Below are positions 1 to 64,000 of a stretch of DNA of 64,000 bases, one piece after another; the stretch's first letter is position 1, and each line of letters starts with the position of its first letter. The notes beneath the pieces were generated by a model, which saw only the letters and a list, made by a program, of their open reading frames with translations, made no database searches and was not told where the DNA came from. The translations under genes and the position numbers were made by a program. Source of the DNA: Candidatus Aldehydirespiratoraceae bacterium (lineage in GTDB: Bacteria > Actinomycetota > Acidimicrobiia > Acidimicrobiales > Aldehydirespiratoraceae); NCBI GenBank assembly GCA_965203375.1, contig OZ241886.1, positions 1,347,947 through 1,411,946 of the forward strand, read 5' to 3'.

Positions 1-3000
1 GCCCTGTCCGCCACCCAGCGCCCGCTGTCGGAGATCGCCCGGTTCCTGGGGGGCCGGGCCCCCGCCGGCGACGGCTCGCTCGCCCACCGGCCCGTGACCG
101 TGATCGACGCCGGGACGGCCAAGGAGATGGACGTGGAGGTGGTGGTGCCCGTCGAGGACATGGGCGATCTGGCCGCGACCGGGCCCGCCTCGGCCGCCGA
201 GCCGGCCGCCGGGCCGGCCTCGGCTGAGCCGGAGCGCCGCAGCATCTGGCCCTCGATCCATCCCCGGCTGCTGGACCTGGTGACATCGCACCGCTCCACT
301 TTGATCTTCGCCAACGCCCGCCGCCTGGCCGAGCGGCTCGCCTCCCGGCTCAACGAGCTCCACCTCGGCCGAGAAGAAGACGACCCCGAGCCGGGCGAGA
401 CCGGCACCCGCCCAGGCTCCGAGTCCGGCGACCCCCAGCCCGGCGAGACCCGACCCGGCGGGGGCGAGCCCGACGACCTCCAGACCGACCACTCCGAGTC
501 CGACCACTCCGAGCCTGCCGGCGCCGAGTCAGCCGAGCTGGTCAAGACCCACCACGGCTCGCTGTCGCGGTCCAGCCGGCTGGTGGTCGAGGACGAGCTG
601 AAGCAGGGCCGCCTGGCCGGGCTGGTGGCCACCTCCTCGCTGGAGCTGGGCATCGACATGGGGGCGGTGGACCTGGTGGCGCAGGTGGGCTCGCCCGGGT
701 CGGTGGCCTCGGCGCTCCAGCGGATCGGCCGGGCCGGACACCGGGTGGGGGAGCCCAGCCGGGGCAAGATCTTCCCCAAGCACCGGGCCGATCTGCTGGA
801 GGCGGCCGCGGTGGTCGACCTGATGAAAAAGGGCCAGGTCGAGGCCACCGCCTACCCCCGCAACCCCCTCGACGTGCTGGCCCAGCAGATCGTGGCCATG
901 TGCGCCATGGACGACTGGGCCGTGGACGACCTGGCCGCCGTCGTCCGCCGCTGCGCCTGCTTCGCCGACCTCTCCGACGAGGTGCTGCGCGCCACCCTCG
1001 AGATGCTGTCGGGCGCCTACCCGGCCGAGGAGTTCGCCGGTCTCATTCCCCGGATCGTCTGGGACCGGGCCGCCGGGGCGGTGAGGGGCCGGGCCGGGGC
1101 CCAGCGGCTGGCCGTCACCAACGCCGGCACCATCCCCGACCGGGGCCTGTTCGGGGTGTTCTTGCCCGACGGGACCAGGGTGGGCGAGCTGGACGAGGAG
1201 ATGGTCTACGAGAGCCGGGTGGGGGAGACCTTCCTGCTCGGGGCCTCGGCCTGGCGGATCACCGACATCACCTTCGACCGGGTGGTGGTGGTGCCCGCCC
1301 CCGGCTCGCCCGGCAAGATGCCGTTCTGGCACGGCGAGGGGCCGGGCCGGGCCGTCGAGCTGGGCCGGGCCGTCGGCCGCCTCGTCCGGGAGCTGCGCGC
1401 CGACCCCGACCCGATCCCCCGGCTCCGGCGCCGCCACGGCCTGGACGAGCTGACCGCGGCCAACCTGCTCGCCTACCTTCAAGAGCAGGCCGAGGCCACC
1501 GGCGCCGTCCCCGACGACCGCACCGTGGTGGTGGAGCGGTTCCCCGACGAGATCGGCGACTGGCGGGTGTGCGTGCTCACCCCCTTCGGGGCCAGGGTCC
1601 ACGCCCCCTGGGGCCTGGCCCTGCAGGCCCGGCTCGGCCGGCAGTGGGGGGTGGACGTCGACATGATGTGGGGCGACGACGGTATCGCTCTGCGCCTGCC
1701 CGAAGCGGTGGACGAGCTGCCGCTGGAGGAGGTGCTCTTCGACCCCGACGAGATCGCCGAGCTGGTGGTGGAACATCTGCCCGGCACGGCCGTGTTCTCG
1801 TCTAGGTTCCGGGAGTGCGCGGCCCGGGCCCTGCTGCTGCCCCGCCGCCGCCCCGGGCAGCGGACCCCGCTGTGGCAGCAGCGCCGCCGGTCGGCCGACC
1901 TTCTCGCGGTGGCCTCTAAATACCCGTCGTTCCCGATCCTGCTGGAAACCGCCCGGGAGTGCGCCAACGACGTGTTCGACCTGCCCGCGCTGGTGCAGCT
2001 CATGTCCGACCTGCGCAGCCGCCGGGTCCGGGTGGCGGCGGCCGAGACCGCCACCGCCTCCCCGTTCGCCCGCTCGCTGCTGTTCTCGTGGATCGCGGTG
2101 TACATGTACGAGGGCGACGCGCCCCTGGCCGAGCGCCGGGCCGCGGCCCTGACCCTGGACCGGGAGCTGCTCCGGGACCTGCTCGGCGCCGAGGAGCTGC
2201 GGGAGCTCATCGACCCCGAGGCGCTGGCCGACCTGGAGCTGGAGCTGCAGCGCCTCGACGGGTCCCGCCCGGCCCGCGACCCCGACGAGCTCCACGACCT
2301 GCTGCGGGTGCTCGGCCCCCTGTCGCTGGGGGACCTGCGGGCCCGCTCGGCGGCCGGCGCCGACGTGGCCGGATGGGTCCGGGGGCTGGTCGAGCAGCGA
2401 CGGGCCATCGAGGTGCGGGTGGCCGAGCGGGAGGTGGCGGCCGACAGCGCCGACGCGGCCCGGCTGCGCGACGCGGCCGGGACCGCGCTGCCGGTGGGGC
2501 TGCCCGCGGCCTGCACCGAGCCGGTGGCCGACCCGCTCGGCGACCTGTGCCTGCGCTACGCCCGCACCCACGGCCCGTTCCTGGCCGCCGACCCGGCCCG
2601 CTGGCTGGGGGTGGCCGAGGCCCGGACGGCCGCGGCCCTGGCCCGGCTGGCGGCCGACGGCAGGCTGGTGCGGGGGGAGCTGCGGCCCGGCGGGTCCGAG
2701 CGCGAGTTCTGCGACGCCGGGGTGCTGCGCCGCCTCCGCCGCCGCTCCGTCGCCGCGCTGCGCCGCGAGGTCGAGCCGGTCGAGCCCGAGGCCCTGGCCC
2801 GGTTCCTGCCCGCCTGGCAGGGGGTCGGGGCCCGGCGGCGGGGCGCCGACGGCGTGGCCGAGGCCGTGGCCGTGCTCCAGGGGGCGCCTCTGGCCGCGTC
2901 GGTGCTGGAGCGCGACGTGCTGGCCGCCCGGGTGGTCGGCTACCGGCCGTCTGACCTCGACGAGCTGTGCGCCTCGGGCGAGGTGGTCTGGGTGGGCGCG

Positions 3001-4059
3001 GGCCCCCTCGGCGCGGCCGACGGCCGCGTCCGGCTGGTGTTCCGCGACCAGGCACCGGCGCTGGCCCCGGCCCCGGCCGGCGAGTCGGCCTGCGCCGAGC
3101 CGGTCCACGACGCGCTGCGGGACTGCCTGGACCGGCGGGGGGCGTCCTTTTGGGGAGACCTGGTGGCCGCGGCCGGCGCCGCCGGACTGCCCTACGACGA
3201 CGCCTCGGTGCTGGCCGGCCTGTGGGACCTGGTGTGGGCCGGCGAGGTGACCAACGACTCGCTGGCCCCGGTGCGGGCCCTGGTGTCGGGGGCGGGCCGG
3301 GCCCGCTCGCCCCGCCGGGGCCCCCCTCGGAGGGTGCCGGGGCGGTTCCGGGGTGCCGGGGGCCGCCCCAGGGCTGGCTCGCTGACCGCGGCGGGTCCGC
3401 CGACCGCGGCGGGCCGGTGGTCGCTGGTGGCGCCGCTGCGGTCGGCCGATCTCAGCGACACCGAGGCCGGCCTGGCCCGGGCCGCCCAGTTGCTGGACCG
3501 CTACGGCGTCGTCACCCGCGAGGCGGCCCGGGCCGAGGGCCACCCCGGCGGCTTCGCCGGGGTGTACCCGGTGCTCAAGGCTTTAGAGGAGCGGGGCGAG
3601 GTGCGCCGGGGGTACTTCGTGGCCGGCCTGGGCGCGGCCCAGTTCGCCCTGCCCGGCGCGGTGGACCGTCTGCGGGCGGCCCGTTCTGACGAGAGCGGCC
3701 CCGGCCCGCCCGCGGTCGTGGCCTTGGCTGCCACCGACCCGGCCCAGCCCTACGGGTCGGTCCTGGCCTGGCCCGCCTCAGAAGGCCGCCCGGTGCGGGC
3801 CGCCGGCGCCCACGTGGTGCTGATCGACGGACGCCCCGCGGTGGAGCTGGAGCGGGGCGGCCGTTCGCTCGTCACCTTCGCCGCCGCCGAAGACGGTGCC
3901 TGGATCGAAGCCCTGATCGGCCTGGCCAAAGACGGGCGGGTGCCCCGGCTGGAGATCGCCCGAGCCGACGGCCGCCCCATCAACGAAACCCCCTGGGCCG
4001 ACCGTCTAACCGCGGCTGGCTTCAAGCCCGGATACAAAGGCCTCACCTGGCGGGCCTGA
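1..4059 (+). CDS. lhr: ATP-dependent helicase Lhr (5' end cut by window edge)
   Basis: Frame 1 is open from base 1, with ALSATQRP (helicase motif III, SAT) at 1-24. ATSSLELGIDMG and QRIGRAGH (motifs V/VI) follow, then the long Lhr-type C-terminal extension. Stop TGA at 4057-4059. Contains an acidic/Gly-rich low-complexity insert with a 15-bp duplication (DHSES/DHSEP, about 487-516). Confidence 0.9.
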   Translation, partial: ALSATQRPLSEIARFLGGRAPAGDGSLAHRPVTVIDAGTAKEMDVEVVVPVEDMGDLAATGPASAAEPAAGPASAEPERRSIWPSIHPRLLDLVTSHRSTLIFANARRLAERLASRLNELHLGREEDDPEPGETGTRPGSESGDPQPGETRPGGGEPDDLQTDHSESDHSEPAGAESAELVKTHHGSLSRSSRLVVEDELKQGRLAGLVATSSLELGIDMGAVDLVAQVGSPGSVASALQRIGRAGHRVGEPSRGKIFPKHRADLLEAAAVVDLMKKGQVEATAYPRNPLDVLAQQIVAMCAMDDWAVDDLAAVVRRCACFADLSDEVLRATLEMLSGAYPAEEFAGLIPRIVWDRAAGAVRGRAGAQRLAVTNAGTIPDRGLFGVFLPDGTRVGELDEEMVYESRVGETFLLGASAWRITDITFDRVVVVPAPGSPGKMPFWHGEGPGRAVELGRAVGRLVRELRADPDPIPRLRRRHGLDELTAANLLAYLQEQAEATGAVPDDRTVVVERFPDEIGDWRVCVLTPFGARVHAPWGLALQARLGRQWGVDVDMMWGDDGIALRLPEAVDELPLEEVLFDPDEIAELVVEHLPGTAVFSSRFRECAARALLLPRRRPGQRTPLWQQRRRSADLLAVASKYPSFPILLETARECANDVFDLPALVQLMSDLRSRRVRVAAAETATASPFARSLLFSWIAVYMYEGDAPLAERRAAALTLDRELLRDLLGAEELRELIDPEALADLELELQRLDGSRPARDPDELHDLLRVLGPLSLGDLRARSAAGADVAGWVRGLVEQRRAIEVRVAEREVAADSADAARLRDAAGTALPVGLPAACTEPVADPLGDLCLRYARTHGPFLAADPARWLGVAEARTAAALARLAADGRLVRGELRPGGSEREFCDAGVLRRLRRRSVAALRREVEPVEPEALARFLPAWQGVGARRRGADGVAEAVAVLQGAPLAASVLERDVLAARVVGYRPSDLDELCASGEVVWVGAGPLGAADGRVRLVFRDQAPALAPAPAGESACAEPVHDALRDCLDRRGASFWGDLVAAAGAAGLPYDDASVLAGLWDLVWAGEVTNDSLAPVRALVSGAGRARSPRRGPPRRVPGRFRGAGGRPRAGSLTAAGPPTAAGRWSLVAPLRSADLSDTEAGLARAAQLLDRYGVVTREAARAEGHPGGFAGVYPVLKALEERGEVRRGYFVAGLGAAQFALPGAVDRLRAARSDESGPGPPAVVALAATDPAQPYGSVLAWPASEGRPVRAAGAHVVLIDGRPAVELERGGRSLVTFAAAEDGAWIEALIGLAKDGRVPRLEIARADGRPINETPWADRLTAAGFKPGYKGLTWRA

Positions 4060-4069
4060 GCCCACCCCC
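4056..4069 (+). repeat. 14-bp direct repeat CTGAGCCCACCCCC (copy 1, spans lhr stop codon)
   Basis: Exact match to 5695-5708. Confidence 0.8.
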
Positions 4070-4077
4070 GCGCTAGA

Positions 4078-4120
4078 GCCCCCCGGACAGGCCCCGGGCG
4101 GAGCCAGGGGGCGTTTTTTG
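4078..4120 (+). terminator. putative intrinsic terminator after lhr
   Basis: GCCCCCC (4078-4084) can pair with GGGGGC (4107-4112), followed by a T6 run (4114-4119), about 20 nt after the lhr stop. The loop is long (about 22 nt), so this is weak. Confidence 0.4.
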
Positions 4121-4237
4121 GCAGGTGGGGGAGGTCGATCGTAGGAGACGTGGGGCCTTGGCGAACCTGGAGGGGTAGAGTGACCTCGTGGTCGAAAGGC
4201 GTTGCAGCGTGCGGCCTTGCCGTGTAAGGTTTCGCCA

Positions 4238-4456
4238 ATGGGCATCACTCTGAGCAAGCGGTCCAGTTTCATGTTCGCGCGTCCCAGCGTTTGGGAGGGA
4301 ATCGCTCGAACGTTTGACCTGGCGGGCAACTACGACGAGTACAATGGGCTCTGGGAAGGCTCCGAATCTGACGAAGCTGCCCTGCGCCAAGACTGGTATG
4401 CCGTAGGCGACGCTCTCCGCGAAGCGATTGCGAGCGCCGATTACCGGCCTAGGTGA
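4238..4456 (+). CDS. small hypothetical protein (72 aa)
   Basis: ORF in the low-G+C segment. ATG at 4238 is preceded by TAAGG. Its stop overlaps the next gene's start (GTGA at 4453-4456). No recognised domain. Confidence 0.5.
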   Translation: MGITLSKRSSFMFARPSVWEGIARTFDLAGNYDEYNGLWEGSESDEAALRQDWYAVGDALREAIASADYRPR

Positions 4457-5061
4457 GTAAACTCGAACCCGACGCTGAAGGCGGTCGGGAGGAATCACCG
4501 AAGGAAGACGACGATCAGACATCGAGTGGTGCAACGCTCCACAGCGCTCATTTGGAAACGATCTACCAGCGAGTAGAATACCGCGAGACTCATAGCATCC
4601 TGCCGGTTGATGACCTTGAACGAATAGAAAGACTGGCCCCAGGATCAACGCACAAGCTTGTTGATTTAGCAATAAAACAAGCTGAAAATCGGATGAATAT
4701 CGAGTCTAAGATTATCGAAAAGCGCGAGCCGCGTGCTACACGAGCCCAAATATTCTCCTTTATTCTTATAATGTCAGATCTGATTGCAACAACGCTGCTC
4801 ATTGCTATTGGGCAAGCACCTTACGGGTTCTTAGTGTTCTTAGTCATGGTTACTGCGGTAGTGGTGATCAGCCTTTGGAATCGTTATCAAGATCGCCGCG
4901 AACGGGTCGAAAAAGCTCAACTTTCACCCAGGCCAGTACAGCCCACTCTGGATAGTCCTTCAACGGGTCACCTACCACCGCTTCCTCTAGCAGAAGCCAG
5001 CGAGTTACCCGAGATCGAGCCGAGACCGGTCGGGTCAGACCAAGTTGAGCCACCTGCTTAG
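4453..5061 (+). CDS. DUF2335-like membrane protein
   Basis: Charged N-terminal region with a helical segment (LPVDDLERIERLAPGSTHKLVDLAIKQAENRMNIESKII), followed by two hydrophobic helices (IFSFILIMSDLIATTLLIAIG / FLVFLVMVTAVVVISLW). This layout is typical of DUF2335. Confidence 0.55.
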   Translation: MSKLEPDAEGGREESPKEDDDQTSSGATLHSAHLETIYQRVEYRETHSILPVDDLERIERLAPGSTHKLVDLAIKQAENRMNIESKIIEKREPRATRAQIFSFILIMSDLIATTLLIAIGQAPYGFLVFLVMVTAVVVISLWNRYQDRRERVEKAQLSPRPVQPTLDSPSTGHLPPLPLAEASELPEIEPRPVGSDQVEPPA

Positions 5062-5346
5062 AGTGCGCGCTGATTGGGTGTAGCGGCAGCATGAAATCGT
5101 TGCAATGGCAAGGATTGAATACCCTGACAGGTTCCAATCCGCGTATGCCCCAGGCCGCGCGCTCCACCGGAGGCGGGCAGAAAGCCCTTCGTCTTGCGGC
5201 CGGGCGGCGCGGCGGCCAGCCTCCGTCCGCCGTCCGCCAACCCGCTGCCGCCCGTTTCGGTGCCGCGAAACCGCAGCACACGACGGGTGGGTCGTTGCCA
5301 AACCCGCTCGAACTGGTTACGAACCCCAAACCGGCAGAGTGCCTGA

Positions 5347-5708
5347 CCCTCGCTGGCCCCGGTGCGGGCTCTGGTGTCCGGGCGGGGGCCGGGCCTGCTT
5401 GCCCTGCAGGGGCCCCTCTCGGAGGGGCCGGGACGGTTCCGGGGCGGACGGATTGGCGGGGGCCGCCCCCGGGTTGGCGCGCCGACCGCGGCGGACCGCC
5501 GACCGCGGCGGGCCGTGGTCGCTGGTGGCGCCGCTGCGGTCGGCCGACCTCAGCGACACCGAGACCGGCTTGGCCCGGGCCGTCCAGTTGTTGGACCGCT
5601 ACGGCGTCGTGACCCGCGAGGCGGCCCGGGCCGAGGGCCAGCCGGGCGGCTTCGCCGGGGTGTACCCGGTGCTTGAAGTCCTGGAGGAGCGAGGCTGAGC
5701 CCACCCCC
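5347..5708 (+). pseudogene. decayed duplicate of the lhr 3' end
   Basis: Nucleotide-level similarity to lhr about 3257-3600 (e.g. WSLVAPLRSADLSDTE.GLARA.QLLDRYGVVTREAARAEG.PGGFAGVYPVL), with a 1-nt deletion/frameshift. It then jumps directly to the lhr stop context (CTGAGCCCACCCCC), so about 455 bp of lhr are missing. Confidence 0.85.
5695..5708 (+). repeat. 14-bp direct repeat CTGAGCCCACCCCC (copy 2)
   Basis: Exact match to 4056-4069. Confidence 0.8.
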
Positions 5709-5818
5709 TATGTCGGCAACGCCCTGTTCGGTGATGGCTCGAAAACGGGTCCAGAGTTCTTCTCACTGATTAATGTGTAATGTGGCGAGTGTAAGTGTTT
5801 GGTAGGAAGGAGTTGGAC

Positions 5819-7336
5819 ATGGGAGTTCGAGAGAGCGGCCGGAACAACTCGGCTGCAGGAGATGAAGCCGAAGACTCGTTACCGCATCCCAAGTCGTCTG
5901 TTGTCGCGACACGGAACTTCCTGCTGGCAACGCGAGACTCTGGATACCGCTCAACGGCCGCGGCTGTAGCGGAGTTCGTCGACAACTCGATTCAGGCCGG
6001 AGCTCAAGTTGTTCACGTGCATGTCTTCAAAGGCCTTAACGATCAGTACCCGGTGGAAATCTCAGTCTCTGACGATGGCGAGGGCATGGCGGCTGAAGAT
6101 CTGTCAAGGGCTCTGATGTTTGGTGGGAGCGGACGCTTTGATGATCGTTCTTCACTAGGACGCTATGGAATGGGACTTCCAAACGCAGCTTTGAGCTGCG
6201 CTCGTCGAGTGGACGTTTATAGCTGGCAATCCCGATGCCAGACACTCTTTAGCAAGCTTGATCTCGATGAGATCGTGGATAACCCTAACGCTTCACTTGC
6301 GATTTCAGAGAAATCTGATCGTCCTGCCCTCGCGGCGAGCGACACACACGGCACGTATGTCCACCTCAGTCGATGTGATCGACTAGAACATCGGCGCCCT
6401 TCAACGATCGCCAAGAAGCTATCTCAGTCACTCGGGCGCACATACCGTCACTTCCTCGCACGCGGAATCATCATCACTGTGAATGGTGAGTGTGTATCAT
6501 CAGTTGACCCGCTGTTCTTAGACACGGATTGGGATCACTCGGCGACTGTCTTTGGTGCCCCGCTAACGTACTGTCTCTCGACGGATGCCGGGACTGGCAT
6601 TGTCGAAGCTGTGTTTAGCGAGCTTCCGGTCGAAAAATGGTGTGCCCTCTCCCCTCGTGAGAAGCGTCAACTTGGAATCACCAATGCATCAAATGTTTCA
6701 GTAGTACGAGCTGATCGTGAAGTCGACAATGGTTGGTGGTTCATGGGCAAAAAGAGACGACAGAATTACGACGATTGGTGGCGGTGTGAGATTCGATTCG
6801 ATCCTGTTCTTGATGAACTCTTCGGAATCACCTATACGAAGCAGCAGATAACGCCATCACCTGAGCTTCAAAGTTTGCTCTCAAGGGACATGGAGCCAGT
6901 GGCCAATGCTCTCAATGCTCGGGTCAGACGACGATTTGAATTGGCTAACGCGAAGGGTCCCCTGGCAGATGCAGCTCGAACAGCGGCTCGCTGTTCGCAA
7001 TCGCTTCCACCCCTTCATGGTAGCGGGCGCAGCGCGTCCGCTACATATAGATTCGACGTGGGCGAGATTGTCGGCACATCTGCATTCTCATTGGAAGCGG
7101 ATGGACAGGATCTTTCCGTTGTAGTCAACGAACGTCATCCGCTCTACCGAGATGTCCTTCTTCCGTTAGTCGAAAGCACGACATCGGGTGATCAGCGAAC
7201 TGCGAAGCGAATGGGGCTACTGCTTCTTGCGTTGGCACGCGCTGAAGCAGCAGTTGGCCCCAAGTCAGATCGCAGTCGTGTGGAGCGGTTTCGCCATAAC
7301 TGGTCTGATGTGGCCGCCACCTTCCTGAATGCTTGA
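5819..7336 (+). CDS. GHKL-superfamily ATPase, HATPase_c_3 / prokaryotic MORC-like
   Basis: Bergerat-fold motifs are present: N-box AVAEFVDNSIQAG, G1 box VSDDGEGM, G2 box GRYGMGLPNA. C-terminal region resembles bacterial MORC-like proteins (VVRADREVDNGWWF...WWRCEIRF...LFGITYTKQQI). AAGGAG lies 6 nt upstream of ATG 5819; the ORF track's GTG 5795 is less likely. Confidence 0.8.
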   Translation: MGVRESGRNNSAAGDEAEDSLPHPKSSVVATRNFLLATRDSGYRSTAAAVAEFVDNSIQAGAQVVHVHVFKGLNDQYPVEISVSDDGEGMAAEDLSRALMFGGSGRFDDRSSLGRYGMGLPNAALSCARRVDVYSWQSRCQTLFSKLDLDEIVDNPNASLAISEKSDRPALAASDTHGTYVHLSRCDRLEHRRPSTIAKKLSQSLGRTYRHFLARGIIITVNGECVSSVDPLFLDTDWDHSATVFGAPLTYCLSTDAGTGIVEAVFSELPVEKWCALSPREKRQLGITNASNVSVVRADREVDNGWWFMGKKRRQNYDDWWRCEIRFDPVLDELFGITYTKQQITPSPELQSLLSRDMEPVANALNARVRRRFELANAKGPLADAARTAARCSQSLPPLHGSGRSASATYRFDVGEIVGTSAFSLEADGQDLSVVVNERHPLYRDVLLPLVESTTSGDQRTAKRMGLLLLALARAEAAVGPKSDRSRVERFRHNWSDVAATFLNA

Positions 7337-7345
7337 GTACAAGGC

Positions 7346-9274
7346 GTGGTTTGGTTAACGCTCCCAATACCTAAAGGTCTGCCGACGACGGACCGGACGG
7401 GCTTAGTATCGCTGGTGAGAGAGCTTGCCAAAGGTGATGCCTTGCCGGAACTGCGACGAGATCGGTTTCGCCTAGTGGCTGCCGAAGCGGCAGGAAGTGT
7501 TCTCATCGATCTCTATCGACAGGGGTGGGCCGTCCGACATGGCATGGACTCTGACATTGAGGTTTGCCCGCCTAAGCAGTTCGATGTAGCCGATCGCGAA
7601 AAACGCAGAGTCCAAGAGCAGGAACTTCTACAGAGAGATGAACAGCTACAGAGTCCTACTGTTGAGCGCTTCATACGTAAAATGGAGACACAACGAGAGC
7701 ACAGGGGTAGACTAGTTTCGATTTTTGACCTCATGCGTGATGGATGTGAGTTAGCAACTTCACTGCGCGACCTGCGTTTTACTGAAGGTTCTCCAAGTGA
7801 CGTGAGGTCAGTGATTGATCCTTATCTGCAGATTATTCACCCAACAGAGCGTGATCAGCTAACAGGCCTGAAGCTCATGGATGTGTGGCGGTACTTTCGA
7901 CACACTTGGTCAAATCCGTATACAACTGTTCCGGGTCGTACAATGCTGTTACTTATCCGTGATCGAGCGGTAGATAATCGCCCAGTTATTGGGATAGCGG
8001 CTCTCAGTAGTCCGATCGTGCAACTAGATGAACGCGACCGATGGATCGGATGGCGTTCACAGGATGTGCTTGCAGATCTCGCCTCACAACCGACCTCAGC
8101 GCATGCGCGATGGTTGGTCGGTCGGCTAGAAAAACGAAGAAGCGAGATCTATGTCGATGATCTAATCCGTGATGAACTATTCTGGCCCGGATTATGGGAT
8201 ACTCCCACCTCAGAGGCTGAGGCTGCCCTTAGGAAGGAAGCTAAAATACGTCGCATTGACCATCAGCGGCTTTCACGACGAGCGCATCTTGACGCGTTTG
8301 ACCGTGATCATCCTGACTTCTGGATCCATCGCGCTGAGACGGACCTTTACCGGAGCAAACGTTGTCTCCTCTTGGCCGACCTCATGCGAGACAAGGCCGC
8401 CGTGACGGAGTTCCTGTATCCTTCGCCAGGTGTCGAAGGACTGCGCAGAGCCCTTGCAGATCGGAATGCTAGACTAGCTATTCGAGCTATCACTCGTCGT
8501 GCCAAAGCTGATTCGATTGGCACGGAAGTGGCGGATCTTACCGTCTGTGGAGCTATCGCCCCGTACCGTGAATTAATTGGTGGGAAGCTCGTCACGATGC
8601 TGACAATGAGCCCGACTGTAGTAAGCACCTATCGCCGCAAATATCAACCGTACGAAAGCGAGATCGCCTCCTCTATCGCTGGACGACCCATCAGGCGCGC
8701 CTCAACGCTTGTCTACATAGGTACTACATCTTTGTATGGTGCAACGTCGAGTCAATATAATAGAGTACGCATACCGGCAGAGGTATTAGAGGCAAAGACA
8801 GATATCCGATTGGAGCGGCTAGGTCGGTCTAAGTCCTATGGCACGTCGCATCTCTCAACTGAGACGGTTGCAGCGCTTGTTCGACTCTCAGAGCACACCA
8901 GAATTGGAGCCCGAATAAATAGCATCTTTGGCGAAGGAGTTAACCCGAAGTTGCGCAAGGTACGCGCTGGACTCGATGCTCTCGGCTGGCCATCTGACGA
9001 ATTGCTCCAACATGGTCGTCAACGAATTATCTATGGAGTGTCACTGGTAGAAAACCTGAAGCCGTACCTGCTTGGAATGAATTCACGGCCACGATATCTG
9101 ATGAAAACCACGTTGCCCAATGATATTCAACGTATAGCTGATTGGTGGGGTAATCGGTGGCTGTTGCCACGTATTCAGTCCGATGAGATCCTCGAGCGCG
9201 TGGCGCTGCACACCGTGGAGCTACCAATTCAGCATGGAGCTCGTGTCCCTTTACCGCGATCAGCAGAAATTTAG
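7346..9274 (+). CDS. DUF4338-like protein (DruA-like)
   Basis: Central block WRYFRHTWSNPYTTVPGRTMLLLIRD...PVIGIAALSSPIVQLDERDRWIGW resembles the DUF4338 signature (..RD.WIGW). Starts 9 nt after the GHKL gene, so likely co-transcribed. Confidence 0.6.
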   Translation: MVWLTLPIPKGLPTTDRTGLVSLVRELAKGDALPELRRDRFRLVAAEAAGSVLIDLYRQGWAVRHGMDSDIEVCPPKQFDVADREKRRVQEQELLQRDEQLQSPTVERFIRKMETQREHRGRLVSIFDLMRDGCELATSLRDLRFTEGSPSDVRSVIDPYLQIIHPTERDQLTGLKLMDVWRYFRHTWSNPYTTVPGRTMLLLIRDRAVDNRPVIGIAALSSPIVQLDERDRWIGWRSQDVLADLASQPTSAHARWLVGRLEKRRSEIYVDDLIRDELFWPGLWDTPTSEAEAALRKEAKIRRIDHQRLSRRAHLDAFDRDHPDFWIHRAETDLYRSKRCLLLADLMRDKAAVTEFLYPSPGVEGLRRALADRNARLAIRAITRRAKADSIGTEVADLTVCGAIAPYRELIGGKLVTMLTMSPTVVSTYRRKYQPYESEIASSIAGRPIRRASTLVYIGTTSLYGATSSQYNRVRIPAEVLEAKTDIRLERLGRSKSYGTSHLSTETVAALVRLSEHTRIGARINSIFGEGVNPKLRKVRAGLDALGWPSDELLQHGRQRIIYGVSLVENLKPYLLGMNSRPRYLMKTTLPNDIQRIADWWGNRWLLPRIQSDEILERVALHTVELPIQHGARVPLPRSAEI

Positions 9275-9753
9275 GGGAATTACTCAAGGGGGCGGTTCCC
9301 TTCGGGTGGCGGGCACGGAGTTCCGAAGGGGCTTGGCTGCCCCCGCAGTGACCGACGACCGCTGAACCGCACAGCCGCCACCGGCCTCGACATCAACCCG
9401 GGGCGATCATCGCGGCGGTGCCTGCGGTGCCAGAACCCGCTTTCCGGTCTTGGCGGACAACGAGCACAAGCCCTGACGGCGTGGATCGAACTAGCGTTCC
9501 GGCTGGTAGGCGGCACTGACGAGGAGGCACTGGCTCGGGGCTGGGATCCTTGGTGTCATAGCTGTGGGCTAACGTGGCTTGTCGGGTTGTCGTTGTCGGT
9601 GCTAGCGCTGCGGTAGAGGAGCGGCTTTGATGGCGTATGCAGGTGGAAAGGCGTTCAGTGCGCCGCTAGGACAAGCGCTCGGCTGTTGTCCTTGGAGGGT
9701 GGCCGCTGAGCAGGCGGGGACGCTGAGAGCGGTGGCCTGGGGAGTTTTTTGGC

Positions 9754-12723
9754 GTGGCACGAACTTCTGAGAGGGCTTTCAACGGCCTGTTGGCGCAGGC
9801 GCTGGATGGCAGGCATCCGCGCTGGGATGTGAACGCCGAGCAGACCGGGGTGGTGGCAGGCTCGCCGGGCAAGGTGCCTGACATGGTGGTCATGCCCACA
9901 GGCCCGGCCGGGGCGCCGGTGGTGATCGAAACAGAGTACTACCCGGCCCGGCAGGTGGAGAAAGAGGCCGAGTCCAGGCTCGGGCTGGGATTGGCCGGTT
10001 CGGTGCTGGCAGTGGAGCAGGCTGTGGCTGTGGTGGTCCCGGCTGGACTGCGCGACATCCAGCAGAGAGACTTGCCCGCCGCTATCGAAAGCGCCGAGTT
10101 CTGCTACCGGCTGGCTTCCCTGCGCCCGGGTGGTGGCGTGGAGTGGTTCCCGTCGTCGGGATGGCTCATCGGCGGGGTGGACGACCTAGCCGGGTTGTGT
10201 GAGCAGGTCACCGTCAGCGAACACGCGGTCCAGCAGGCTGCCGACGAGATGGAGCGCGCGGTGGACGCGGTCAGCCACGAACTATCCCGTGCTGTCGTGG
10301 ACGCTCCGGACGTGTTGGCGAACATGGCGGCGGCTTTGAAACTGGAACCGTCGAAGCAGACCACCCGGATAGGGGTGGCGATGCTGGCCAACGCCTTTCT
10401 GTTCCAGATGGCCATTGAGGGAGACACGCACCCTGACACGGGTTGGCGGATTCCCGGACCGGCCCCCGACAGCACACGGGCTCATGTGCTCGACACGTGG
10501 TACAAAATCCTCGGCATCAACTATTGGCCGATCTTCTGGACCGCCAGCAGCGTGTTGGAGCAGATACCGGAGGCGGCGGCGCAGAGCGCCGTGCTGCCGC
10601 AACTGGTCGACATCGCGAAGTCTCTGGCCCGGCACGGTGTCGCGGCCACCGCTGACATGGCCGGGCAGATATTCGGCAAGCTGATAGCAGACCGCAAGTT
10701 CTTGGCCACTTTCTACACCCGCCGGGAATCAGCCCGGCTGTTGGCTGAACTCGCCGTGGCTCGGATGCCGGTCGAGGACTGGTCAGACCGGGAGCGGGTC
10801 GAGTCGCTGAAGATCGCTGATTTGGCGTGCGGGACCGGGGCTCTGCTGTCCGCGGCCTACGACCGGGTCGCATCCAGGGCGCGCCGGGCCGGCTTGGACG
10901 ACGCGGAACTGCACCGGGCCATGATGGAGCAGGTGCTGGTCGGGGTGGACATCATGCCCGCCGCCGCCCATCTCACCTGCACGGCGCTGTCGGCGGCGCA
11001 CCCCAAGAAGCGATACTCCGAATCGGGGATACACCGAGCTCCCTACGGGCGCGTCAAGGACACCGCTCGCTATCCCCAGACAAAGAAGGGCGACAGCGGC
11101 AGCGGAACCCACATCGGCATCGGGTCGCTGGAACTGCTCAGAGACTCTTTCAAACAGACCAGTTGGCTGGATTCGGCCGAGATAAAGGTTCTGCCCGCCC
11201 ACAAAGACGATGACACCGAAACCATCATCCTCGCGCACCGGGCCGCGGATCTGGTGATCATGAACCCGCCGTTCACCCGGCCCACTAACCACGCAATCGC
11301 CGCGGGTGTTCCGGTTCCTTCCTTTGCGGGGCTGGGAAAGGACGACGACGAGCAGGGATTGATGGCGTCGCGTTTGAGACAATTGAGTTCACCAAACAGC
11401 GTCGGACGCGGCAATGCAGGGTTGGGTTCCTTCTTTCTTGATTTAGCCCATGTCAAAATCAAACGAGGGGGCACAATCGCATTCGTGCTACCGCTCACCG
11501 TGGTGTCAGGGGCGGGATGGGAAAAAGCAAGGCAACTATTGTCCCAAGATTACAAAGACATTTTAGTGGTGTCCATCGCCGACACTGGAGCGATGCGCAC
11601 AGCTTTCTCGGCGGATACCAGCATGGCGGAGGTATTGATAATAGCCACACGGCGTCGGCTGGGCGAAACCGTGGAAAGCGACGACCTCTGGGTCGTGCTG
11701 AACAACCGTCCAGCCAATCCGGTAGAAGCGGTTGAAACCGCCCGCCGGATCACCTCTCTCAACCGACACGACCAAGACATCGGCCCATTGAACATGGGAG
11801 ATGCCCAGTCGGGAAGTTTCAGCCGCACGAGTTTCTCCGAAGGCTCTGGATTCGCGGTGCTGCAAAACTTCAACTTAGCGATCTGCGGCAAAGCCATGGC
11901 CGCCGGCAAACTCTGGCTGCCGCGCTTGCACGATGTACCCGGGGTAGCTCTGGTGCCTTTACAGAAATTAGGAGACCGCGGCCCGGTTCACCGCGATATC
12001 AACGGGTACACAGGCAAGCCGCGGGATTCATCCCCACGCGGCCCGTTCAACGTCGAAAAAACAACCGCATGGAAAGTGTCCGAGTATCCGATGCTGTGGG
12101 CGCACAACGCCCGACGCGAAAGCCGCCTCGTTGTTGAACCTGACACGCAAGGCAATATCCGAACCGGCATGGAGGCCAAGGCCGAGAAGATCTGGGCTAC
12201 CAAATCGCGTCTCCACTGCACCCTCGACTTCACTCTAAGTTCTCAGCCTCTCGCGGTGTGCTTAACCCCGGTTCCTTGTATCGGCGGCAGGGCATGGCCC
12301 AGTTTCGCCTTGAACAAGTCTGAATGGGAGTCCGTCGTCTTATTGTGGGCCAACACCACAATGGGGCTTGTAGCGTTCTGGTGGGTTGCCTCCCGACAGC
12401 AGCAAGGTCGTGCGATACTGACTGTCACCCGGCTCCCAGAACTCCCAGTCCTCGACCCTCGGGAGTTGGCCCCGGAGCAACTGACCGCCGCAAAAACGAT
12501 TTTTGACAGGTTCAAGAGTGAAGAGTTCCTGCCAGCCAATGAGGCTTATCACGACCCGACTCGCATAGCCTTAGACGAAGCGGTCTTGATCGAGATGCTC
12601 GGGCTGCACGACACCGCCGGAACCAACGCGGACGAGGTCATGGAGTCGCTGACAGTGTTGCGCGAGCAATGGTGTCGAGAGCAGTCAGTCCACGGTGGCA
12701 AGAATACCCGGCCACAGCCGTAG
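9754..12723 (+). CDS. large N6-type (NPPF) SAM-dependent DNA methyltransferase
   Basis: Motif I IADLACGTGALLSAA and motif IV DLVIMNPPFTRP, arranged as in Eco57I/PglX/DrmMI-like gamma-class methyltransferases. Long C-terminal region could be target recognition. GGGGAG lies upstream of GTG 9754. The gene sits on an intermediate-G+C block. Confidence 0.85.
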   Translation: MARTSERAFNGLLAQALDGRHPRWDVNAEQTGVVAGSPGKVPDMVVMPTGPAGAPVVIETEYYPARQVEKEAESRLGLGLAGSVLAVEQAVAVVVPAGLRDIQQRDLPAAIESAEFCYRLASLRPGGGVEWFPSSGWLIGGVDDLAGLCEQVTVSEHAVQQAADEMERAVDAVSHELSRAVVDAPDVLANMAAALKLEPSKQTTRIGVAMLANAFLFQMAIEGDTHPDTGWRIPGPAPDSTRAHVLDTWYKILGINYWPIFWTASSVLEQIPEAAAQSAVLPQLVDIAKSLARHGVAATADMAGQIFGKLIADRKFLATFYTRRESARLLAELAVARMPVEDWSDRERVESLKIADLACGTGALLSAAYDRVASRARRAGLDDAELHRAMMEQVLVGVDIMPAAAHLTCTALSAAHPKKRYSESGIHRAPYGRVKDTARYPQTKKGDSGSGTHIGIGSLELLRDSFKQTSWLDSAEIKVLPAHKDDDTETIILAHRAADLVIMNPPFTRPTNHAIAAGVPVPSFAGLGKDDDEQGLMASRLRQLSSPNSVGRGNAGLGSFFLDLAHVKIKRGGTIAFVLPLTVVSGAGWEKARQLLSQDYKDILVVSIADTGAMRTAFSADTSMAEVLIIATRRRLGETVESDDLWVVLNNRPANPVEAVETARRITSLNRHDQDIGPLNMGDAQSGSFSRTSFSEGSGFAVLQNFNLAICGKAMAAGKLWLPRLHDVPGVALVPLQKLGDRGPVHRDINGYTGKPRDSSPRGPFNVEKTTAWKVSEYPMLWAHNARRESRLVVEPDTQGNIRTGMEAKAEKIWATKSRLHCTLDFTLSSQPLAVCLTPVPCIGGRAWPSFALNKSEWESVVLLWANTTMGLVAFWWVASRQQQGRAILTVTRLPELPVLDPRELAPEQLTAAKTIFDRFKSEEFLPANEAYHDPTRIALDEAVLIEMLGLHDTAGTNADEVMESLTVLREQWCREQSVHGGKNTRPQP

Positions 12724-12740
12724 CCTGCCGCTTCGCCCCT

Positions 12741-12764
12741 CGGTCGGGTTGAACACCCCGACCG
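12741..12764. terminator. hairpin in convergent intergenic region
   Basis: CGGTCGGG (12741-12748) / CCCGACCG (12757-12764), 8-bp perfect stem with 8-nt loop, between the convergent methyltransferase and nuclease genes. No U-tract. Confidence 0.35.
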
Positions 12765-12839
12765 ATCAGAAGTCAAGTAGAACTAAGCTAGGGCCTGTCG
12801 CCCGGTTGTGTAAAACTTAGCGACCTTGATCCAGCAAAG

Positions 12840-14069
12840 TTAACTACCATAAGGCTGTCGTTCGACATATACCTCAGAAGTGGCGACAAGAGAAGCGATG
12901 CTCGGAGTGGAGTCAGAGCCGGGGCTCACAACCGCGGCGAGAATGCGTAGCCATGTACCCGACTCATACTGCGCCGTTTCATCAGAGACACGGAGAAGCA
13001 CGTCATCGCCGTTAGCTAGATGAAGTCTCCAACTCTTCGGTCCGCTCTGTTCGACTACCTGGCCGCGCAAGTCCAAAAACCCTTCAGTGGACGCCTCCAT
13101 TGCGAACGAGTGCCAGTACGGGTCACACAGATGTCTGACTGGGCAGAAACGACACTTCTCTTCGCTTGGACTTGCCTGAGGAGGTTCTTCAGCTAGCCGG
13201 CTGGACAGATCTTTGATTCGTGCAACGGTCTGAATCTCAAGATCATCAAGTTCATCAGCATCGGGTATGTCGACCTCTACATCCTCATTAGGATAAGATA
13301 CCGTGAGACGGGTAGCATAAGGGCGAGACGGGTCAAGATTATCGTGGCGTGACCAGATTAGAGCGTATATGCGAAGCTGTTCGGAATAGTTATCCGAGGA
13401 TGCACCAGTCTTGTAATCTACTATATGGACGTCTCGACCACTAATCGTCACGAGGTCTGCCCGGCCATTCATCTGAAGCCTAGTAGATCGTAGTGGCATC
13501 TCAGGATAGGAGCCGTCGATCAAATGTAAGCGCGTAGTTGTCTGCGATTCCGATCGGTAACCCTTCTTTCTGGAGTATAAGCGATCTACATCTGTAGAAA
13601 TGATCGATCGATAGAGGAGTGACTGTATCGTCTGGCGCATTTCAGCACTCCGAAGGGTAAGCCCCTGCCTGAGATATTCGAGCCGGTTGTGGCATCTCGG
13701 ATTCTTCTTTAACTGTTCAATCTTCTCGTCGGTTACTCTCAGAATGATGGCGCTATAGCCACCTAGTGAACGAAGAACTGCAACCGCCTCAGGAGCTTGG
13801 GTGCTGGTGCAACCGCTATCAATGAGCGCTCGAATAATGATCTCTAGACTCTCATGAACTACTGTTCCAGTCAACGCCGCAACGTTAGGTGAATCTGGAT
13901 ACCCATTCTCTTCCCAAAGATCTGGGTACATGGCCCTCCTTAGGCTCCACCGCAGGGGGCAGGTCTCAGCCTCTAAGATGCCCGAAAAACTGAACCACTG
14001 AGGAGGTTCAGGCCAAAATCCCTTGATACCGTTTATGGCAAGGTCGATACTGCGGCTAGTTCTTGACAC
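12840..14069 (-). CDS. PD-(D/E)XK nuclease, Cas4/RecB(AddB)-like with Cys cluster
   Basis: Nuclease core GRADLVTISGRDVHIVDYKTG...QLRIYALIW (D...D/E-x-K...QxxxY). One N-terminal Cys (ETCPLRW) plus C-terminal CRFCPVRHLC give the Cas4/AddB-type 4-Cys pattern. GTG 14069 overlaps the helicase stop by 14 nt; the alternative TTG 14126 would overlap by 71 nt. Confidence 0.8.
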   Translation of the reverse strand: MSRTSRSIDLAINGIKGFWPEPPQWFSFSGILEAETCPLRWSLRRAMYPDLWEENGYPDSPNVAALTGTVVHESLEIIIRALIDSGCTSTQAPEAVAVLRSLGGYSAIILRVTDEKIEQLKKNPRCHNRLEYLRQGLTLRSAEMRQTIQSLLYRSIISTDVDRLYSRKKGYRSESQTTTRLHLIDGSYPEMPLRSTRLQMNGRADLVTISGRDVHIVDYKTGASSDNYSEQLRIYALIWSRHDNLDPSRPYATRLTVSYPNEDVEVDIPDADELDDLEIQTVARIKDLSSRLAEEPPQASPSEEKCRFCPVRHLCDPYWHSFAMEASTEGFLDLRGQVVEQSGPKSWRLHLANGDDVLLRVSDETAQYESGTWLRILAAVVSPGSDSTPSIASLVATSEVYVERQPYGS

Positions 14070-17000
14070 GTCGGATGATTTGGAGGCTGGCAGCCGGGAG
14101 GTTCTGACTGATGAGGATGTCGTCAACTAGTTCAACTGGTGTGCTGACACTGAATTCTTTAGCATCCCGCAAAATAGGGTCAGGAGGATAGTCAGGCGTC
14201 AGTGGACCGTGAGTGCCGATGATGAGGACACCGTCTTCTGTGATGGCTGCGATTGGAGCGATGACTTCGCCGACGCCTTGAATCTCGATCGGCATGCTCC
14301 GCCGGAATTCAACTGCTTCAAGACTATGGCGGGTAAGGTCTTCAAACAGTCGATCTGTCGACCGTTCAATTCTTGCTGAATCAAGGACTGGTTCTCTATT
14401 ATGAAGGAGGTACTGGAGAAGGCTTGCACCAACAAAACGATCCAAATATTGATGTTCGAATCGATTCTTGAAGCTGCGCAGGCACCGGTAACAACTCTTG
14501 TCGCAGTTCGCCGGGCAGTTTTTTAGTAGGTCGAGGGCACTTTGAAGAATCGGCAGACCATGACGACCGACTTCTTGGGCGAAGCCCGCTCCGCCTGGTA
14601 ATGTATCGTACAAATAAATCTCAGCCTCAAAACCGCTCTTTCCCAGATCAGTCAAAGCAGGGCGATACTCCGCTTGAAGTTCGCCGACTTCGATTTCAAG
14701 TTGTCTTGTGGCGCAAATGGTTATCGCTTCGGAAACTGTGCGCATCGCGACGGTGGTTGACAAGAATTCAGGCCGAAGAGTCAAAGGTTCATCTACACGT
14801 AAAGAGATTAGCAGAACGTCAGACACGAAGTCAGTGCCAAGCACCAAGCCCCGCGTGCCTCTACCTCCCGGACACTCTGGCTCTTTCTGGTCGGGGAAAG
14901 GTTTGGTATGCGTTGAGTGAATGTTCCCTGAAGAGATAGCAGTCTGCTCAATTAGGCCGCATCTAGTACAGTATGTGTATCCTTCTTGGTTGGGGCCAGT
15001 ATTGGTGACTATTAAGAAAGTTCTCTGATAGAACTGCCGAATTCGTGGAGTTAATGACTGCCAACTTGTTGATTCTACTGGGAACGGCGTAACTAATTTA
15101 GCGCGAGTTGCATAGCTTCGTGTCGGTTGGTCATCCGGTGATGTTCCCTCAGACTTTGTGTATGGATGTGCAAACCCCGGAGGTCGTATCCAATTACGTG
15201 CCTTCCCAAACTTAGCTTCCGCGCCACATGCGGGACAATCGCGCATTTCGTCTAGTTCAGCATCTGATGGTGACTCAGTTTTTGCATAGTGACAAATGGA
15301 ACACTCAAAGTACAAGCGACGGTCGGCCCACGCGGTCTGCCGGTCGGATCGCATCGGCGAGTAAAGGGCCCCAGAGGTCCATAGCTTCCCATCGATCCAG
15401 ACTTCTTTTCCTGGCGCGTACTGTGAAAGAGCGATCGGCAGCCCCTGACTCGGGGCGTATTGGAACTCCGGCCTGTAATTGGTAGAACTGTCTACATCGA
15501 ACACGTGGAATGAGACTACGTCTGTAGGGAAAGCATATCGAGGCAGCACGCCCTTGTAAAGTAATCTATCGAGTAGGTTCTCTCTTGCTCTCCGTGGGTT
15601 ACTCCTCTCTTCTCCCGTTTCTGCTGGCAATTCAGGTGTATGATCATCACCTTCAACATCACTGTGATATGATACTAGCTGTGATCGTGACTCTGATGTC
15701 GCTGCGTTATCAGACAGATGTTGGTCAAGAGCCCATTCGAGCTTCTGGACCGTGTGACTAGCGAAATTATCAAGAATAGTCGTCCGGTCCTCATCAGATA
15801 GTTGATGTGGCAGCCACGAATCTAGCTCTGATCTAAGATGTCGGGTTTCCTCAGTAAGCCACTTCCGAAAGTCCTTTAGGTTTAATGGCGAGGAAACCTG
15901 CAAGAAGTCATCAACCTTGCCAAGAACTTCGAAAAGCTGTGGTTGAGACTCAGGTTCGATTGTTGGAAGGCGAGCCGAATGGTATCGATGTAGTAGAAAT
16001 GCTGTAACGTGGCGACGAGCTATCTCGATATTGTCTAAGGACAGAATAGGATCGTGGACACTGCCTCGAATCATAGAATCCGGTTCACGAAAGTAATATT
16101 CATCGTGGCTGTCAGCACTACCAAATGCGGTGACCGTAGCAGTAGCCTTACCACGGCGGCCTGCTCGGCCAGAACGCTGTTGGTAACTCGCTCGAGATGG
16201 GGGCATGTTTCGTAGCGCCACTCCCGACAATGATCCGATATCGATCCCTACTTCCATTGTCGTGGTGCATGATAAGACATCAACAGCGGAGCGACCCGGT
16301 TGGTCCGTCGCACCTGAGAAGTCAATGTCCTGGAAGAGTAGTTCGTGCTCCTCAGCTTTAGAGAAGACGGCATCTCCGTGTGCATCCCCCAGTTGCGCAG
16401 TGTGTTCGGCGGCGACAATGACGGTTGGTGGCTTAGGATCATGTGCGAGAGCGCGGACTGTGCTCTGCCGGTAATAGCCTTTACGTGCTCGGAATACCGA
16501 ATCCTTTTCAGGATCGATCTCTTCAACATCGTTTCTAAAGCAGGCAACGCATCTAGACTCTCCAGGGAAGGGACGCTGTGTGGTCTTGCAGGTACGACAA
16601 TAGGCCCAAGCATCTTCGGTATTGAGCGTTAGTCGTGAAGCCCTCATTCTAAATGTGCCACCGTGAGGCTCGCAGAGATGCTTCAGCAAGATAGGTATCC
16701 ACAGCTTCTCAAAGTTCTTGCCTATCTCACTATCTTCAAACCACTTTGCCATGCGCCTAAATTTGCCCTTGTGTCCCCTAACCTCTGTCATCCACCACGA
16801 GGCGGGCATTTTAGGAAACCATATACCAGGGGCAGTCCAATGACTAATCCAAAGTCGGACAAGAGCGAGCCGTTGTTCTTCTGAATCGAACGAAGGGAGA
16901 GACGGTAGTCCATCAAGAAGCTTATCGCGGTCGCGGTCACGTTCCGCCAAAGAACCGAGAGCCAGAGATTGAAGGCCGGTCCATTTGTCGCTGAGAGTTG

Positions 17001-19605
17001 TGACAATTCCTCGGAGGAGTGAGATAGGAACTGATGCCGACTTTGCTCCATCAAACAGGTCTTCGATTTCAGCCGGATCGCCTAAGCCACCAGTGCGTGC
17101 CAGAGTCTCGATATCGCGCTGCAACTGCATGGATTCTCCGGCCTTCAATTCGGGTCTAAGCCGAATGTCGCTTATGCGCGCTCCAAGCATCACAGCAAGA
17201 TAGAGATCTTCGAGGCTAAGGCGATGGCTAATTGACTGGTGCCGTCGGAGTTCTCGAAAGCCAAGCAACATGAGAGGACGCAGCACGTCGCGCATAGCGT
17301 AGGTTTGGAGATTAGGTGCAAGCCGTGCAGCCACCTGCCGCGAGTCAGAGAACGTCAACACCTTTCTACCTCGGAGAGGGGCAAACTCGGTGGCTGCTTG
17401 GGATCCGGGAGGCTGAACTTCAAGCTGACGGGTAACGACAGCCTGGAATGGCATATCGCCTTTCGTTTGGTGATCTTGAACTGACGATCGGCCGTACCCA
17501 GCCTGCTGGTCGCAAATTCCGCACGGACGGAATTCTCCACCTAGACGATCGGATTCATCCGTCCCTTCTTCGTCACCTTCAACTATGCCGCCTTTGCGAT
17601 CTTTGGGGAGGAAAACGATTCTTTTTCTGTCCCCCAACTCGTCTGGATTTAAGCGACCAGTAATTAGATCTAATTCAAAACGCTCGGTCATGTTTGGCAT
17701 CGGTCTTTCCAGACAAATGTCCAGTAGATTGAGTTGGAAGACTTCGCTTGCCGTTGACTTGAATTGTTCGCCCGGTTCCGGCCACAGGAAAGTCGGCTCC
17801 TGCAGGTCGTCGGTATAACCCCTTGCATATGCCGCACCACAATGCCTGCATGTATACAGCTCAAGCACTCGCGCCCCACAAATGCAACTGTCGCGTGGTT
17901 GTGAGTACAGTTTCCCTATCGGTCCTTGTCCATCGACCTCTGGGCAGTCTGAATCAAGGCAGGCCCATAATCCTGGCAGACCTCGGAGAAATGTATGGAT
18001 ACGACAAGGTAGTAATCCTGGATCTTCTGGAGCAGGCCGCGCGAGGCAGCCAATTGTGATCAGAGCAGTCAGTGCTTTATCTGCCCTTTCACCGCGAGTG
18101 CCGAATACATCTTGAGCCAGTTCAGTTAGGGGGCGCGCTTCTTTCATCGTCGTGTTGATAAGCCGGCCCATCGGTGGGTATGATTCGAAGGCCTGAAATA
18201 GGAGTTGTTCGAGATTGCCATTGTCGCCTATGTTTCGCCAACGAAGGAAACCCGATACAGCTTGCCGACGAATGACACTATCCGTCGAGTGTAGATCATC
18301 TAAGGAGATATCGTTAAGGTGATTGATATCTTCGTCAGAACCAAGAGCGTCATGTGTATGCAGAGCAAGCTTTCCATCAATCATGTCGAAGTCTGACAAA
18401 GACTTTCCTGATAATGCTGCGGCGAAGGTTTGGGCTGCGGCTTGATCGTTGAAACTTGCACTCGTGCAAATTACCTGCATACGATCGGCCTGGAGTCCGA
18501 GTCGTGCTCGTAGTCTTCGGATGAGCAGGGCGACTTCGGCACCAGCCGCGCCGCGATAGAGATGCGCCTCGTCTATAACCAGTAGAAGGCGTTGTCCGGG
18601 GTTATACTCTAGCCATGTTTTTGTCGCTTCAAAAATTGGTCTCTCCAAGGGACGCATGAGCATGTATTCGAGCATCGAGTAGTTAGTCACTAGTACATCT
18701 GGCGGTGCCGTTATGACCTCATGTCTAGTGAACAACTCAGCATCGTCGGGGCAGGTCACCGCCCGTACGAACTCGCCATCTCTTAGCCAATGACTGCCAC
18801 TGCGTCCAAACCACTCGCGTAAGTCGGCCTTGGCAGGCCACTTACCTCGCTCCTGAAGGCTGCTGATTAATTTCTGAGCACTCTCGGCGGACTCTCCTGC
18901 TCCGTCTGCTTGATCAAGAAGATCTATGTAGAAGTTTTTGATTGGCTGAAGTCTCGCACTGTCCTTCTTGCTGGTTCGGACTCCAGGGTAGAGCGTTCGA
19001 CTTGTGTATCTTGCAAATCGGGCAGGTCTGCCGGACCATTGCTTGAATCGTCCTGCTACGCCTTCGTTGCCGAAGATGAGTCGGAGTCTTCCTAGTTGGT
19101 CGTTAACTAGTGCGTTCATAGGATATAGGACAAGTGCGCGTGTGGCAGGAATGCTGAACGAATCAGGCTTTTCTCGTGCTTCGATCGCGAGCTTAGCTAA
19201 GATAGGGAGTAGAAAAGCCTCCGTCTTGCCTGATCCTGTTCCGGTTGTAACTACAAGACTTCGGTTATTGTTAACAGTATTAGCTATCGCTCTTGCTTGA
19301 TGATCGTACGGAGGATCGTGAAGTAGTCCGAGACCCCCATTGCTCTTGGAACGTGACATCAACAGTAAGAGTTCGTGGGCAGCTTGCGGCAGATTCAACG
19401 AACCGAAGCTTGGGCCAGAGATGTAACGAGGTGTAGACTCAAGGTAGGGCTGCTGAGAAATCACTCCATGCTCGTCAAGTAATAGTCTGCGTTGTTCGAC
19501 TATTCGCGGATCACTAATGTGATAGGTAGCTTCAATGTAGTCGCGTAGTGCGATCTTGATCTCGTTGATCGTCTGGCCAATCGTAGGGTGCGTGTGTTCA
19601 GCCAC
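14056..19605 (-). CDS. giant DEAH-box helicase with C-terminal DUF1998 (MrfA-type Zn-binding) domain, DruE-like
   Basis: Helicase motifs: I TTGTGSGKTEAF, Ib LYPMNALVNDQ, II VIDEAHLY, III CTSAS, VI QRSGRAGRRG. C-terminal CPANCDKSCYRCLRSFKNRFEH is the DUF1998 Cys4 signature. Several inserted CxxC...CxxC ribbons. At 1849 aa it is the size of DruE. Confidence 0.85.
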   Translation of the reverse strand: MAEHTHPTIGQTINEIKIALRDYIEATYHISDPRIVEQRRLLLDEHGVISQQPYLESTPRYISGPSFGSLNLPQAAHELLLLMSRSKSNGGLGLLHDPPYDHQARAIANTVNNNRSLVVTTGTGSGKTEAFLLPILAKLAIEAREKPDSFSIPATRALVLYPMNALVNDQLGRLRLIFGNEGVAGRFKQWSGRPARFARYTSRTLYPGVRTSKKDSARLQPIKNFYIDLLDQADGAGESAESAQKLISSLQERGKWPAKADLREWFGRSGSHWLRDGEFVRAVTCPDDAELFTRHEVITAPPDVLVTNYSMLEYMLMRPLERPIFEATKTWLEYNPGQRLLLVIDEAHLYRGAAGAEVALLIRRLRARLGLQADRMQVICTSASFNDQAAAQTFAAALSGKSLSDFDMIDGKLALHTHDALGSDEDINHLNDISLDDLHSTDSVIRRQAVSGFLRWRNIGDNGNLEQLLFQAFESYPPMGRLINTTMKEARPLTELAQDVFGTRGERADKALTALITIGCLARPAPEDPGLLPCRIHTFLRGLPGLWACLDSDCPEVDGQGPIGKLYSQPRDSCICGARVLELYTCRHCGAAYARGYTDDLQEPTFLWPEPGEQFKSTASEVFQLNLLDICLERPMPNMTERFELDLITGRLNPDELGDRKRIVFLPKDRKGGIVEGDEEGTDESDRLGGEFRPCGICDQQAGYGRSSVQDHQTKGDMPFQAVVTRQLEVQPPGSQAATEFAPLRGRKVLTFSDSRQVAARLAPNLQTYAMRDVLRPLMLLGFRELRRHQSISHRLSLEDLYLAVMLGARISDIRLRPELKAGESMQLQRDIETLARTGGLGDPAEIEDLFDGAKSASVPISLLRGIVTTLSDKWTGLQSLALGSLAERDRDRDKLLDGLPSLPSFDSEEQRLALVRLWISHWTAPGIWFPKMPASWWMTEVRGHKGKFRRMAKWFEDSEIGKNFEKLWIPILLKHLCEPHGGTFRMRASRLTLNTEDAWAYCRTCKTTQRPFPGESRCVACFRNDVEEIDPEKDSVFRARKGYYRQSTVRALAHDPKPPTVIVAAEHTAQLGDAHGDAVFSKAEEHELLFQDIDFSGATDQPGRSAVDVLSCTTTMEVGIDIGSLSGVALRNMPPSRASYQQRSGRAGRRGKATATVTAFGSADSHDEYYFREPDSMIRGSVHDPILSLDNIEIARRHVTAFLLHRYHSARLPTIEPESQPQLFEVLGKVDDFLQVSSPLNLKDFRKWLTEETRHLRSELDSWLPHQLSDEDRTTILDNFASHTVQKLEWALDQHLSDNAATSESRSQLVSYHSDVEGDDHTPELPAETGEERSNPRRARENLLDRLLYKGVLPRYAFPTDVVSFHVFDVDSSTNYRPEFQYAPSQGLPIALSQYAPGKEVWIDGKLWTSGALYSPMRSDRQTAWADRRLYFECSICHYAKTESPSDAELDEMRDCPACGAEAKFGKARNWIRPPGFAHPYTKSEGTSPDDQPTRSYATRAKLVTPFPVESTSWQSLTPRIRQFYQRTFLIVTNTGPNQEGYTYCTRCGLIEQTAISSGNIHSTHTKPFPDQKEPECPGGRGTRGLVLGTDFVSDVLLISLRVDEPLTLRPEFLSTTVAMRTVSEAITICATRQLEIEVGELQAEYRPALTDLGKSGFEAEIYLYDTLPGGAGFAQEVGRHGLPILQSALDLLKNCPANCDKSCYRCLRSFKNRFEHQYLDRFVGASLLQYLLHNREPVLDSARIERSTDRLFEDLTRHSLEAVEFRRSMPIEIQGVGEVIAPIAAITEDGVLIIGTHGPLTPDYPPDPILRDAKEFSVSTPVELVDDILISQNLPAASLQIIRRVKN

Positions 19606-20677
19606 TTAGATCTCTCTTCCGATCAATCCGTTTGGTCATCCATAAGTGTGTGCAAGCGAACTCAACCTCGTCTCGGGTATCCTCTGCGGCGAACTCGTAG
19701 GCGAAGAGGGCGGAAGGTATACGCACCGGCTCGCCTAAGAGATCCCAACGTCGTTGGAGCCACTTAGGAGGCGGAGTGGGCAAGCCTAGTTTGATCCGAC
19801 CACGTCCAGTCCTTTGGATAATTAGCTGCTGATGGTTACCGTTCACAGCGTCAATTGCCGCTTGCAGTCGCCAGGCTTCGTCGCATCCTCTTACTCCAGG
19901 TATCTGAGACAATGGAAGATCGAGTAACTTATGATGCTCACCAGCACTCAACTCTACGAAACACCATAGATCCGAGCCATAGCCTTGGCTTCGTCTTGCT
20001 AAAAATACGCCAGTGTCTGAAGCGGCAGGCGGTCGCCATCGACCACGATAGAACGATGGTGATGATTTGGGGTCAAGGATTCGGAGACCATCGATGGGAC
20101 CAGATTGGGATTGTTGGTCAAGTCCCCGTACGTAAGCTCCGACAAACTCCGTAGCTTCGACCGGTTCTGGTGATTCCACCCAACTTGTTTCTGTTATCTC
20201 AATGAGCCCGTAGGTTTCCAGTAGCGTATGAACCTCGGAATCAGGATTGATGATGCGTCGCAAATATCCTGTCTCATGCACGCGATCTTGCAAAGCATTC
20301 CCAACTAGTGGTAGATTGTCAGGACGAGTCCCAAAGAGAATAAACTCACCTGATCGACGTCGTATGAATCTCGGCTGGCCGAGATAGATCACTCTTCGGC
20401 GATAACCGAGCGGCTGCTCTACTGACTCAACTAGATCACCGAGATTAATCAGAGCATCAAAAGTCTCTTGTAGAGAATCGTCGTCAATTGGATACACGTG
20501 TTCAAGTACATTCTTTACTGCCAAGATCAAAGCCGATGAAGTAGTTGGACACATTAGGGAAGCTGCTCGTCTCAAGCTAGCGGCGCTCAGGAGATGGTAG
20601 CTGGGTGCAGGAGTTACCTGTAGGGCAGCCGACGTAGCTTCAATCGTGCTAGTAGGAGTCAGTACTCTCAACTCCAT
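19598..20677 (-). CDS. hypothetical protein (359 aa), operon partner of the DruE-like helicase
   Basis: ATG 20677 overlaps the upstream gene's stop (ATGGAGTTGA, 10-nt overlap). Its own stop overlaps the helicase GTG start (GTGGCTGA, 8 nt). No domain recognised by eye. Confidence 0.65.
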   Translation of the reverse strand: MELRVLTPTSTIEATSAALQVTPAPSYHLLSAASLRRAASLMCPTTSSALILAVKNVLEHVYPIDDDSLQETFDALINLGDLVESVEQPLGYRRRVIYLGQPRFIRRRSGEFILFGTRPDNLPLVGNALQDRVHETGYLRRIINPDSEVHTLLETYGLIEITETSWVESPEPVEATEFVGAYVRGLDQQSQSGPIDGLRILDPKSSPSFYRGRWRPPAASDTGVFLARRSQGYGSDLWCFVELSAGEHHKLLDLPLSQIPGVRGCDEAWRLQAAIDAVNGNHQQLIIQRTGRGRIKLGLPTPPPKWLQRRWDLLGEPVRIPSALFAYEFAAEDTRDEVEFACTHLWMTKRIDRKRDLSG

Positions 20678-23661
20678 TCCCAAACCTGTCCCTCTTGATA
20701 GGCTACGATAGCTAGCATCCGTGCAGCTCGGTAGATGATGGGGTGCTCCAATACTGCGTTGAAGTAGACTTCCTTTTGGCCATCTAACCAACCGACTATG
20801 GACTCAGGGGCTGAGGCGAGCCGGAGATGAAACTCAGCCAACCACAATCCTTGCTTCGTGAGCATCGTTCCCGGAAGATTTGCAGTGTTCGAGCGGTCTG
20901 TGAAGGATACCGGCACCCCGCCGACTGATCCTGGTGCATCCACCGATGGATCAGCAATCCTTGAACGAGCTGTGAAGGAATATATACGACTATGGGAATT
21001 CATTGGGATATTTTGTGAAAATTGCTCCACCGGCGGTTCTTCTAACTGGTCTAGTGAGCTTGCTAAAGTTGCAATTCGATTTCGGAAGGATGTCCAGTGT
21101 CTAGGCTTCGCTAGAGCCGCCCCTAATTCTTTAATGGAAAGTGTCCAACCGTCAGAGTGACGCCGTTCGATGGATGCCCACTCTTGACCGCCGATTATTG
21201 AACCGATTTCTCTATTTATTGCAACAGCAACTGCTGCGCGGCGATCGCGAGCCAATAGGTGGCCAGGATATCTGGAATTTGACCATAGTTCCGCTAACTT
21301 GACTAGGTGTGCAATGCTCGCTCCTGTTCGTTCGCGTTTACGAAGTCGCACGGCAGACCGCGCGGATCTGAGATCGTGTAGATCGTGGATGGTCGGCGGC
21401 AGAATTGCCTTTGCCTCGTGGTCGTCAAGCTGTGCTACGAAGAGACCGCCACTCGGGTTGAAATATTCGGAGGCCCTCGTATTGACTGCTCTTCCGATGT
21501 CAGGTGTTTTGAACGGGTAGTGTATGACCTTGATAATCCCGCCAGTGTCGGTGGCTTCATAAAGATGTAGAACTGTTTGACCGTGCATTCGCTGAAACCC
21601 CCAGCGCAAAGGTACGAGTTCACGTTCAAGCAACAATTCCACGTATCCAAAAATGTCATCGCCCAAAGAAAATTTGAGTTGCGTCGCGCTGTCGTACGCT
21701 TCTTGAAATTCTGGGCGTTGCCTCACCTGTGTCTCAAAACATTCCGTCCACTCTGTCGTCGTGACGGGCAATGTGATCTTAAACTTGTGATCAGCTATGA
21801 CAACACCGTTTTCCAAGAGTGCTACCTTTAAGGAAGTCTGAGTTCCTAGTGGTCCATCTGCCGTGACACTTGCTAGACCATCCCAGATATCTTCCAGCGA
21901 AGCTCTAGGTATGGTTATTCGAAGTCGAAGTGGATCTCTGAAGGTTCCGCTCGCGTGCTTAGGTTCCGCTTCGCGCATATGAATTTGGACCCCTAGGTCG
22001 GGGATTGGATGTGTTGCCTCCGGGACTTTGAACGAGAGCCTTAGATCATGCCATCCCTGGCTAAGGTCCCGGAGTTCAAGGACGGCAGCATTATCGATTA
22101 ACTCTTTAGACGAGAGATGGATAACGCTGGCTTCGTTGAGTGTGGCAGTACATGAAACAATTTCGTGGATACACTTCAACCTGAGCATCGGGTTGTCGCC
22201 TACGATCCATTCGCCAACACCATCACCGTCCCATGCAGCGGGAACGAAACCTACGGGCGATACCTCAACACTCGTCTGGACTCCGCAGCCTAGTATTTGA
22301 ACCGTCTGTGTAATTTTTGAATCTATATCGTCGGGCACTTTAACTGCGAGGCATACTGTACCCTCGCACTCGATTTGCTGCTCGTTAACCCAGTCAACGG
22401 GAGGAACTGTAAGGTCCGGTCCCAAGATAATATATGGGATGCCGGTACGAACTAGCCGTGACCTTACGAGATGTCCAGTTCCATCTGTACCGATTCGGAA
22501 CAACCAAGGCTGGCATGAGGGCGTACGGGCTTCACTAGCGAAAAGTTCGGCTGTTAGGGTGGGTGCGCGCTCCAATTCGAAGATTACGGCATCATGGCCA
22601 GGCCACTTGTCGAGCACAACTTGCTGTCCGGAGTCAAGTAGCCACCCACGGGCTCTAGGTCGACCACTGGTGCCGGCGATCCTGCACCTGAGTTGTTCGA
22701 TCTGCTCTGACAGTTCGGGATGTCGGGCGAAGAGAGGTTTGAAGTCGGGCACTCGTAGGCGTAACTGCCAACCTGAACTTCCAGGATACAACGAGAGCGA
22801 GACAGGTGCTGTCGGACGTTGCAACTCAGCGCTTCTTAGGGTCGTTGGTAGCTGTGGCTCGTGAACACGAGCAACTCCTCGGAACCGAATGCGGTCTGCG
22901 GAGGATCGGGCGTCACTAAGCCAGCGTCTAGCTTGCCGCTCTTTAGAGAGGTCGTCCGTAATGCGTTCAAGTGTCGGTGGATCGATCGTTGGTACATCTT
23001 CATGGCCTGCCAGCAGAGTGGCTGCGACATGCCCTAGGAGGTCAGTATTCTGCGCGAACTGTTGAAAGCGTTTAGAGGTGTTCCGGGTACGCGCAGCGAG
23101 TATTCGGCCTAGCTGGTGAGGATCCTTAAGCGAGCCGCTAGTTAGGATTCCTCTATATTCGTACAAGAGTTGAGCGAACTGCCGCTGGAGATCAGTGGGG
23201 AGGATGGCGTGAGTGATAGGCCAGCAGATGATCGAAAATTGACGCGCCCATGCACCGCTAGGTCTTGCGCCGTTGTAGGTCTTCTCAAACTGCAAGAACT
23301 GGGTCTTGACATACTGTCGTGTGGCGTTTCGTTCCCAGCCCGGTGCCTTTGCTTCCAGCGTCGGCCAGTATTGGTCTCCTTCGTAGCTGTATCCGATCTC
23401 GGTTGCATAGACGACAAACGGTAGCCAGTGCTGTCGTGGTGGGTGTGATTGAGATATCCGTGCCTCTACGACATCTGATAGGACGGATCGCTCCTCTGCT
23501 GAAAGACCGTGTTCCATGGCGTAGACCGGCGGCTGGCCAGGGAGTTGCCGTCGTCTGTTAGCCAACTTCCGGAAATGCAGATCGAGTAGTTCGTGGAGGG
23601 ACGAGATCGTGTTCAAGATTTCGGCTGGTGCTGTGGGCCGGACCAGCGGCTTGTTTTCCAC
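20668..23661 (-). CDS. large hypothetical protein (~1000 aa), first gene of the helicase operon
   Basis: Long low-G+C ORF. The ORF-track N-terminus (up to 24354) is an Arg/Pro/Gly-rich read-through into the host ABC permease gene and is rejected. The start is uncertain. GTG 23661 is favoured because it sits 6 nt after a CATAAT -10 box, a leaderless arrangement. Alternatives are GTG 23757 and ATG 23517. Confidence 0.7.
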   Translation of the reverse strand: MENKPLVRPTAPAEILNTISSLHELLDLHFRKLANRRRQLPGQPPVYAMEHGLSAEERSVLSDVVEARISQSHPPRQHWLPFVVYATEIGYSYEGDQYWPTLEAKAPGWERNATRQYVKTQFLQFEKTYNGARPSGAWARQFSIICWPITHAILPTDLQRQFAQLLYEYRGILTSGSLKDPHQLGRILAARTRNTSKRFQQFAQNTDLLGHVAATLLAGHEDVPTIDPPTLERITDDLSKERQARRWLSDARSSADRIRFRGVARVHEPQLPTTLRSAELQRPTAPVSLSLYPGSSGWQLRLRVPDFKPLFARHPELSEQIEQLRCRIAGTSGRPRARGWLLDSGQQVVLDKWPGHDAVIFELERAPTLTAELFASEARTPSCQPWLFRIGTDGTGHLVRSRLVRTGIPYIILGPDLTVPPVDWVNEQQIECEGTVCLAVKVPDDIDSKITQTVQILGCGVQTSVEVSPVGFVPAAWDGDGVGEWIVGDNPMLRLKCIHEIVSCTATLNEASVIHLSSKELIDNAAVLELRDLSQGWHDLRLSFKVPEATHPIPDLGVQIHMREAEPKHASGTFRDPLRLRITIPRASLEDIWDGLASVTADGPLGTQTSLKVALLENGVVIADHKFKITLPVTTTEWTECFETQVRQRPEFQEAYDSATQLKFSLGDDIFGYVELLLERELVPLRWGFQRMHGQTVLHLYEATDTGGIIKVIHYPFKTPDIGRAVNTRASEYFNPSGGLFVAQLDDHEAKAILPPTIHDLHDLRSARSAVRLRKRERTGASIAHLVKLAELWSNSRYPGHLLARDRRAAVAVAINREIGSIIGGQEWASIERRHSDGWTLSIKELGAALAKPRHWTSFRNRIATLASSLDQLEEPPVEQFSQNIPMNSHSRIYSFTARSRIADPSVDAPGSVGGVPVSFTDRSNTANLPGTMLTKQGLWLAEFHLRLASAPESIVGWLDGQKEVYFNAVLEHPIIYRAARMLAIVAYQEGQVWEWS

Positions 23662-23667
23662 GGCATC

Positions 23668-23697
23668 ATTATGCACGTAGCCTGTGACAGGCACCAA
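23668..23697 (-). promoter_or_regulatory. sigma70/SigA-like promoter, possibly leaderless
   Basis: On the minus strand: TTGGTG (23697-23692), 18-nt spacer, CATAAT (23673-23668), then 6 nt to GTG 23661. Confidence 0.35.
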
Positions 23698-23753
23698 GAA
23701 TTGGTCGGTTACCACGCCCGGTTGATCCGGTCGACGGAGTTTGACCGCGAGAG

Positions 23754-26336
23754 TCACTCGTAGGCGATGGCGTCTAGGACGTTCATGCGGCCGGCTCGGC
23801 GGGCGGGGAGGATGGCGGCTACTAGGCCGGCGGCGGCTGAGACGGCTACGTAGACGGCCAGGGTGACCCAGGGGATCTGGACGTCGCTCACGAAGGCGTC
23901 GGGCAGGGCCAGGGTGGCGGCCACGCCGAACACCACGCCCACCGCCACTCCGAGCAGGGCTCCGAAGACGGCCACTATGGCTGCCTCCCAGCGGATGGAG
24001 CGCCGGAGCTGGCGGCGGGTCATGCCCACCGCTCGCAGCAGTCCGATCTCGCGGGTGCGCTCGAACACCGACAGGGCCAGGGTGTTGGCGATGCCCACCA
24101 GGGCGATCACCAGCGCCAGCCCCAATAGCAGGGTGATCACGATGAGAAACGAGTTGAGCCGGGTCTGCTGGCTCTGGCGGAACTCCACCCGGTTCTCGGC
24201 CGTCACCGTCGGGTAGTCGGCCAGGGCCTCGTCGATGGCGGCCCGGCTGCGGTCCACCAGCACGGCCTGGTCGGCCTCGCCCAAGTCGTCGGAGAACCCG
24301 GCGATGGTGGCGCTGGCGAAGGCCAGGTCGCTGCGGTTGAAGTGCTCGTCCCACAGGGCCACGTCGATCATCCAGTTGCCGTAGATGGTGGCGTCGGCGT
24401 AGACGGCGGCCACGGTGAGGGTCTCGGTCTCGTTGTCGGGGAAGGTCATCTCCAGCGTGTCGCCCACCCCCACCCCGAGATCGGCGGCCGGGTCGACGTG
24501 GATGGCCAAGCCCTCCAGCGGGTCGGCCGAGGCCAGGTCGCCGGCCACCACGTCGCCGTCGAGGTGGCTCTCAACCACGTCCAGCTCGGCCGCGAATATG
24601 TCTTTGGGGGCGCCGTTCACCTGCACCGAGTCGAAGGCGAACCGGTAGCGGACCACCCGGTCGAGCTCGTCGAGCGCCTCCAGGTCGTCGGCCACCTGCT
24701 CGGAGAACCCGGCCGACGGGTTGAAGCCCTGGCGGGTGGAGCGGACGAAGTAGTCGGCCTCCACCGCGTTGTCGAGGGTGCGCACGAAGGTCCTCTCCAC
24801 CGACTCGCCCACCACCGCGGCCAGCCCCACCAGGGCCAGGCCGATCATCAGCGCCCCGGCGGTGGAGGCGGTGCGGCGGGGGTTGCGGGCCGCGTTCTCC
24901 CGGGCGATCCGGCCCGGCACGCGGAACACCGCCTGCATGGGCCGCCCCAGCACCCGGGCCAGCGGCCGGGCGAAGGCCGGGCTCACCGTGTTGATGCCCA
25001 CGAAGGTGGCCAGGGCCCCGACCCCGATCAGGGCCAGGGTGGGCGCGGTGCCGAGCCCGCCGAACATCCCCGCCAACAGGGCGGCCGCGCCCGCCGCGGC
25101 CACCGCCCCGCCGGCGATCAGGCGCCGCCGCAGCCGGGCCGACTCGATCCGGTAGCCGTGCTGCAGGGCGGCGATGGGGGAGATGCGCCGGGCCCGCAGG
25201 GCAGGCCCGATCGACGAGACCACCGTCACCCCCAGGCCCACCAGAACGGCCAGCAGCACCGTGCGGGGCCGCAGCTCCAAGGGCCCCGACGGCAGCCCGA
25301 AGCCCCCGGCCCGCAGCAGGACCCTCAGCACCATGCTCAGCACCACCCCGCACCCGATGCCCGCCGCGGTGCTGAGCACCCCGACCGCGGCCGACTCGCC
25401 GATCACCGACCACCCCACCTGGCGGGGAGTAGCCCCGACGGCCCGCCACAGCCCGATCTCGCGCACCCGCTGGTCCAGGACCATCTGGAAGGTGTTGTTG
25501 ATGATGAAGGCCGACACGAACACGGCGATGAAGGCGAACACCAGCAGTATCCAGTTGAAGATGTTCACGAATTGGTCGAAGTCGGCCTCCTGCTCTTGCG
25601 TGGCGATCTGTCGGGTGATCACCTCGTAGGAGTCGCCCAGCGCGGCCTCGAGGCCGGCCTGCACCGCCGCGGGGTCGGCGCCGGGCGAGACTCTCACGCC
25701 GATCTCGAGGACTTCGCCCTCGAAGCCGAAGAAGCGCTGGGCGGTGGGCAGGTCGAAGGCGGCCATGGTCTGGCCGACGCTGGTGTTGGTGTCGGGGGCG
25801 CCGAAGTTGAACACGCCCACCAGCTCGAAGTCCTCGGCGCGGACCGGGCCGTTGACGGCGTAGGTCTCGCCGACCCGCAGGTCGTTGCGGGCCGCGGTGG
25901 TGGCGTCGGCCGCGAACTCGCCGCCGGCGGAGGGGGCCCGGCCCTCCACCAGGAAGAACTGGCTGGCCAGGAAGTTGAACCCCAGCGCGGGCGGCCCCGG
26001 CGGGATGATGGGCTCGCCGTCGCCGTCCACTATCACCACGTTGAAGGAGGCGACCGCGGGCAGCACCTCGCCCACGCCGTCGATGCGGGCCACCGGGTCC
26101 ACCAGGGAGTCGGGCAGGGCGGGCCGGTCGATGTCGCTGCCCACCTCCTGGACGGACCGCACGGTGAGGTCGGTGCCGGAGGTGATGTCGGAGGCCAGGT
26201 CGGAGAAGGTGGAGCGCAGGCTGTCGGTGAGCACGAAGGAGCCCACCACGAACATCACGCCGATCACCACCGTGAGGGTGGTGAGGGCGAATCGGATCTT
26301 CTTCTCGACCAGGTTGCGCAGAACGAGCCTGAACAC
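23754..26336 (-). CDS. ABC transporter permease, MacB/FtsX-type with two FtsX modules
   Basis: 860 aa. N-terminal TM (KIRFALTTLTVVIGVMFVV), large extracytoplasmic domains and two 4-TM FtsX-like modules. Paralog of 26435-28984 and sits in an operon with an ATPase. Confidence 0.85.
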   Translation of the reverse strand: MFRLVLRNLVEKKIRFALTTLTVVIGVMFVVGSFVLTDSLRSTFSDLASDITSGTDLTVRSVQEVGSDIDRPALPDSLVDPVARIDGVGEVLPAVASFNVVIVDGDGEPIIPPGPPALGFNFLASQFFLVEGRAPSAGGEFAADATTAARNDLRVGETYAVNGPVRAEDFELVGVFNFGAPDTNTSVGQTMAAFDLPTAQRFFGFEGEVLEIGVRVSPGADPAAVQAGLEAALGDSYEVITRQIATQEQEADFDQFVNIFNWILLVFAFIAVFVSAFIINNTFQMVLDQRVREIGLWRAVGATPRQVGWSVIGESAAVGVLSTAAGIGCGVVLSMVLRVLLRAGGFGLPSGPLELRPRTVLLAVLVGLGVTVVSSIGPALRARRISPIAALQHGYRIESARLRRRLIAGGAVAAAGAAALLAGMFGGLGTAPTLALIGVGALATFVGINTVSPAFARPLARVLGRPMQAVFRVPGRIARENAARNPRRTASTAGALMIGLALVGLAAVVGESVERTFVRTLDNAVEADYFVRSTRQGFNPSAGFSEQVADDLEALDELDRVVRYRFAFDSVQVNGAPKDIFAAELDVVESHLDGDVVAGDLASADPLEGLAIHVDPAADLGVGVGDTLEMTFPDNETETLTVAAVYADATIYGNWMIDVALWDEHFNRSDLAFASATIAGFSDDLGEADQAVLVDRSRAAIDEALADYPTVTAENRVEFRQSQQTRLNSFLIVITLLLGLALVIALVGIANTLALSVFERTREIGLLRAVGMTRRQLRRSIRWEAAIVAVFGALLGVAVGVVFGVAATLALPDAFVSDVQIPWVTLAVYVAVSAAAGLVAAILPARRAGRMNVLDAIAYE

Positions 26337-26445
26337 CGCTCTCAGCCCCCGGCTGTCAGATCGGACACCGCTCTCAGCCCCCGGCCGCCGACTCAGACAC
26401 CGTTCTCAGTCCTCGGCCGCTTGCGAACCCTCGGTCAGTCCTCGG
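26333..26445 (-). repeat. 32-bp tandem repeat (3 copies + partial) duplicating the stop/start junction between the two permease genes
   Basis: ACACCGCTCTCAGCCCCCGGC at 26333 and 26365, and a variant at 26397. On the minus strand each unit reads ...GGCTGAgagcgGTG... Confidence 0.8.
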
Positions 26446-28984
26446 TGGCGATGGCTTGCAGCACGTTCATCCGGCCGGCTCTGAAGGCCGGGAACAGGGC
26501 GGCCAGCAGGCCGAACACCAGCGACAGCGCCAGGTACAGCCCGAGCTGGAGCTTCGGCACCGTGATCACGTCGATGATGTCGGCGGGGATGGCCGCGGCG
26601 ATGGCCGCGCCGAAGCCCAGGCCCAAGACGATCCCGACCAGGGCCCCGTAGAGGGTCACCACCGCCGCCTCCCAGCGGATCATGCGCCGGGCCTGGCGGC
26701 GGGTCATGCCCACCGCCCGCAGCAGGCCGATCTCCCGGGTGCGCTCGAACACCGACAGCGTCAGGGTGTTGACGATGCCCACCAGGGCGATCAGCAGGGC
26801 GAACCCCAGGAACACGTTCACCAGAACCAGCAGGGTGTTGAGTTGGGACTCGGCCGAGGCCTGGTACTCCGAGCGGTCCTCCAGGTTGACCTGGGGGTAG
26901 CGCTCCAGCGCCCGCTCCAGGGCGGCGCGCACGCTCTCGGCGTCGGCCGAGCCGGCGTCGACGGCCACCACGCTGTCGCTGGCGGTCGGGCTCATCTCGG
27001 TGATCAGGCCCCGGTCGACCAGCCAGTTCCCCCAGAACGTGGCCGTCTGGCTGTAGACCGCGGCCACCCGGAGCCGCCGGGTCTCGCCGTTGGGGAAGGT
27101 GAAGTCCAGCTCGTCGCCCGGCCCCACCCCGAAGTCGCCGGCCGGGTCTTGGTGCAGCAGCACGCCCGAGGCCGGGTCGAAGTCCTCCAGCGAGCCCTCC
27201 ACGACGCCCAGGTTGGCCACCGAGTCGATGCCGTCCACGTCGGCCCCGGTGAGGGTATGGGTCTGGCCGCCGACCTGGGCCTGGCCGCTGTTGAAGGCCA
27301 CGACCCGGCCCGCCCCGGCTTGGCGCAGGTCACCGGCCAGCGCCGCGGGCAGCTCCTCCTGGCCCTGGCTGACGATGAAGTCGGCGGCCACCGTGGTCTG
27401 CAGGTTCTGGTTGAACGAGCTCTTGAGCGACTGGCCCAGGATGGCGACGGTGGTCACCAGGGCCAGGCCGATGGTGAGGGCCACCGCGGTGGCCGCGGTG
27501 CGGCGGGGGCTGCGGGCCGCGTTGGCCCGGGCCAGCCGTCCCGAGGTCCCGAAGATCCACCCCAGCGGCAGGGCCAGCGACGAGACCACGCCGCGGGCCA
27601 TCAGCGGGCTGAGCACGGCCACGGCCATGAAGACCAGGCCCGCGCCCACCCCCAGCGACACGAGCTGGGCGGTGGTGCTGTCGAAGGAGGCGAACAGGCC
27701 CCGCAGGGTGAGCAGCAGCCCCATCCCGGCCAGCAGTCCCCCGGCCACCGGCCGCCAGCGCTGGCGGGCGGCGGCCGCGCCGGCCGCGCCCTCGGCCAGC
27801 CCGGCGATCGGCGGCGTGCGGGAGGCTTTGATGGCCGGCAGCAGCGACGACACCACGGTGAGGCCGATCCCCAGCGCCGCCGCCCAGATCACGGTGCGCA
27901 GCCGCAGCGGCAGCGGGCCGTCGGGCAGATCCGCCCCAAACGCGCTGAACAGCCCGCGCATCCCCAGGGCGCCGAGCATCCCCAGGCCGATGCCGAGGGC
28001 GGCCGCGGCCACCCCGATCAGCGACGACTCGGCGAGCACCGAGCGCCGGACCTGGGCGGGGGTGGCGCCGATGGCCCGCAGCAGCGACAGCTCGCGGATG
28101 CGCTGCCCCAGCACGATGCTGAAGGTGTTGGAGATGATGAAGGTGCTCACGAACAACACGATGAAGGCGAACACCAGCAGGGCGTTCTGGAAGATACCGA
28201 TGAACCCCTCGAAGGCGTCGCCGAACTCCTCGGAGATGGTCTCGGCCGCCACTACCTCCGCCCCGTCGGGCAGCACCGCGCCGATGGCGGCCTGCACCTC
28301 GGCCGCGTCGCGTCCGGGCTCGGCCCGCACCCCGATGGTCTGGACCAAGCCCTCGATCCCGAACAGCTCTTGGGCGGTGGCGGTGTCGAAGATCGTGAAC
28401 ACCGCCCCCAGCCCGGCGTTGTCGGGGAAGCCGAACTGCATCACGCCGGTCAGCTCCATGGAGCGGGGGCCGGTGGTGGTGACCACCTGATAGTCGCGGC
28501 CCACCTCGAAGTCGTAGGACCCGAAGGTGCTGATGTCGAGGGCGAACTGGCCCGGCCCCCGGGGCCGCTCGCCCTCCATCAGGTACCACTGCGATATGGC
28601 CTCGTCCTCGGTCCAGTTGGACCCGGCCACCGGTCCGGCGTTGGAGGTGACCGCCTGGCCGGCGCCGTCCACCGGGGTGACGCCCTGGATGAAGAACGTC
28701 CCCGCCGCTGATTCCACCCCGTCGATCGCCGCCACCTGGTCCACCAACTCATCGGGCAGCAGCGGCGCCTCGGTGGTGGTCAGGTCGCCGAATTCGAGCC
28801 GGCCCCGCACGGTGAAGTCGGTGCCCGAGACGATGTCTTCGGAGAGCTGGTCGAAGCTGGCCCGCAGCGAGTCGGCTACCACGAAGGAGGCCACCACGAA
28901 GCCGACTCCGATCACCACCGTGGAGGTGGTGAGGGCGAACCGGATCTTGTTGGCGAGAAGGGACTTGAGGGCCAGTCGCAGCAC
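26435..28984 (-). CDS. ABC transporter permease, MacB/FtsX-type with two FtsX modules
   Basis: 849 aa, with the same architecture and clear similarity to 23754-26336. Confidence 0.85.
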   Translation of the reverse strand: MLRLALKSLLANKIRFALTTSTVVIGVGFVVASFVVADSLRASFDQLSEDIVSGTDFTVRGRLEFGDLTTTEAPLLPDELVDQVAAIDGVESAAGTFFIQGVTPVDGAGQAVTSNAGPVAGSNWTEDEAISQWYLMEGERPRGPGQFALDISTFGSYDFEVGRDYQVVTTTGPRSMELTGVMQFGFPDNAGLGAVFTIFDTATAQELFGIEGLVQTIGVRAEPGRDAAEVQAAIGAVLPDGAEVVAAETISEEFGDAFEGFIGIFQNALLVFAFIVLFVSTFIISNTFSIVLGQRIRELSLLRAIGATPAQVRRSVLAESSLIGVAAAALGIGLGMLGALGMRGLFSAFGADLPDGPLPLRLRTVIWAAALGIGLTVVSSLLPAIKASRTPPIAGLAEGAAGAAAARQRWRPVAGGLLAGMGLLLTLRGLFASFDSTTAQLVSLGVGAGLVFMAVAVLSPLMARGVVSSLALPLGWIFGTSGRLARANAARSPRRTAATAVALTIGLALVTTVAILGQSLKSSFNQNLQTTVAADFIVSQGQEELPAALAGDLRQAGAGRVVAFNSGQAQVGGQTHTLTGADVDGIDSVANLGVVEGSLEDFDPASGVLLHQDPAGDFGVGPGDELDFTFPNGETRRLRVAAVYSQTATFWGNWLVDRGLITEMSPTASDSVVAVDAGSADAESVRAALERALERYPQVNLEDRSEYQASAESQLNTLLVLVNVFLGFALLIALVGIVNTLTLSVFERTREIGLLRAVGMTRRQARRMIRWEAAVVTLYGALVGIVLGLGFGAAIAAAIPADIIDVITVPKLQLGLYLALSLVFGLLAALFPAFRAGRMNVLQAIATED

Positions 28985-29024
28985 GGCGGAACCTTCCTTC
29001 AGAGGCGAGGCGGCCGGGCGGGGC

Positions 29025-29768
29025 TCAGGTGCCCAGCCGGGTCATGCGGTCCCGGATGCCCTCGGGGGTGGGGTCGTTCAGCTCGTCCACGATCTTGCCG
29101 TCCACCAAGAACACCACCCGGTCGGCCCGGGCGGCCACCGCCGCGTCGTGGGTGACCATGACGATGGTCTGGCCCATCTCGGTGACGGCCCGGCCCATGA
29201 AGTCGAGGATCTCCGCCCCGGTGTTGGAGTCGACGTTGCCGGTGGGCTCGTCGGCGAAGATGATCTGGGGCTTTCCGGCCAGGGCCCGGGCCACCGCCAC
29301 CCGCTGCTGCTGGCCGCCCGACAGCTCGCTGGGCCGGTGCTTCACCCGGTCCCCGAGCCCGGTGGCGCCGACCACCTCGTCGACCCAGCCCCGGTCGCCG
29401 CCCCTGCCGGCCAGGTCCATGGGCAGGGTGATGTTCTCGATGGCGGTGAGGGTGGGCACCAGGTTGAAGGCCTGGAAGACGAACCCCACCGAGTCGCGGC
29501 GCAGCAGCGTCAGATCGCGCTCGGACAGGGTGGACAGGTCGGTGTCGCCGATGAACACCTGGCCGTCGGTCACGGTGTCGAGGCCGGCCATGCAGTGCAT
29601 CAGCGTCGACTTGCCCGACCCCGACGGGCCCATGATGGCGGTGAAGCGGCCCTGCTCGAAGGAGACGTCGATGGCGTCGAGGGCTCTGACCTCGGTGTCG
29701 CCGGACCCGTAGATCTTGGTCGCCCCGACGGCCTCGGCGGCCACGGCGAGAGTGGTGGTGTCGGTCAC
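29025..29768 (-). CDS. ABC transporter ATP-binding protein (MacB/LolD-like)
   Basis: Walker A GPSGSGKST, signature [15 protein letters not shown], Walker B IIFADEPTG. GTG 29768 is preceded by AGGAG; the ORF-track N-terminal extension to 29885 is unlikely. Confidence 0.9.
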   Translation of the reverse strand: MTDTTTLAVAAEAVGATKIYGSGDTEVRALDAIDVSFEQGRFTAIMGPSGSGKSTLMHCMAGLDTVTDGQVFIGDTDLSTLSERDLTLLRRDSVGFVFQAFNLVPTLTAIENITLPMDLAGRGGDRGWVDEVVGATGLGDRVKHRPSELSGGQQQRVAVARALAGKPQIIFADEPTGNVDSNTGAEILDFMGRAVTEMGQTIVMVTHDAAVAARADRVVFLVDGKIVDELNDPTPEGIRDRMTRLGT

Positions 29769-29805
29769 CTGGTCTCCTAGCGGGGTTGGGGACGGGCCGT
29801 CACTC

Positions 29806-30052
29806 TTACGCCCGCTCGCCCGGTTTCCAACCCACGGCGAGCCGCTTTCGCCCTGGATTGACGGCCTTGCCCCTGTTCGCCCCACGGCGGGTCGGGTCGA
29901 CTCCCCGGTCGAGCCGCTCTCGCAACCGGATCGACAGCTTGCCCCCGTTCGCCCCGTTCGCTCTCGATTCCGTCGAACCCCTCGGGCTTCGGGGTGCCGG
30001 ATCGGCGGCCTTGCGCCCGTTCGCCCCGTTCGAGCCCTGTTAGGGTTCGCCC
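29806..30052. repeat. degenerate ~68-70-bp tandem repeat (about 3.5 units) in divergent promoter region
   Basis: Units begin with C(C)TTGCNCCCGTTCGCCCC at about 29869, 29938 and 30009, with a more divergent unit from about 29806. Each unit ends ...GAGCCGCT.TCGC..GGAT.GAC.G. Confidence 0.5.
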
Positions 30053-30991
30053 GTGACGATTGTCGAGACGGCCGCGCTGACCCAGCGCTTCGGAGCGGCG
30101 GCCGCCCTCGACGGCCTCGACGTGGCCATCGGCGGCGGGGTCACCGGCCTGGTCGGGGCCAACGGCGCGGGCAAGACCACCTTCCTGTACGCGGTGCTGG
30201 GCCTGAGGCCGCCCACCTCCGGGTCGGTGCGGGTGCTCGGCCTCGACCCCGTGGCCGACGGCCCCGAGCTGCGGTCTTTGGTGGGGTTCGCGCCCGAGCG
30301 GAACGTGCTGCCCGACGAGATGCGGGCCATCGACTTCGTCCGCCACCTGGCCGAGGTCCGGGGCCTGCCCCGCAAGGAGGCCCGCACCCGGGCCTCCGAC
30401 GCCCTGTGGCTGGTGGGCCTGGGCGAGGAGCGGCTGCGGGCCCTCGGGACCATGTCCACCGGCCAGCGCCAGCGGGTGAAGCTGGCCCAGGCCATCGCCT
30501 CCGACCCCCGCCTGGTGCTGCTCGACGAGCCCACCGACGGGCTCGACCCGGTGCAGCGCAACGAGATGCTGGCCCTCATCCGCCAAGTCAGCAACGAGTT
30601 CGGCGCCGATGTCATCGTCTCCTCCCACGTCCTCGACGAGGTGGAGCAGGTCTGCGACAACGTGGTGGCCATCGACGCCGGGCAACTGGTGGCCAGCGGG
30701 GCGCTGTCGGATCTGGTGGGCGACAGGGGCGGCCTGGCCCTGGAGCTGGTCGAGCCGGCCGACTCTCCGGGGGCGGCCGCAGCGGTGGAGGCGGCGCTGC
30801 GGGCGTCGGGGCTGGGGGTGCGCCGGGACGGGGTCAGGCTGGTGGTGGAGGGGGCCGACCACGGCGAGCTGTGCGACCGGGTCCGCGACGCGGTGAGCGA
30901 GGCCTCCGCTGGCCTGCGCCGACTCGAAACCCGCCGCCACAACCTGGAGGACCTGTTCGAGGACCGCGCCGCCGAGGAGCTGTCGGCGTGA
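30053..30991 (+). CDS. ABC transporter ATP-binding protein (ABC-2 type)
   Basis: Walker A GANGAGKTT, signature MSTGQRQRVKLAQAI, Walker B LVLLDEPTDGLD. Confidence 0.9.
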   Translation: MTIVETAALTQRFGAAAALDGLDVAIGGGVTGLVGANGAGKTTFLYAVLGLRPPTSGSVRVLGLDPVADGPELRSLVGFAPERNVLPDEMRAIDFVRHLAEVRGLPRKEARTRASDALWLVGLGEERLRALGTMSTGQRQRVKLAQAIASDPRLVLLDEPTDGLDPVQRNEMLALIRQVSNEFGADVIVSSHVLDEVEQVCDNVVAIDAGQLVASGALSDLVGDRGGLALELVEPADSPGAAAAVEAALRASGLGVRRDGVRLVVEGADHGELCDRVRDAVSEASAGLRRLETRRHNLEDLFEDRAAEELSA

Positions 30992-31003
30992 GCGCGCTGG
31001 TGC

Positions 31004-31083
31004 CCGGCCGGCGGGTCCTGTCACGGGCGCGGATTTCGCCGACAAGCGGCGAAATCCTTGCCCCCGTGCCACCCACCGGCCTG
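31004..31083 (+). repeat. ~80-bp palindromic REP/MITE-like element, copy 1
   Basis: CCGGCCGGCGGGTCCTGTCACGGGCGC-GGATTTCGCCG-acaag-CGGCGAAATCC-TTGCCCCCGTGCCACCCACCGGCCTG. Perfect 11-bp central stem with imperfectly complementary outer arms. Near-identical copies at 34576-34656 and 42020-42100. Flanked by a 16-bp duplication (30979-30994 / 31110-31125). Confidence 0.85.
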
Positions 31084-31118
31084 ATGCATCGCGCTGACCG
31101 GGCCGAAGGGCTGTCGGC

Positions 31119-32023
31119 GTGAGCGAGGTCCCGTTGGCCCCTGAGGCCCCGACTGCTGACGGCGACGCCCAGATATTCGGCCGGGGCTACCGGCCCTACG
31201 AGGGGGACCGGGCCGGCGTCGGCGGCGCCGTCTGGTCGGTGGCCCGGCACTCGTTCCGGGCCGCCCTGGGGCTGGGGCGGCCGGCCCGGCACAAGATCCT
31301 GCCGGTGGCCGTCGCCGTCCTGTCGTTCCTGCCCGCGGTGGCGCTGGCCGGGGTGTCCGCCCTGTTGGGCTCCACCTTCGACTCCGCCGATGAGTTCCTG
31401 CCCCGCTACCACGAGTACTACGGCTTCATCGGCGTGTCGTTGGTCCTCTACTGCGGGCTGGTGGTGCCCGACATCCTGGTCGCCGACCGCCGCAACGGCA
31501 TGTTCGGCCTCTACATGTCCACCCCCCTGCAGCGCTGGAGCTACCTGGCGGCCAAGGCGCAGGCGGTGATGATGGCTATGGCCATCGTGACCGTCGGCCC
31601 CGTGCTGGTGCTGCTGCTGGCCTACACGGTCTACGGCGCCGGGCCCGAGGGGCTCGGCGGGTGGACGCTGGCCCTGGGCCGCATCCTGGGCGCCGGCCTG
31701 GCCTACGCCGGGCTGTACGCGGCGGTGAGCCTGGCCATGGCCAGCCTGACCGACCGCCGGGCCGTGGCGTCCGTCGGCGTGATCGGGCTGATCATCGGCA
31801 CTTCGATAATCGCTCCGCTGCTGGTGAATGAGGCTGAGATGAGCGCCCAGTTCCATCTCATGAACCTGCTGGCCATGCCCTTCAGCATGGTGGAGGTGAT
31901 CTTCGGAGAGCCGCCGTCCACCGGGGGGCTGACGGCCTTCGAGGTGGTGCGGGCCTGCGCGGGCTGGGCCGTGGCCGGCTGCGCCGCCATCGGGTGGCGC
32001 TACCGGCGACTGGAGGTCGGCTG

Positions 32024-32024
<1 letters not shown>
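31119..32024 (+). CDS. ABC-2 type transporter permease
   Basis: Multi-TM hydrophobic protein directly downstream of an ABC ATPase. GTG start overlaps a TGA (GTGA). Confidence 0.7.
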
Positions 32025-32998
<974 letters not shown>

Positions 32999-33007
<9 letters not shown>

Positions 33008-33142
33008 CCGGGCCGGCGCCCGAGGCGGTCAGGCGATGACCGGGTTGGCGCACCGAGGCGGTCAGGCGATGACCGCGGCCGTGACCCGATTGGCGGTCAG
33101 GCGATGACCGGGCTGGCGCCTTGTCGGGCGGTCAGGCGATGA
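32999..33142 (+). repeat. five tandem copies (32-35 bp) of the stop/start junction AGGCGATGACCG
   Basis: ATGA at 33004, 33036, 33069, 33104 and 33139. The first copy holds the ATPase stop and the last holds the permease start. Confidence 0.9.
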
Positions 33143-33891
33143 CCGCGGCGGCGGAGCGGCGGGCGGTGGCGTGGCCCCGGGCTTTGGCGGTGTCGTACCG
33201 GGTGCTGATCCGCCAAGTCCTGACGCCGGGGCGGCTGATCGGGCTGGGGCTGGGGGGCGTCGTGTTCGTCCTCATCGGCTGGGCCGTCCGCTCCGCCGAC
33301 GCCGCCGACCGGGCGGCCGACGCCGCCGTCCTGGCGTCGGGGGTGGGCCTGGCCTTCATCCTGCCGGTGTTCACGCTGATCTTCGCCACCGCGGTGCTGG
33401 GCCAGGCCAACGAGGACGGCACGCTGGTCTACCTGTGGCTGCGGCCCATGGACCGGGCCCCGATCGTGCTGGGGGGCCTGGCCGCGGCCCTGAGCCTGGC
33501 CGCGCCGCTGGTGCTGGCGCCGGTGGCCGGCGCGGCGGCCGCCGCGGGCGCGGACGCGCGGGTGATCGAGGCCGCGGCGGCGTCGTCGCTGCTGGGGGCG
33601 GCCGCCTACGGGGCCGTCTTCCTGGCCTTCAGCCTGGTGGTCAAGCGGTCGATCCTGTGGGGTCTGGCCTACGTCCTGATCTGGGAGAACATCGCCCCCG
33701 TCCTGGGCGACACGGCGGCCCGCCTGTCGCTGCGGAACTACACCCAGTCGGTGCTGGCCAACCTGAGCGGGATCGACCTTGAAGGCTTGGACCCGGTTGC
33801 CACCCCCGTGGCGATCCTGGTGCTGGCCGCGGTGGCCGCCGTGGCGGTGGCCTTGGCCTCAGCCCGCCTGTCCCGCCTCGACGTAGCCTGA
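33139..33891 (+). CDS. ABC-2 type permease-like membrane protein
   Basis: Hydrophobic multi-TM ORF following the ATPase. ATG 33139 lies in the last junction repeat. Confidence 0.65.
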   Translation: MTAAAERRAVAWPRALAVSYRVLIRQVLTPGRLIGLGLGGVVFVLIGWAVRSADAADRAADAAVLASGVGLAFILPVFTLIFATAVLGQANEDGTLVYLWLRPMDRAPIVLGGLAAALSLAAPLVLAPVAGAAAAAGADARVIEAAAASSLLGAAAYGAVFLAFSLVVKRSILWGLAYVLIWENIAPVLGDTAARLSLRNYTQSVLANLSGIDLEGLDPVATPVAILVLAAVAAVAVALASARLSRLDVA

Positions 33892-33915
33892 GCACCCCGC
33901 GAGGGATGCGACTCG

Positions 33916-34575
33916 GTGCTTTGCGCGGTGGCGGCCGCCGTCACCCACAGCGGCGCTGGCCCGGCCGCGGCCGAGGTGTTGCAGAACAGCGTCCGGATGT
34001 CGGGCCGCGAAGCGCGCCGGGTCGCCCGGGTGTCCGAACAGCTCGCCTCCATGCCCAACACGGCCGAGAGGCTGGCCTCGGGCGACATCACCATGGACCA
34101 TGCGACGGCTCTGGCCAACGCGGCCGAACAATGCGGCTCCGACACAGTTGACAGCGACGCGGCCTTGCTGGAGCGAGCCGGTCAGGCATCTTCGGACGCG
34201 TTCGCCAAAGAGGCCCGCGGGTTCGCCGCCCGCCGGTCTCCCGACCGGGGCGAGGCGCGGCTGGAGCGCCAGCGCCGGGCCCGCACCGCTTCGACCTTCG
34301 TGGACCGCGACACCGGGATGGGCCGAGTCTGCGCCGATTTTGACCCGATCAGATTCAACCTGGTCGAGCAGGCCATCGACAACCGCACCGACGCCCTGTG
34401 GCGGGCCGACGGCGGGCGCGACGGCAAGCCCGATCTGATCCGCACCAGCAGGCAGCGCCGGGTCGATGCCGTCTTCGAACTGATCACCGGCCGCGACGCC
34501 GACACCCGCCAGCCCGCCGCCGGCCAGCCCGCCGACTCGGGTGGCCGGGCCGGGCCGAGCGGCCGAGTGCGTTGT
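33916..34575 (+). pseudogene. DUF222 / HNH-endonuclease family fragment (13E12-type), lacking N-terminus and HNH domain
   Basis: The segment SGREARRVARVSEQLASMPNTAERLASGDITMDHATALANA...RLERQRRARTASTFVDRDTGMGRVCADFDPIRFNLVEQAID matches the middle of actinobacterial DUF222-HNH proteins. No HNH motif follows, and the reading frame runs into the REP-like element at 34576. Confidence 0.6.
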
Positions 34576-34656
34576 CCGGCTGGCGGGTCCTGTCACGGGC
34601 GCGGTTTTTGCCGCAAGCGGCGAAAAACCTTGCCCCCGTGCCACCCACCAGCCTGG
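34576..34656 (+). repeat. REP/MITE-like element, copy 2 (variant central stem)
   Basis: Same outer arms as copy 1. The central stem is GGTTTTTGCCG...CGGCGAAAAACC, i.e. changes on both arms relative to GGATTTCGCCG...CGGCGAAATCC. Confidence 0.85.
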
Positions 34657-34686
34657 CTCCTTCCGTTTCGGGAAAGGGTCGCTGGG

Positions 34687-34715
34687 TTGACACCTCGGAA
34701 AGATAGGACTATATA
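34687..34715 (+). promoter_or_regulatory. near-consensus sigma70/SigA-type promoter
   Basis: TTGACA (34687-34692), 17-nt spacer, TATATA (34710-34715), inside a conspicuously AT-rich patch about 35 nt upstream of the substrate-binding protein gene. Confidence 0.5.
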
Positions 34716-34749
34716 GAATATCAAATCTAGACTTCTATCCTTGGAGGGG

Positions 34750-35919
34750 ATGATCGTGCGACGAACTTTCAGCGGGCTGCGTCTCTGGTTGGCGCCTCTG
34801 CTGGTTCTGGCCCTAGTGGCCGCGGCCTGCGGTGGTGACGATGACGGCGACTCGGGGGCGACTGCGCAGGCGCCGGCTGCGACCGAGGCGCCCGCCCCGA
34901 CCGAAGCGGCACCCGAGACTGAGGCGGCGCCGGAGGCGACTGAGGCGGCTCCTGAGCCTGCTCCGGCGCCGGAGCCGACTCAGCCGCCGGAGCCCACGAC
35001 TATTCGCCTGGTTCCTTGGGGCGGGATGTTCATCGACTTCATCGACCTCTATGTCGGCGAGGAGAACGGCTACTTCGCCGAGGCCAACGTCATCGTTGAG
35101 CAGCTTCCGGGCCAGGGCGCGGGGGACGCGGTGCGCCAGTTGGTGGCGGGCAACGCCGACATCGCCATGGCCGACGCCTACTCGGGCTTCTTCGCCGTGC
35201 AGGCCGGGGCGGAGATCGAGGGCTTCTACTGCCCCTACACCCAGAACTGGCTGACGCTGCTGGTCAACACGGCCGCCGGCATAAGCGAGCCGGCCGACCT
35301 GCGGGGCAAGACCATCGCCGTCACCTCCCAGGCCTCCACCAGCAAGTGGTACGCGGCGCTGCTGCTGGCCGCCAACGGAATCACCGAGGACGAGGTGACC
35401 TTCGCGGCCACCGGCATCGACTTCGGCACCGCCCTGCTCAGCGGCGAGGCCCAGGCCGCGTCCACCTGGGGCAGCATCAACTGGGCCCTGTTCGAGGCCG
35501 GCGGCTTCCCCGACGACGTGGCCGGCGACTACGAGATCTGGCAGTACACCCAGGTCCCCGGCCCCAACGACGTGTACTTCGCCCACACGAGCTGGCTGGA
35601 GGAGAACGCCGACGCGGTGGCCGGGTTCATCGGCGCCCTCCAGAAGGCCAAGGCCTGGATCGAGGACAACCCCGACGCGGCGGCCGAGATCGGGTCCCGC
35701 TACGCGGTCGGCGCCGACAACATGGCCCGCAACCTGGCGGTGATCGACTACCGCATCGACATGCAGAACAACGGCCCCGGCGTGGCCGAGAACGGCAAGG
35801 GGTGGTGCGACGTGCCCACCATCCAGGACTTGGCCGACAAGGGCGTCGAGCTGGGAATCCTGGAGGAGCGGGTCGACGCGGCGTCGGTCATCTCCAACAA
35901 CTTCGTCGACCGCTCCTAG
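34750..35919 (+). CDS. ABC transporter substrate-binding lipoprotein (NMT1/THI5-like, NitT/TauT family)
   Basis: Signal peptide with lipobox (LVLALVAAAC), a Pro/Ala/Glu-rich linker, then an SsuA/TauA-like domain. Start could be ATG 34750 or GTG 34756 (GGAGG at 34744-34748). Confidence 0.8.
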   Translation: MIVRRTFSGLRLWLAPLLVLALVAAACGGDDDGDSGATAQAPAATEAPAPTEAAPETEAAPEATEAAPEPAPAPEPTQPPEPTTIRLVPWGGMFIDFIDLYVGEENGYFAEANVIVEQLPGQGAGDAVRQLVAGNADIAMADAYSGFFAVQAGAEIEGFYCPYTQNWLTLLVNTAAGISEPADLRGKTIAVTSQASTSKWYAALLLAANGITEDEVTFAATGIDFGTALLSGEAQAASTWGSINWALFEAGGFPDDVAGDYEIWQYTQVPGPNDVYFAHTSWLEENADAVAGFIGALQKAKAWIEDNPDAAAEIGSRYAVGADNMARNLAVIDYRIDMQNNGPGVAENGKGWCDVPTIQDLADKGVELGILEERVDAASVISNNFVDRS

Positions 35920-35955
35920 GCGGCGCGGCCCGGCTCACGAGAAGATCCTCGTCCC

Positions 35956-36729
35956 GTGGACGCCGAGCCCGCGGGGAGCGGTCGCATCGAGGTCGATCGG
36001 GTCACCAAGACCTACGCGTCCGACGCCGGAGACATCCGGGCGCTGGACGCCATCGACCTCGACGTCGCTCCCCGCGAGCTCGTCACCATCGTCGGGCCGA
36101 GCGGATGCGGCAAGAGCACGCTGCTGCGCTGCATCGGCGGCCTGATCCCCCCGTCGCAGGGCCGGGTCCTCATCGACGGCGAGGTGGTGACCGAGCCCGA
36201 CCCCCGCATCGGCTACGTCTTCCAGAGGGCGGTGCTGCTTCCCTGGCGCACCGTCGAGAAGAACGTGCTGCTGCCCTTCGAGATCGGCGGCCGGCCCACC
36301 CCCGAGAATCTCAAGAGCGTTCACGAGGCGCTGGAGATGGTCGAGCTCGGCGAGTACTCCCAGCTCCGCCCGGCCGAGCTGTCGGGCGGGATGCAGCAGC
36401 GGGTGGCCGTGGCCCGGGCCCTGGTCACCGAGCCGTCGATCCTGCTGATGGACGAGCCGTTCGGCGCCCTCGACGCCCAGACCCGCGACTCGATGAACGT
36501 GGAGCTGCTCCGCATCTGGCAGGAGGCCAAGCCCACCATCGTCTTCGTCACCCACGACATCGGCGAGGCCCTGTTCCTGTCCGACCGGGTGGTGGTGATG
36601 ACGGCCCGGCCCGGACGGGTACACGAGGTGGTGGAGGTGGACATTCCCCGGCCCCGGACCTTCGAGCTGGTCGAGGGCGACGAGCGATTCTGGTCCCTGC
36701 GCCACCGGATCAGAGCCGCGTTGGAGTAA
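35956..36729 (+). CDS. ABC transporter ATP-binding protein (NitT/TauT family)
   Basis: [38 protein letters not shown]. Confidence 0.9.
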
Positions 36730-36741
36730 AGGGGGCGAACA

Positions 36742-37602
36742 GTGATTGAACAAGCGGTGCCTGAGCGAGCGCCGAGGCGGAAGCCGCGGCTGCCGCGCTG
36801 GCTGCGCCATGAGAAGCCGCTGGGGCGGATTCTGGTGGTGGCCAGCGCCGTCCTGCTCTTGGTGCTCTGGGAGGCGTGGGCCCGCACCAACTCCCCGCTG
36901 ATCCTCCCCACCGTGGGCGCGGTCTCAGACCGGCTGGTGAGCTATGTCACTGCCGGCCGGGCCTGGCCCCACATCACCATCACCGTGCAGGAGATCGTGG
37001 CCGGGTTCGCCCTGGGCAGCTTCATGGGCATCGGCCTCGGCACCCTGGCCGCCCAGTTCAACATCGCCCGGCGGGTGATCATGCCCTATGTGATCATCAC
37101 CCAGGCCCTCCCCAAGTTCGCGCTGGCCCCCATCCTGGTCATCTGGTTCGGCTTCGGGATCACCCCCAAGATCATCATCGCCGCGCTGATCGCCTTCTTC
37201 CCGCTGCTGGAGAACACCTATCTGGGCCTGACCACCACCCCGGCCCTGGACCTGGAGCTGTTCCGGGCCCTGCGGGCCTCCAAGTGGACGACGCTGCTGA
37301 AGCTGCGGGCGCCCCACGCCGTCCCGGCCGTGTTCAGCGGGCTCAGGGTGGCCCTGCTGCTCAGCCTGGTCGGGGCGGTGGTGGCCGAGTACGTCGGCGC
37401 CAACAAGGGCCTGGGGGCGCTGATCATCGTCTCCCAGGGGATGCTCGACACCGAGCTGATGTTCGTGGCCTTCGTGCTGCTGACGCTGCTGGGCCTGACG
37501 CTGGACAAGCTGCACGGGCTGGCCTACGGGCTGGTCCTCCGCCGGCTCTACGGCCGGACGGCCGCCGGCGCCGGGAAGGCGGCCAGCCGTGTGTCGGTCT
37601 AG
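36742..37602 (+). CDS. ABC transporter permease (NitT/TauT family, BPD_transp_1)
   Basis: Six-TM pattern, and position directly after the ATPase. Confidence 0.85.
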   Translation: MIEQAVPERAPRRKPRLPRWLRHEKPLGRILVVASAVLLLVLWEAWARTNSPLILPTVGAVSDRLVSYVTAGRAWPHITITVQEIVAGFALGSFMGIGLGTLAAQFNIARRVIMPYVIITQALPKFALAPILVIWFGFGITPKIIIAALIAFFPLLENTYLGLTTTPALDLELFRALRASKWTTLLKLRAPHAVPAVFSGLRVALLLSLVGAVVAEYVGANKGLGALIIVSQGMLDTELMFVAFVLLTLLGLTLDKLHGLAYGLVLRRLYGRTAAGAGKAASRVSV

Positions 37603-37689
37603 GCCGGCCATGGGCTTCGGCCGTCCGTTCGGGCGCCGGTTCGGGACGGCGCCGGTTGGGGACCGCGCCGGTCTGGGGCATGGGGCGGG

Positions 37690-38676
37690 GTGATGGACTT
37701 CGGGTGGCGCGTTCCGTCCTACGCCGGGCCTTCCACCACGGCCGCCGACTCGCGGGCCATGGCGCCCTATTTCGCCGCGGTCGAGGAGCGGGGCTTCGGG
37801 GCTCTGTGGGTCATCGACCATCTGCTGGTGGCGCCCAACGTCTACTCGGTCGCCTGGCAGGACCCGCTGATAACCCTGGCCGTCGCGGCCGGAGTCACCG
37901 ATCGGATCAAGCTGGGCCCGGCCATCCTCTGCGCCCCGCTGCGCAACCCGGTCATCGCGGCCAAGCAGGTGGCCAGCCTCGATCATCTGGCCGGGGGCGG
38001 CCGGGTGATCCTGGGGGTGGGAACCGGCCACGACGAGCGGGAGTTCGCCGCCGTCGGCGTGCCCAAGGCCGAGCGGGGCCGCAGAACCGACGAGGCGCTC
38101 GAGCTGATGCGCCTGCTGCTGTCGGCCGACGATGTGTCCTTCCGGGGCCGCCACTACTGCGTCGACGGCGTCACCATCCACCCCCGGCCCCCGGCGCCGG
38201 TGCCCATCTGGATCGGCGGGGGCTCGCAGGTTCACGTGGTCGACAACGTGGACGCGCCCAACATGGCCCCCGCGGTGCTGCGCCGCATCGGCCGCTACGA
38301 GGGCTGGATATGCCGGTCCAGCGGCACCAGCCCCGAGATCATCGCCTCCGACATCGCGGCGGTGACCGGCTACCTGGCCCCCCGGCGCTCCATGGACGAC
38401 TTCACCGTCTCCCACGCCCAGTGGCTGCACATAGTGGACTCCGCCGACCGGGAGGCGGTGATCGACGAGCAGTTGCGGGCCTACCGGACGGTGATGGACG
38501 CCAAGCGGTCGGATCGGGACCTCCAACTCGCCTACCTGTTCGGGACCATCGACGAGATGATCGAGCGCATCCGGGCCATCAAGGCGTCCGGGGTGCAGCA
38601 CCTGATCGTCAACCCGGTCACCGCCGACCCCGCCCAGATCGACCTGTTCGCCTCCGAGATCATGCCCTGCGTCTGA
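37690..38676 (+). CDS. LLM-class (luciferase-like) flavin/F420-dependent oxidoreductase
   Basis: GFGALWVIDHLL, LGVGTGHDEREF, PIWIGG: a typical luciferase-like monooxygenase family pattern. Confidence 0.8.
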   Translation: MMDFGWRVPSYAGPSTTAADSRAMAPYFAAVEERGFGALWVIDHLLVAPNVYSVAWQDPLITLAVAAGVTDRIKLGPAILCAPLRNPVIAAKQVASLDHLAGGGRVILGVGTGHDEREFAAVGVPKAERGRRTDEALELMRLLLSADDVSFRGRHYCVDGVTIHPRPPAPVPIWIGGGSQVHVVDNVDAPNMAPAVLRRIGRYEGWICRSSGTSPEIIASDIAAVTGYLAPRRSMDDFTVSHAQWLHIVDSADREAVIDEQLRAYRTVMDAKRSDRDLQLAYLFGTIDEMIERIRAIKASGVQHLIVNPVTADPAQIDLFASEIMPCV

Positions 38677-38779
38677 CGCCCGCCCGAACTCCGCCCGCCT
38701 CGAACCCCGCCTGAAACGGACCGCCCCCCGAACCCGTCTGACGCCCCGCCCGCCCCCTCCAACCGAACAGCGAGGGACC

Positions 38780-39949
38780 ATGCAGCTTCTGCTCCACAAC
38801 ATCGACCGGATACTCACCGGGAGGTTCGAGGCCCCGACCCTCGACGCCGACGCCGTCGTCGTCGAGGACGGCCGCATCGCCTCCTTCGACGCGGCCGCGG
38901 CCGCCGACCCCGGAACCGTCATCGACTGCCAGCAGATGACGGTGGCCCCCGGCCTGATCGACACCCACGTCCATCCCACCCAGGGCGACTACGCGCCCAA
39001 GCAGCAGTCGGTCGGCTGGCTGGAGCGGATGGTCCACGGGGGGGTGACCCGGGTCTTCTCCGCGGGGGAGGTGCACGTGGCCGGCCGCTCCGGGGCCGAG
39101 TCGTCTCTGGCCATCGCCCTGGCCGCCCACCACTCGTTCCGGGGCGTCCAGCCGTCGGGCATGAGGGTCCACGCCGGGGCGATGCTGCTGGAGAAGGACA
39201 CCGAGCCCGGCCACATCGACCGGGCCCGGGCCGCCGGGATGGGGATCATCGGGGAGGTGGGGATCGGGTCGCTGAAGGACCCGGCCCGCGCCGGGGAACT
39301 GTCCGCCCACGCCCGGTCCCTGGGCATGGTCGTCCACATGCACTGCGGCTGCACCTCCGACCGGGGCCCCGGCGGCGACGAGCACCCCCACTTCTCGGCC
39401 GACGACGTGCTGGCGGCTCAGCCGACCATCGCCTCGCACGCCAACACCTTCGCCTCGCTGTCGGACTCCGACATCGACCGGCTCTGCGCGCCGGATGGCC
39501 CCCCCCACGTGGAGGTGGTGCAGGCCGGCGGCACCCGCTCCATGCTGCGGGTGGTGGAGGGCTTGGCCGAGCGGGGCTCGCTGGACCGCCTCCTCATCGG
39601 GACCGACACCCCCACCGGCTACGGGGTCGCCTCCCTGGGGATACTCAAGACCGTCGGCGACATCTGCTCCATGGCCGGCGTGGCCCCCGAGCTGGGCTGG
39701 GCCATCGCCTCGGGGCAGGGGGCCCGGGCCTTCGGCGTCGCCGGGAACGTGATCGAAGTCGGGGCCCCCGCCGACTTGGTGGTGATGGACGCGTCGCTGG
39801 GCTCGGTCTGCGGCTCGGCGGTCGAGGCCATCGCCGCCGGCGAGTTCCCCGGCATAGCCGCGGTGATCACCGACGGCCGACTGCGGGTGGAGGGCTCGCT
39901 GTGCACGCTGCGGTCCCGGCGGGTCGCCGGCGTCGAAACCGCCCCGTGA
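38780..39949 (+). CDS. amidohydrolase-family metallohydrolase
   Basis: APGLIDTHVHP metal-binding motif and overall amidohydrolase layout. Confidence 0.75.
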   Translation: MQLLLHNIDRILTGRFEAPTLDADAVVVEDGRIASFDAAAAADPGTVIDCQQMTVAPGLIDTHVHPTQGDYAPKQQSVGWLERMVHGGVTRVFSAGEVHVAGRSGAESSLAIALAAHHSFRGVQPSGMRVHAGAMLLEKDTEPGHIDRARAAGMGIIGEVGIGSLKDPARAGELSAHARSLGMVVHMHCGCTSDRGPGGDEHPHFSADDVLAAQPTIASHANTFASLSDSDIDRLCAPDGPPHVEVVQAGGTRSMLRVVEGLAERGSLDRLLIGTDTPTGYGVASLGILKTVGDICSMAGVAPELGWAIASGQGARAFGVAGNVIEVGAPADLVVMDASLGSVCGSAVEAIAAGEFPGIAAVITDGRLRVEGSLCTLRSRRVAGVETAP

Positions 39950-39963
39950 GCCCGGCCCGAGGC

Positions 39964-40068
39964 GAGTCCGACGGCTCGGCTTGCGGCTCGCCCGGGGGTG
40001 TGTCCGACGGCTCGGCTTGCGGCTCGCCCGGGGGTGTGTCCGACGGCTCGGCTTGCGGCTCGCCCGGG
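39964..40068 (+). repeat. 36-bp tandem repeat x3 (12-aa unit G(E/V)SDGSACGSPG)
   Basis: Units at 39964, 40000 and 40036 (last partial). Units 2 and 3 each carry an in-frame GTG. Confidence 0.9.
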
Positions 40069-41232
40069 CCGCTGACCGGGCTGGTGGTGGCCGACTTCTC
40101 CCGCATCCTGGCCGGGCCGCTGGCCACCATGATGCTGGGCGACCTCGGCGCCGAGGTGATCAAGGTCGAGCGGCCCGGCGCGGGCGACGACACCCGGTCC
40201 TGGGGACCGCCCTTCGCCGAGGACGGCTTCAGCGCCTACTACCTGTCGGTCAACCGCAACAAGCGCAGCATCGCCCTCGACCTCGGCGACGAGCGCCAGC
40301 GGGCCCGGGCCCGGGAGCTGGTTCGGGCCGCGGACGTGGTGATCGAGAACTTCCGGGCCGGGACCATGGAGCGGTTCGGGCTGGACTACGAATCGTCGAA
40401 GGCGGACAACCCGGGCCTCATCTACTGCCGCATCAGCGGCTTCGGCAACGGCGCGGGCCGCGACCTCCCGGGCTACGACTTCCTGGTCCAGGCCCTGAGC
40501 GGCCTGATGAGCATCACCGGCCACCCCGACGGCCCGCCGATGAAGACCGGAGTGGCCATCGTCGATGTGCTCACCGGGCTCCACGCCGCCGTCGGCGTGC
40601 TGGCCGCGGTGGCCGAGCGGCAGCGCAGCGGCTTGGGCCAGCGCTTGGAGGTGAACCTGTTCTCCTCGGCGCTGGCCTCGCTGGCGAACCAGGCCTCCAG
40701 CTTCCTCACCGCCGGGAGCGTGCCTGCCCGGATGAGCAATCAGCACCCCAGCGTCGCCCCCTATGAGACGCTGGCCACGGCCACCGGCCCCATCGTGATC
40801 GCGGTGGGCAACGACAGCCAGTTCCGCAACCTGTGCGCCGCCCTGGGCCGCCCCGACCTGGCCGCGGATGACCGCTGGGCGTCCAACGCGGGCCGGGTCC
40901 GGCACCGGGACGAGCTGGTGGCCGAGCTGGAGGCCGCTCTGGGCGAGCGCCCGGGCGAGGACTGGGTGGGGGTGCTGCGCGGCCACGAGATCCCCTGCGG
41001 GGCGGTCCAGGACATCTCTGAGGCGTTCGAGCTGGCCGACCGGCTGGGCCTGGACCCGGTCCGGCGCCTGGTTCGAGACGACGGCGCCGGGGTGGCGGGC
41101 GTGGCCAACCCGATCACCCTGTCGCGGACCCCGGCCTCCTACCGGCTGGCCCCGCCCGGGCTGGGGGCCGACACCGACCGGGTGCTCGAATGGCTCGATT
41201 CCCGGCCCGGCCCCGCCGGAGCGGTTGAGTAG
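40036..41232 (+). CDS. family III CoA-transferase (CaiB/BaiF)
   Basis: LTGLVVADFSRILAGPLATMMLGDLGAEVIKVERP is the typical N-terminus. Start is uncertain: GTG 40036, GTG 40000 or the ORF-track 39901. Confidence 0.85.
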   Translation: MSDGSACGSPGPLTGLVVADFSRILAGPLATMMLGDLGAEVIKVERPGAGDDTRSWGPPFAEDGFSAYYLSVNRNKRSIALDLGDERQRARARELVRAADVVIENFRAGTMERFGLDYESSKADNPGLIYCRISGFGNGAGRDLPGYDFLVQALSGLMSITGHPDGPPMKTGVAIVDVLTGLHAAVGVLAAVAERQRSGLGQRLEVNLFSSALASLANQASSFLTAGSVPARMSNQHPSVAPYETLATATGPIVIAVGNDSQFRNLCAALGRPDLAADDRWASNAGRVRHRDELVAELEAALGERPGEDWVGVLRGHEIPCGAVQDISEAFELADRLGLDPVRRLVRDDGAGVAGVANPITLSRTPASYRLAPPGLGADTDRVLEWLDSRPGPAGAVE

Positions 41233-41313
41233 GTTGAGCCCCGTGACCCGGCGAGTTCGAGCGGCCCGAGACGACGCGCATCGAGTGGGGATGTCCAGAG
41301 GGGGCTTTCGGTC

Positions 41314-41988
41314 GTGATCGGCAGGTTCGAGCGGCCCAAAACCGCGCAGGAGGCGGTGCTGCTGGAGATCCGCCAGCGCCTGCTTGACGGCCGGCTCCGG
41401 CCCAGCTCCGCCATCCGCCCCGACGCCCTGGGCAGCGAGCTGGGGGTGTCGGCCGTCCCGGTCCGCGAGGCGCTGAGGATACTCGAAGGGGAGGGGCAGG
41501 TGAGCTACCGCCCCCACCGGGGCTATCTGGTCGCCGAGCTCGACATCGGGGACCTGAGGGAGATCTACCGGATCCGTGATCTGCTGGAGGCCGAGGCGGT
41601 GCGGGGTGCGGTGGGGGAGCTGCAGCCCGAGGACATCGAGCGCATGCGCGACGCCATGCTGGAGATGGAGAGCGTCGAGTCCGACATCGTCGGGCTCACC
41701 GCCGCCAACCGGCGGTTCCACTTCACGCTGCTCGAAGCGGCCCAGATGCCCCACCTCAACCGCTTGATCCGCGGGCTGTGGGACTCGTCGGACCCGTACC
41801 GGTCCCACTACTTCATGCGGCCCCAGAACCGCAAGCGGGTTTTTGAGGAGCACCGGCGCATCCTGGACGCGGTGGAGGCCGGCGACGCCGACCTCATCAT
41901 CGAGGAGCTGGCCGTACACCGCCAGAACGCGGTGGCCGAGTTCGAAGCCGGCCTGATGCCGATCTCGGACGCACTGAAGGCCACTTAG
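41314..41988 (+). CDS. GntR-family transcriptional regulator (FadR/FCD subfamily)
   Basis: Winged HTH LGSELGVSAVPVREALRILEGEGQVSYRPHRGYLVA plus a helical FCD-like C-terminus. Confidence 0.85.
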   Translation: MIGRFERPKTAQEAVLLEIRQRLLDGRLRPSSAIRPDALGSELGVSAVPVREALRILEGEGQVSYRPHRGYLVAELDIGDLREIYRIRDLLEAEAVRGAVGELQPEDIERMRDAMLEMESVESDIVGLTAANRRFHFTLLEAAQMPHLNRLIRGLWDSSDPYRSHYFMRPQNRKRVFEEHRRILDAVEAGDADLIIEELAVHRQNAVAEFEAGLMPISDALKAT

Positions 41989-42019
41989 ATCTGAGACCTG
42001 CCAGACCGCGGGGAATGTC

Positions 42020-42100
42020 CCGGCCGGCGGGTCCTGTCACGGGCGCGGATTTCGCCGACAAGCGGCGAAATCCTTGCCCCCGTGCCACCCCCCGGCCTGG
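42020..42100 (+). repeat. REP/MITE-like element, copy 3
   Basis: Nearly identical to 31004-31083. Located about 30 nt after the GntR stop. Confidence 0.85.
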
Positions 42101-42114
42101 GGGTGTGCTCTTTG

Positions 42115-43797
42115 TCAGTCGATCTGGCCTAGGAGGTCACGGCGGCGCTGGTCGATCTTGGTCCGCAGGGGGGGGAACACCTCCTCGGGGTCGATGGCCA
42201 CTGACAGTAGCACCGGTCCTGGCGCGTTCATGGCCCACTGGATGGCTTCGTCTAGGTCGGCGGCCTCGGTGACCGAGCGGGATTCGATGCCGCAGGCTCG
42301 CGCGTAGGCGGCGAAGTCGATGGGGGCCAGGCGGACGCAGTGGTCCTCGCCGTACATGGCCTCGGCTTGGTGGCGCAGGATGCCCAGCGCCCCGTCCACG
42401 AACACCACCGCCGCCACCGGAAGCCCCAGCTCGGCGGCCACCGCCAGCTCGCCCATGGTGTGGGTGAAGCCACCGTCGCCGGCGATGGCCACCACCTTGG
42501 CGCCGGGCAGGGCGGCCGAGGCGCCGATGGCCGCGGGCAGGCTGAAGCCCATGGCGTCGAACTCGCAGGACTGCAAGAGGCCGTCGGGCCGCCTGACGTC
42601 GAGCTGGTCGCAGACCCACAGGCGATGGTTGCCGATGTCGGCGGCCACCACCGCGTCGCCGGGGGAGCGGGCGTTCAGCGCCCGCATCACCTCGGCCGCG
42701 CTCAGGCCCCGGGCCGGGTCGTTCTGGGGCGGCGTCGGCTCCGCCCTCCGCCCGAACCACGGCCGGCGGGGCCCGCCTTCTTCGGCCAGGGCGCCGGCCA
42801 GGGCATCGATGAGGGCCCCGGCGTCGGCGGCCACCCCCTGGTCGAGCCGGTAGACCCGGTTGAGCTGGGACGGGTCGGCGTCGGCCTGGACCAGCTCGGC
42901 GCCGCCGGCGAACAGGTCGGCGCGCCACCCGAAGGTGGTCTGCTCGCCCAGGGCGCAGCCCAGCACCAGCACCAGGTCGGCCCCGCCCACCGCGGCCCGG
43001 GCGGCCTCGGCCCCGTAGAAGCCGAGCATCCCGACGCTGAGGGCGTGTCCGGTGGGGATGGCGCCGATGCCCGACCGGCTGGTGGCCACCGGCGCCCCCA
43101 GCCTCTCGGCCAGGGCCGCCAGGCCGGAGGCGGCCCCGGCGCGGAGGACGCCGTGACCGGCCAGGATGGCGGGCTTGCGGCACCGGCCGATCCGGCCCGC
43201 CAGCTCCTCTATGTGGGCCTCGGCGGGCCGGCCCTGCGCCGGGGCGCAGACCGGGGGCGGGTCGGCGGCCCGGGCCGTCTCGGCCTGGAGGTTCTGGGGT
43301 ATGGCGACGTGGACCGGCCCGGGCCGCCCCGAGGCGGCGAGCTGAAGGCTCGTGGCCAGCAGGCTCGGGATCTCCTCGACCGAGGCGGCCTGCGCCGACC
43401 GCTTGCAGAAAGGCTCGAACAAGGCGACGTTGTCGCAGTACTGCAAGATGTTGCGGTTGGTGTAGCGCCGGTCGACCTGGGCGGTGAGCACCAGCAGGGG
43501 TATGGAGTCGGCTGAGGCGTTGGCCACCGCGGTGACCAGGTTCGTCGCCCCCGGCCCCGGGGCGCCGGAGAGCACCGCGCCGGGCCGCCCGGTCACCAGG
43601 GCCCAGCCCGAGGCCATGTAGCCCGCGCCCTGCTCGTGGCGGGCGGCCACGACCCTGAGGCCGTCGAGGCGGCCCATCTCGTGATAAGCGGGCAGGAAGT
43701 GGCCGCCGGCCACGGTGAACACCGTGTCGACCCCCGCCTGCCGGAGCGCCAGGGCCATGGCCCGGCGCCCGGTCAGCTCCTCGGCCGGTTCCCTCAC
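42115..43797 (-). CDS. thiamine-pyrophosphate-dependent enzyme (acetolactate synthase large-subunit-like)
   Basis: N-terminal TPP_enzyme_N pattern (VDTVFTVAGGHFLP...ARHEQGAGYMASGWA) and a C-terminal TPP-binding GDGGF motif. Confidence 0.85.
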   Translation of the reverse strand: MREPAEELTGRRAMALALRQAGVDTVFTVAGGHFLPAYHEMGRLDGLRVVAARHEQGAGYMASGWALVTGRPGAVLSGAPGPGATNLVTAVANASADSIPLLVLTAQVDRRYTNRNILQYCDNVALFEPFCKRSAQAASVEEIPSLLATSLQLAASGRPGPVHVAIPQNLQAETARAADPPPVCAPAQGRPAEAHIEELAGRIGRCRKPAILAGHGVLRAGAASGLAALAERLGAPVATSRSGIGAIPTGHALSVGMLGFYGAEAARAAVGGADLVLVLGCALGEQTTFGWRADLFAGGAELVQADADPSQLNRVYRLDQGVAADAGALIDALAGALAEEGGPRRPWFGRRAEPTPPQNDPARGLSAAEVMRALNARSPGDAVVAADIGNHRLWVCDQLDVRRPDGLLQSCEFDAMGFSLPAAIGASAALPGAKVVAIAGDGGFTHTMGELAVAAELGLPVAAVVFVDGALGILRHQAEAMYGEDHCVRLAPIDFAAYARACGIESRSVTEAADLDEAIQWAMNAPGPVLLSVAIDPEEVFPPLRTKIDQRRRDLLGQID

Positions 43798-43825
43798 TGA
43801 CCCTCCCTCGCCGGTCTCTCGCTCA

Positions 43826-43854
43826 TTGACTCACCAAAGAATATTGTCTATCAA
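43826..43854 (+). promoter_or_regulatory. promoter-like element in AT-rich divergent intergenic region
   Basis: TTGACT (43826-43831), 17-nt spacer, TATCAA (43849-43854). Shares AGAATAT and TATCAAAT strings with the AT-rich patch at 34700-34740. Confidence 0.3.
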
Positions 43855-44017
43855 ATATCGTGGCGGCCGTTCGGAGCCCGGCTGTCAGCTTCCGACCCGA
43901 TGGAGGGCGATCCCTGCCAAGCGGTGTCGGGCACGGGCAGATTGAGGCCCGGCTGTCGGCAGTCCGACCCCGGGGGTGCGGCTCCGCCCGGTTCGGTCGG
44001 GGTACGATCGTCAGGGC

Positions 44018-45349
44018 ATGACCCCGCGACGGCACCGGCGTTTTCGAGTTCGGCCGCTTCGGCCCCCGATCCTCGTGCTGGTATTGAGCGCGGTCGCGGT
44101 TCTGGCCGCATCCTCGGTGGCGCCGGCGAACAGTCATCGGGAGCGCATCGACGAGCGCCGCCGCCAGCAGCAGGAGCTCCGCGACCAGCAGGCCGAGCTG
44201 GCCCGCCAGAAGGCCGAGGCGGCCTCCGGCATCGACGCCCTGAATGCCGACGACCAGAGCCTGACCGACGCCCTGGCCGACTTGGACCGCTTTCTGGCTC
44301 TGCAGGAGTCGTACATCACCAGCGCCGAGCTGCTGATCGCCCAGCACGAGGCCGAGGCTGCCGCGGCCCGGATCGAGGCCGAGCGTCTAGCCGACGAGAT
44401 CGAGTCCATTCGAGAGCAGCTTCGCCGACGGGCCATCGACGCTTTCGTGCAGCCCCCCGACCATGTCGTGGACCCGCTGGCCAGCGAGGATTTCGGCGAG
44501 ACGGCCCGGCGCGAGTACCTGCTCAACCAGGTCATCGGCGACGGGCTGGAGATCGTGGACCGACTCCGCGTGGCCGAGTCGGCGCTGGAGGAGGCCCGCC
44601 GCGACGCCTTCGGTCAGGCGGCCGCGGCCGCCGCCGAGCGCGAGGCCCAGAGTCAGCGCCTGGCCGAGCTGCAGCAGACCCAGATTGATGCCGAGAGGCT
44701 GCGGGAGGAGATCCAAGACCGGATAGCCGACCTAGTGCAGCAGGGCGAGGCCATCGACGTCGCCGATGCGGACATGGCCCGGGAGATCCAGACCCTCGAG
44801 GCTGAGATCGCCGACATCGAGGAGGCCGAGCGCCGCCGCAGGGCCGAGGAAGAGCGCCGCAAGCGGGCCGAGGAAGCGCGCAAGCGCCGGGAGGCGGAGG
44901 AGGCCCGGCGCCGGGCGGAGGAGGCGGCGCGCCGGGAAGAGGCCGGGCAGAACCCCGGCGAGTTCTTTCTGGTGAACTGGCCCGCGTCCGGCCCCGTGGT
45001 GTCGGGCTTCGGGCCCCGGATCCACCCGATTTTCGGCGTCAAGCGCAACCACAACGGGATCGACATCGACGGCGACACCGGCGACCCGGTCCGGGCCGTC
45101 CTCATCGGGGAGGTGGTCATCGCCGGGTGGCGCAACGGATTCGGCAACACGGTGGTGCTCAACCACTTCGACGGCTACACCACCCTCTACGCCCATCTGA
45201 GCAAGATCTCGGTGTCGGTTGGCCAAGAGGTGGATCACGGTGAGCGCATCGGCTCGGTCGGGTCCACCGGATGGTCCACCGGCCCCCACCTGCACTTCGA
45301 GATACGCATCAACGGCAGAGCGGTGAACCCCATGCCCTACATGCCTTGA
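44018..45349 (+). CDS. M23-family metallopeptidase with N-terminal signal/TM and long coiled coil
   Basis: HNGIDI and GPHLHFEI motifs, plus extensive Glu/Arg/Ala-rich coiled coil. ATG 44018 is followed by a signal-like segment. Confidence 0.85.
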   Translation: MTPRRHRRFRVRPLRPPILVLVLSAVAVLAASSVAPANSHRERIDERRRQQQELRDQQAELARQKAEAASGIDALNADDQSLTDALADLDRFLALQESYITSAELLIAQHEAEAAAARIEAERLADEIESIREQLRRRAIDAFVQPPDHVVDPLASEDFGETARREYLLNQVIGDGLEIVDRLRVAESALEEARRDAFGQAAAAAAEREAQSQRLAELQQTQIDAERLREEIQDRIADLVQQGEAIDVADADMAREIQTLEAEIADIEEAERRRRAEEERRKRAEEARKRREAEEARRRAEEAARREEAGQNPGEFFLVNWPASGPVVSGFGPRIHPIFGVKRNHNGIDIDGDTGDPVRAVLIGEVVIAGWRNGFGNTVVLNHFDGYTTLYAHLSKISVSVGQEVDHGERIGSVGSTGWSTGPHLHFEIRINGRAVNPMPYMP

Positions 45350-45500
45350 TGGCCGACCGCTGTTTGCCCTCCGCCGGGGGGCGAACACCACCCCGGCGAG
45401 CAAGCCCTACATGCCTTGATGGCTGCCCGCTGTTTGCCTCCTGCCGGGGGCGAACATCACCCTGGCGAGCATGCCCTGCATGCCTTGATGACCACCCGAT
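45335..45500 (+). repeat. 69-70-bp tandem repeat (about 2.4 units) beginning inside the M23 gene 3' end
   Basis: CCCTACATGCCTTGATGG at 45335 and 45405, with variant CCCTGCATGCCTTGATGA at 45474. Each unit contains a hairpin GTTTGCCC...GGGCGAAC. Confidence 0.85.
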
Positions 45501-45546
45501 GCCTGAGTTCTGCAGGCCCTGAATCGCCTGTCCTTGAGTCTCGGCT

Positions 45547-46212
45547 TTGAGCGCTGCTTCGATTCCCGAACGCCGGGCCCTGGTGATCGCGGCCTGCGAC
45601 CCGGCCGGCGATGAGCCCCGGCTGGACTCCGGCGGCGCCGGGGTGTTCGACCTGGTGATCGCGGCCGACGGCGGCGTGGACGTCGCCCGGCGGTTGAGGC
45701 GGCCGGTGAATCTGGTGGTGGGCGATCTCGACTCGGCCAGCCCCGGCGGCCTGGATTGGGCCCGGTCCTGTGGCGCCCGCATTGAGCGCCATCCGGCGGC
45801 CAAGGACTCCACCGACTTGGAGCTGGCCCTGGCCCGGGCCTGCGCCGAGGCCGAGTCCGTTCACGTGATCGGTTCCCTGTGGGGCCGGGTCGATCACGCC
45901 GCCGCCGGCCTGGCCGTGCTGGCTTCGGATCGCTGGTCTCATGCCGCGGTCTCGGCCAGCATCGACGGGGCCCGCGTCGACGTGGTGCGGGGCCGCCGGG
46001 CCCTGGGGGGCCGGGCCGGAGAGTTGCTGTCGCTGGTGGCCGTGGGCGGGCCGGCCCGGGTGACGACCACCGGACTGGAGTATCCGCTGGAAGGAAGCCT
46101 CCTCGACCCGGCCGAGGCCAGGGGCATCTCCAACGTGATCGTCGCCCCACCCCCAGTCGTTGAGGTCTCATCCGGCGCAGTGCTGGCCATCCGCCCCCTC
46201 ACCCCGCCCTGA
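45547..46212 (+). CDS. thiamine diphosphokinase
   Basis: VIAADGG...VVGDLDS...KDSTDLELAL pattern of thiamine pyrophosphokinase. Start (TTG 45547) is uncertain. Confidence 0.7.
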   Translation: MSAASIPERRALVIAACDPAGDEPRLDSGGAGVFDLVIAADGGVDVARRLRRPVNLVVGDLDSASPGGLDWARSCGARIERHPAAKDSTDLELALARACAEAESVHVIGSLWGRVDHAAAGLAVLASDRWSHAAVSASIDGARVDVVRGRRALGGRAGELLSLVAVGGPARVTTTGLEYPLEGSLLDPAEARGISNVIVAPPPVVEVSSGAVLAIRPLTPP

Positions 46213-46239
46213 CCTCCGACCGGGGAGGCCGCCACCCGT

Positions 46240-47181
46240 TCAGGCCGTAGCGACAGGCCGAGTCAACACATCGCCGACCATGCCGATCTCGGCCGCGGCC
46301 AGTGGATTGTTGTCAACCCATTGAGCCATGACTTCCTGAGCTGTCGATCCCTTCCTGAGCACACGCTTCCAGCTTCGTTCTGTCTGTGTCGCCTCAGCGC
46401 ACTGGTCTATCAGCTCCACAGCTACTGATATGTTCTCTGCCAAGTCGTATTCCACCGGAGCATATCGGGCCAGTTCTGCCAGATCTGCGACGTATTCATG
46501 GTCGGTAACTCGTTCAATCAGGCTTCTGGCTGCCTGCCGAGCAGTCCAATGCTCTGGATCCAGCGGCCGATATGTGCCGTAAGCGGTGGCAACATCGGTT
46601 GTTGCTATCAGACCAGATCGAATCGCAGCCCACATGTCAAAGAGATCCCGCGGGCGTTTACGCTGATAGACAGCTATGACTTTAGAGGCAACTATTTCCT
46701 CTGGGGGAAACGCCGGAACGGGTCCCCCGTCTTGGAACCACGGACTGTCGACATGGAAGTCTGGCCGCTCGGCACCATCCGGCAATTGGCGCGGAGCCCT
46801 CTGAATGTCCACCTTGACGCGCAGCGGGTCGCCTGCGTGATCACTGCCTGTCATTAAAACATGAACGAATTGTGAATTGATTTTGCGGACTGTTCCTGAG
46901 AATCCTACCCGCTCACCAATCACTCGATAGACAGCAAATAGTTCTCTCAGATCTATGGGCCCAGTTAGCTGATAGTCCAGATCTTCGCTGTATCGCCATG
47001 GAACATCTAGCCAAACCTTGTGCAGGCATGTTCCGCCCTTGAGGGTGACGGCTTGGCTTAACAATGGGTCGTTGGCCACTTCGACCACTAGGCGCGCCAA
47101 GACCAAATCCTGTGCTACCTGGTCGACGCCGCTCCACGGAACAACACTGCGCCAATGCGCTAATTCTTCACCTGAGATCAT
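46240..47181 (-). CDS. AbiEii/AbiGii-family nucleotidyltransferase toxin (DUF1814)
   Basis: LKGGTCLHKVW...RYSEDLDY motif. 4-nt overlap with the upstream antitoxin-like gene. Lower G+C than flanks. Confidence 0.85.
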   Translation of the reverse strand: MISGEELAHWRSVVPWSGVDQVAQDLVLARLVVEVANDPLLSQAVTLKGGTCLHKVWLDVPWRYSEDLDYQLTGPIDLRELFAVYRVIGERVGFSGTVRKINSQFVHVLMTGSDHAGDPLRVKVDIQRAPRQLPDGAERPDFHVDSPWFQDGGPVPAFPPEEIVASKVIAVYQRKRPRDLFDMWAAIRSGLIATTDVATAYGTYRPLDPEHWTARQAARSLIERVTDHEYVADLAELARYAPVEYDLAENISVAVELIDQCAEATQTERSWKRVLRKGSTAQEVMAQWVDNNPLAAAEIGMVGDVLTRPVATA

Positions 47182-48050
47182 GCAGCTATAGCGCAGCGAG
47201 ATTTATGGGCCGGGTCCAGCACATGGTCCACGAGCACCATCCACTTGTTCCCGGTGACGGTTCGCGTGGATTCTGAGATCAAGGAAGGCTTGCCGGTCAA
47301 AGGTACCTCGCGGCTGTTGCCGTCATGGACCAGATCAGCCAGAGGCCCAAGATCTAATTGAGAGCGGCACGCCCATTCGAGATGTCCCCGCATGATCTCA
47401 GTGATGTAACCGACTCGCTGCACCACCGACCGCGGGTACCAAACGGCTGTTTCGGTCATCCTCTGGGTGTCCAGCAGTCCTTCCGTTAGGAGCATGTCTC
47501 CGATGATCGTCGACACATGATGGAAGCCGAAGGCGATTTCGGGTCTGGCCACGAGATCGAAGATCGTGGCCTCCGGGTTCGTGATCCATATCGTTCCCAC
47601 AGGGCGCTCTTTGCGGCGGATCAGCTCTGGTCGCACACGGCCGCGGATGAACTGCAAGTGCGTGCGCCCCACGTTGCGGCTCCGATGCTGGCGCGGCGTC
47701 ACGATCTGGCACGAGGCGTGCGAGTAATGGTGCGAGCCGTGAGCGCTGGCTGCCGACACGTACCCCACGCAATAGTCGTGGCCCATGAACCGCATCATCT
47801 CGTCGAGATAGTCAGTGACCATCGGTGCCCGCCGCATCTTTCGGTCCGCCGCTGGCACCGGCGCCCAGCCGCCCTTGGTGACAGAGACGATTTCGCGGTT
47901 ATGGCGAGTTTCCGCCAAGGCATGCGACACGCGGGCCGGGCGGACCCCCAGAAGCACGGCGAGGCGCTCAGTCGTGGCGAACCTCTCGCCGTTCTCCAGC
48001 AGATAGTCGCAGATCCGGTCGGACCGCACGCGTTGCGCCATGGTCCGCAT
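47178..48050 (-). CDS. AbiEi-like antitoxin / transcriptional regulator
   Basis: N-terminal wHTH-like segment (ICDYLLENGERFATTERLAVLLGVRPARVSHALAE). About 290 aa and positioned immediately upstream of AbiEii. Confidence 0.7.
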   Translation of the reverse strand: MRTMAQRVRSDRICDYLLENGERFATTERLAVLLGVRPARVSHALAETRHNREIVSVTKGGWAPVPAADRKMRRAPMVTDYLDEMMRFMGHDYCVGYVSAASAHGSHHYSHASCQIVTPRQHRSRNVGRTHLQFIRGRVRPELIRRKERPVGTIWITNPEATIFDLVARPEIAFGFHHVSTIIGDMLLTEGLLDTQRMTETAVWYPRSVVQRVGYITEIMRGHLEWACRSQLDLGPLADLVHDGNSREVPLTGKPSLISESTRTVTGNKWMVLVDHVLDPAHKSRCAIAA

Positions 48051-48109
48051 CCTACCCCCGACGGTTTGTCACTACCGCCGGGCTGAAGGGGCAGAAATGG
48101 CCGCGGCCT

Positions 48110-48922
48110 TCAGACTGCTCGGGCCGTCCAGCGGTCTTGGTGGCGCTGGAGGCTGAGCGGTCGGCCGAAGCACTCGGAGAGGGCGGCGGCGGTGAGCACG
48201 GCGCTGATGCGGCCTTGGGCCACGGCCCTGCCGTCCCTCAGCAGCAGCCCGTGGGTGAACCCGTCGGGGATCTCCTCCACGTGGTGGGTGATCAGCACGA
48301 TCGGGGGAACCGAGGAGTCGGCGGCCAGGCTGGCCAGGGCGGCGATCAGCTCCTCCCGGCCCCCCAGGTCGAGTCCGGCCATGGGCTCGTCGAGGATCAC
48401 CGCCCCCGGTTCGATGGCCAGGGCCCGGGCCAGCAGCACCCGCTGACGCTCCCCCGAGGACAGGGTCCCGAACCGGCGGCTGGCCAAGCCCCCGGCCCCG
48501 ACCCGGTCCAGGGCGGCCCGGGCCCGGGCCCGGTCGGTTTCGTCGTAGCGGTGCCACCACGGCTCCAGGGCGGCGTTGGCCGCGGTCATCACCGCGTCGA
48601 GGGCGGTGATGTCGGGTCGGAGCATGTCCGCCACCGCCCCGCTGGTCAGGCCGATCCGGGCCCGCAGCCTGCGCACGTCGGTCCGGCCCCTCAGCCTGCC
48701 CAGCACCTCGACCTCGCCCTGCGACGGTGCCAGCCACAGCGAGGCGATCCGGATCAGGGTGGTCTTGCCCGAGCCGTTGGGCCCCAAGACGATCCAGCGC
48801 TGGCCGTCACCCACCTCCCAGTCGATGGGGCCCAGCACCCTGGTCCCGTCCATGACCCGCTCCACCCCCCGCAGCGCGATGACGGGCCGGGCGGGGGCGG
48901 TCGGGGCCGCGGTCTGCGCCAT
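48110..48922 (-). CDS. ABC transporter ATP-binding protein
   Basis: GPNGSGKTTL, LSSGERQRVLLARAL, VILDEPMAGLD. Confidence 0.85.
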   Translation of the reverse strand: MAQTAAPTAPARPVIALRGVERVMDGTRVLGPIDWEVGDGQRWIVLGPNGSGKTTLIRIASLWLAPSQGEVEVLGRLRGRTDVRRLRARIGLTSGAVADMLRPDITALDAVMTAANAALEPWWHRYDETDRARARAALDRVGAGGLASRRFGTLSSGERQRVLLARALAIEPGAVILDEPMAGLDLGGREELIAALASLAADSSVPPIVLITHHVEEIPDGFTHGLLLRDGRAVAQGRISAVLTAAALSECFGRPLSLQRHQDRWTARAV

Positions 48923-48958
48923 GGCGCCAACCTAGGCGGGCCTGTCTCGCCGGATGAA

Positions 48959-49075
48959 CACCGACTCAAACGATGTTCAGCGGGCCGGCGTCGTGGCACC
49001 GACTCGAACCGGCGTTCAGCGGGTCTGCGACATGATCCCAACCTCGAAATGACGTTCAGCGGGCCGGCGGCACGG
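48959..49075. repeat. degenerate ~38-41-bp tandem repeat x3 in divergent intergenic region
   Basis: Units share C(A/C)(C/A)C(G/C)(A/T)CTCGAA...GTTCAGCGGG, with TTCAGCGGG occurring three times. Confidence 0.5.
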
Positions 49076-49206
49076 CGCCTGAACCCGGGGAGGCCTGCCT
49101 GGCCGCGGCCGGACCGGGTATCTTCACCGGTGCCGACTGATCCGCCGCCGACACCCCGGGAGGACCGATCGACATCGCCCTGCGGCTCCTGGCCGCCTTC
49201 GGGCTG

Positions 49207-50457
49207 GTGGTCGCCAACGCCGGTTTCGTGGCCGCCGAGTTCGCCCTGGTGGCGGTGGACCGCACCCGAGTGGACGAGCGGGCCGCCTCCGGCGACCGGC
49301 GGGCCCGGCGGGTCAAGCGCCTCCTGGCCCGCCTGTCCTACCACCTGTCCGGGGCCCAGCTCGGCATCACCGTCACGTCGCTGCTGCTCGGCTACCTGGC
49401 CGAGCCGGTCATCGCCGTCGCCCTGGAGCCCGCCGTCTCCGCCGTCTTCGGCGAGGCCACGCCGCGCGGCGTCTCCATCGGCATCGCCCTGGCCGTGGCC
49501 ACCGTCGTGCAGATGGTGCTGGGCGAGCTGGTGCCCAAGACGGTGGCCACCACCAAGCCGTTCGGGTCGGCGGTGGCGCTGGCCCGCCCCGTCGCCGTCT
49601 ACGGCCTGCTGGCCCGGCCCGCGGTGGCCTTCCTCGACGGGCTGGCCAACCGGACGGTGAGGCGGCTGGGCATCGAGCCCCGCCAGGACATCGAGACGAC
49701 CCCGGACCGCCGCGAGCTCACCCAGCTCATCTTGTCGTCGGGCCAGGAAGGCGTCCTCGACGTGGGCGAGGTTCAGCTCCTGACCCGCTCCATCCGGCTG
49801 GCGGACAAGCAGGCCGACGACGCCATGGTGCCCAGAGTGGAGATCGTGGCCATCGGCGCCGACGCGTCGGCCGACGATCTGGCCGAGCTGGCCTCTCGCA
49901 CCGGCCATTCGAGGTTCCCGGTGACCGGCGAGGGGCTCGACGACATCGTCGGGGTGGTGCATGTGAAGTCGATGTACCGGTGCCCGGTGGCCGCCCGGGC
50001 GTCGACGCCGGTGGCCGAGTTGATGGCGCCGGTGCCGGCCGTGCCGGAGTCTCGGGACCTGGGCGAGCTGATGGCGGAGCTGCGGAGCGGGGCCGGCCAG
50101 CTCGCGGTGGTGATCGACGAGCACGGCGGCACGGCCGGGATCATCACCCTCGAGGACGTGCTCGAGGAGATCGTGGGCGAGATCGACGACGAGCACGACA
50201 CGGTCACCCCGGTCCGCACCCGGGTGGAGTCCCGGGGCTCGACGGTGCTGCCGGCCTCGCTGCATCCCGACGAGGTGCGCGACGCCACCGGGTTCGCCAT
50301 GCCCTCCGGGGAGTTCGAGACGCTGGCCGGGCTGGTGCTGGACCGGCTCGGCCACATACCGGTCCCCGGCGAGATCGTCACCGTCGACGGCTGGAGGATT
50401 GAGGTGGTGGCCATGGACCGGCTGCGCATAGCCACCGTCCGGGTGGTGGCGCCGTGA
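49207..50457 (+). CDS. CNNM/CorC-family protein (DUF21 + CBS pair + CorC_HlyC)
   Basis: DUF21 start NAGFVAAEFALVAVDR, CBS region, and C-terminal CorC_HlyC-like domain. GTG 49207 is the first canonical start, but the conserved first TM helix appears to begin upstream (see findings). Confidence 0.85.
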   Translation: MVANAGFVAAEFALVAVDRTRVDERAASGDRRARRVKRLLARLSYHLSGAQLGITVTSLLLGYLAEPVIAVALEPAVSAVFGEATPRGVSIGIALAVATVVQMVLGELVPKTVATTKPFGSAVALARPVAVYGLLARPAVAFLDGLANRTVRRLGIEPRQDIETTPDRRELTQLILSSGQEGVLDVGEVQLLTRSIRLADKQADDAMVPRVEIVAIGADASADDLAELASRTGHSRFPVTGEGLDDIVGVVHVKSMYRCPVAARASTPVAELMAPVPAVPESRDLGELMAELRSGAGQLAVVIDEHGGTAGIITLEDVLEEIVGEIDDEHDTVTPVRTRVESRGSTVLPASLHPDEVRDATGFAMPSGEFETLAGLVLDRLGHIPVPGEIVTVDGWRIEVVAMDRLRIATVRVVAP

Positions 50458-50525
50458 TGTCGGCCCTTGCGTGGACGGGTGGTGGTGCCGTGAGGCCGGG
50501 CCTTGCGGGGGCGGTGGCGCCGTGA
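50440..50525 (+). repeat. three tandem copies (32-36 bp) of the GTGA stop/start junction
   Basis: GG(T/C)GGTG(G)CGCCGTGA at 50454, 50490 and 50522 (GTGA positions). Confidence 0.8.
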
Positions 50526-51571
50526 CGGTCTGGTTCCTGATCGCGGCGGTGGCGCTTTTGGCGGCCAACGCCTTCTTCGTGGCCGCCGAGTTCGCCCTGG
50601 TCGCCTCCCGGGCGCCGCGCCTGGAGGCCGGCGGCGCCGACGACCGGGCCAACCGGCTGGCCCTGGCCGCGGTGCGCGACCTGCAGCGCCAACTCGCCGG
50701 GTGCCAGCTCGGCATAACCATGGCCTCGCTGGGCTTGGGCTACACGGCCGAGCCGGCGCTGGCCCATCTGCTGGAGTCGGTGATCGGGCGGGTGGTGGAC
50801 CTGCCCTCGGGTGTGGTCGACACCGTCTCTTTCGTCGGGGCCCTGGCCGTGGTGGTGACCTTTCACATGGTGCTGGGCGAGATGGTGCCCAAGAACATCG
50901 CCATCTCCGGCCCCGAGGCCGCGGTGAGGGTGCTGGCCCCGGTCCTGCGGGTCTACATGACGGTGCTAGGGCCGGTGATCTGGGCTCTCAACGTCGTCTC
51001 CGCCGGGCTGGTGCGGATGACCGGTCTGAGGCCGGTGGACGAGATCGACACCGTCCTCACCGTCAACGAACTGCACACGCTGCTGGCCGGGGCCCGGGCC
51101 GAGGGGGTGATCGAGCAGACCGAGCACGAGCTGCTGTCGGGGGCTCTGCGGTTCCGGGCCCGCTCGGCGGGCTCGCTCATGGTGCCCCGATCCCGTCTGG
51201 TGTCGGTGCCCCGGTCGACGTCGGTGGCCGGGATCGAGTCGGTGGTGGCGGCCAGCGGCCACACCCGGGTGCCGGTGTGGGGGTCGGACCCCGACGACGT
51301 GGTGGGGTTCGTCCACGCCAAGGACCTGCTGCGGATGCCGTCCGAGGGCCGGGACGACCCGGTGCCGCTGGAGCTGATCCGCCGGATGCTGGTGGTCGGC
51401 CCCGACCACCCCGGCCGCGAGCTGATGGTGTGGATGCGCCGCTCCCGCATCCACATCGCCTTGGTGCGAGACGACCAGAGCCGGGTGCTGGGGATCGTCA
51501 CCCTCGAAGACCTGCTGGAGTCCCTGGTGGGCGACATCTACGACGAAACCGACCGCGCCGTCGAAGTCTGA
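50522..51571 (+). CDS. CNNM/CorC-family protein (DUF21 + CBS pair)
   Basis: VTVWFLIAAVALLAANAFFVAAEFALV is the DUF21 N-terminus. GTG 50522 overlaps a TGA; the ORF-track start 50471 lies within the junction repeat. Confidence 0.85.
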   Translation: MTVWFLIAAVALLAANAFFVAAEFALVASRAPRLEAGGADDRANRLALAAVRDLQRQLAGCQLGITMASLGLGYTAEPALAHLLESVIGRVVDLPSGVVDTVSFVGALAVVVTFHMVLGEMVPKNIAISGPEAAVRVLAPVLRVYMTVLGPVIWALNVVSAGLVRMTGLRPVDEIDTVLTVNELHTLLAGARAEGVIEQTEHELLSGALRFRARSAGSLMVPRSRLVSVPRSTSVAGIESVVAASGHTRVPVWGSDPDDVVGFVHAKDLLRMPSEGRDDPVPLELIRRMLVVGPDHPGRELMVWMRRSRIHIALVRDDQSRVLGIVTLEDLLESLVGDIYDETDRAVEV

Positions 51572-51659
51572 TCGCCGGGGTTCTGACAGCCCCCGGTTCT
51601 GATCGCCGGGCGCAGGCGTCCGGGCGGGCCCGAGTCGGCCGCCCCTGGGGTCTCGGTGC

Positions 51660-52439
51660 TCAGGCTCCCATGGCGTGGTAGCCGCCGTCGACGTGGACCA
51701 CCGACCCGGTGGTGGCCGGGAACCAGTCGCTGAGCAGGGCCACGGCCGCTCGGGCCACCGGGCCGGAGTCGCTCACGTCCCAGCCCAGCGGGGCCCGCTC
51801 GGCCCAGGCGCCCTCGAAGGCCTCGAACCCGGGGATGGAGCGGGCGGCCATGGTCCTCATCGGCCCGGCCGACACCAGGTTCACCCGTATGGACCGGGGC
51901 CCGAGGTAGCGGGCCAGGTACCGGCAGGTCGATTCCAGCCCGGCCTTGGCCACCCCCATCCAGTCGTAGGCGGGCCAGGCCCGGGTGGCGTCGAAGTCGA
52001 GGCCGACGATGGAGCCGCCCTCCGTCATCAGCGGGGTCACCGCGTCGGCCAGCAGCTTGAGCGAGTAGGTGGAGATCTCCAGCGCCACCTTCACGTCGTC
52101 CCAGGCCGCCTCCATGAACGACCCCCCCAGGCACACCTCGGGGGCGAAGCCGATGGCGTGGAGGGCCCCGTCCACCCGGCCCCAGCGGTCGGCCAGATGC
52201 TCGGTAAGGGCGGCGGCGTGGCTGCTGTCGGTCACGTCCAGTTCCAGCACCTCCACCCCGGTGCCGTCGGCGGCACCGAGCTTGCGGGCGGTGCGCTCGG
52301 TGAGCCGCAGCCCCCGGCCCGCGCCGGTGAGCACGATCTCGGCCCCCTCGGCCAAGGCCAGCTCGGCCACCCCGAAGGCCAGCGAGGCGTCGGTGAGCAC
52401 CCCGGTGACCACGATGCGCTTACCGTCGAGAAGGCCCAC
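51660..52439 (-). CDS. fabI: enoyl-[acyl-carrier-protein] reductase (NADH), FabI/InhA-type
   Basis: GKRIVVTGVLTDASLAF and YDWMGVAKAGLES closely parallel the InhA motifs. Confidence 0.85.
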   Translation of the reverse strand: MGLLDGKRIVVTGVLTDASLAFGVAELALAEGAEIVLTGAGRGLRLTERTARKLGAADGTGVEVLELDVTDSSHAAALTEHLADRWGRVDGALHAIGFAPEVCLGGSFMEAAWDDVKVALEISTYSLKLLADAVTPLMTEGGSIVGLDFDATRAWPAYDWMGVAKAGLESTCRYLARYLGPRSIRVNLVSAGPMRTMAARSIPGFEAFEGAWAERAPLGWDVSDSGPVARAAVALLSDWFPATTGSVVHVDGGYHAMGA

Positions 52440-52490
52440 AGGCCCAACCTACTCTCCGGGGTGGCCGGGGCGGGCCGGTAGCCTCAGGTT

Positions 52491-54599
52491 GTGGCCCTCA
52501 CTGTCTCGCTGCCCGACGGGTCTGAGCGCGAATTGCCCGACGGGGCGACCGCGGCCGATCTGGCCGCGGCCGTCGGCCCCCGACTGGCTGCCGACGCGGT
52601 GATCGCGGTGGTGGACGGCGAGGAGCGAGACCTCCACCGGCCCCTGCCCGACGGGGCCCGGGTGGAGATCGTTGTCGCCGGCTCGCCCGCGGGGCTGCAC
52701 ACCATCCGCCACTCCACCGCCCACGTGCTGGCCCAGGCCGTGCTCGACCTGTTCCCCGGGGCCACTCACGCCATCGGCCCCCCCACCGAGAGCGGCTTCT
52801 TCTACGACTTCGAGCTGCCGGGCGGGGCCGGCTTCAGCGAAGGCGACTTGGAGCGCATCGAGGCCCGGATGCGGGAGATCGTCGCCGCCGACCAGCTCTT
52901 CGAGCGGGCCGAGATCGGCGCCGTCGAGGCCATGGAGCTGTTCGAGGGCCACCGCTTCAAGCAGGAGATCATCTCGTCGGTGGCCCTGGGGGCCGGCGGC
53001 CCGGGCTCCAGCGACGCGGCGGATGATGCCGACGAGGCTGGGACCGGATCGCGGTCTGATGGCTCCATGACCGCCGCCGCGGACTCCGGCGACGCGGCAG
53101 GCGGGGCTGGCCGGGCCGGGACGGCCGCCGGCGACGATGAGGACGGTGAGCTGGCCGCTGAGGCCGCCGGCGACGGCACGGTGAGCTACTACCGCAACGG
53201 CGACGGCTTCATCGACTTGTGCCGCGGCCCCCACGTCGCGTCCACCGGGAAGCTGGGCCACTTCGCCCTCCAGCGGGCCAGCGGCGCCTACTGGCGGGGC
53301 TCGGAGAAAAACCCCATGCTCCAGCGCGTCCACGGCACGGCCTGGGCCACGGCCAAAGACCTCAAGGCCCACCTCCAGCAGCTCGCCGAGGCGGCCAAGC
53401 GCGACCACCGCCGCCTGGCCGCCGAGCTCGACTTGGTGTCGTGGCCGCCCGAGCTGGGGCCGGGGCTGGCCGTCTGGCACCCCAAGGGGGCGCTGGTCCG
53501 CAAGATCATGGAGGACTACTCGCGGGCCCGCCACGAACAGGGCGGCTACCAGTTCGTGTTCTCGCCCCACCTCGCCAAGTCGGTGCTGTGGGAGACCTCC
53601 GGCCACCTCGACTACTTTGCCGACAGCATGTACCCGCCCATGGAGATGGACGGGGCCGACTACTACCCGAAGCCGATGAACTGCCCGTTCCACGTGATGG
53701 TCTACCGGTCGGGCCAGCGCAGCTACCGGGACCTGCCCATCCGGCTGTTCGAGCTGGGGACGGTCTACCGGTACGAGCGCTCCGGGGTGGTTCACGGCCT
53801 GCTGCGCAGCCGGGGCTTCACCCAGGACGACAGCCACATCTTCTGCGCCCGCGAGCAGGTGGCCGGCGAGCTGGCGTCGCTGCTCGACTTCGTCCTCAGC
53901 GTGCTGAGGGCCTTCGGCTTCGAGGACTTCGAGGCCAAGCTGTCCACCCGCCCCGCCGACAAGTGGGTGGGGTCCGAGGAGTTGTGGGACGAGGCCACCG
54001 ACGGGCTGCGGGCCGCTCTGGACGAAGCAGGCCTCGACTACGGCGTCGATGTCGGCGGCGGCGCCTTCTACGGCCCCAAGATCGACGTCGACGTCCGCGA
54101 CGCCATCGGGCGGTCCTGGCAGCTCTCCACCATCCAGCTCGACTTCAACCTCCCGGAGCGGTTCGCCCTCGACTACGCGGCCGCCGATGGGTCCCGGCCC
54201 CGGCCGGTGATGATCCACCGGGCCCTGTTCGGCTCGGTGGAGCGGTTCTTCGGGGTGCTGCTCGAGCACTACGCGGGCACCTTCCCGGCCTGGCTGGCCC
54301 CGGTGCAGGCCGTTGTCCTCCCGGTGGCCGAAGACCATCACCCCTACGCGGCCTCGGTGGCCGAGGGGCTGCGGGCCGAGGGCTTCCGGGTCGAGGTCTC
54401 GCCCGCGGTCGAGCCGCTGGGCAAGCGGGTGCGCACGGCCAAGGTGGCCAAGCTGCCCTACGTGCTGGTGGTCGGCGGCGACGACGCCGCCTCGGGCACG
54501 GTGGGGGTCAACCCCCGGGGCAGCGGCTCGCCCGAGCGGGGGGTGGCGGTGGCCGCCTTCGCGGCCCGACTGGCCGCCGAGGTGCGGGACCGGGCCTGA
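52491..54599 (+). CDS. thrS: threonine--tRNA ligase
   Basis: TGS-like N-terminus, editing-domain HSTAHVLAQAV, class II motifs (RLFELGTVYRYERSG; GGGAFYGPKID), and an anticodon-binding C-terminus. Carries a Gly/Asp/Ala-rich insert at about 52981-53180. Confidence 0.95.
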   Translation: MALTVSLPDGSERELPDGATAADLAAAVGPRLAADAVIAVVDGEERDLHRPLPDGARVEIVVAGSPAGLHTIRHSTAHVLAQAVLDLFPGATHAIGPPTESGFFYDFELPGGAGFSEGDLERIEARMREIVAADQLFERAEIGAVEAMELFEGHRFKQEIISSVALGAGGPGSSDAADDADEAGTGSRSDGSMTAAADSGDAAGGAGRAGTAAGDDEDGELAAEAAGDGTVSYYRNGDGFIDLCRGPHVASTGKLGHFALQRASGAYWRGSEKNPMLQRVHGTAWATAKDLKAHLQQLAEAAKRDHRRLAAELDLVSWPPELGPGLAVWHPKGALVRKIMEDYSRARHEQGGYQFVFSPHLAKSVLWETSGHLDYFADSMYPPMEMDGADYYPKPMNCPFHVMVYRSGQRSYRDLPIRLFELGTVYRYERSGVVHGLLRSRGFTQDDSHIFCAREQVAGELASLLDFVLSVLRAFGFEDFEAKLSTRPADKWVGSEELWDEATDGLRAALDEAGLDYGVDVGGGAFYGPKIDVDVRDAIGRSWQLSTIQLDFNLPERFALDYAAADGSRPRPVMIHRALFGSVERFFGVLLEHYAGTFPAWLAPVQAVVLPVAEDHHPYAASVAEGLRAEGFRVEVSPAVEPLGKRVRTAKVAKLPYVLVVGGDDAASGTVGVNPRGSGSPERGVAVAAFAARLAAEVRDRA

Positions 54600-54797
54600 T
54601 GGTCGAGATGGCGGAGCGGCCTGAAGTGCCTGAGGCCGCGGGCGGGCCCGAGACGCGGGGCCGGACCTGATGTGGGCGAGACGGCGGGGCGGGCCTGAGG
54701 TGCCTGAGGCCGCGGGCGAGCCCGAGACGCGGGACCGGGCCTGAAGTGCCTGAGGCCGCGGGCGGTCCCGAGACGCGGGAGCGGGCCTGATGGTCGA
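54592..54797 (+). repeat. tandemly repeated thrS/HIT junction (units ~46-74 bp) bounded by GGGCCTGATGGTCGA at both ends
   Basis: GGGCCTGATGGTCGA at 54592 and 54783. Internal units share GTGCCTGAGGCCGCGGGCG.(G/T)CCCGAGACGCGG. Confidence 0.85.
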
Positions 54798-55320
54798 ACG
54801 GCTCTGGGCCGGATGGCGGGTGCCGGAGATGGTCGCGGCCCGCGCCGGCGGCGGCGAAGGCTCCGCCGATGGGCCGGAGGGCTCGCAGCCGGGCCGGACC
54901 CTGTTCGAGGGCATCCTGGCGTCGGGCCGCCCCGATTCGGAGACCCACTTGGTGTGGCGGGGTGAGAAGGTGTTCGCCTTGCTCAACCGGTTCCCCTATA
55001 CCAACGGCCATCTGCTGGTGGCCCCGTACCGGCCGGTGGCCGACTTGGAGGGACTGGACCTCGCCGAGCGTCGAGAGCTGTGGGACGCCGTACACGACGC
55101 GGCGACGGCGATAAAAGCCGCCTTCGAGCCCGACGGCTTGAACGTCGGGCTGAACCTGGGCGACGGCGCCGGACCCAGCGTGCCCGACCACCTGCACGTA
55201 CACGTGCTGCCCCGCTGGCGAGGCGACACCAACTTCACGACCGCGCTGGCCGACGTGCGGGTGCTGCCCATGACCCTCGCTGACGCCTGGGAGCGGCTGC
55301 GGGCCGCATGGCCGAAATGA
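54790..55320 (+). CDS. HIT-family (histidine triad) protein
   Basis: NGHLLVAP and the histidine triad DHLHVHVLPRW. Confidence 0.9.
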   Translation: MVERLWAGWRVPEMVAARAGGGEGSADGPEGSQPGRTLFEGILASGRPDSETHLVWRGEKVFALLNRFPYTNGHLLVAPYRPVADLEGLDLAERRELWDAVHDAATAIKAAFEPDGLNVGLNLGDGAGPSVPDHLHVHVLPRWRGDTNFTTALADVRVLPMTLADAWERLRAAWPK

Positions 55321-56162
55321 CCCCCGAGCCGGGCGGTCCCGAGCTGGCCGACACGGCACCCGACGGCCTGGTGCCGGGCGGCCCTGGGCCCGGCGGTTCG
55401 GCGCGGAGCGGGTCTGCCCCTGACGGCTTGGCGCGGGGCGGGTCTGCCCCTGACGGCTTGGCGCGGGGCGGGCCTGGGCCCGGCGGTTCGGCAGCAGGCG
55501 GCTCGGACGCTGGGGGGGAGGGCGCCGACGCCCTGCCGTCCGAGCTGATCCCTTCGGGCTTTGACGACTCCTACCGGTTCCCCGACAACAGCCGCCGCCG
55601 CGTCGCCGGCGGGCTGTACGTGGCTCTGGGAGCGGCGGCTGTCATCGCTGCTATCGCCCTCGACGGCTCCGTTCTGGTCAACTCCGGGTTCGTGGCCGGC
55701 GCGGCCGCGCTGATCCTGATCGGGCTCTACTACATCCAGGCCGGGCAGCCCCTCTCGGTGGACGAGGGCGGCGCCCTGGTGGCGGCCGTCCGGGCCGTCG
55801 GCTTCCCGGTGGGGCACGCCTCGGCCCGGCTCGGGTGGCGGGGTCTGAGGAGCCGCCCGACCTGGCGGGTGTTGCTCTACTCCAACGACACCCCGCCCGC
55901 CCGGCGGGGAATCGTGCTGGTGGACGGCCTCGACGGCGGGATCGTCGCCCACTTCACCGAGGACAACCCCGAGGACTGGAGCGACATCATCGAGGACGCC
56001 GCCGCCGGAGACACGGCCGCCGAAGGAGAGATCGCCGAAAGCGCGGTCGCCGAGGGTGTGACTGCCGACGATGACATAGCCGATGGTGTCGGGACCGCTG
56101 AGGGCGTGGCTGCCGATGATGAGGCGGCCGAGGACGGCGGGCGGTCCGACTCCGGGCCCTGA
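55308..56162 (+). CDS. hypothetical membrane protein with repeat-rich N-terminus
   Basis: Two predicted TM helices (GLYVALGAAAVIAAIAL / FVAGAAALILIGLYYI). ATG 55317 (ATGA overlap with the HIT stop) is an alternative start. Confidence 0.55.
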   Translation: MAEMTPEPGGPELADTAPDGLVPGGPGPGGSARSGSAPDGLARGGSAPDGLARGGPGPGGSAAGGSDAGGEGADALPSELIPSGFDDSYRFPDNSRRRVAGGLYVALGAAAVIAAIALDGSVLVNSGFVAGAAALILIGLYYIQAGQPLSVDEGGALVAAVRAVGFPVGHASARLGWRGLRSRPTWRVLLYSNDTPPARRGIVLVDGLDGGIVAHFTEDNPEDWSDIIEDAAAGDTAAEGEIAESAVAEGVTADDDIADGVGTAEGVAADDEAAEDGGRSDSGP

Positions 56163-56218
56163 GGCCGCTGATACGCTGGCCGGGCCGGCGGTCGCGAGCA
56201 CGGATCGGGGGCTGGTGA

Positions 56219-56899
56219 ATGTTCGACGGGAACTGGCGCACCGCCGTCGACCGCAGTTTGCGGCCCATCGGCGCCTCTCTGCGCCGGGCCGGCATCTCGG
56301 CCAACGCGGTGACCGTCACCGGCATCGTCATGGCCACCGTCGCCGCCGTCCTCATCGGCGCCGGCTACACCCGGGCCGGTTTCCTGTTCCTGGTCCTCAC
56401 CGGCATCCCCGACGCTCTCGACGGCGCGGTGGCCAACGCCTCGGGCACCTCGTCCAAGCGGGGCGCCTTCTTCGACTCCGTCTCCGACCGGCTCACCGAC
56501 ACGCTGCTGTTCGGGGGGGTGGCCTGGTATCTGGCCGGCGACTCCGACAGCCGGATCATGATGCTGCCGGTGGCGGTGATGAGCCTGGCCATGCTCGTCT
56601 CCTACCAGCGGGCCAAGGCCGAGTCGCTCGGCTTCGACGCCAAGGGCGGGCTCATGGAGCGGGCCGAGCGGTTCATAGTGCTGGCCTTCGGCCTGCTGTT
56701 CACCGAGCTGCTGATCGCCACTCTGTGGGTGATGCTGGCGCTGACCGCGGTGACCGCCGTGCAGCGGTTCGTGAAGGTGTGGCGCCAGGCCGGCGACCGG
56801 GCCGTGCGGCCCCGGATCCGCCGCCGCCCCCGCCGGGCCCGCACCGAGCCGGTCTGGCGGACCCGGACCCGCGGCCGCGGCGGCGCCCGGGCCTCCTGA
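56219..56899 (+). CDS. pgsA: CDP-alcohol phosphatidyltransferase (phosphatidylinositol-phosphate synthase-like)
   Basis: D-x2-DG-x2-A...G-x3-D-x3-D motif (PDALDGAVANASGTSSKRGAFFDSVSDRLTD). Synteny with thrS/HIT/acyltransferase/pimA as in mycobacteria. Confidence 0.85.
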   Translation: MFDGNWRTAVDRSLRPIGASLRRAGISANAVTVTGIVMATVAAVLIGAGYTRAGFLFLVLTGIPDALDGAVANASGTSSKRGAFFDSVSDRLTDTLLFGGVAWYLAGDSDSRIMMLPVAVMSLAMLVSYQRAKAESLGFDAKGGLMERAERFIVLAFGLLFTELLIATLWVMLALTAVTAVQRFVKVWRQAGDRAVRPRIRRRPRRARTEPVWRTRTRGRGGARAS

Positions 56900-56915
56900 A
56901 CGCCATCCGTTCCTG

Positions 56916-57959
56916 ATGGCGTCGGTCTCGGCCTACCGGGCCGGGTCCCGGCTGGCCCGCCTGGTGCCCCGGCGGCTGAACCCGGCCGCGGCCGGCGCGG
57001 CCGGACTGGTCGCCGCGGTCGCCAGCGGCGACAAGCGCAAGCTGGTGCGCCGCAATCTCGAGCGGGTCCTCGGCCGGCCGATGGGGCGGGCCGATGCCTG
57101 CCGCCGGGTGTCCGCCGCCTTCGGCTGGTACGCCCGCTACTACATCGAGAGCTTCCAGCTCGCCGGCCTCGACGCCGCCGCCATCGACGCCGGGCTGACC
57201 TACGAGGGGTACGAGCCGGTGGAGCGGGCGGCGCGGTCCGGGCTGGGGCCGATCCTGGTCATGCCCCATCTCGGCTCCTGGGAGTGGGGGGCGTGGTGGC
57301 TGGCCCTGGTGCCTCAGATGAAGGTGACGGCCGTGGTCGAGCCGCTCGACCCGCCCGAGGTCTTCGAGTGGTTCATGTCGTTCCGGGAGCGGCTGGGCAT
57401 GAACGTCGTTCCTCTGGGGCCCGACGCGGGCCGCCAGGTGATGGCCGCGGTCCGCCGGGGCGATGTGGTGTGCCTGCTGTCGGACCGGGACGTCGGCGGG
57501 GGAGGGGCGCCGGTGGAGTTCTTCGGGGAGCGGACCCGGCTGCCGGCCGGCCCGGCCCTGATGGCTCTGAGAACCGGGGCGCCGCTGCTGCCCGCCGCCG
57601 TCTACTGGAGGGGCCGCGGCCGCCACGGCGTGGTGAGGCCCGCCATCGACACCCGGCGCCGGGGCTCGATCCGCGATGACGTGGCCCGGGTGACGCAGGA
57701 CTGCGCCCGGGCCCTGGAGGGCCTGATCCGGGCCGCGCCCGAGCAGTGGCACCTGATGTCGCCCAACTGGCCCAGCGACTACCGGGCCCTCGGCCTGCCG
57801 GTGCCCGAGGGCCTAAAAGACCTGGGCGGGCGAGACCTGGGCGGGGATCGGGGGGCCTCCGGCGCCGGGCCGCCCGCGCCGGGGTTCGCCGGGCCAGATG
57901 CCTCCGGCGCCGGGCCGCCCGCGCCGGGGTTCGCCGGGCTCCGGGGCTCGGCGTCCTAG
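56916..57959 (+). CDS. lipid A-biosynthesis-type (LpxL/HtrB family) acyltransferase, PIM acyltransferase-like
   Basis: Family-typical HLGSWE motif, and position between pgsA and pimA. The C-terminus carries a 45-bp duplication. Confidence 0.8.
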   Translation: MASVSAYRAGSRLARLVPRRLNPAAAGAAGLVAAVASGDKRKLVRRNLERVLGRPMGRADACRRVSAAFGWYARYYIESFQLAGLDAAAIDAGLTYEGYEPVERAARSGLGPILVMPHLGSWEWGAWWLALVPQMKVTAVVEPLDPPEVFEWFMSFRERLGMNVVPLGPDAGRQVMAAVRRGDVVCLLSDRDVGGGGAPVEFFGERTRLPAGPALMALRTGAPLLPAAVYWRGRGRHGVVRPAIDTRRRGSIRDDVARVTQDCARALEGLIRAAPEQWHLMSPNWPSDYRALGLPVPEGLKDLGGRDLGGDRGASGAGPPAPGFAGPDASGAGPPAPGFAGLRGSAS

Positions 57960-57968
57960 CCTCATACG

Positions 57969-59048
57969 GTGCGGATCGGCATCGTCTGCCCCTACAGCCT
58001 CACCGTCCCCGGCGGGGTCCAGACCCAGGTGCTGGCCCTGGCTCGGGCCCTGCGGAGCAAGGGCTACGCCACCCGGGTGCTGGGGCCGTGCGACGGCCCT
58101 CCCCCCGATCCGGGCGTGACCGCGCTGGGGGCCAGCATTCCGGCCATCTCCAACGGCTCCATCGCCCCGGTCGCCCCCGACCCGTCCTGTCAGCTCCGGC
58201 TGATCCGGGCGCTGCGGGACGAGGACTTCGATGTGATCCACCTCCACGAGCCGCTGGCCCCCGGCCCCACCATGACCGCCCTGTTCACCAAGCCCGCCCC
58301 CCTCATCGGCACCTTCCACGCCGCGGGCCGGTCCCTGGCCTATGAGTGGCTGCCCGCGCCCACCCGGTTCCTGGCCCGAAGGCTCGACGACCGGGTCGCG
58401 GTCTCGCCCGCGGCCCGCGACATGGCCCAGGGCGCCCTCGGGGGCGTCTACACCCTGGCCTTCAACGGCATTGAGCTGAGCCGCTACCGCCGGGCCCTCG
58501 GGGTCCCGGCCGCCGACCCGACCATCGTGTTCATCGGCCGCCACGAGCCCCGCAAGGGGCTGGAGGTGCTGCTGGAGGCCCTCAACGAGCTGCCGGGCTC
58601 GGTTCGGCTCTGGATCGCCGGCGAAGGGCCCGAGACGGCCCGGCTGCAGGCCCGCTCCGCCGGCGATCCCAGGGTGGAGTGGCTGGGCGTCGTCACCGAC
58701 ACCGAGAAGATCGCCCGGATCGCCGGCGCCCACGTGTTCTGCGCGCCGTCGCTGCACGGCGAGTCCTTCGGCGTGGTGCTGCTCGAGGCCATGGCCGCGG
58801 GCACGCCGGTGGTGGCCAGCGACCTGCCTGGCTACCGCAACGTGGCCCGCCCCGACCGCGACGCCCTGCTGGTGCCGCCGGGCGACGCCGGGGCTCTGGC
58901 CGACGCCATAAGGCTGACTCTCGGCGACGCCGAGGGCACCGCGGCCCGGGTGGCCGCCGGCCACGACCGGGCCGAGCAGTTCTCGATGTCCCGCCTAGCC
59001 GATCTGTACCTGGACCGCTACCAGCGAATCGCCCGCCCCCTCCGCTAG
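57969..59048 (+). CDS. pimA: GT4 glycosyltransferase, phosphatidyl-myo-inositol mannosyltransferase-like
   Basis: MRIGIVCPYSLTVPGGVQTQV N-terminus, EPRKG, and ESFGVVLLEAMAAGTPVV (GT4 E-x7-E region). Conserved synteny. Confidence 0.85.
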   Translation: MRIGIVCPYSLTVPGGVQTQVLALARALRSKGYATRVLGPCDGPPPDPGVTALGASIPAISNGSIAPVAPDPSCQLRLIRALRDEDFDVIHLHEPLAPGPTMTALFTKPAPLIGTFHAAGRSLAYEWLPAPTRFLARRLDDRVAVSPAARDMAQGALGGVYTLAFNGIELSRYRRALGVPAADPTIVFIGRHEPRKGLEVLLEALNELPGSVRLWIAGEGPETARLQARSAGDPRVEWLGVVTDTEKIARIAGAHVFCAPSLHGESFGVVLLEAMAAGTPVVASDLPGYRNVARPDRDALLVPPGDAGALADAIRLTLGDAEGTAARVAAGHDRAEQFSMSRLADLYLDRYQRIARPLR

Positions 59049-59195
59049 GCCCAGGAGGCGAGAGTGCCGCCGCAGTCGAGAGCCTTGTCCTCACACCCTC
59101 CACTAAGCCCGAGGGGCGGACAGGTACGCTGGATTGAGGCTGGCCGCCGTTGGTCGGCCATGGTGGTGATGCTGCAATGATCTTCGCTAGAGACC

Positions 59196-59909
59196 GTGAG
59201 TGAATTTCTCTCGTGGCTGATCGCTGGGGTTCTCCCCGGGCTATGTGTGAGTGCTGCGGCGTGGGCTGCGAGCGGCTTCTATACGCGGCTTTCATCTCGT
59301 CGGCGGTGGCGATTGGAAACACCTAGCGAAGTTAGCATCTGTTTGTCGGTATCTCCACCCGTTGACACCGGAGCTTATTTGCGACCGGCTACGGGAATCG
59401 GACAGGCTAAAGCGCTTGCCATCATTGCACCATCGTTGGTAAGAGCGTGGCGTTCCATTGATATACAAAACATTTTCTTCTCCGATGATCTACCCGGTCA
59501 CAACTATGAAGCCGATCTGATTCTCATCGGGGGACCTAAAACTAACGCTGTCACCGCGCGGGCGCTTGAGGAACTTGGCATGTCATTAGGAGTCACACAG
59601 AAGGATTCACAGATCATAACAGACAAGCAAATCTTTGAAGGGCACACTAGCTCAAAGTCATCAGAGTCCAATATTGTTCAGACGGACTATGGTCTGATAG
59701 TCAGAGCGCAGAATCCATTTCGTAAGAGCCGACAGCTTATCATTCTATCCGGCTCTCATACTTATGGTACGGTTGGTGCAGCTAGATTTATTGTAGAAGA
59801 TAAATCTATGATGAAAAATGCTAATGAGGTTGCTGTCATAGTGGAGACCAGAGTTGAGCGTGGACATGCGTTAAGACCACAGCTAGTATGGAGCAGCCAT
59901 GGCTCCTAG
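59196..59909 (+). CDS. membrane-anchored hypothetical protein with alpha/beta (Rossmann-like?) domain
   Basis: N-terminal TM helix (WLIAGVLPGLCVSAAAWAASGF). Beta-strand/loop patterns DLILIGGPKTNAVT, DYGLIVRAQNPF and LIILSGSHTYGTVGAARF. Low G+C. 11-nt overlap with the next gene. Confidence 0.6.
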   Translation: MSEFLSWLIAGVLPGLCVSAAAWAASGFYTRLSSRRRWRLETPSEVSICLSVSPPVDTGAYLRPATGIGQAKALAIIAPSLVRAWRSIDIQNIFFSDDLPGHNYEADLILIGGPKTNAVTARALEELGMSLGVTQKDSQIITDKQIFEGHTSSKSSESNIVQTDYGLIVRAQNPFRKSRQLIILSGSHTYGTVGAARFIVEDKSMMKNANEVAVIVETRVERGHALRPQLVWSSHGS

Positions 59910-60693
59910 AGTGATCGAAAAGCTTAGCGTCCCTAAGACGGGCGATGATAGTCTCAATGAAGATGCTTATATGATAACGGACACTATTGTGGCGGTATTT
60001 GATGGGGAGACAGATAAACGTGAAGGTATACGGATTGATCCTTCTCCCGGGAGAATTGCTGCGTGCGTCTTGGCTGAGGCAGCAGTTGAGATACCGGGTG
60101 AATGCGATCCAACTATAGCAGTAAAATCTCTTTGTGAGGCTATAGCATCTGTGTCAACTCCAGATGTAGAACCGGTTGCTGTAGGTGCTATCTTAAATCT
60201 AAGTTCTCGTTACTTAATTCGTGTAGGTGATATCTCTATAGGTATCAATGGGATTTTCCATTTCTCACACAAACGAATTGATGAAATTGCAGGGCAAGCT
60301 CGCGCAGCATTGCTCATATCTGAATTGCGTGCCGGTGCAACTATGGATTACCTTAGATCCACTGACCCTGGCAGAGAGATGATCTTGCCGCTTCTTCGTG
60401 CCGCCAACAAGTGGCGCAACCAATCTGATTCTGAGTTCGGATTTGGCGCATTCGACGGTAGGGATATACCTATTGAGTTCATTGATGTATTTGAAATACC
60501 ATCTGGAAGTGATGTAATTTTGGCATCCGACGGTTATGACAATCCTCGGCCGACACTATCAGAGAGTGAAAAACTGTTAGCCGAATCGATTAAGCGTGAC
60601 CCACTACGACTAGGCCCGCCGCCGGGAACCAAAGGTGTGCATGTTGATAATTGCAGCTTCGACGACCGCACTTATGTTCGTGTCAAGCTTTAG
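59899..60693 (+). CDS. PP2C-like (PPM family) phosphatase domain protein
   Basis: NEDAY...VAVFDG, ILASDGY and C-terminal DDRTYVRV match the spacing of PP2C metal-binding Asp motifs. Low G+C. Confidence 0.55.
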   Translation: MAPRVIEKLSVPKTGDDSLNEDAYMITDTIVAVFDGETDKREGIRIDPSPGRIAACVLAEAAVEIPGECDPTIAVKSLCEAIASVSTPDVEPVAVGAILNLSSRYLIRVGDISIGINGIFHFSHKRIDEIAGQARAALLISELRAGATMDYLRSTDPGREMILPLLRAANKWRNQSDSEFGFGAFDGRDIPIEFIDVFEIPSGSDVILASDGYDNPRPTLSESEKLLAESIKRDPLRLGPPPGTKGVHVDNCSFDDRTYVRVKL

Positions 60694-60745
60694 GAGCGGC
60701 CTCAGCCGCATTGGCTCACGACTTACGGTCGGGGCGGGCTGAGCT

Positions 60746-61492
60746 GTGTCTAGGGTCGGTTCGTTCGTGGTTGTTGGGGTGCCCGGGGTTGTCTCCGGGG
60801 CGGTGGTGGCCGCCGCCGCGGCGGTGGCGGGGGTTCCGGTCTTGCTGGCCGTGGCCGCCGGTTTGGCGGTGGCGGCCGGGGTGGCGGTCTGGTTGTGGTG
60901 CCGGTCCACGGGGGCGGCCCTTAGGGTGCTGGGCGCCTCGCCGGACGGCGGTCGGGGGGGACCCCCCCGCCTGGCCAACGTCGTGGAGAACCTGTGCGCC
61001 GTTCACGGCTTGGCCGAGCCCGAGCTCCATGTGACCGAGCCGGACGTCCCCAACGCGGCCGTGGCCGGGCGGCGGTCGGGCTCGCACTTGGTGGTGACCC
61101 GGGGCCTGCTCGAAACCCTCGACCGGCTGGAGCTGGAGGCCGTGGTGGCCCGGGAACTGTGCCAGATCAGGCGGGGGGTGAGGGGCGCCACCGTGCTGGC
61201 CGGCGTGGCCGGGCTGCTGGGCTCCGGGCCGGCGGCCGGGTGGGTCGTGAGCCGCCTGTTCGATCCCCGGCACGTGATCGACGACGACCTCGAGGCCATA
61301 AAGCTGACCCGCTACCCGCCCGCGCTGTCCTCGGCTCTGACCAAGGTCGCCGAGGGGGGCCGGGGTGAGGGCTCGGGCGGGTTGGCCCCCGCCGGCCGTC
61401 ATCTCTGGGTGGTGGAGCCGCCGGTCCGGCCCGGGACGGCGACGGTCCAGCCGCCGGTGCCGCTGCGGGTGGCCGCGCTCGAAGAGATCTGA
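60746..61492 (+). CDS. M48 (HtpX-like) peptidase homolog with degenerate active site
   Basis: N-terminal TM segments. PNAAVAGR...HLVVTRGLL...LEAVVARELCQIRRG aligns to the M48 ...NAFA.G...I.vt.gLl...l.aVlAHElgHi... block, but HExxH is replaced by RELCQ. Confidence 0.55.
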   Translation: MSRVGSFVVVGVPGVVSGAVVAAAAAVAGVPVLLAVAAGLAVAAGVAVWLWCRSTGAALRVLGASPDGGRGGPPRLANVVENLCAVHGLAEPELHVTEPDVPNAAVAGRRSGSHLVVTRGLLETLDRLELEAVVARELCQIRRGVRGATVLAGVAGLLGSGPAAGWVVSRLFDPRHVIDDDLEAIKLTRYPPALSSALTKVAEGGRGEGSGGLAPAGRHLWVVEPPVRPGTATVQPPVPLRVAALEEI

Positions 61493-61507
61493 CCGGGAGG
61501 TGTTCCG

Positions 61508-62854
61508 ATGAGAGGCTCGAAGAGACCAACGCAGGGCTCTCCGACAAGGGGCTTGATGAGGCCAGCTCAGGGCTCTCCGACAAGGTCGATGAGGCCGACG
61601 CGAGGCTCTCCGGTGAGGCGATCTGGTCGGACCTTGGCCGCGGCGGTCGCCGCCCTGGGCCTAGCGGCCGCGGCCTGTTCGGGCGATCCAGAGGCCGAGG
61701 CCGAGACCCCGGCCGAGTCGGCGCCGACCACCGAGCCGGCCCCGACGCAGGCGCCGACTACCTCGGCCCCCGAAGCCCCCCCCACCACCGTCGATCTGAA
61801 GTTCGGCGAGGACGAAAACCAGCCGATCGAGGAGATTTCCGAGCCGGGCGAGATCACCGCCCCCCTCACCGGCGAGCCCCTCGAGGACGAGGCGCTGCCC
61901 CAGCAGCGGGCGGTGGCGGTGAAGGTGGGCAACAACGAAGCCCGGTCCCGGCCCCAGACCGGGCTGGCCGAGGCCGACGTCGTCTACGAAGAGCTGGTCG
62001 AGAACTTCAAGACCCGGTTCTTGGCCGTGTTCCACACCGACGTCCCCGACTTGATCGGCCCGGTGCGGTCGGGCCGGACCGGCGACATCGGCCTGCTCAC
62101 CGACCTGGGCGCCCCCTACATCGTCTACTCCGGGGCCAACTCGGCGGTGGAGCGGGAGCTGTCCCGGTCCGAGAGGGCCGGCGAATCCGTCCGGGTGGGG
62201 GCGTCCATGATGGCCGCGCCCTTCGAGCGGGACCCCGGCCGGGAGGCGCCGTTCAACCTCTACTTCAACTTCGAGAATCTCGAGGCCCGGGTCGGCGCCG
62301 GCGCCCCGGTCCCGGTCGTGGAGGGGCTGTTCGAGTACGGCGTCACCCCGTCCCGCGGCCTCGACGGCGTGTCCGGCGTCACCGTCTCGTACCCGCGCCG
62401 CAACGGCCGGTCCTCCACCCACGTCTGGGACGGCGAGATTGGGGGGTGGGTCAGAATCCAGGACGGCACCCTCCACACGACGGTGAAGGACGGGGCCGAA
62501 GTGGAGATCGCCCCGGCCAACGTGGTGGTGGTCCGGGTCGACTACGTCCGCTCCTCCGCCGACTCCATATCGCCCCATGCCGTCCCCTACGGCCGGGGGC
62601 GGGCCTGGGTGCTCACCCGGGGCGCGGTCCACGAGACCACCTGGGAGCGCCTGGAGGGCATCGCCGGGTTCCGGTTCTACGACGACGCCGGGGACTCCGT
62701 GACCCTGGCCCCCGGCCCGACCTGGGTGCTGCTGGCCAACCGCAGCGGCCCCTTCACCGTCTCCGAGGTGGAGCTGCTGGCCGCGGCCGACGCCCGCAGC
62801 CTGCTGAATGCGGCCCGGGCCCTCCACCAGGCCCGGGCCGCCGCGTCCGGGTGA
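61508..62854 (+). CDS. DUF3048-domain lipoprotein
   Basis: Lipobox LGLAAAAC, Pro/Thr/Ala linker, then PLTGEPL...[32 protein letters not shown], typical of DUF3048 (YerB-like). Three in-frame ATGs (61508, 61556, 61589) lie in a start-region tandem repeat. Confidence 0.75.
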
Positions 62855-62936
62855 GCCCTTGGACGGCGCCCGGCATCCGCCCGGCGGGAGCGAAAGGGGC
62901 TGCGGAAGGGGCGGCAGGCCGTTCTAGGATGGCGCG

Positions 62937-63851
62937 GTGACCGAGAACCCGTCGCCGGGGGCCGCCCCGGGTGCCCGCTCAACCGGCACTCCGCTGGTCA
63001 AGCGGGGCTTGGCCGAGATGCTCAAGGGCGGCGTCATCATGGACGTCGTCACCCCCGAGCAGGCCCGGATCGCCGAGGACGCCGGAGCCGTCTCGGTCAT
63101 GGCCCTGGAGCGGGTCCCCGCCGACATCCGCCGGGACGGCGGCGTGGCCCGCATGACCGACCCCGAGGCCATCCGGTCCATCCAGGCCGCGGTGAGCATC
63201 CCGGTCATGGCCAAGGCCCGGATCGGCCACTTCGCCGAGGCCCAGGTGCTGGAGGCCCTCGGGGTGGACTACATTGACGAGTCGGAGGTGCTCACCCCCG
63301 CGGACGAGGCCCACCACATCGACAAGTGGGCCTTCACCGTCCCCTTCGTGTGCGGCGCCACCAACCTGGGGGAGGCCCTGCGCCGGATCAGCGAGGGGGC
63401 CTGCATGATCCGCTCCAAGGGCGAGGCCGGGACCGGCAACGTGGTGGAGGCGGTCCGCCATCTGCGCGCCATCGTCGGCGACATCAAGAAGATCACCCGG
63501 GCCGACCCGGCCGAGCTCTTCGACTGGGCCAAGCGGCTCCAGGCCCCCCTGCCGCTGGTTCAGGAGATCGCCGCGGCCGGCGCCCTGCCCGTGCCGCTGT
63601 TCTGCGCCGGCGGGATCGCCACCCCCGCCGACGCCTCGCTGGTGATGCAGCTCGGCGCCCAGTCCGTGTTCGTCGGCTCGGGCATATTCAAGAGCGAGGC
63701 CCCGGCCCGGATGGCGTCGGCCGTCGTGGAGGCGGTCGCCAACTACCGGGACCCCGAGATCGTCCTGAAGGTGAGCGCTGGCCTGGGCCCGGCCATGAAG
63801 GGGCTGGAGACGGCGACGCTCGACACCAAGCTGGCCGAACGGGGTTGGTAG
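62937..63851 (+). CDS. pdxS: pyridoxal 5'-phosphate synthase lyase subunit PdxS
   Basis: [36 protein letters not shown] and GGIATPADA are highly conserved PdxS blocks. Confidence 0.95.
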
Positions 63852-64000
63852 CCACCACCGTCGGCGTGCTCGCCCTCCAGGGCGCGTTCGCGGCCCATGC
63901 CGCCATCTTCGAGCGCCTGGGCGCCCGGGCCGTCGAAGTGCGAACTGCCGACGATCTGGCCGCCGCCGACGCCCTGGTGATCCCCGGAGGGGAGTCCACG
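63845..64000 (+). CDS. pdxT: pyridoxal 5'-phosphate synthase glutaminase subunit PdxT (3' end cut by window)
   Basis: Frame 2 reads (TTG)[51 protein letters not shown], the canonical PdxT N-terminus. TTG 63845 overlaps the pdxS end; GTG 63866 is an alternative start. Confidence 0.75.

Follow-up and report, generated by a model that had tools for sequence, protein, structure and literature searches.

The window analysed here is a stretch of 64,000 nucleotides from Candidatus Aldehydirespiratoraceae bacterium (GCA_965203375.1 OZ241886.1:1347947-1411946), and its positions 23661 to 12840 hold four co-directional minus-strand genes in which, as read directly from the ORFs, every junction is a start/stop overlap. 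These genes encode a 997-aa protein that we call X (20668..23661), DruD (359 aa; 19598..20677), DruE (1849 aa; 14056..19605) and a Cas4/AddB-like nuclease (409 aa; 12840..14069). X and druD overlap by 10 nt (ATGGAGTTGA at 20677-20668), with the ATG opening the 359-aa gene and the TGA closing the 997-aa gene, druD and druE by 8 nt (GTGGCTGA at 19605-19598), and druE and the nuclease gene by 14 nt (GTG...TAG at 14069-14056), all on the minus strand. An earlier reading of this DNA made from the sequence alone (the sequence-only reading) had placed the three overlaps exactly there, and its proposal of a translationally coupled defence operon around the DruE helicase is further supported by a census of 156 related loci, in which X and DruD are spaced by a median of -4 nt (IQR -10 to -4; overlapping in 87%), and the DruD-to-DruE and DruE-to-nuclease gaps are of 30 nt or less in 93% and 99%, respectively. 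The start codon taken in this census was the candidate nearest to the alignment-predicted position, so that the gap values of single loci are approximate. The coupling of these genes exceeds chance. Scans of the operon for sigma-70 promoters and intrinsic terminators returned internal sites in numbers not above the shuffled expectation.

The first two products had been described in the sequence-only reading as large proteins of unknown family, which stands for X, without any family match, and is overstated for the 359-aa protein because this is DruD, a named family. DruD was indeed among the identities considered at that time, and it is now indicated by the PADLOC DruD1 model PDLC00010 (E = 2.9e-89) as well as by a nearly full-length hhalign alignment to PADLOC-verified canonical DruD (76% probability, E = 2e-5). 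Structure prediction followed by Foldseek was applied to both proteins, as had been suggested: X retrieved Ig/FN3 arrays only, and the AlphaFold2 model of DruD (pLDDT 93, pTM 0.87) found no significant neighbour in the PDB (best E = 0.08), its weak local matches being winged-helix regulators (PadR, Fur) which fit a helix-helix-helix-strand-strand pattern at aa 28-99.

The druE product, with Pfam matches to DEAD, Helicase_C and MZB, is an SF2 helicase of the YprA/MrfA family that carries an MZB (DUF1998) zinc domain, and it belongs to the type I clade, scoring 1904 bits with the PADLOC DruE1 model PDLC00013 vs at most 637 bits with the DruE2, DruE3 and DruE4 models. Its helicase motifs are intact (Walker A GSGKT at aa 124, DEAH at aa 345), it contains eight CxxC motifs and it matches the PDB structures of type III DruE 9tu7 (E = 3e-78) and 9wae (E = 5e-64). 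The last gene encodes a PD-(D/E)XK nuclease (Pfam PDDEXK_1 PF12705, E = 7.5e-20) that also matches PADLOC 'DruK' (E = 1.5e-14) and, at 44.9 bits and thus under the curated cut-off of 65, TIGR00372 cas4 (E = 1e-11). The active site is intact (D205, D218-x-K220, Q231xxxY235), as are four Fe-S cysteines (Cys37/306/309/315). The D...DxK site, the QxxxY motif and the four cysteines are common to this protein and to Cas4, AddB-type Fe-S nucleases and 'DruK'; unlike these, however, it has about 190 extra N-terminal residues within its 409 aa, does not adjoin CRISPR-cas genes and is coupled to DruE. In a second census the nuclease gene followed druE in 44 of 82 loci with a matched X, i.e. in about half of them, which marks it as an accessory gene that therefore cannot be the universal effector.

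Convergent with this operon, the plus strand carries a long-form druA of 642 aa (7346..9274; PADLOC DruA1 PDLC00001, E = 5.8e-197; Pfam DruA PF14236, E = 3.9e-27), whose presence makes the system type I-like and which is found in most related loci. The sequence-only reading had missed this gene. Directly upstream of it lies a gene for a GHKL-type ATPase of 513 aa (5795..7336, plus strand; Pfam HATPase_c_3, E = 6.7e-21; PADLOC MzaB, E = 1e-15), and such an ATPase recurs with long-form DruA, adjoining it in many related loci and in Leisingera L087. Defence islands are often horizontally acquired, and the GC content of this one, about 51-54% as compared with 71-77% in the flanking host genes and about 72-77% in the genome, marks it as acquired in this way too, with neither tRNA genes nor clean flanking direct repeats found at its ends. 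A neighbouring methyltransferase-like gene was considered as a further part of the system and rejected, since none of the other loci examined has it and its GC content is different.

Conservation of X and of the X-DruD-DruE arrangement

The start of X is ambiguous between a GTG at 23661 (997 aa) and another at 23715 (1015 aa, the database length), and conservation begins only near residue 19 as numbered on the 997-aa form. The N-terminal motifs to which the sequence-only reading had drawn attention (YAMEHGLSAEE, WLPFVVYATEIGYSYEGDQYWP, PGWERN and FSIICWPITHAILP) do occur in the translation, within the stretch that the family conserves best. Searches of Pfam, NCBIfam and PADLOC with whole X and its halves returned zero matches up to E = 10, and PADLOC gave zero matches to any model for 16 diverse relatives; against PDB sequences, X alone and a 73-sequence X profile retrieved only noise (E >= 0.17), 9tud not being among the matches. 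Homologues of X, of about 950-1000 residues, fill at least 455 clusters at 90% identity, all annotated as 'hypothetical'.

A gene for X lies directly upstream of DruD-DruE in all 80 genomes anchored on DruD, and in metagenome contigs anchored on X it lies directly upstream of DruD in 70 of 70, with DruE in 65 of 65. This adjacency is invariant over more than ten phyla; a Nitrosococcus plasmid, pNWAT01, carries DruA-X-DruD-DruE, and a scan of viral_contigs with DruD found three loci only, all of them of the X type. Homologues of the two proteins that had been left without a family thus always adjoin a DUF1998/MZB helicase, so that the proposal withstands the refuting check which the sequence-only reading had set. 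X is an obligate partner of DruD and DruE. X, DruD and DruE form the conserved core, DruA is encoded nearby and is joined here by the GHKL ATPase, and the Cas4-like nuclease is a frequent addition.

Relationship to canonical type I Druantia

Type I Druantia reportedly consists of DruA-DruB-DruC-DruD-DruE, as Doron et al. are said to have described in 2018. To our knowledge its mechanism has not been worked out, and no function has been assigned to DruB, DruC or DruD. Canonical loci for comparison were found through tblastn of plasmids, after a blastn search of E. coli genomes with a gammaproteobacterial druE had given no match to such a system, and the DruB and DruC proteins from P. putida pKF715A and R. 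solanacearum pUW163a were verified with PADLOC (E = 1e-203 to 1e-272). DruB and DruC occupy in these systems exactly the slot of X. X-type loci are like them in having DruA (DUF4338), DruD and a type-I-clade DruE in the same relative order and tight packing, and in being situated on mobile or island DNA. They are unlike them in that DruB and DruC are missing and a single unrelated protein of about 1000 aa fills the slot, and in that their DruD matches PADLOC PDLC00010 whereas canonical DruD matches PDLC00009; moreover, DruA is often of the long form with a GHKL ATPase and may sit on the opposite strand, and a Cas4-like nuclease is often appended.

The position of X exactly between DruA and DruD, together with its size (997 aa vs 477-558 plus 623-625 aa), would suit a DruB-DruC fusion that has diverged past sequence recognition, leaving an ordinary type I system which works like the five-gene one, and the high divergence of DruE (about 32% identity) and DruD (hhalign E = 2e-5) between the subtypes is in line with this. 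The sequence-only reading had likewise offered fused DruB/C as one possible identity for the 997-aa protein. This idea now appears distinctly improbable: hhalign of the X family profile gave 0.14% with verified DruB and 0.32% with DruC, in a comparison limited in sensitivity because each of these profiles holds two sequences, PADLOC found neither DruB nor DruC in X or its 16 relatives, and the island has no other candidate ORF for DruB. Furthermore, DruC shows weak SMC/JetC-like PADLOC matches at residues ~150-380 and DruB opens with a Cys-rich segment; neither feature is seen in the X model, which has a beta-sandwich array in their stead. As judged by these comparisons, the locus has DruE1, DruA and a DruD directly upstream of DruE, all as in type I Druantia, with no recognizable DruB or DruC, and X is a positional replacement of these two and not a detectable homologue of either. 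We read the locus as one instance of a widespread and previously undescribed variant of type I Druantia, composed of DruA-X-DruD-DruE. The phage-defence papers that we found on type I Druantia deal with E. coli systems (e.g. 10.1101/2024.04.14.589459), and none was found on an X-containing system.

Predicted structure of X and comparison with DruH

X as modelled by AlphaFold2 (pLDDT 86) comprises an all-alpha N-terminal domain (aa 1-264; 22870..23661, minus strand; pLDDT mostly >90), a central beta-rich region (aa 288-754; 21400..22800, minus strand) which we read from DSSP of the model as an array of Ig-like/FN3-like beta-sandwiches, and an alpha-helical C-terminal domain (aa 780-989; 20695..21324, minus strand) interrupted at aa 895-934 by a disordered insert. 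Foldseek of this model against PDB and BFVD retrieved only generic tandem Ig/FN3/macroglobulin arrays, whose very low TM-scores (0.06-0.12) support a type of domain, not a specific relative; this whole-protein search tells nothing about the N- and C-domains. The N-terminal domain is the best-conserved part of X, with the residues kept in at least 90% of 73 sequences including E50, H51, E88, Y91, H151, D157, Q159, R198 and R233.

A similar layout has been reported for DruH of type III Druantia, namely an alpha N-domain, tandem Ig-like domains and an alpha C-domain, with structure searches also giving Ig-like matches only (bioRxiv 10.64898/2026.05.13.724313). DruH is described there as a 3'-5' exonuclease recruiting DruE, and elsewhere as a binder of ssDNA (10.64898/2026.05.12.722862). 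Like DruH (STY4851/ECs_5259 family; 9tud), X is in the class of about 1000-1100 aa, is encoded upstream of a DruE and, going by the layout of its model, would have the alpha/Ig-like array/alpha order of parts, and in both proteins the N-domain is the conserved part. Unlike DruH, X always comes with DruD and usually with DruA, and pairs with DruE1 and not DruE3. No sequence homology was detected, with hhalign values of 0.6% over the full length and 0.1-0.9% per domain, and precomputed Pfam annotation assigns PF27205 and PF27201 to homologues of DruH and no family to those of X; the null Pfam scan of X mentioned above is silent on DruH, whose families are lacking in the copy scanned, and 9tud, absent from the Foldseek matches of X, may post-date the PDB copy searched. 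DruH had been offered as another identity for X in the sequence-only reading, and of this the order of predicted domains is what survives.

It could still be argued that X is a true, very remote homologue of DruH, all Druantia helicases sharing one ancestral alpha/Ig-like/alpha partner and this subtype bridging types I and III. The same order of domain classes, the comparable lengths (997 aa vs 1096-1119 aa) and the generic Ig-like matches common to both would be expected, both genes are directly upstream of a DruE (with DruD intervening in X loci), and the N-domain alone is conserved between E. coli DruH and the solved DruH, which indicates a quickly evolving family. We nonetheless hold common descent to be unlikely, in view of the missing profile-profile signal in every domain, the DruD that separates X from DruE when DruH abuts it, and the different motifs, WPITHAxLPxDLQ being conserved in X and EWYRREY...GWSWDP in DruH.

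A possible mechanism and its implications

On the above evidence the balance tips slightly towards an anti-phage system that is a variant of type I Druantia and has these four genes as its effector operon, with X acting in a DruH-like manner alongside DruD and DruE; by analogy, X is probably a DNA sensor that partners DruE. Translational coupling would supply X, DruD and DruE in fixed proportion, to act as one complex. X would do here what DruH does in type III Druantia: exposed ends or forks of phage DNA, or ssDNA, would be recognized or processed by it, whereupon DruE, the 3'-5' helicase, would be recruited or licensed, with DruD (predicted winged-helix N-domain, novel C-terminal fold) as a putative DNA-binding adaptor. 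In type I DruE the Vsr nuclease domain has been reported in general to be inactivated (Bell et al. 2025, PMC12458937), so that destruction of the phage DNA would be left to the co-translated Cas4-like nuclease, the N-domain of X or both. DruA and the GHKL ATPase could provide regulation or self/non-self marking. Several observations weigh against this explanation: the lack of similarity between X and DruH noted above, the possible convergence of helix-flanked tandem Ig arrays, the absence of the nuclease from about half of X-type loci, and the link of type I Druantia to m6A marking (10.1101/2024.04.14.589459), which hints at a self/non-self logic unlike that of type III.

Ig-like/FN3 arrays are classical protein-binding modules, and X might instead sense a phage protein, its array binding a structural or replication protein to trigger DruE and its N-domain serving in signalling or as an enzyme, with no relation to DNA ends; the occurrence of this domain in large proteins paired with other helicases (SNF2, UvrD, DrmA-like) is as expected for a portable module. 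We consider a protein sensor very unlikely, given that the N-domain and not the Ig array is the best-conserved part of X, that all the partners are DNA enzymes and that DruH, the sole characterized protein with such a layout, acts on DNA (bioRxiv 10.64898/2026.05.13.724313).

Returning to a DruH-like X, it is tempting to speculate, as a doubtful yet possible extension, that X is to type I what DruH is to type III, a fast-evolving alpha/Ig-like/alpha protein which senses or processes the ends of phage DNA and licenses DruE. Types I and III would then share one mechanism, and type I would be linked to the mechanisms of type III that were solved in 2026, with DNA-end or fork binding and DruE recruitment as predictions for X. 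The X-type operon, and not the DruB/DruC form of E. coli, would be the widespread type I outside Proteobacteria, and the N-domain of X (E50, H51, E88, H151, D157, Q159) would represent a DNA-processing module of a new kind, at work in SNF2 and DrmA-like helicase systems as well. DruA, DruD and DruE are common to both forms of type I, and the DruB/DruC slot is a module open to exchange. PADLOC 2.0.0 lacks a model for X, and tools requiring DruB and DruC may therefore call such loci incomplete. Used alone as a query, the N-domain of X retrieved 846 representative clusters and was found in other large proteins adjoining SNF2 or DUF1998 helicase operons, marking further uncharacterized helicase-associated loci, which may be defence systems.

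Gene products and operon layout

The minus-strand operon consists of four ORFs arranged head to tail: the gene of the unnamed protein X (23661-20668; 997 aa), druD (20677-19598; 359 aa), druE (19605-14056; 1849 aa) and a Cas4-like nuclease gene (14069-12840; 409 aa). The three start/stop overlaps described in the sequence-only reading (ATGGAGTTGA, GTGGCTGA and GTG...TAG) were all read directly, and the N-terminal motifs that it quoted were found in the X translation. The start of the X gene is ambiguous (GTG 23661 or GTG 23715), conservation beginning about 19 residues past the GTG at 23661, and no internal promoter-like or terminator-like signals rose above shuffled expectation in the operon.

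Searches with PADLOC, Pfam and NCBIfam named three of the four operon products. Both proteins upstream of the helicase had been considered of unknown family, which holds for X, with no match in Pfam, NCBIfam, PADLOC or PDB sequences, and fails for the 359-aa protein, which is DruD (PADLOC PDLC00010, E = 2.9e-89), one of the identities then offered. The helicase, described as DruE-like, is indeed a type I-clade DruE (PDLC00013, 1904 bits) that combines DEAD, Helicase_C and MZB domains with intact Walker A and DEAH motifs and eight CxxC motifs. The fourth product (409 aa) belongs to the Cas4/AddB-like PD-(D/E)XK nucleases, and its motifs are likewise intact (D205, D218-x-K220, QxxxY and four cysteines). 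The plus strand carries a GHKL ATPase gene (window 5795-7336; GHKL/MORC-like, HATPase_c_3, MzaB-like in PADLOC) and druA in its long form (window 7346-9274; PDLC00001, E = 5.8e-197). Given this combination of DruD, type I DruE and long-form DruA, accompanied by the GHKL ATPase, the locus is classed as a type I-like Druantia system. The structural model of DruD is very confident (pLDDT 93, pTM 0.87) and retrieved no significant neighbours with Foldseek; the secondary structure of residues 28-99 fits a winged-helix pattern, the weak matches being PadR and Fur regulators.

Distribution of X and its partners

Homologues of X form at least 455 clusters at 90% identity, of 950-1000 aa and every one unnamed, and a search of 1.84 billion representatives with its N-terminal 270 residues matched 846 clusters, of which 471 reached E <= 1e-30. 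A census of species-representative genomes anchored on DruD found 202 loci, the best 80 of which were retained; these come from Actinomycetota (many Streptomyces), Chloroflexota, Pseudomonadota, Myxococcota, Acidobacteriota, Nitrospirota, Bacteroidota, Patescibacteria and other phyla. An X homologue lies immediately 5' of DruD in all of these best 80 loci, in one (L022) only its C-terminal part being left by the contig end, and DruE follows immediately 3' wherever the contig reaches that far. A second census, anchored on X in metagenome contigs (429 relatives, best 80 retained), placed DruD next to X in 70/70 loci with enough downstream sequence and recovered DruE in 65/65. Among annotated plasmids, pNWAT01 of Nitrosococcus watsonii carries a compact DruA-X-DruD-DruE operon, and the three censuses agree on the X-DruD-DruE association. 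The question raised by the sequence-only reading, whether homologues of its two unnamed proteins neighbour the helicase, is thus answered in the affirmative, and X constitutes a genuine, widely distributed family linked to DruD and DruE. The gene set is also tightly coupled: the X-to-DruD junction is an overlap in 87% of 156 loci (median -4 nt), and the remaining operon junctions measure 30 nt or less in 93-99% of loci. An X-type system in decay was seen in Sinorhizobium medicae pMl4 (L002, 8122-17394), where the X match covers 66% of its length, an unannotated gap precedes DruD, and an IS3 transposase interrupts DruE.

Relationship of X to DruB, DruC and DruH

For comparison with canonical five-gene systems we used those of P. 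putida pKF715A and R. solanacearum pUW163a, whose DruB (PDLC00005), DruC (PDLC00006) and DruD (PDLC00009) were verified with PADLOC. Canonical DruD is homologous to its X-type counterpart over almost the full length (hhalign 76%, E = 2e-5), in contrast to X, whose profile gave 0.14% against DruB and 0.32% against DruC. None of 16 diverse X proteins matched any PADLOC model, and the X model displays neither the SMC/JetC-like feature suggested by weak PADLOC matches of DruC nor the Cys-rich start of DruB. The earlier suggestion of a DruB/DruC fusion is therefore not supported, and on these profile and model comparisons X is a positional replacement for DruB/DruC, not a detectable homologue.

The AlphaFold2 model of X, built on a 73-sequence alignment, is confident (pLDDT 86) and predicts an all-alpha domain (aa 1-264), a beta-rich region (aa 288-754) and a C-terminal alpha domain (aa 780-989). 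All Foldseek hits in PDB and BFVD were tandem Ig/FN3/macroglobulin arrays whose TM-scores were very low, DruH not being among them; structure searches with DruH, the type III partner of DruE, have likewise returned only Ig-like matches (10.64898/2026.05.13.724313). DruH had also been proposed for X, and here sequence gave no support: against a 28-sequence alignment built on E. coli DruH from a type III locus (L090; match to PDB 9tud confirmed), hhalign scored 0.6% over the full length and 0.1-0.9% per domain, and the DruH Pfam families are absent from the precomputed annotations of X homologues. The likeness of X to DruH is therefore confined to predicted layout, an alpha N-domain followed by an Ig-like array and an alpha C-domain, and could reflect remote homology or convergence.

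DruH has been described as a 3'-5' exonuclease with a putative active site in its N-domain that recruits DruE (10.64898/2026.05.13.724313) and, in a second preprint, as an ATP-regulated ssDNA binder (10.64898/2026.05.12.722862). In the proposed mechanism, X would act in one complex with DruD and DruE, X being a DruH-like element that senses or processes DNA and DruD a DNA-binding adaptor. Because an inactivated Vsr domain is reported for the DruE of type I systems (PMC12458937), degradation would fall to accessory nucleases or to X. DruA and the GHKL ATPase could play a role in self/non-self marking. We found no description of the DruA-X-DruD-DruE composition in the searchable literature, and PADLOC 2.0.0 has models that fit DruA, DruD and DruE of this subtype and none for X. 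We class the X-type locus as a variant of type I Druantia, not a new class of system, with X as a widespread, unnamed core component, and it offers a way to test whether type I Druantia is connected to the type III mechanism.

Accessory genes and genomic setting

DruA is found in most X-type loci, and the consistent company of the GHKL ATPase with its long form across phyla suggests a submodule. About half of the loci have the Cas4-like nuclease gene after DruE; in those of the Streptomyces type it is replaced by genes for a 195-aa DUF4365 protein and an unknown protein of 397 aa, which about 17-20 loci without the nuclease carry after DruE (e.g. L038 16677-17264; L068 17263-18456). About six loci have an ORF of some 250 aa between DruD and DruE (e.g. 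L115 4777-5526).

In the window, druA is separated from the Cas4-like nuclease gene by a plus-strand gene (9754-12723) for a 989-aa gamma-class N6-adenine DNA methyltransferase-like protein. The protein has motif I (DLACGTG, aa 354-362) and motif IV (NPPF, aa 504) and weakly matches PglX and type II MTases; its gene has 62% GC vs 51-54% for the dru genes. Since none of the other Druantia loci examined has a homologue, it looks like a lineage-specific insertion, an intriguing one because an m6A mark, for which no methylase was identified, has been associated with type I Druantia in E. coli (10.1101/2024.04.14.589459).

The system lies in a low-GC island (~4 kb to 23.75 kb) flanked by lhr and an FtsX/MacB permease gene of 72-77% GC, and its nearest relatives in the DruD-anchored census are in Acidimicrobiia MAGs (Ca. 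Aldehydirespiratoraceae, Ca. Poriferisodalis). Neither tRNA genes nor clean direct repeats flanking the island were detected. Immediately before the GHKL ATPase gene, a duplicate of about 350 bp (5349-5695) is 87% identical to 3258-3597, which lies in the 3' portion of the host helicase gene lhr (94-4059); it is probably a relic of recombination or of the integration of the island.

The N-terminal domain of X also heads, on its own, other large domain-less proteins. One of 1012 aa on a Leisingera plasmid (L087 22495-25533) shares its operon with an SNF2/DpdE/DrmD-like helicase, and GHKL, DruA, NERD and DruE1-like helicase genes are nearby; another of 1259 aa on an Azospirillum plasmid (L003 8245-12024) adjoins a UvrD/helicase/DUF1998/NERD operon. 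Both loci may represent further undescribed defence systems sharing this module.

Follow-up and report, generated by a model that had tools for sequence, protein, structure and literature searches.

Duplicated stop/start junctions in operons of an uncultured Acidimicrobiales bacterium may form mini-ORF relays resembling the MIRUs of mycobacteria

Introduction

At several places in the operons of an uncultured Acidimicrobiales bacterium, the short sequence in which one gene stops and the next one starts is present more than once. These sites lie in a stretch of 64,000 nucleotides of contig OZ241886.1, hereafter called the window. Its first-pass annotation had proposed that five junctions were multiplied in this way and that each is crossed by an unbroken relay of mini-ORFs, every one of which starts at one junction copy and terminates at the next. 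The question is how such repeats arise, whether the relays are indeed complete and in register, and whether they regulate the downstream genes or are tolerated by-products.

Results

Stop/start junctions are repeated at five operon sites

We observed repeats at all five positions, each located between genes of the same strand:

26333-26445, minus strand: locus 1, where two MacB/FtsX permease genes (upstream 26435-28984, downstream 23754-26336, both on the minus strand) flank an array of 32-nt units
30979-31125, plus strand: locus 2, between an ABC ATPase gene (30053-30991) and an ABC-2 permease gene (31119-32024)
32999-33142, plus strand: locus 3, between an ABC ATPase gene (31994-33007) and an ABC-2 permease gene (33139-33891)
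50440-50525, plus strand: locus 4, between a CNNM/CorC gene (49207-50457) and its CNNM paralogue (50522-51571)
54592-54797, plus strand: locus 5, between thrS (52491-54599) and a HIT-family gene (54790-55320)

TRF scores were 103-248 for four of the five loci, and the repeat copies have diverged to 77-89% identity. Locus 2 is a single duplication with an element in it and not a tandem array, so the claim of five multiplied junctions holds for the presence of repeats and not for their form.

At locus 3, five ATGA copies (33004, 33036, 33069, 33104 and 33139; core GGTCAGGCGATGACCG) follow each other with periods of 32, 33, 35 and 35 nt. The mini-ORFs 33004-33039, 33036-33107 and 33104-33142 make an unbroken chain to the gene start at 33139, the copy at 33069 being read through in frame. 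Locus 4 has GTGA at 50454, 50490 and 50522 (periods of 36 and 32 nt), and its chain is one 23-codon mini-ORF (50454-50525) that reads through the middle GTGA in frame. Locus 5 has TGATG at 54597, 54668 and 54788 and TGA-A-GTG at 54742, in units of 71, 74 and 46 nt, which gives mini-ORFs of 23, 24 and 14 codons (54599-54670, 54670-54744 and 54746-54790). A second stop-start motif, CCTGA[A/G]GTG, is also present in each of these units and offers alternative routes. The stop-to-start spacings at loci 2-5 are -4 (ATGA or GTGA), -1 (TGATG) and +1 (TGA-A-GTG).

Checked codon by codon, the relay is unbroken at four of the five loci (2-5), whereas at locus 1 its first link is missing. The three TGA-N5-GTG units of 32 nt at this locus (26408/26400, 26376/26368 and 26344/26336) contain two mini-ORFs, 26374-26400 and 26342-26368, of 8 codons plus a stop each, and a codon-by-codon check placed both in register. 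The stop context CCGAGGACTGA is present at 26437 and 26408, and the 34 nt after the true upstream stop (26437-26435) contain no start codon; the spacing is thus +5 inside the array and +34 at the first link. We sought an equivalent of this junction in more distant relatives and found none, since a single permease gene is present there.

Convincing Shine-Dalgarno sequences were absent before most of the restarts. The GC content of the mini-ORFs by codon position is 0.76/0.67/0.81, as against about 0.72/0.50/0.95 in genes, and their sequences vary freely between relatives. We rejected the possibility that they encode real small proteins, their composition not being coding-like. Promoter and terminator scans of 26-34 kb and 45-56 kb returned no promoter-like or terminator-like site in the arrays. 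Two other bridged spacers, pdxT-yebC and DUF3048-pdxS, contain conserved -10-like boxes and may have promoters of their own.

An 80-nt palindromic element lies within locus 2

The 16-nt GTGA junction core of locus 2, GCTGTCGGCGTGAGCG, occurs in two copies (30979 and 31110) placed 131 nt apart, and a single 44-codon mini-ORF (30988-31122) has its stop in the GTGA that forms the real start, at 31119. Between the two cores lies a dispersed palindromic element of 80 nt, which the window contains at these sites:

31003-31083, plus strand: locus-2 copy, inside the locus-2 mini-ORF
34576-34655, plus strand: second copy, intergenic, 91% identical, with compensatory stem changes
42019-42099, plus strand: third copy, 99% identical, in a convergent intergenic region

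Four copies, with 91-99% identity, were found in 74 kb of this genome. As RNA, the locus-2 copy is predicted to fold into a long hairpin (-56.3 kcal/mol, z = -6.1). An Rfam scan of the whole window, including the arrays and the element, yielded no family at gathering score, which ruled out known RNAs as an identity for either.

In the close relative L172, the element is located at a GTG start (14269-14389), where two copies of AAACAGTGA are separated by 119 nt from one to the next; a 40-codon ORF begins at the first GTG and terminates in the GTGA at which the gene itself starts. The corresponding junction in the window (36729-36742) lacks the element, and the locus-2 junction lacks it in L174 and L175. 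Two of the six observed copies are situated at a stop/start or start site, and these two are flanked by irregular duplications of 13-16 nt containing the start codon. Dispersal in intergenic regions as near-identical copies, a long imperfect hairpin in which one copy has compensatory changes, and polymorphism between close relatives liken the element to REP/BIME, ERIC, Correia and MITE-like elements. It differs from them in that two of the six copies are duplication-flanked at a stop/start or start, and in that no association with a transposase, no terminal repeats, no short target duplication of regular form and no precise ends could be defined.

Other repeats of the window include an array that is out of register

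Three further repeats were found near gene starts or stops:

45331-45490, plus strand: sixth junction array, TGATG in three copies, with the stop context of an M23 peptidase gene, CATGCCTTGATG
39966-40068, plus strand: perfect 36-nt repeat in 2.9 copies, just past a GTGA junction at 39946
61508-61612, plus strand: start-region repeat with ATGA in three copies (61508, 61556 and 61589)

The array at 45331-45490 is not among the loci listed in the first-pass annotation. Its copies follow each other at 70 and 69 nt (1 and 0 mod 3), out of register, and the mini-ORF from the ATG at 45349 reaches 45520 without a stop at the next copy; a TPK gene starts ~60-95 nt downstream of the array. The first-pass figure of five of five thus described a selected sample. 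The period of the 39966-40068 repeat is 0 mod 3 and in frame with the downstream CoA-transferase-like gene; as read from the sequence, this repeat is an N-terminal extension or a set of alternative GTG starts. At 61508-61612, all three ATGA are in frame with a DUF3048 lipoprotein gene, and GGGAGG stands 8 nt before the first ATG. The sole output of a tRNA scan was an odd "tRNA-???" within a coding ORF.

The arrays are built from local gene ends and differ among relatives

At loci 1, 3, 4 and 5, the upstream genes' own 3' ends and the downstream genes' own 5' ends make up the first copies, and the proteins flanking the arrays retain their ancestral termini. A cross-locus BLAST with the array units of these four loci found no match among them or elsewhere in 74 kb, where the 80-nt element of locus 2 is the only dispersed sequence among the five loci. 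The proposal that the arrays derive from duplication of the stop/start junction is supported. From -14 to +5 relative to the stop, the junction cores are conserved far above the remainder of each unit.

A mechanical scan for duplicated stop contexts, covering 1385 coding ORFs in 1.55 Mb (the window and 80 related loci), identified six loci in the window compared with a combined total of about a dozen in the 80 related loci. This clustering in the window exceeds chance. The thrS-HIT junction is compact in twenty relatives (-4 to +46 nt in 19 of the 20), and the 190-nt spacer of the window is therefore derived. The ATPase1-permease1 junction is compact in L083. In-register junction duplications were also present in separate assemblies, namely L002 at CNNM (38 nt), L083/84 at ATPase2-permease2 (38), L005 (110), L039 (33, 17, 17 and 17) and L133 (14 and 14), and at the ruvC-ruvA junction of the same genome outside the window (65 nt).

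A comparison of copy number among close relatives, which had been suggested as a check, revealed differences at three junctions between the window and L163 and L172 (~96-98% nucleotide identity). The window has three GTGA copies at the CNNM junction versus four in a relative, a thrS-HIT spacer of 190 versus 218 nt, and five versus four ATGA copies at locus 3. At thrS-HIT in L163, the steps are 72, 73 and 74 nt, and the chain is complete solely through alternative inner motifs.

At single duplications, register exceeds one in three, which is not the proper null in this genome

The first-pass annotation had set the chance of frame compatibility at one in three per locus, which is wrong for this genome. 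Microhomologies of 4-9 nt between gene 3' ends and gene 5' ends show a 2.0-3.5-fold excess of the same codon phase (GC3 ~95%), and such phase bias leads us to expect 50-64% of duplications in register without any selection. Shuffling of spacer interiors was discarded as a null, being uninformative: in many short spacers 50-90% of the shuffles still bridge, because shuffling alters neither the length nor the two junction ends and few stops occur at 72% GC. In its place we used 1-nt indel variants and the period mod 3.

Between 26 and 81% of the 1-nt indel variants still complete the chain (strict offsets), and 44-81% do so in arrays having at least three mini-ORF links; completion of a multi-copy chain is therefore a weak test. 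At the junctions with a single duplication (L002, 38 nt; L083/84, 38; ruvC/ruvA, 65; L005, 110; L063, 32; locus 2, 131; L172, 119), the period is 2 mod 3 in seven of seven. Taken as 6-7 of 6-7 loci, this bias is borderline at a null of 0.6 (p ~0.03-0.05, hand calculation). Arrays at gene 3' ends without a coupled downstream gene have periods of 37, 99, 26, 41, 66, 28 and 69, spread evenly across mod 3. The net length differences of bridging ORFs among relatives were multiples of three in 8 of 11 cases (3, 3, 81/84, 3, 9, 9, 27 and 9) and not in the other three (P ~0.009 against a null of 1/3, hand calculation); triplet slippage could partly be the cause. Both the register of the single duplications and these length changes hint at selection on frame. 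Among the clean single duplications, register is commoner than one in three, and its excess is borderline against the phase-biased null.

Discussion

An architecture of this type is already described, contrary to what the first-pass annotation had supposed. The MIRUs of mycobacteria insert at start codons and carry an ORF coupled to the gene with a -4 spacing, and they are cited as a natural precedent for translational coupling (PMC12548453, citing Supply et al. 1997). In most studies, coupling is most efficient at spacings of -4 to +3 and much reduced or lost past ~30-40 nt (PMC12548453). Like MIRUs and MIRU-VNTRs, the repeats studied here are short, often tandem and placed between co-oriented genes of putative operons, and their copy number is variable among close relatives. 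MIRUs have an internal ORF that runs from at or near the upstream stop to an overlap with the downstream start at -4 spacing, for which reason their insertion is thought to disrupt expression minimally; an ORF that overlaps or abuts the upstream stop and ends over the downstream start is found at loci 2-5, and also inside the array of locus 1. The differences are that four of the five arrays derive from the junction at which they lie and not from a dispersed family (within 74 kb), that the units are often shorter (14-36 nt as well as 46-74 nt), and that the host is an uncultured Acidimicrobiales bacterium, of another class of Actinomycetota. Compared by description, the relays closely resemble MIRUs and would represent a further version of an established architecture rather than a novel form of regulation. 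They are also akin to the short 'delivery' ORFs of termination-reinitiation at NTGA or TGATG (uORF coupling and synthetic bicistronic designs), which share the spacings of -4, -1 or a small positive value and seem to have no task other than delivering a ribosome to the following start. Here, up to three are chained in series, and the ORFs arose from the junction duplication itself.

We consider it reasonably probable that the arrays are MIRU/VNTR-like duplications across junctions where stop and start overlap or abut (NTGA, TGATG or TGA-N5-GTG), and that their mini-ORFs act as a relay. Slippage or unequal exchange between short direct repeats flanking a junction would duplicate a segment of 14-130 nt. 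In a packed operon, this would be the one kind of tandem duplication that spares both flanking proteins, because the first copy still terminates the upstream ORF and the last still initiates the downstream one. The arrays would subsequently expand, contract and drift. With a period of 2 mod 3 (for spacings of -4, -1 or +5), the start in one copy would open a short ORF whose first part is the copied beginning of the downstream gene and whose second part is the copied tail of the upstream gene, with its stop falling precisely at the following copy. A terminating ribosome could restart at each copy and be handed on to the real start, which would keep the spacer translated and coupled, whereas an untranslated spacer of 60-190 nt would lose coupling. 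In-register versions would arise more often, as microhomology is codon-phase biased in a GC3-rich genome, and probably survive better too. The 80-nt palindromic element may provide a second route to the same architecture when it inserts at a start codon or close to one; in L172, a close relative, it is associated with a relay of this type at the start of another gene. Most probably, the arrays are not dedicated regulators but by-products, tolerated and kept harmless by their register.

The opposite reading, that register carries no constraint and is a by-product of phase-biased microhomology plus the reader's choice of examples, with untranslated and irrelevant mini-ORFs, is unlikely in our judgement. 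The 50-64% expected from in-phase microhomology, the robustness of multi-copy chains to indels, the non-coding-like composition of the mini-ORFs and the even periods of the uncoupled 3'-terminal arrays all agree with it, as do the non-conforming array at 45331, the first link of locus 1 and the DUF3048-pdxS spacer of L164. It does not account for the single duplications being in register throughout, for the predominance of 3n length changes in bridging ORFs or for stop/start cores that stay conserved while the spacers drift, and the element-driven relays at locus 2 and at the L172 site are inexplicable by microhomology of coding ends. A slightly less probable proposal is that the arrays are selected devices, an adaptive rheostat in which ribosomes are lost at each restart and the copy number sets an evolvable ratio of downstream to upstream protein. 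The differing copy numbers at three junctions between genomes ~96% identical, the conservation of the cores over the spacers, and the presence of arrays or bridges at the CNNM, ATPase-permease, thrS-HIT and ruvC-ruvA junctions of several lineages speak for it. However, thrS and HIT, or two CNNM paralogues, are not obviously stoichiometric partners, array lengths vary freely and without pattern among close relatives, spacers inherited from a common ancestor could explain why the same junctions recur, and a neutral origin followed by a filter accounts for the same facts. We give equally little credence to the broader version, that selection maintains the relays genome-wide in this Acidimicrobiales lineage as copy-number-variable translational attenuators fed by duplication and by the palindromic element.

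That all five loci are insertions of one mobile, MIRU-like family of dispersed repeats is very improbable. The insert of locus 2 is indeed dispersed (four copies in 74 kb) and its insertion is polymorphic in L172, but the units of loci 1, 3, 4 and 5 resemble neither each other nor anything else in the 74 kb, which refutes a common family for these four within the sequence available, and their first copies are real flanking gene ends. Least credible of all is an artefact of assembly or polishing. The source is a contig of a long-read metagenome assembly (MAG contig ERZ25068400 ctg22244_238x_c), and the copies of the 39966-40068 repeat are 100% identical; the array copies, however, are diverged (77-89% identity), and independent assemblies of other samples (L163, L172, L174, L175, L002 and L083) carry arrays at the same junctions in different copy numbers.

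Returning to junction duplication with a relay, the preferred reading, we note its bearing on annotation. In high-GC MAGs, a spacer of 60-200 nt within an operon can conceal a series of very small ORFs, and gene callers misplace starts at such spacers, which is why the called starts at 4544 in L167 and at 19536 in L170 look wrong. In genomes of extreme GC3, frame statistics need a phase-aware null and not 1/3. Should the relays be translated, the MIRU-type solution, in which a repeat brings along its own coupled ORF, would extend beyond a mycobacterial curiosity and could arise locally from a junction without a mobile family. Compact high-GC operons would then have in it a general means of coping with insertions and duplications at their junctions.

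Genome setting and architecture of the five junctions

The window lies on a circular 3.66-Mb metagenome-assembled contig (ENA ERZ25068400, ctg22244_238x_c) of an uncultured Acidimicrobiales bacterium, whose ThrS has its best match in the genome collection at 83% identity. The backbone (~72% GC, GC3 ~0.95) is broken at roughly 4-24 kb by a low-GC island (4100-24350; 50-62% GC versus 72%) that separates the Lhr helicase gene (94-4059) from the MacB permease genes. This island encodes an HATPase_c_3 protein (5795-7336), a DruA-like protein (7346-9274), a PD-(D/E)XK nuclease (12840-14126, minus strand) and an 1849-aa DEAD/Helicase_C/MZB helicase (14056-19605, minus strand), while three large ORFs gave no match in the Pfam search; the island's make-up resembles that of a Druantia-type defence island. 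An AbiEii/AbiEi toxin-antitoxin-like pair (46240-48050, minus strand) lies in a 60% GC patch between the TPK gene and an ABC ATPase gene. Another patch of ~64% GC (59100-60700, pimA to the M48-like gene) holds a 237-aa ORF (59196-59909) missing from public gene calls and a 264-aa gene without a Pfam match.

We traced the starts and stops codon by codon at five operon junctions where the first-pass annotation had placed repeats, and found repeats at all five. We call a mini-ORF in register when it terminates exactly at the stop of the next copy.

Locus 1, 26333-26445, minus strand, two MacB/FtsX permease genes: 32-nt TGA-N5-GTG units; two in-register ORFs of 8 codons each; chain broken at its first link
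Locus 2, 30979-31125, ABC ATPase then ABC-2 permease: GTGA at 30988 and 31119; single 44-codon ORF; chain complete; no tandem array
Locus 3, 32999-33142, a second ATPase-permease pair: ATGA at 33004, 33036, 33069, 33104 and 33139; mini-ORFs 33004 to 33037, 33036 to 33105 (33069 copy read through in frame) and 33104 to 33140; chain complete
Locus 4, 50440-50525, two CNNM/CorC paralogues: GTGA at 50454, 50490 and 50522; single 23-codon ORF 50454 to 50523, middle copy in frame; chain complete
Locus 5, 54592-54797, thrS then HIT-family gene: TGATG at 54597, 54668 and 54788, TGA-A-GTG at 54742; mini-ORFs of 23, 24 and 14 codons; chain complete

The unbroken chain proposed for all five junctions is thus present at loci 2-5; at locus 1 it is interrupted, because the 34 nt after the true upstream stop (26437-26435) hold no start codon. 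Tandem multiplication does not describe locus 2, where an 80-nt palindromic element (31003-31083) separates the two junction cores.

Five out of five was also a selected set. A sixth array (45331-45490), in which the stop context of an M23 peptidase gene occurs three times at steps of 70 and 69 nt, fails the relay, its first mini-ORF overrunning the next copies, and two start-region repeats, at 39966-40068 and at 61508-61612, simply share the reading frame of the gene that follows. The former (36 nt x 2.9, perfectly identical) comes immediately after the GTGA junction at 39946 and lies in frame at the start of a CoA-transferase-family gene, with an in-frame GTG in every unit. Elsewhere we observed a 39-nt x 2.9 off-junction tandem repeat (48958-49069) in the spacer between two divergent genes, a minus-strand ABC ATPase gene and the plus-strand first CNNM gene, an in-frame coding repeat of 30-nt units (55359-55492) in the 284-aa gene after HIT, and an in-frame 63-nt duplication (57853-57928) at the 3' end of an acyltransferase gene.

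A mechanical scan for duplicated 18-nt stop contexts behind 1385 coding ORFs (1.55 Mb; the window and 80 related loci, hereafter L numbers) found six loci in the window versus about a dozen in all 80 related loci; this genome is unusually rich in such duplications. An assembly artefact is ruled out by the divergence of the copies (77-89% identity) and by arrays at the same junctions in independent assemblies.

Local origin and variation of the arrays

The units of loci 1, 3, 4 and 5 had no similarity to other sequence in 74 kb of the genome, and the outermost copies of each array are the true ends of the genes on either side. The thrS-HIT junction is compact in 20 Acidimicrobiales genomes (-4 to +46 nt in 19/20, mostly ≤ +15), where the HIT start MVERLWAGW is conserved, and the ATPase1-permease1 junction is compact in L083; this is the ancestral state. 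These four arrays are therefore local, derived duplications spanning the junction. Such duplication leaves both flanking proteins unchanged, which probably explains why arrays accumulate exactly there.

Copy number changes, as had been proposed. In close relatives (L163, ~95.5-97% nucleotide identity; L172, similarly close) the CNNM junction has four GTGA copies versus three in the window, locus 3 has four ATGA copies versus five, and the thrS-HIT spacer measures 218 nt versus 190 nt, a 28-nt indel lying between two CCTGA motifs. The chain is complete in each variant. In-register duplications or bridging ORFs occur in more distant relatives too, at the same junctions (CNNM in L002, 38 nt; ATPase2-permease2 in L083/84, 38 nt; ATPase1-permease1 in L133, 14 and 14 nt) and at others (L005, 110 nt; L039, 33, 17, 17 and 17 nt). 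In three genomes the ruvC-ruvA junction is bridged, by ORFs 22, 25 and 28 codons long; these cases include a 65-nt duplication in the window's own genome, just outside the window.

Nearby, L082 reaches past the window's right end and carries two copies of the ruvB start region CTGACATGGCCCGC (13860-13975, ~2.8-2.9 kb past that end); they lie 72 nt apart, 0 mod 3, which puts the first ATG in the ruvB reading frame. At 173 nt, the spacer between ruvA and ruvB is longer here than in relatives (93 nt). One GTGA...GTGA ORF spans each of the DUF3048-pdxS (62855-62936; 29 codons) and pdxT-yebC (L082 11485-11557; 26 codons) spacers; L167 and L169 have both spacers bridged and L164 neither. They hold conserved -10-like boxes (TAGGAT / TACTCT), so the genes that follow may have their own promoters. 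Public gene calls put the CNNM2 start (L167 4544) and the ruvA start (L170 19536) within spacers; conserved N-termini and mini-ORF ends favour 4565 (GTGA) and about 19572 (ATGA).

An element-borne version

The palindromic element of locus 2 recurs at 34576-34655 and 42019-42099, at L082 12362-12441 (1.3 kb past the window's right end) and at L172 7700-7746 and 14312-14358. It is predicted to form a very stable hairpin (-56.3 kcal/mol, z = -6.1), with compensatory stem changes in one copy, is open in 5/6 reading frames and has no match in Rfam. Its presence is polymorphic between close relatives. L174 and L175 (88% protein identity) lack it at the locus-2 junction and have a bridged spacer of 43-46 nt. 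In L172 (98% identical permease) a copy in reverse orientation occupies the GTG start of a different permease gene, and the equivalent position in the window has no insert. In L172 this start region, AAACAGTGA, occurs twice at a distance of 119 nt, and a 40-codon ORF from the first GTG terminates within the GTGA at which the gene truly begins.

This agrees with the description of MIRUs, which insert at start codons with an ORF inside the repeat coupled to the gene at -4 spacing, likely keeping the effect on expression minimal (PMC12548453, citing Supply et al. 1997). Since this 2025 review reports the same for MIRUs, the architecture, thought by the first-pass annotation to be undescribed, was already known.

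Is the register selected?

A one-in-three expectation for register, assumed originally, is unsuitable in this genome. When the final 90 nt of one gene were compared with the opening 90 nt of another, identities of 4-9 nt were 2.0-3.5 times commoner in the same codon phase, and a microhomology that is in phase across a -4 or -1 junction yields a period of exactly 2 mod 3. Were microhomologies the sites where duplications form, the share in register expected under no selection would be 50-64%.

Chain completion in multi-copy arrays is a weak test: with strict offsets, 26-81% of their 1-nt indel variants still complete the chain (44-81% for arrays with ≥3 mini-ORF links), because the units hold several stop-adjacent starts. 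The L163 thrS-HIT array (steps 72, 73 and 74 nt) completes only via such alternative starts. For single-duplication loci the figure is 0-25%, and none in the cleanest cases. All seven of these have a period of 2 mod 3 (38, 38, 65, 110, 32, 131, 119), with p ~0.0005 against a 1/3 null and ~0.03 against 0.6 (hand calculation). Among relatives, bridging ORFs differ in net length by a multiple of three in 8/11 cases (p ~0.009 versus 1/3, hand calculation); the first link of locus 1, which is unbridged, showed a single length change, of 1 nt. The stop/start cores (-14 to +5) hardly vary, in contrast to the drifting remainder of each unit. The seven periods, the length differences and the invariant cores favour some constraint on frame, and each has a neutral alternative: recombination at the cores, triplet slippage or small numbers. 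Where an array lies at the 3' end of a gene with no coupled gene downstream, periods had no mod-3 preference, which constraint and neutral models both predict.

Proposed action and significance

Alongside the observed architecture, its local origin, its variability and its element-borne version, a mode of action can be proposed. A ribosome would end at UGA, restart at the overlapping or adjacent start, read 8-45 codons and repeat the cycle up to the true start. Coupling is efficient at -4 to +3 nt and, in most studies, much reduced or lost past ~30-40 nt (PMC12548453), so an untranslated 60-190-nt spacer should uncouple the genes; it might also expose the RNA to Rho. The relay would prevent both. 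Mini-ORF composition is not that of coding sequence (GC by codon position 0.76/0.67/0.81), and the peptides vary freely in sequence; what matters, if anything, is frame, stop and start, not the peptide product. Sequence scans found no promoter-like or terminator-like sites within the arrays. Tuning of stoichiometry by the arrays is a possibility.

The junction arrays, correctly spotted at first reading and then over-stated, are a real and recurrent feature, not new in kind: their architecture is MIRU/VNTR-like, and the host belongs to another actinobacterial class. They differ in that most are generated from the junction itself, with a separate palindromic element yielding the same outcome.
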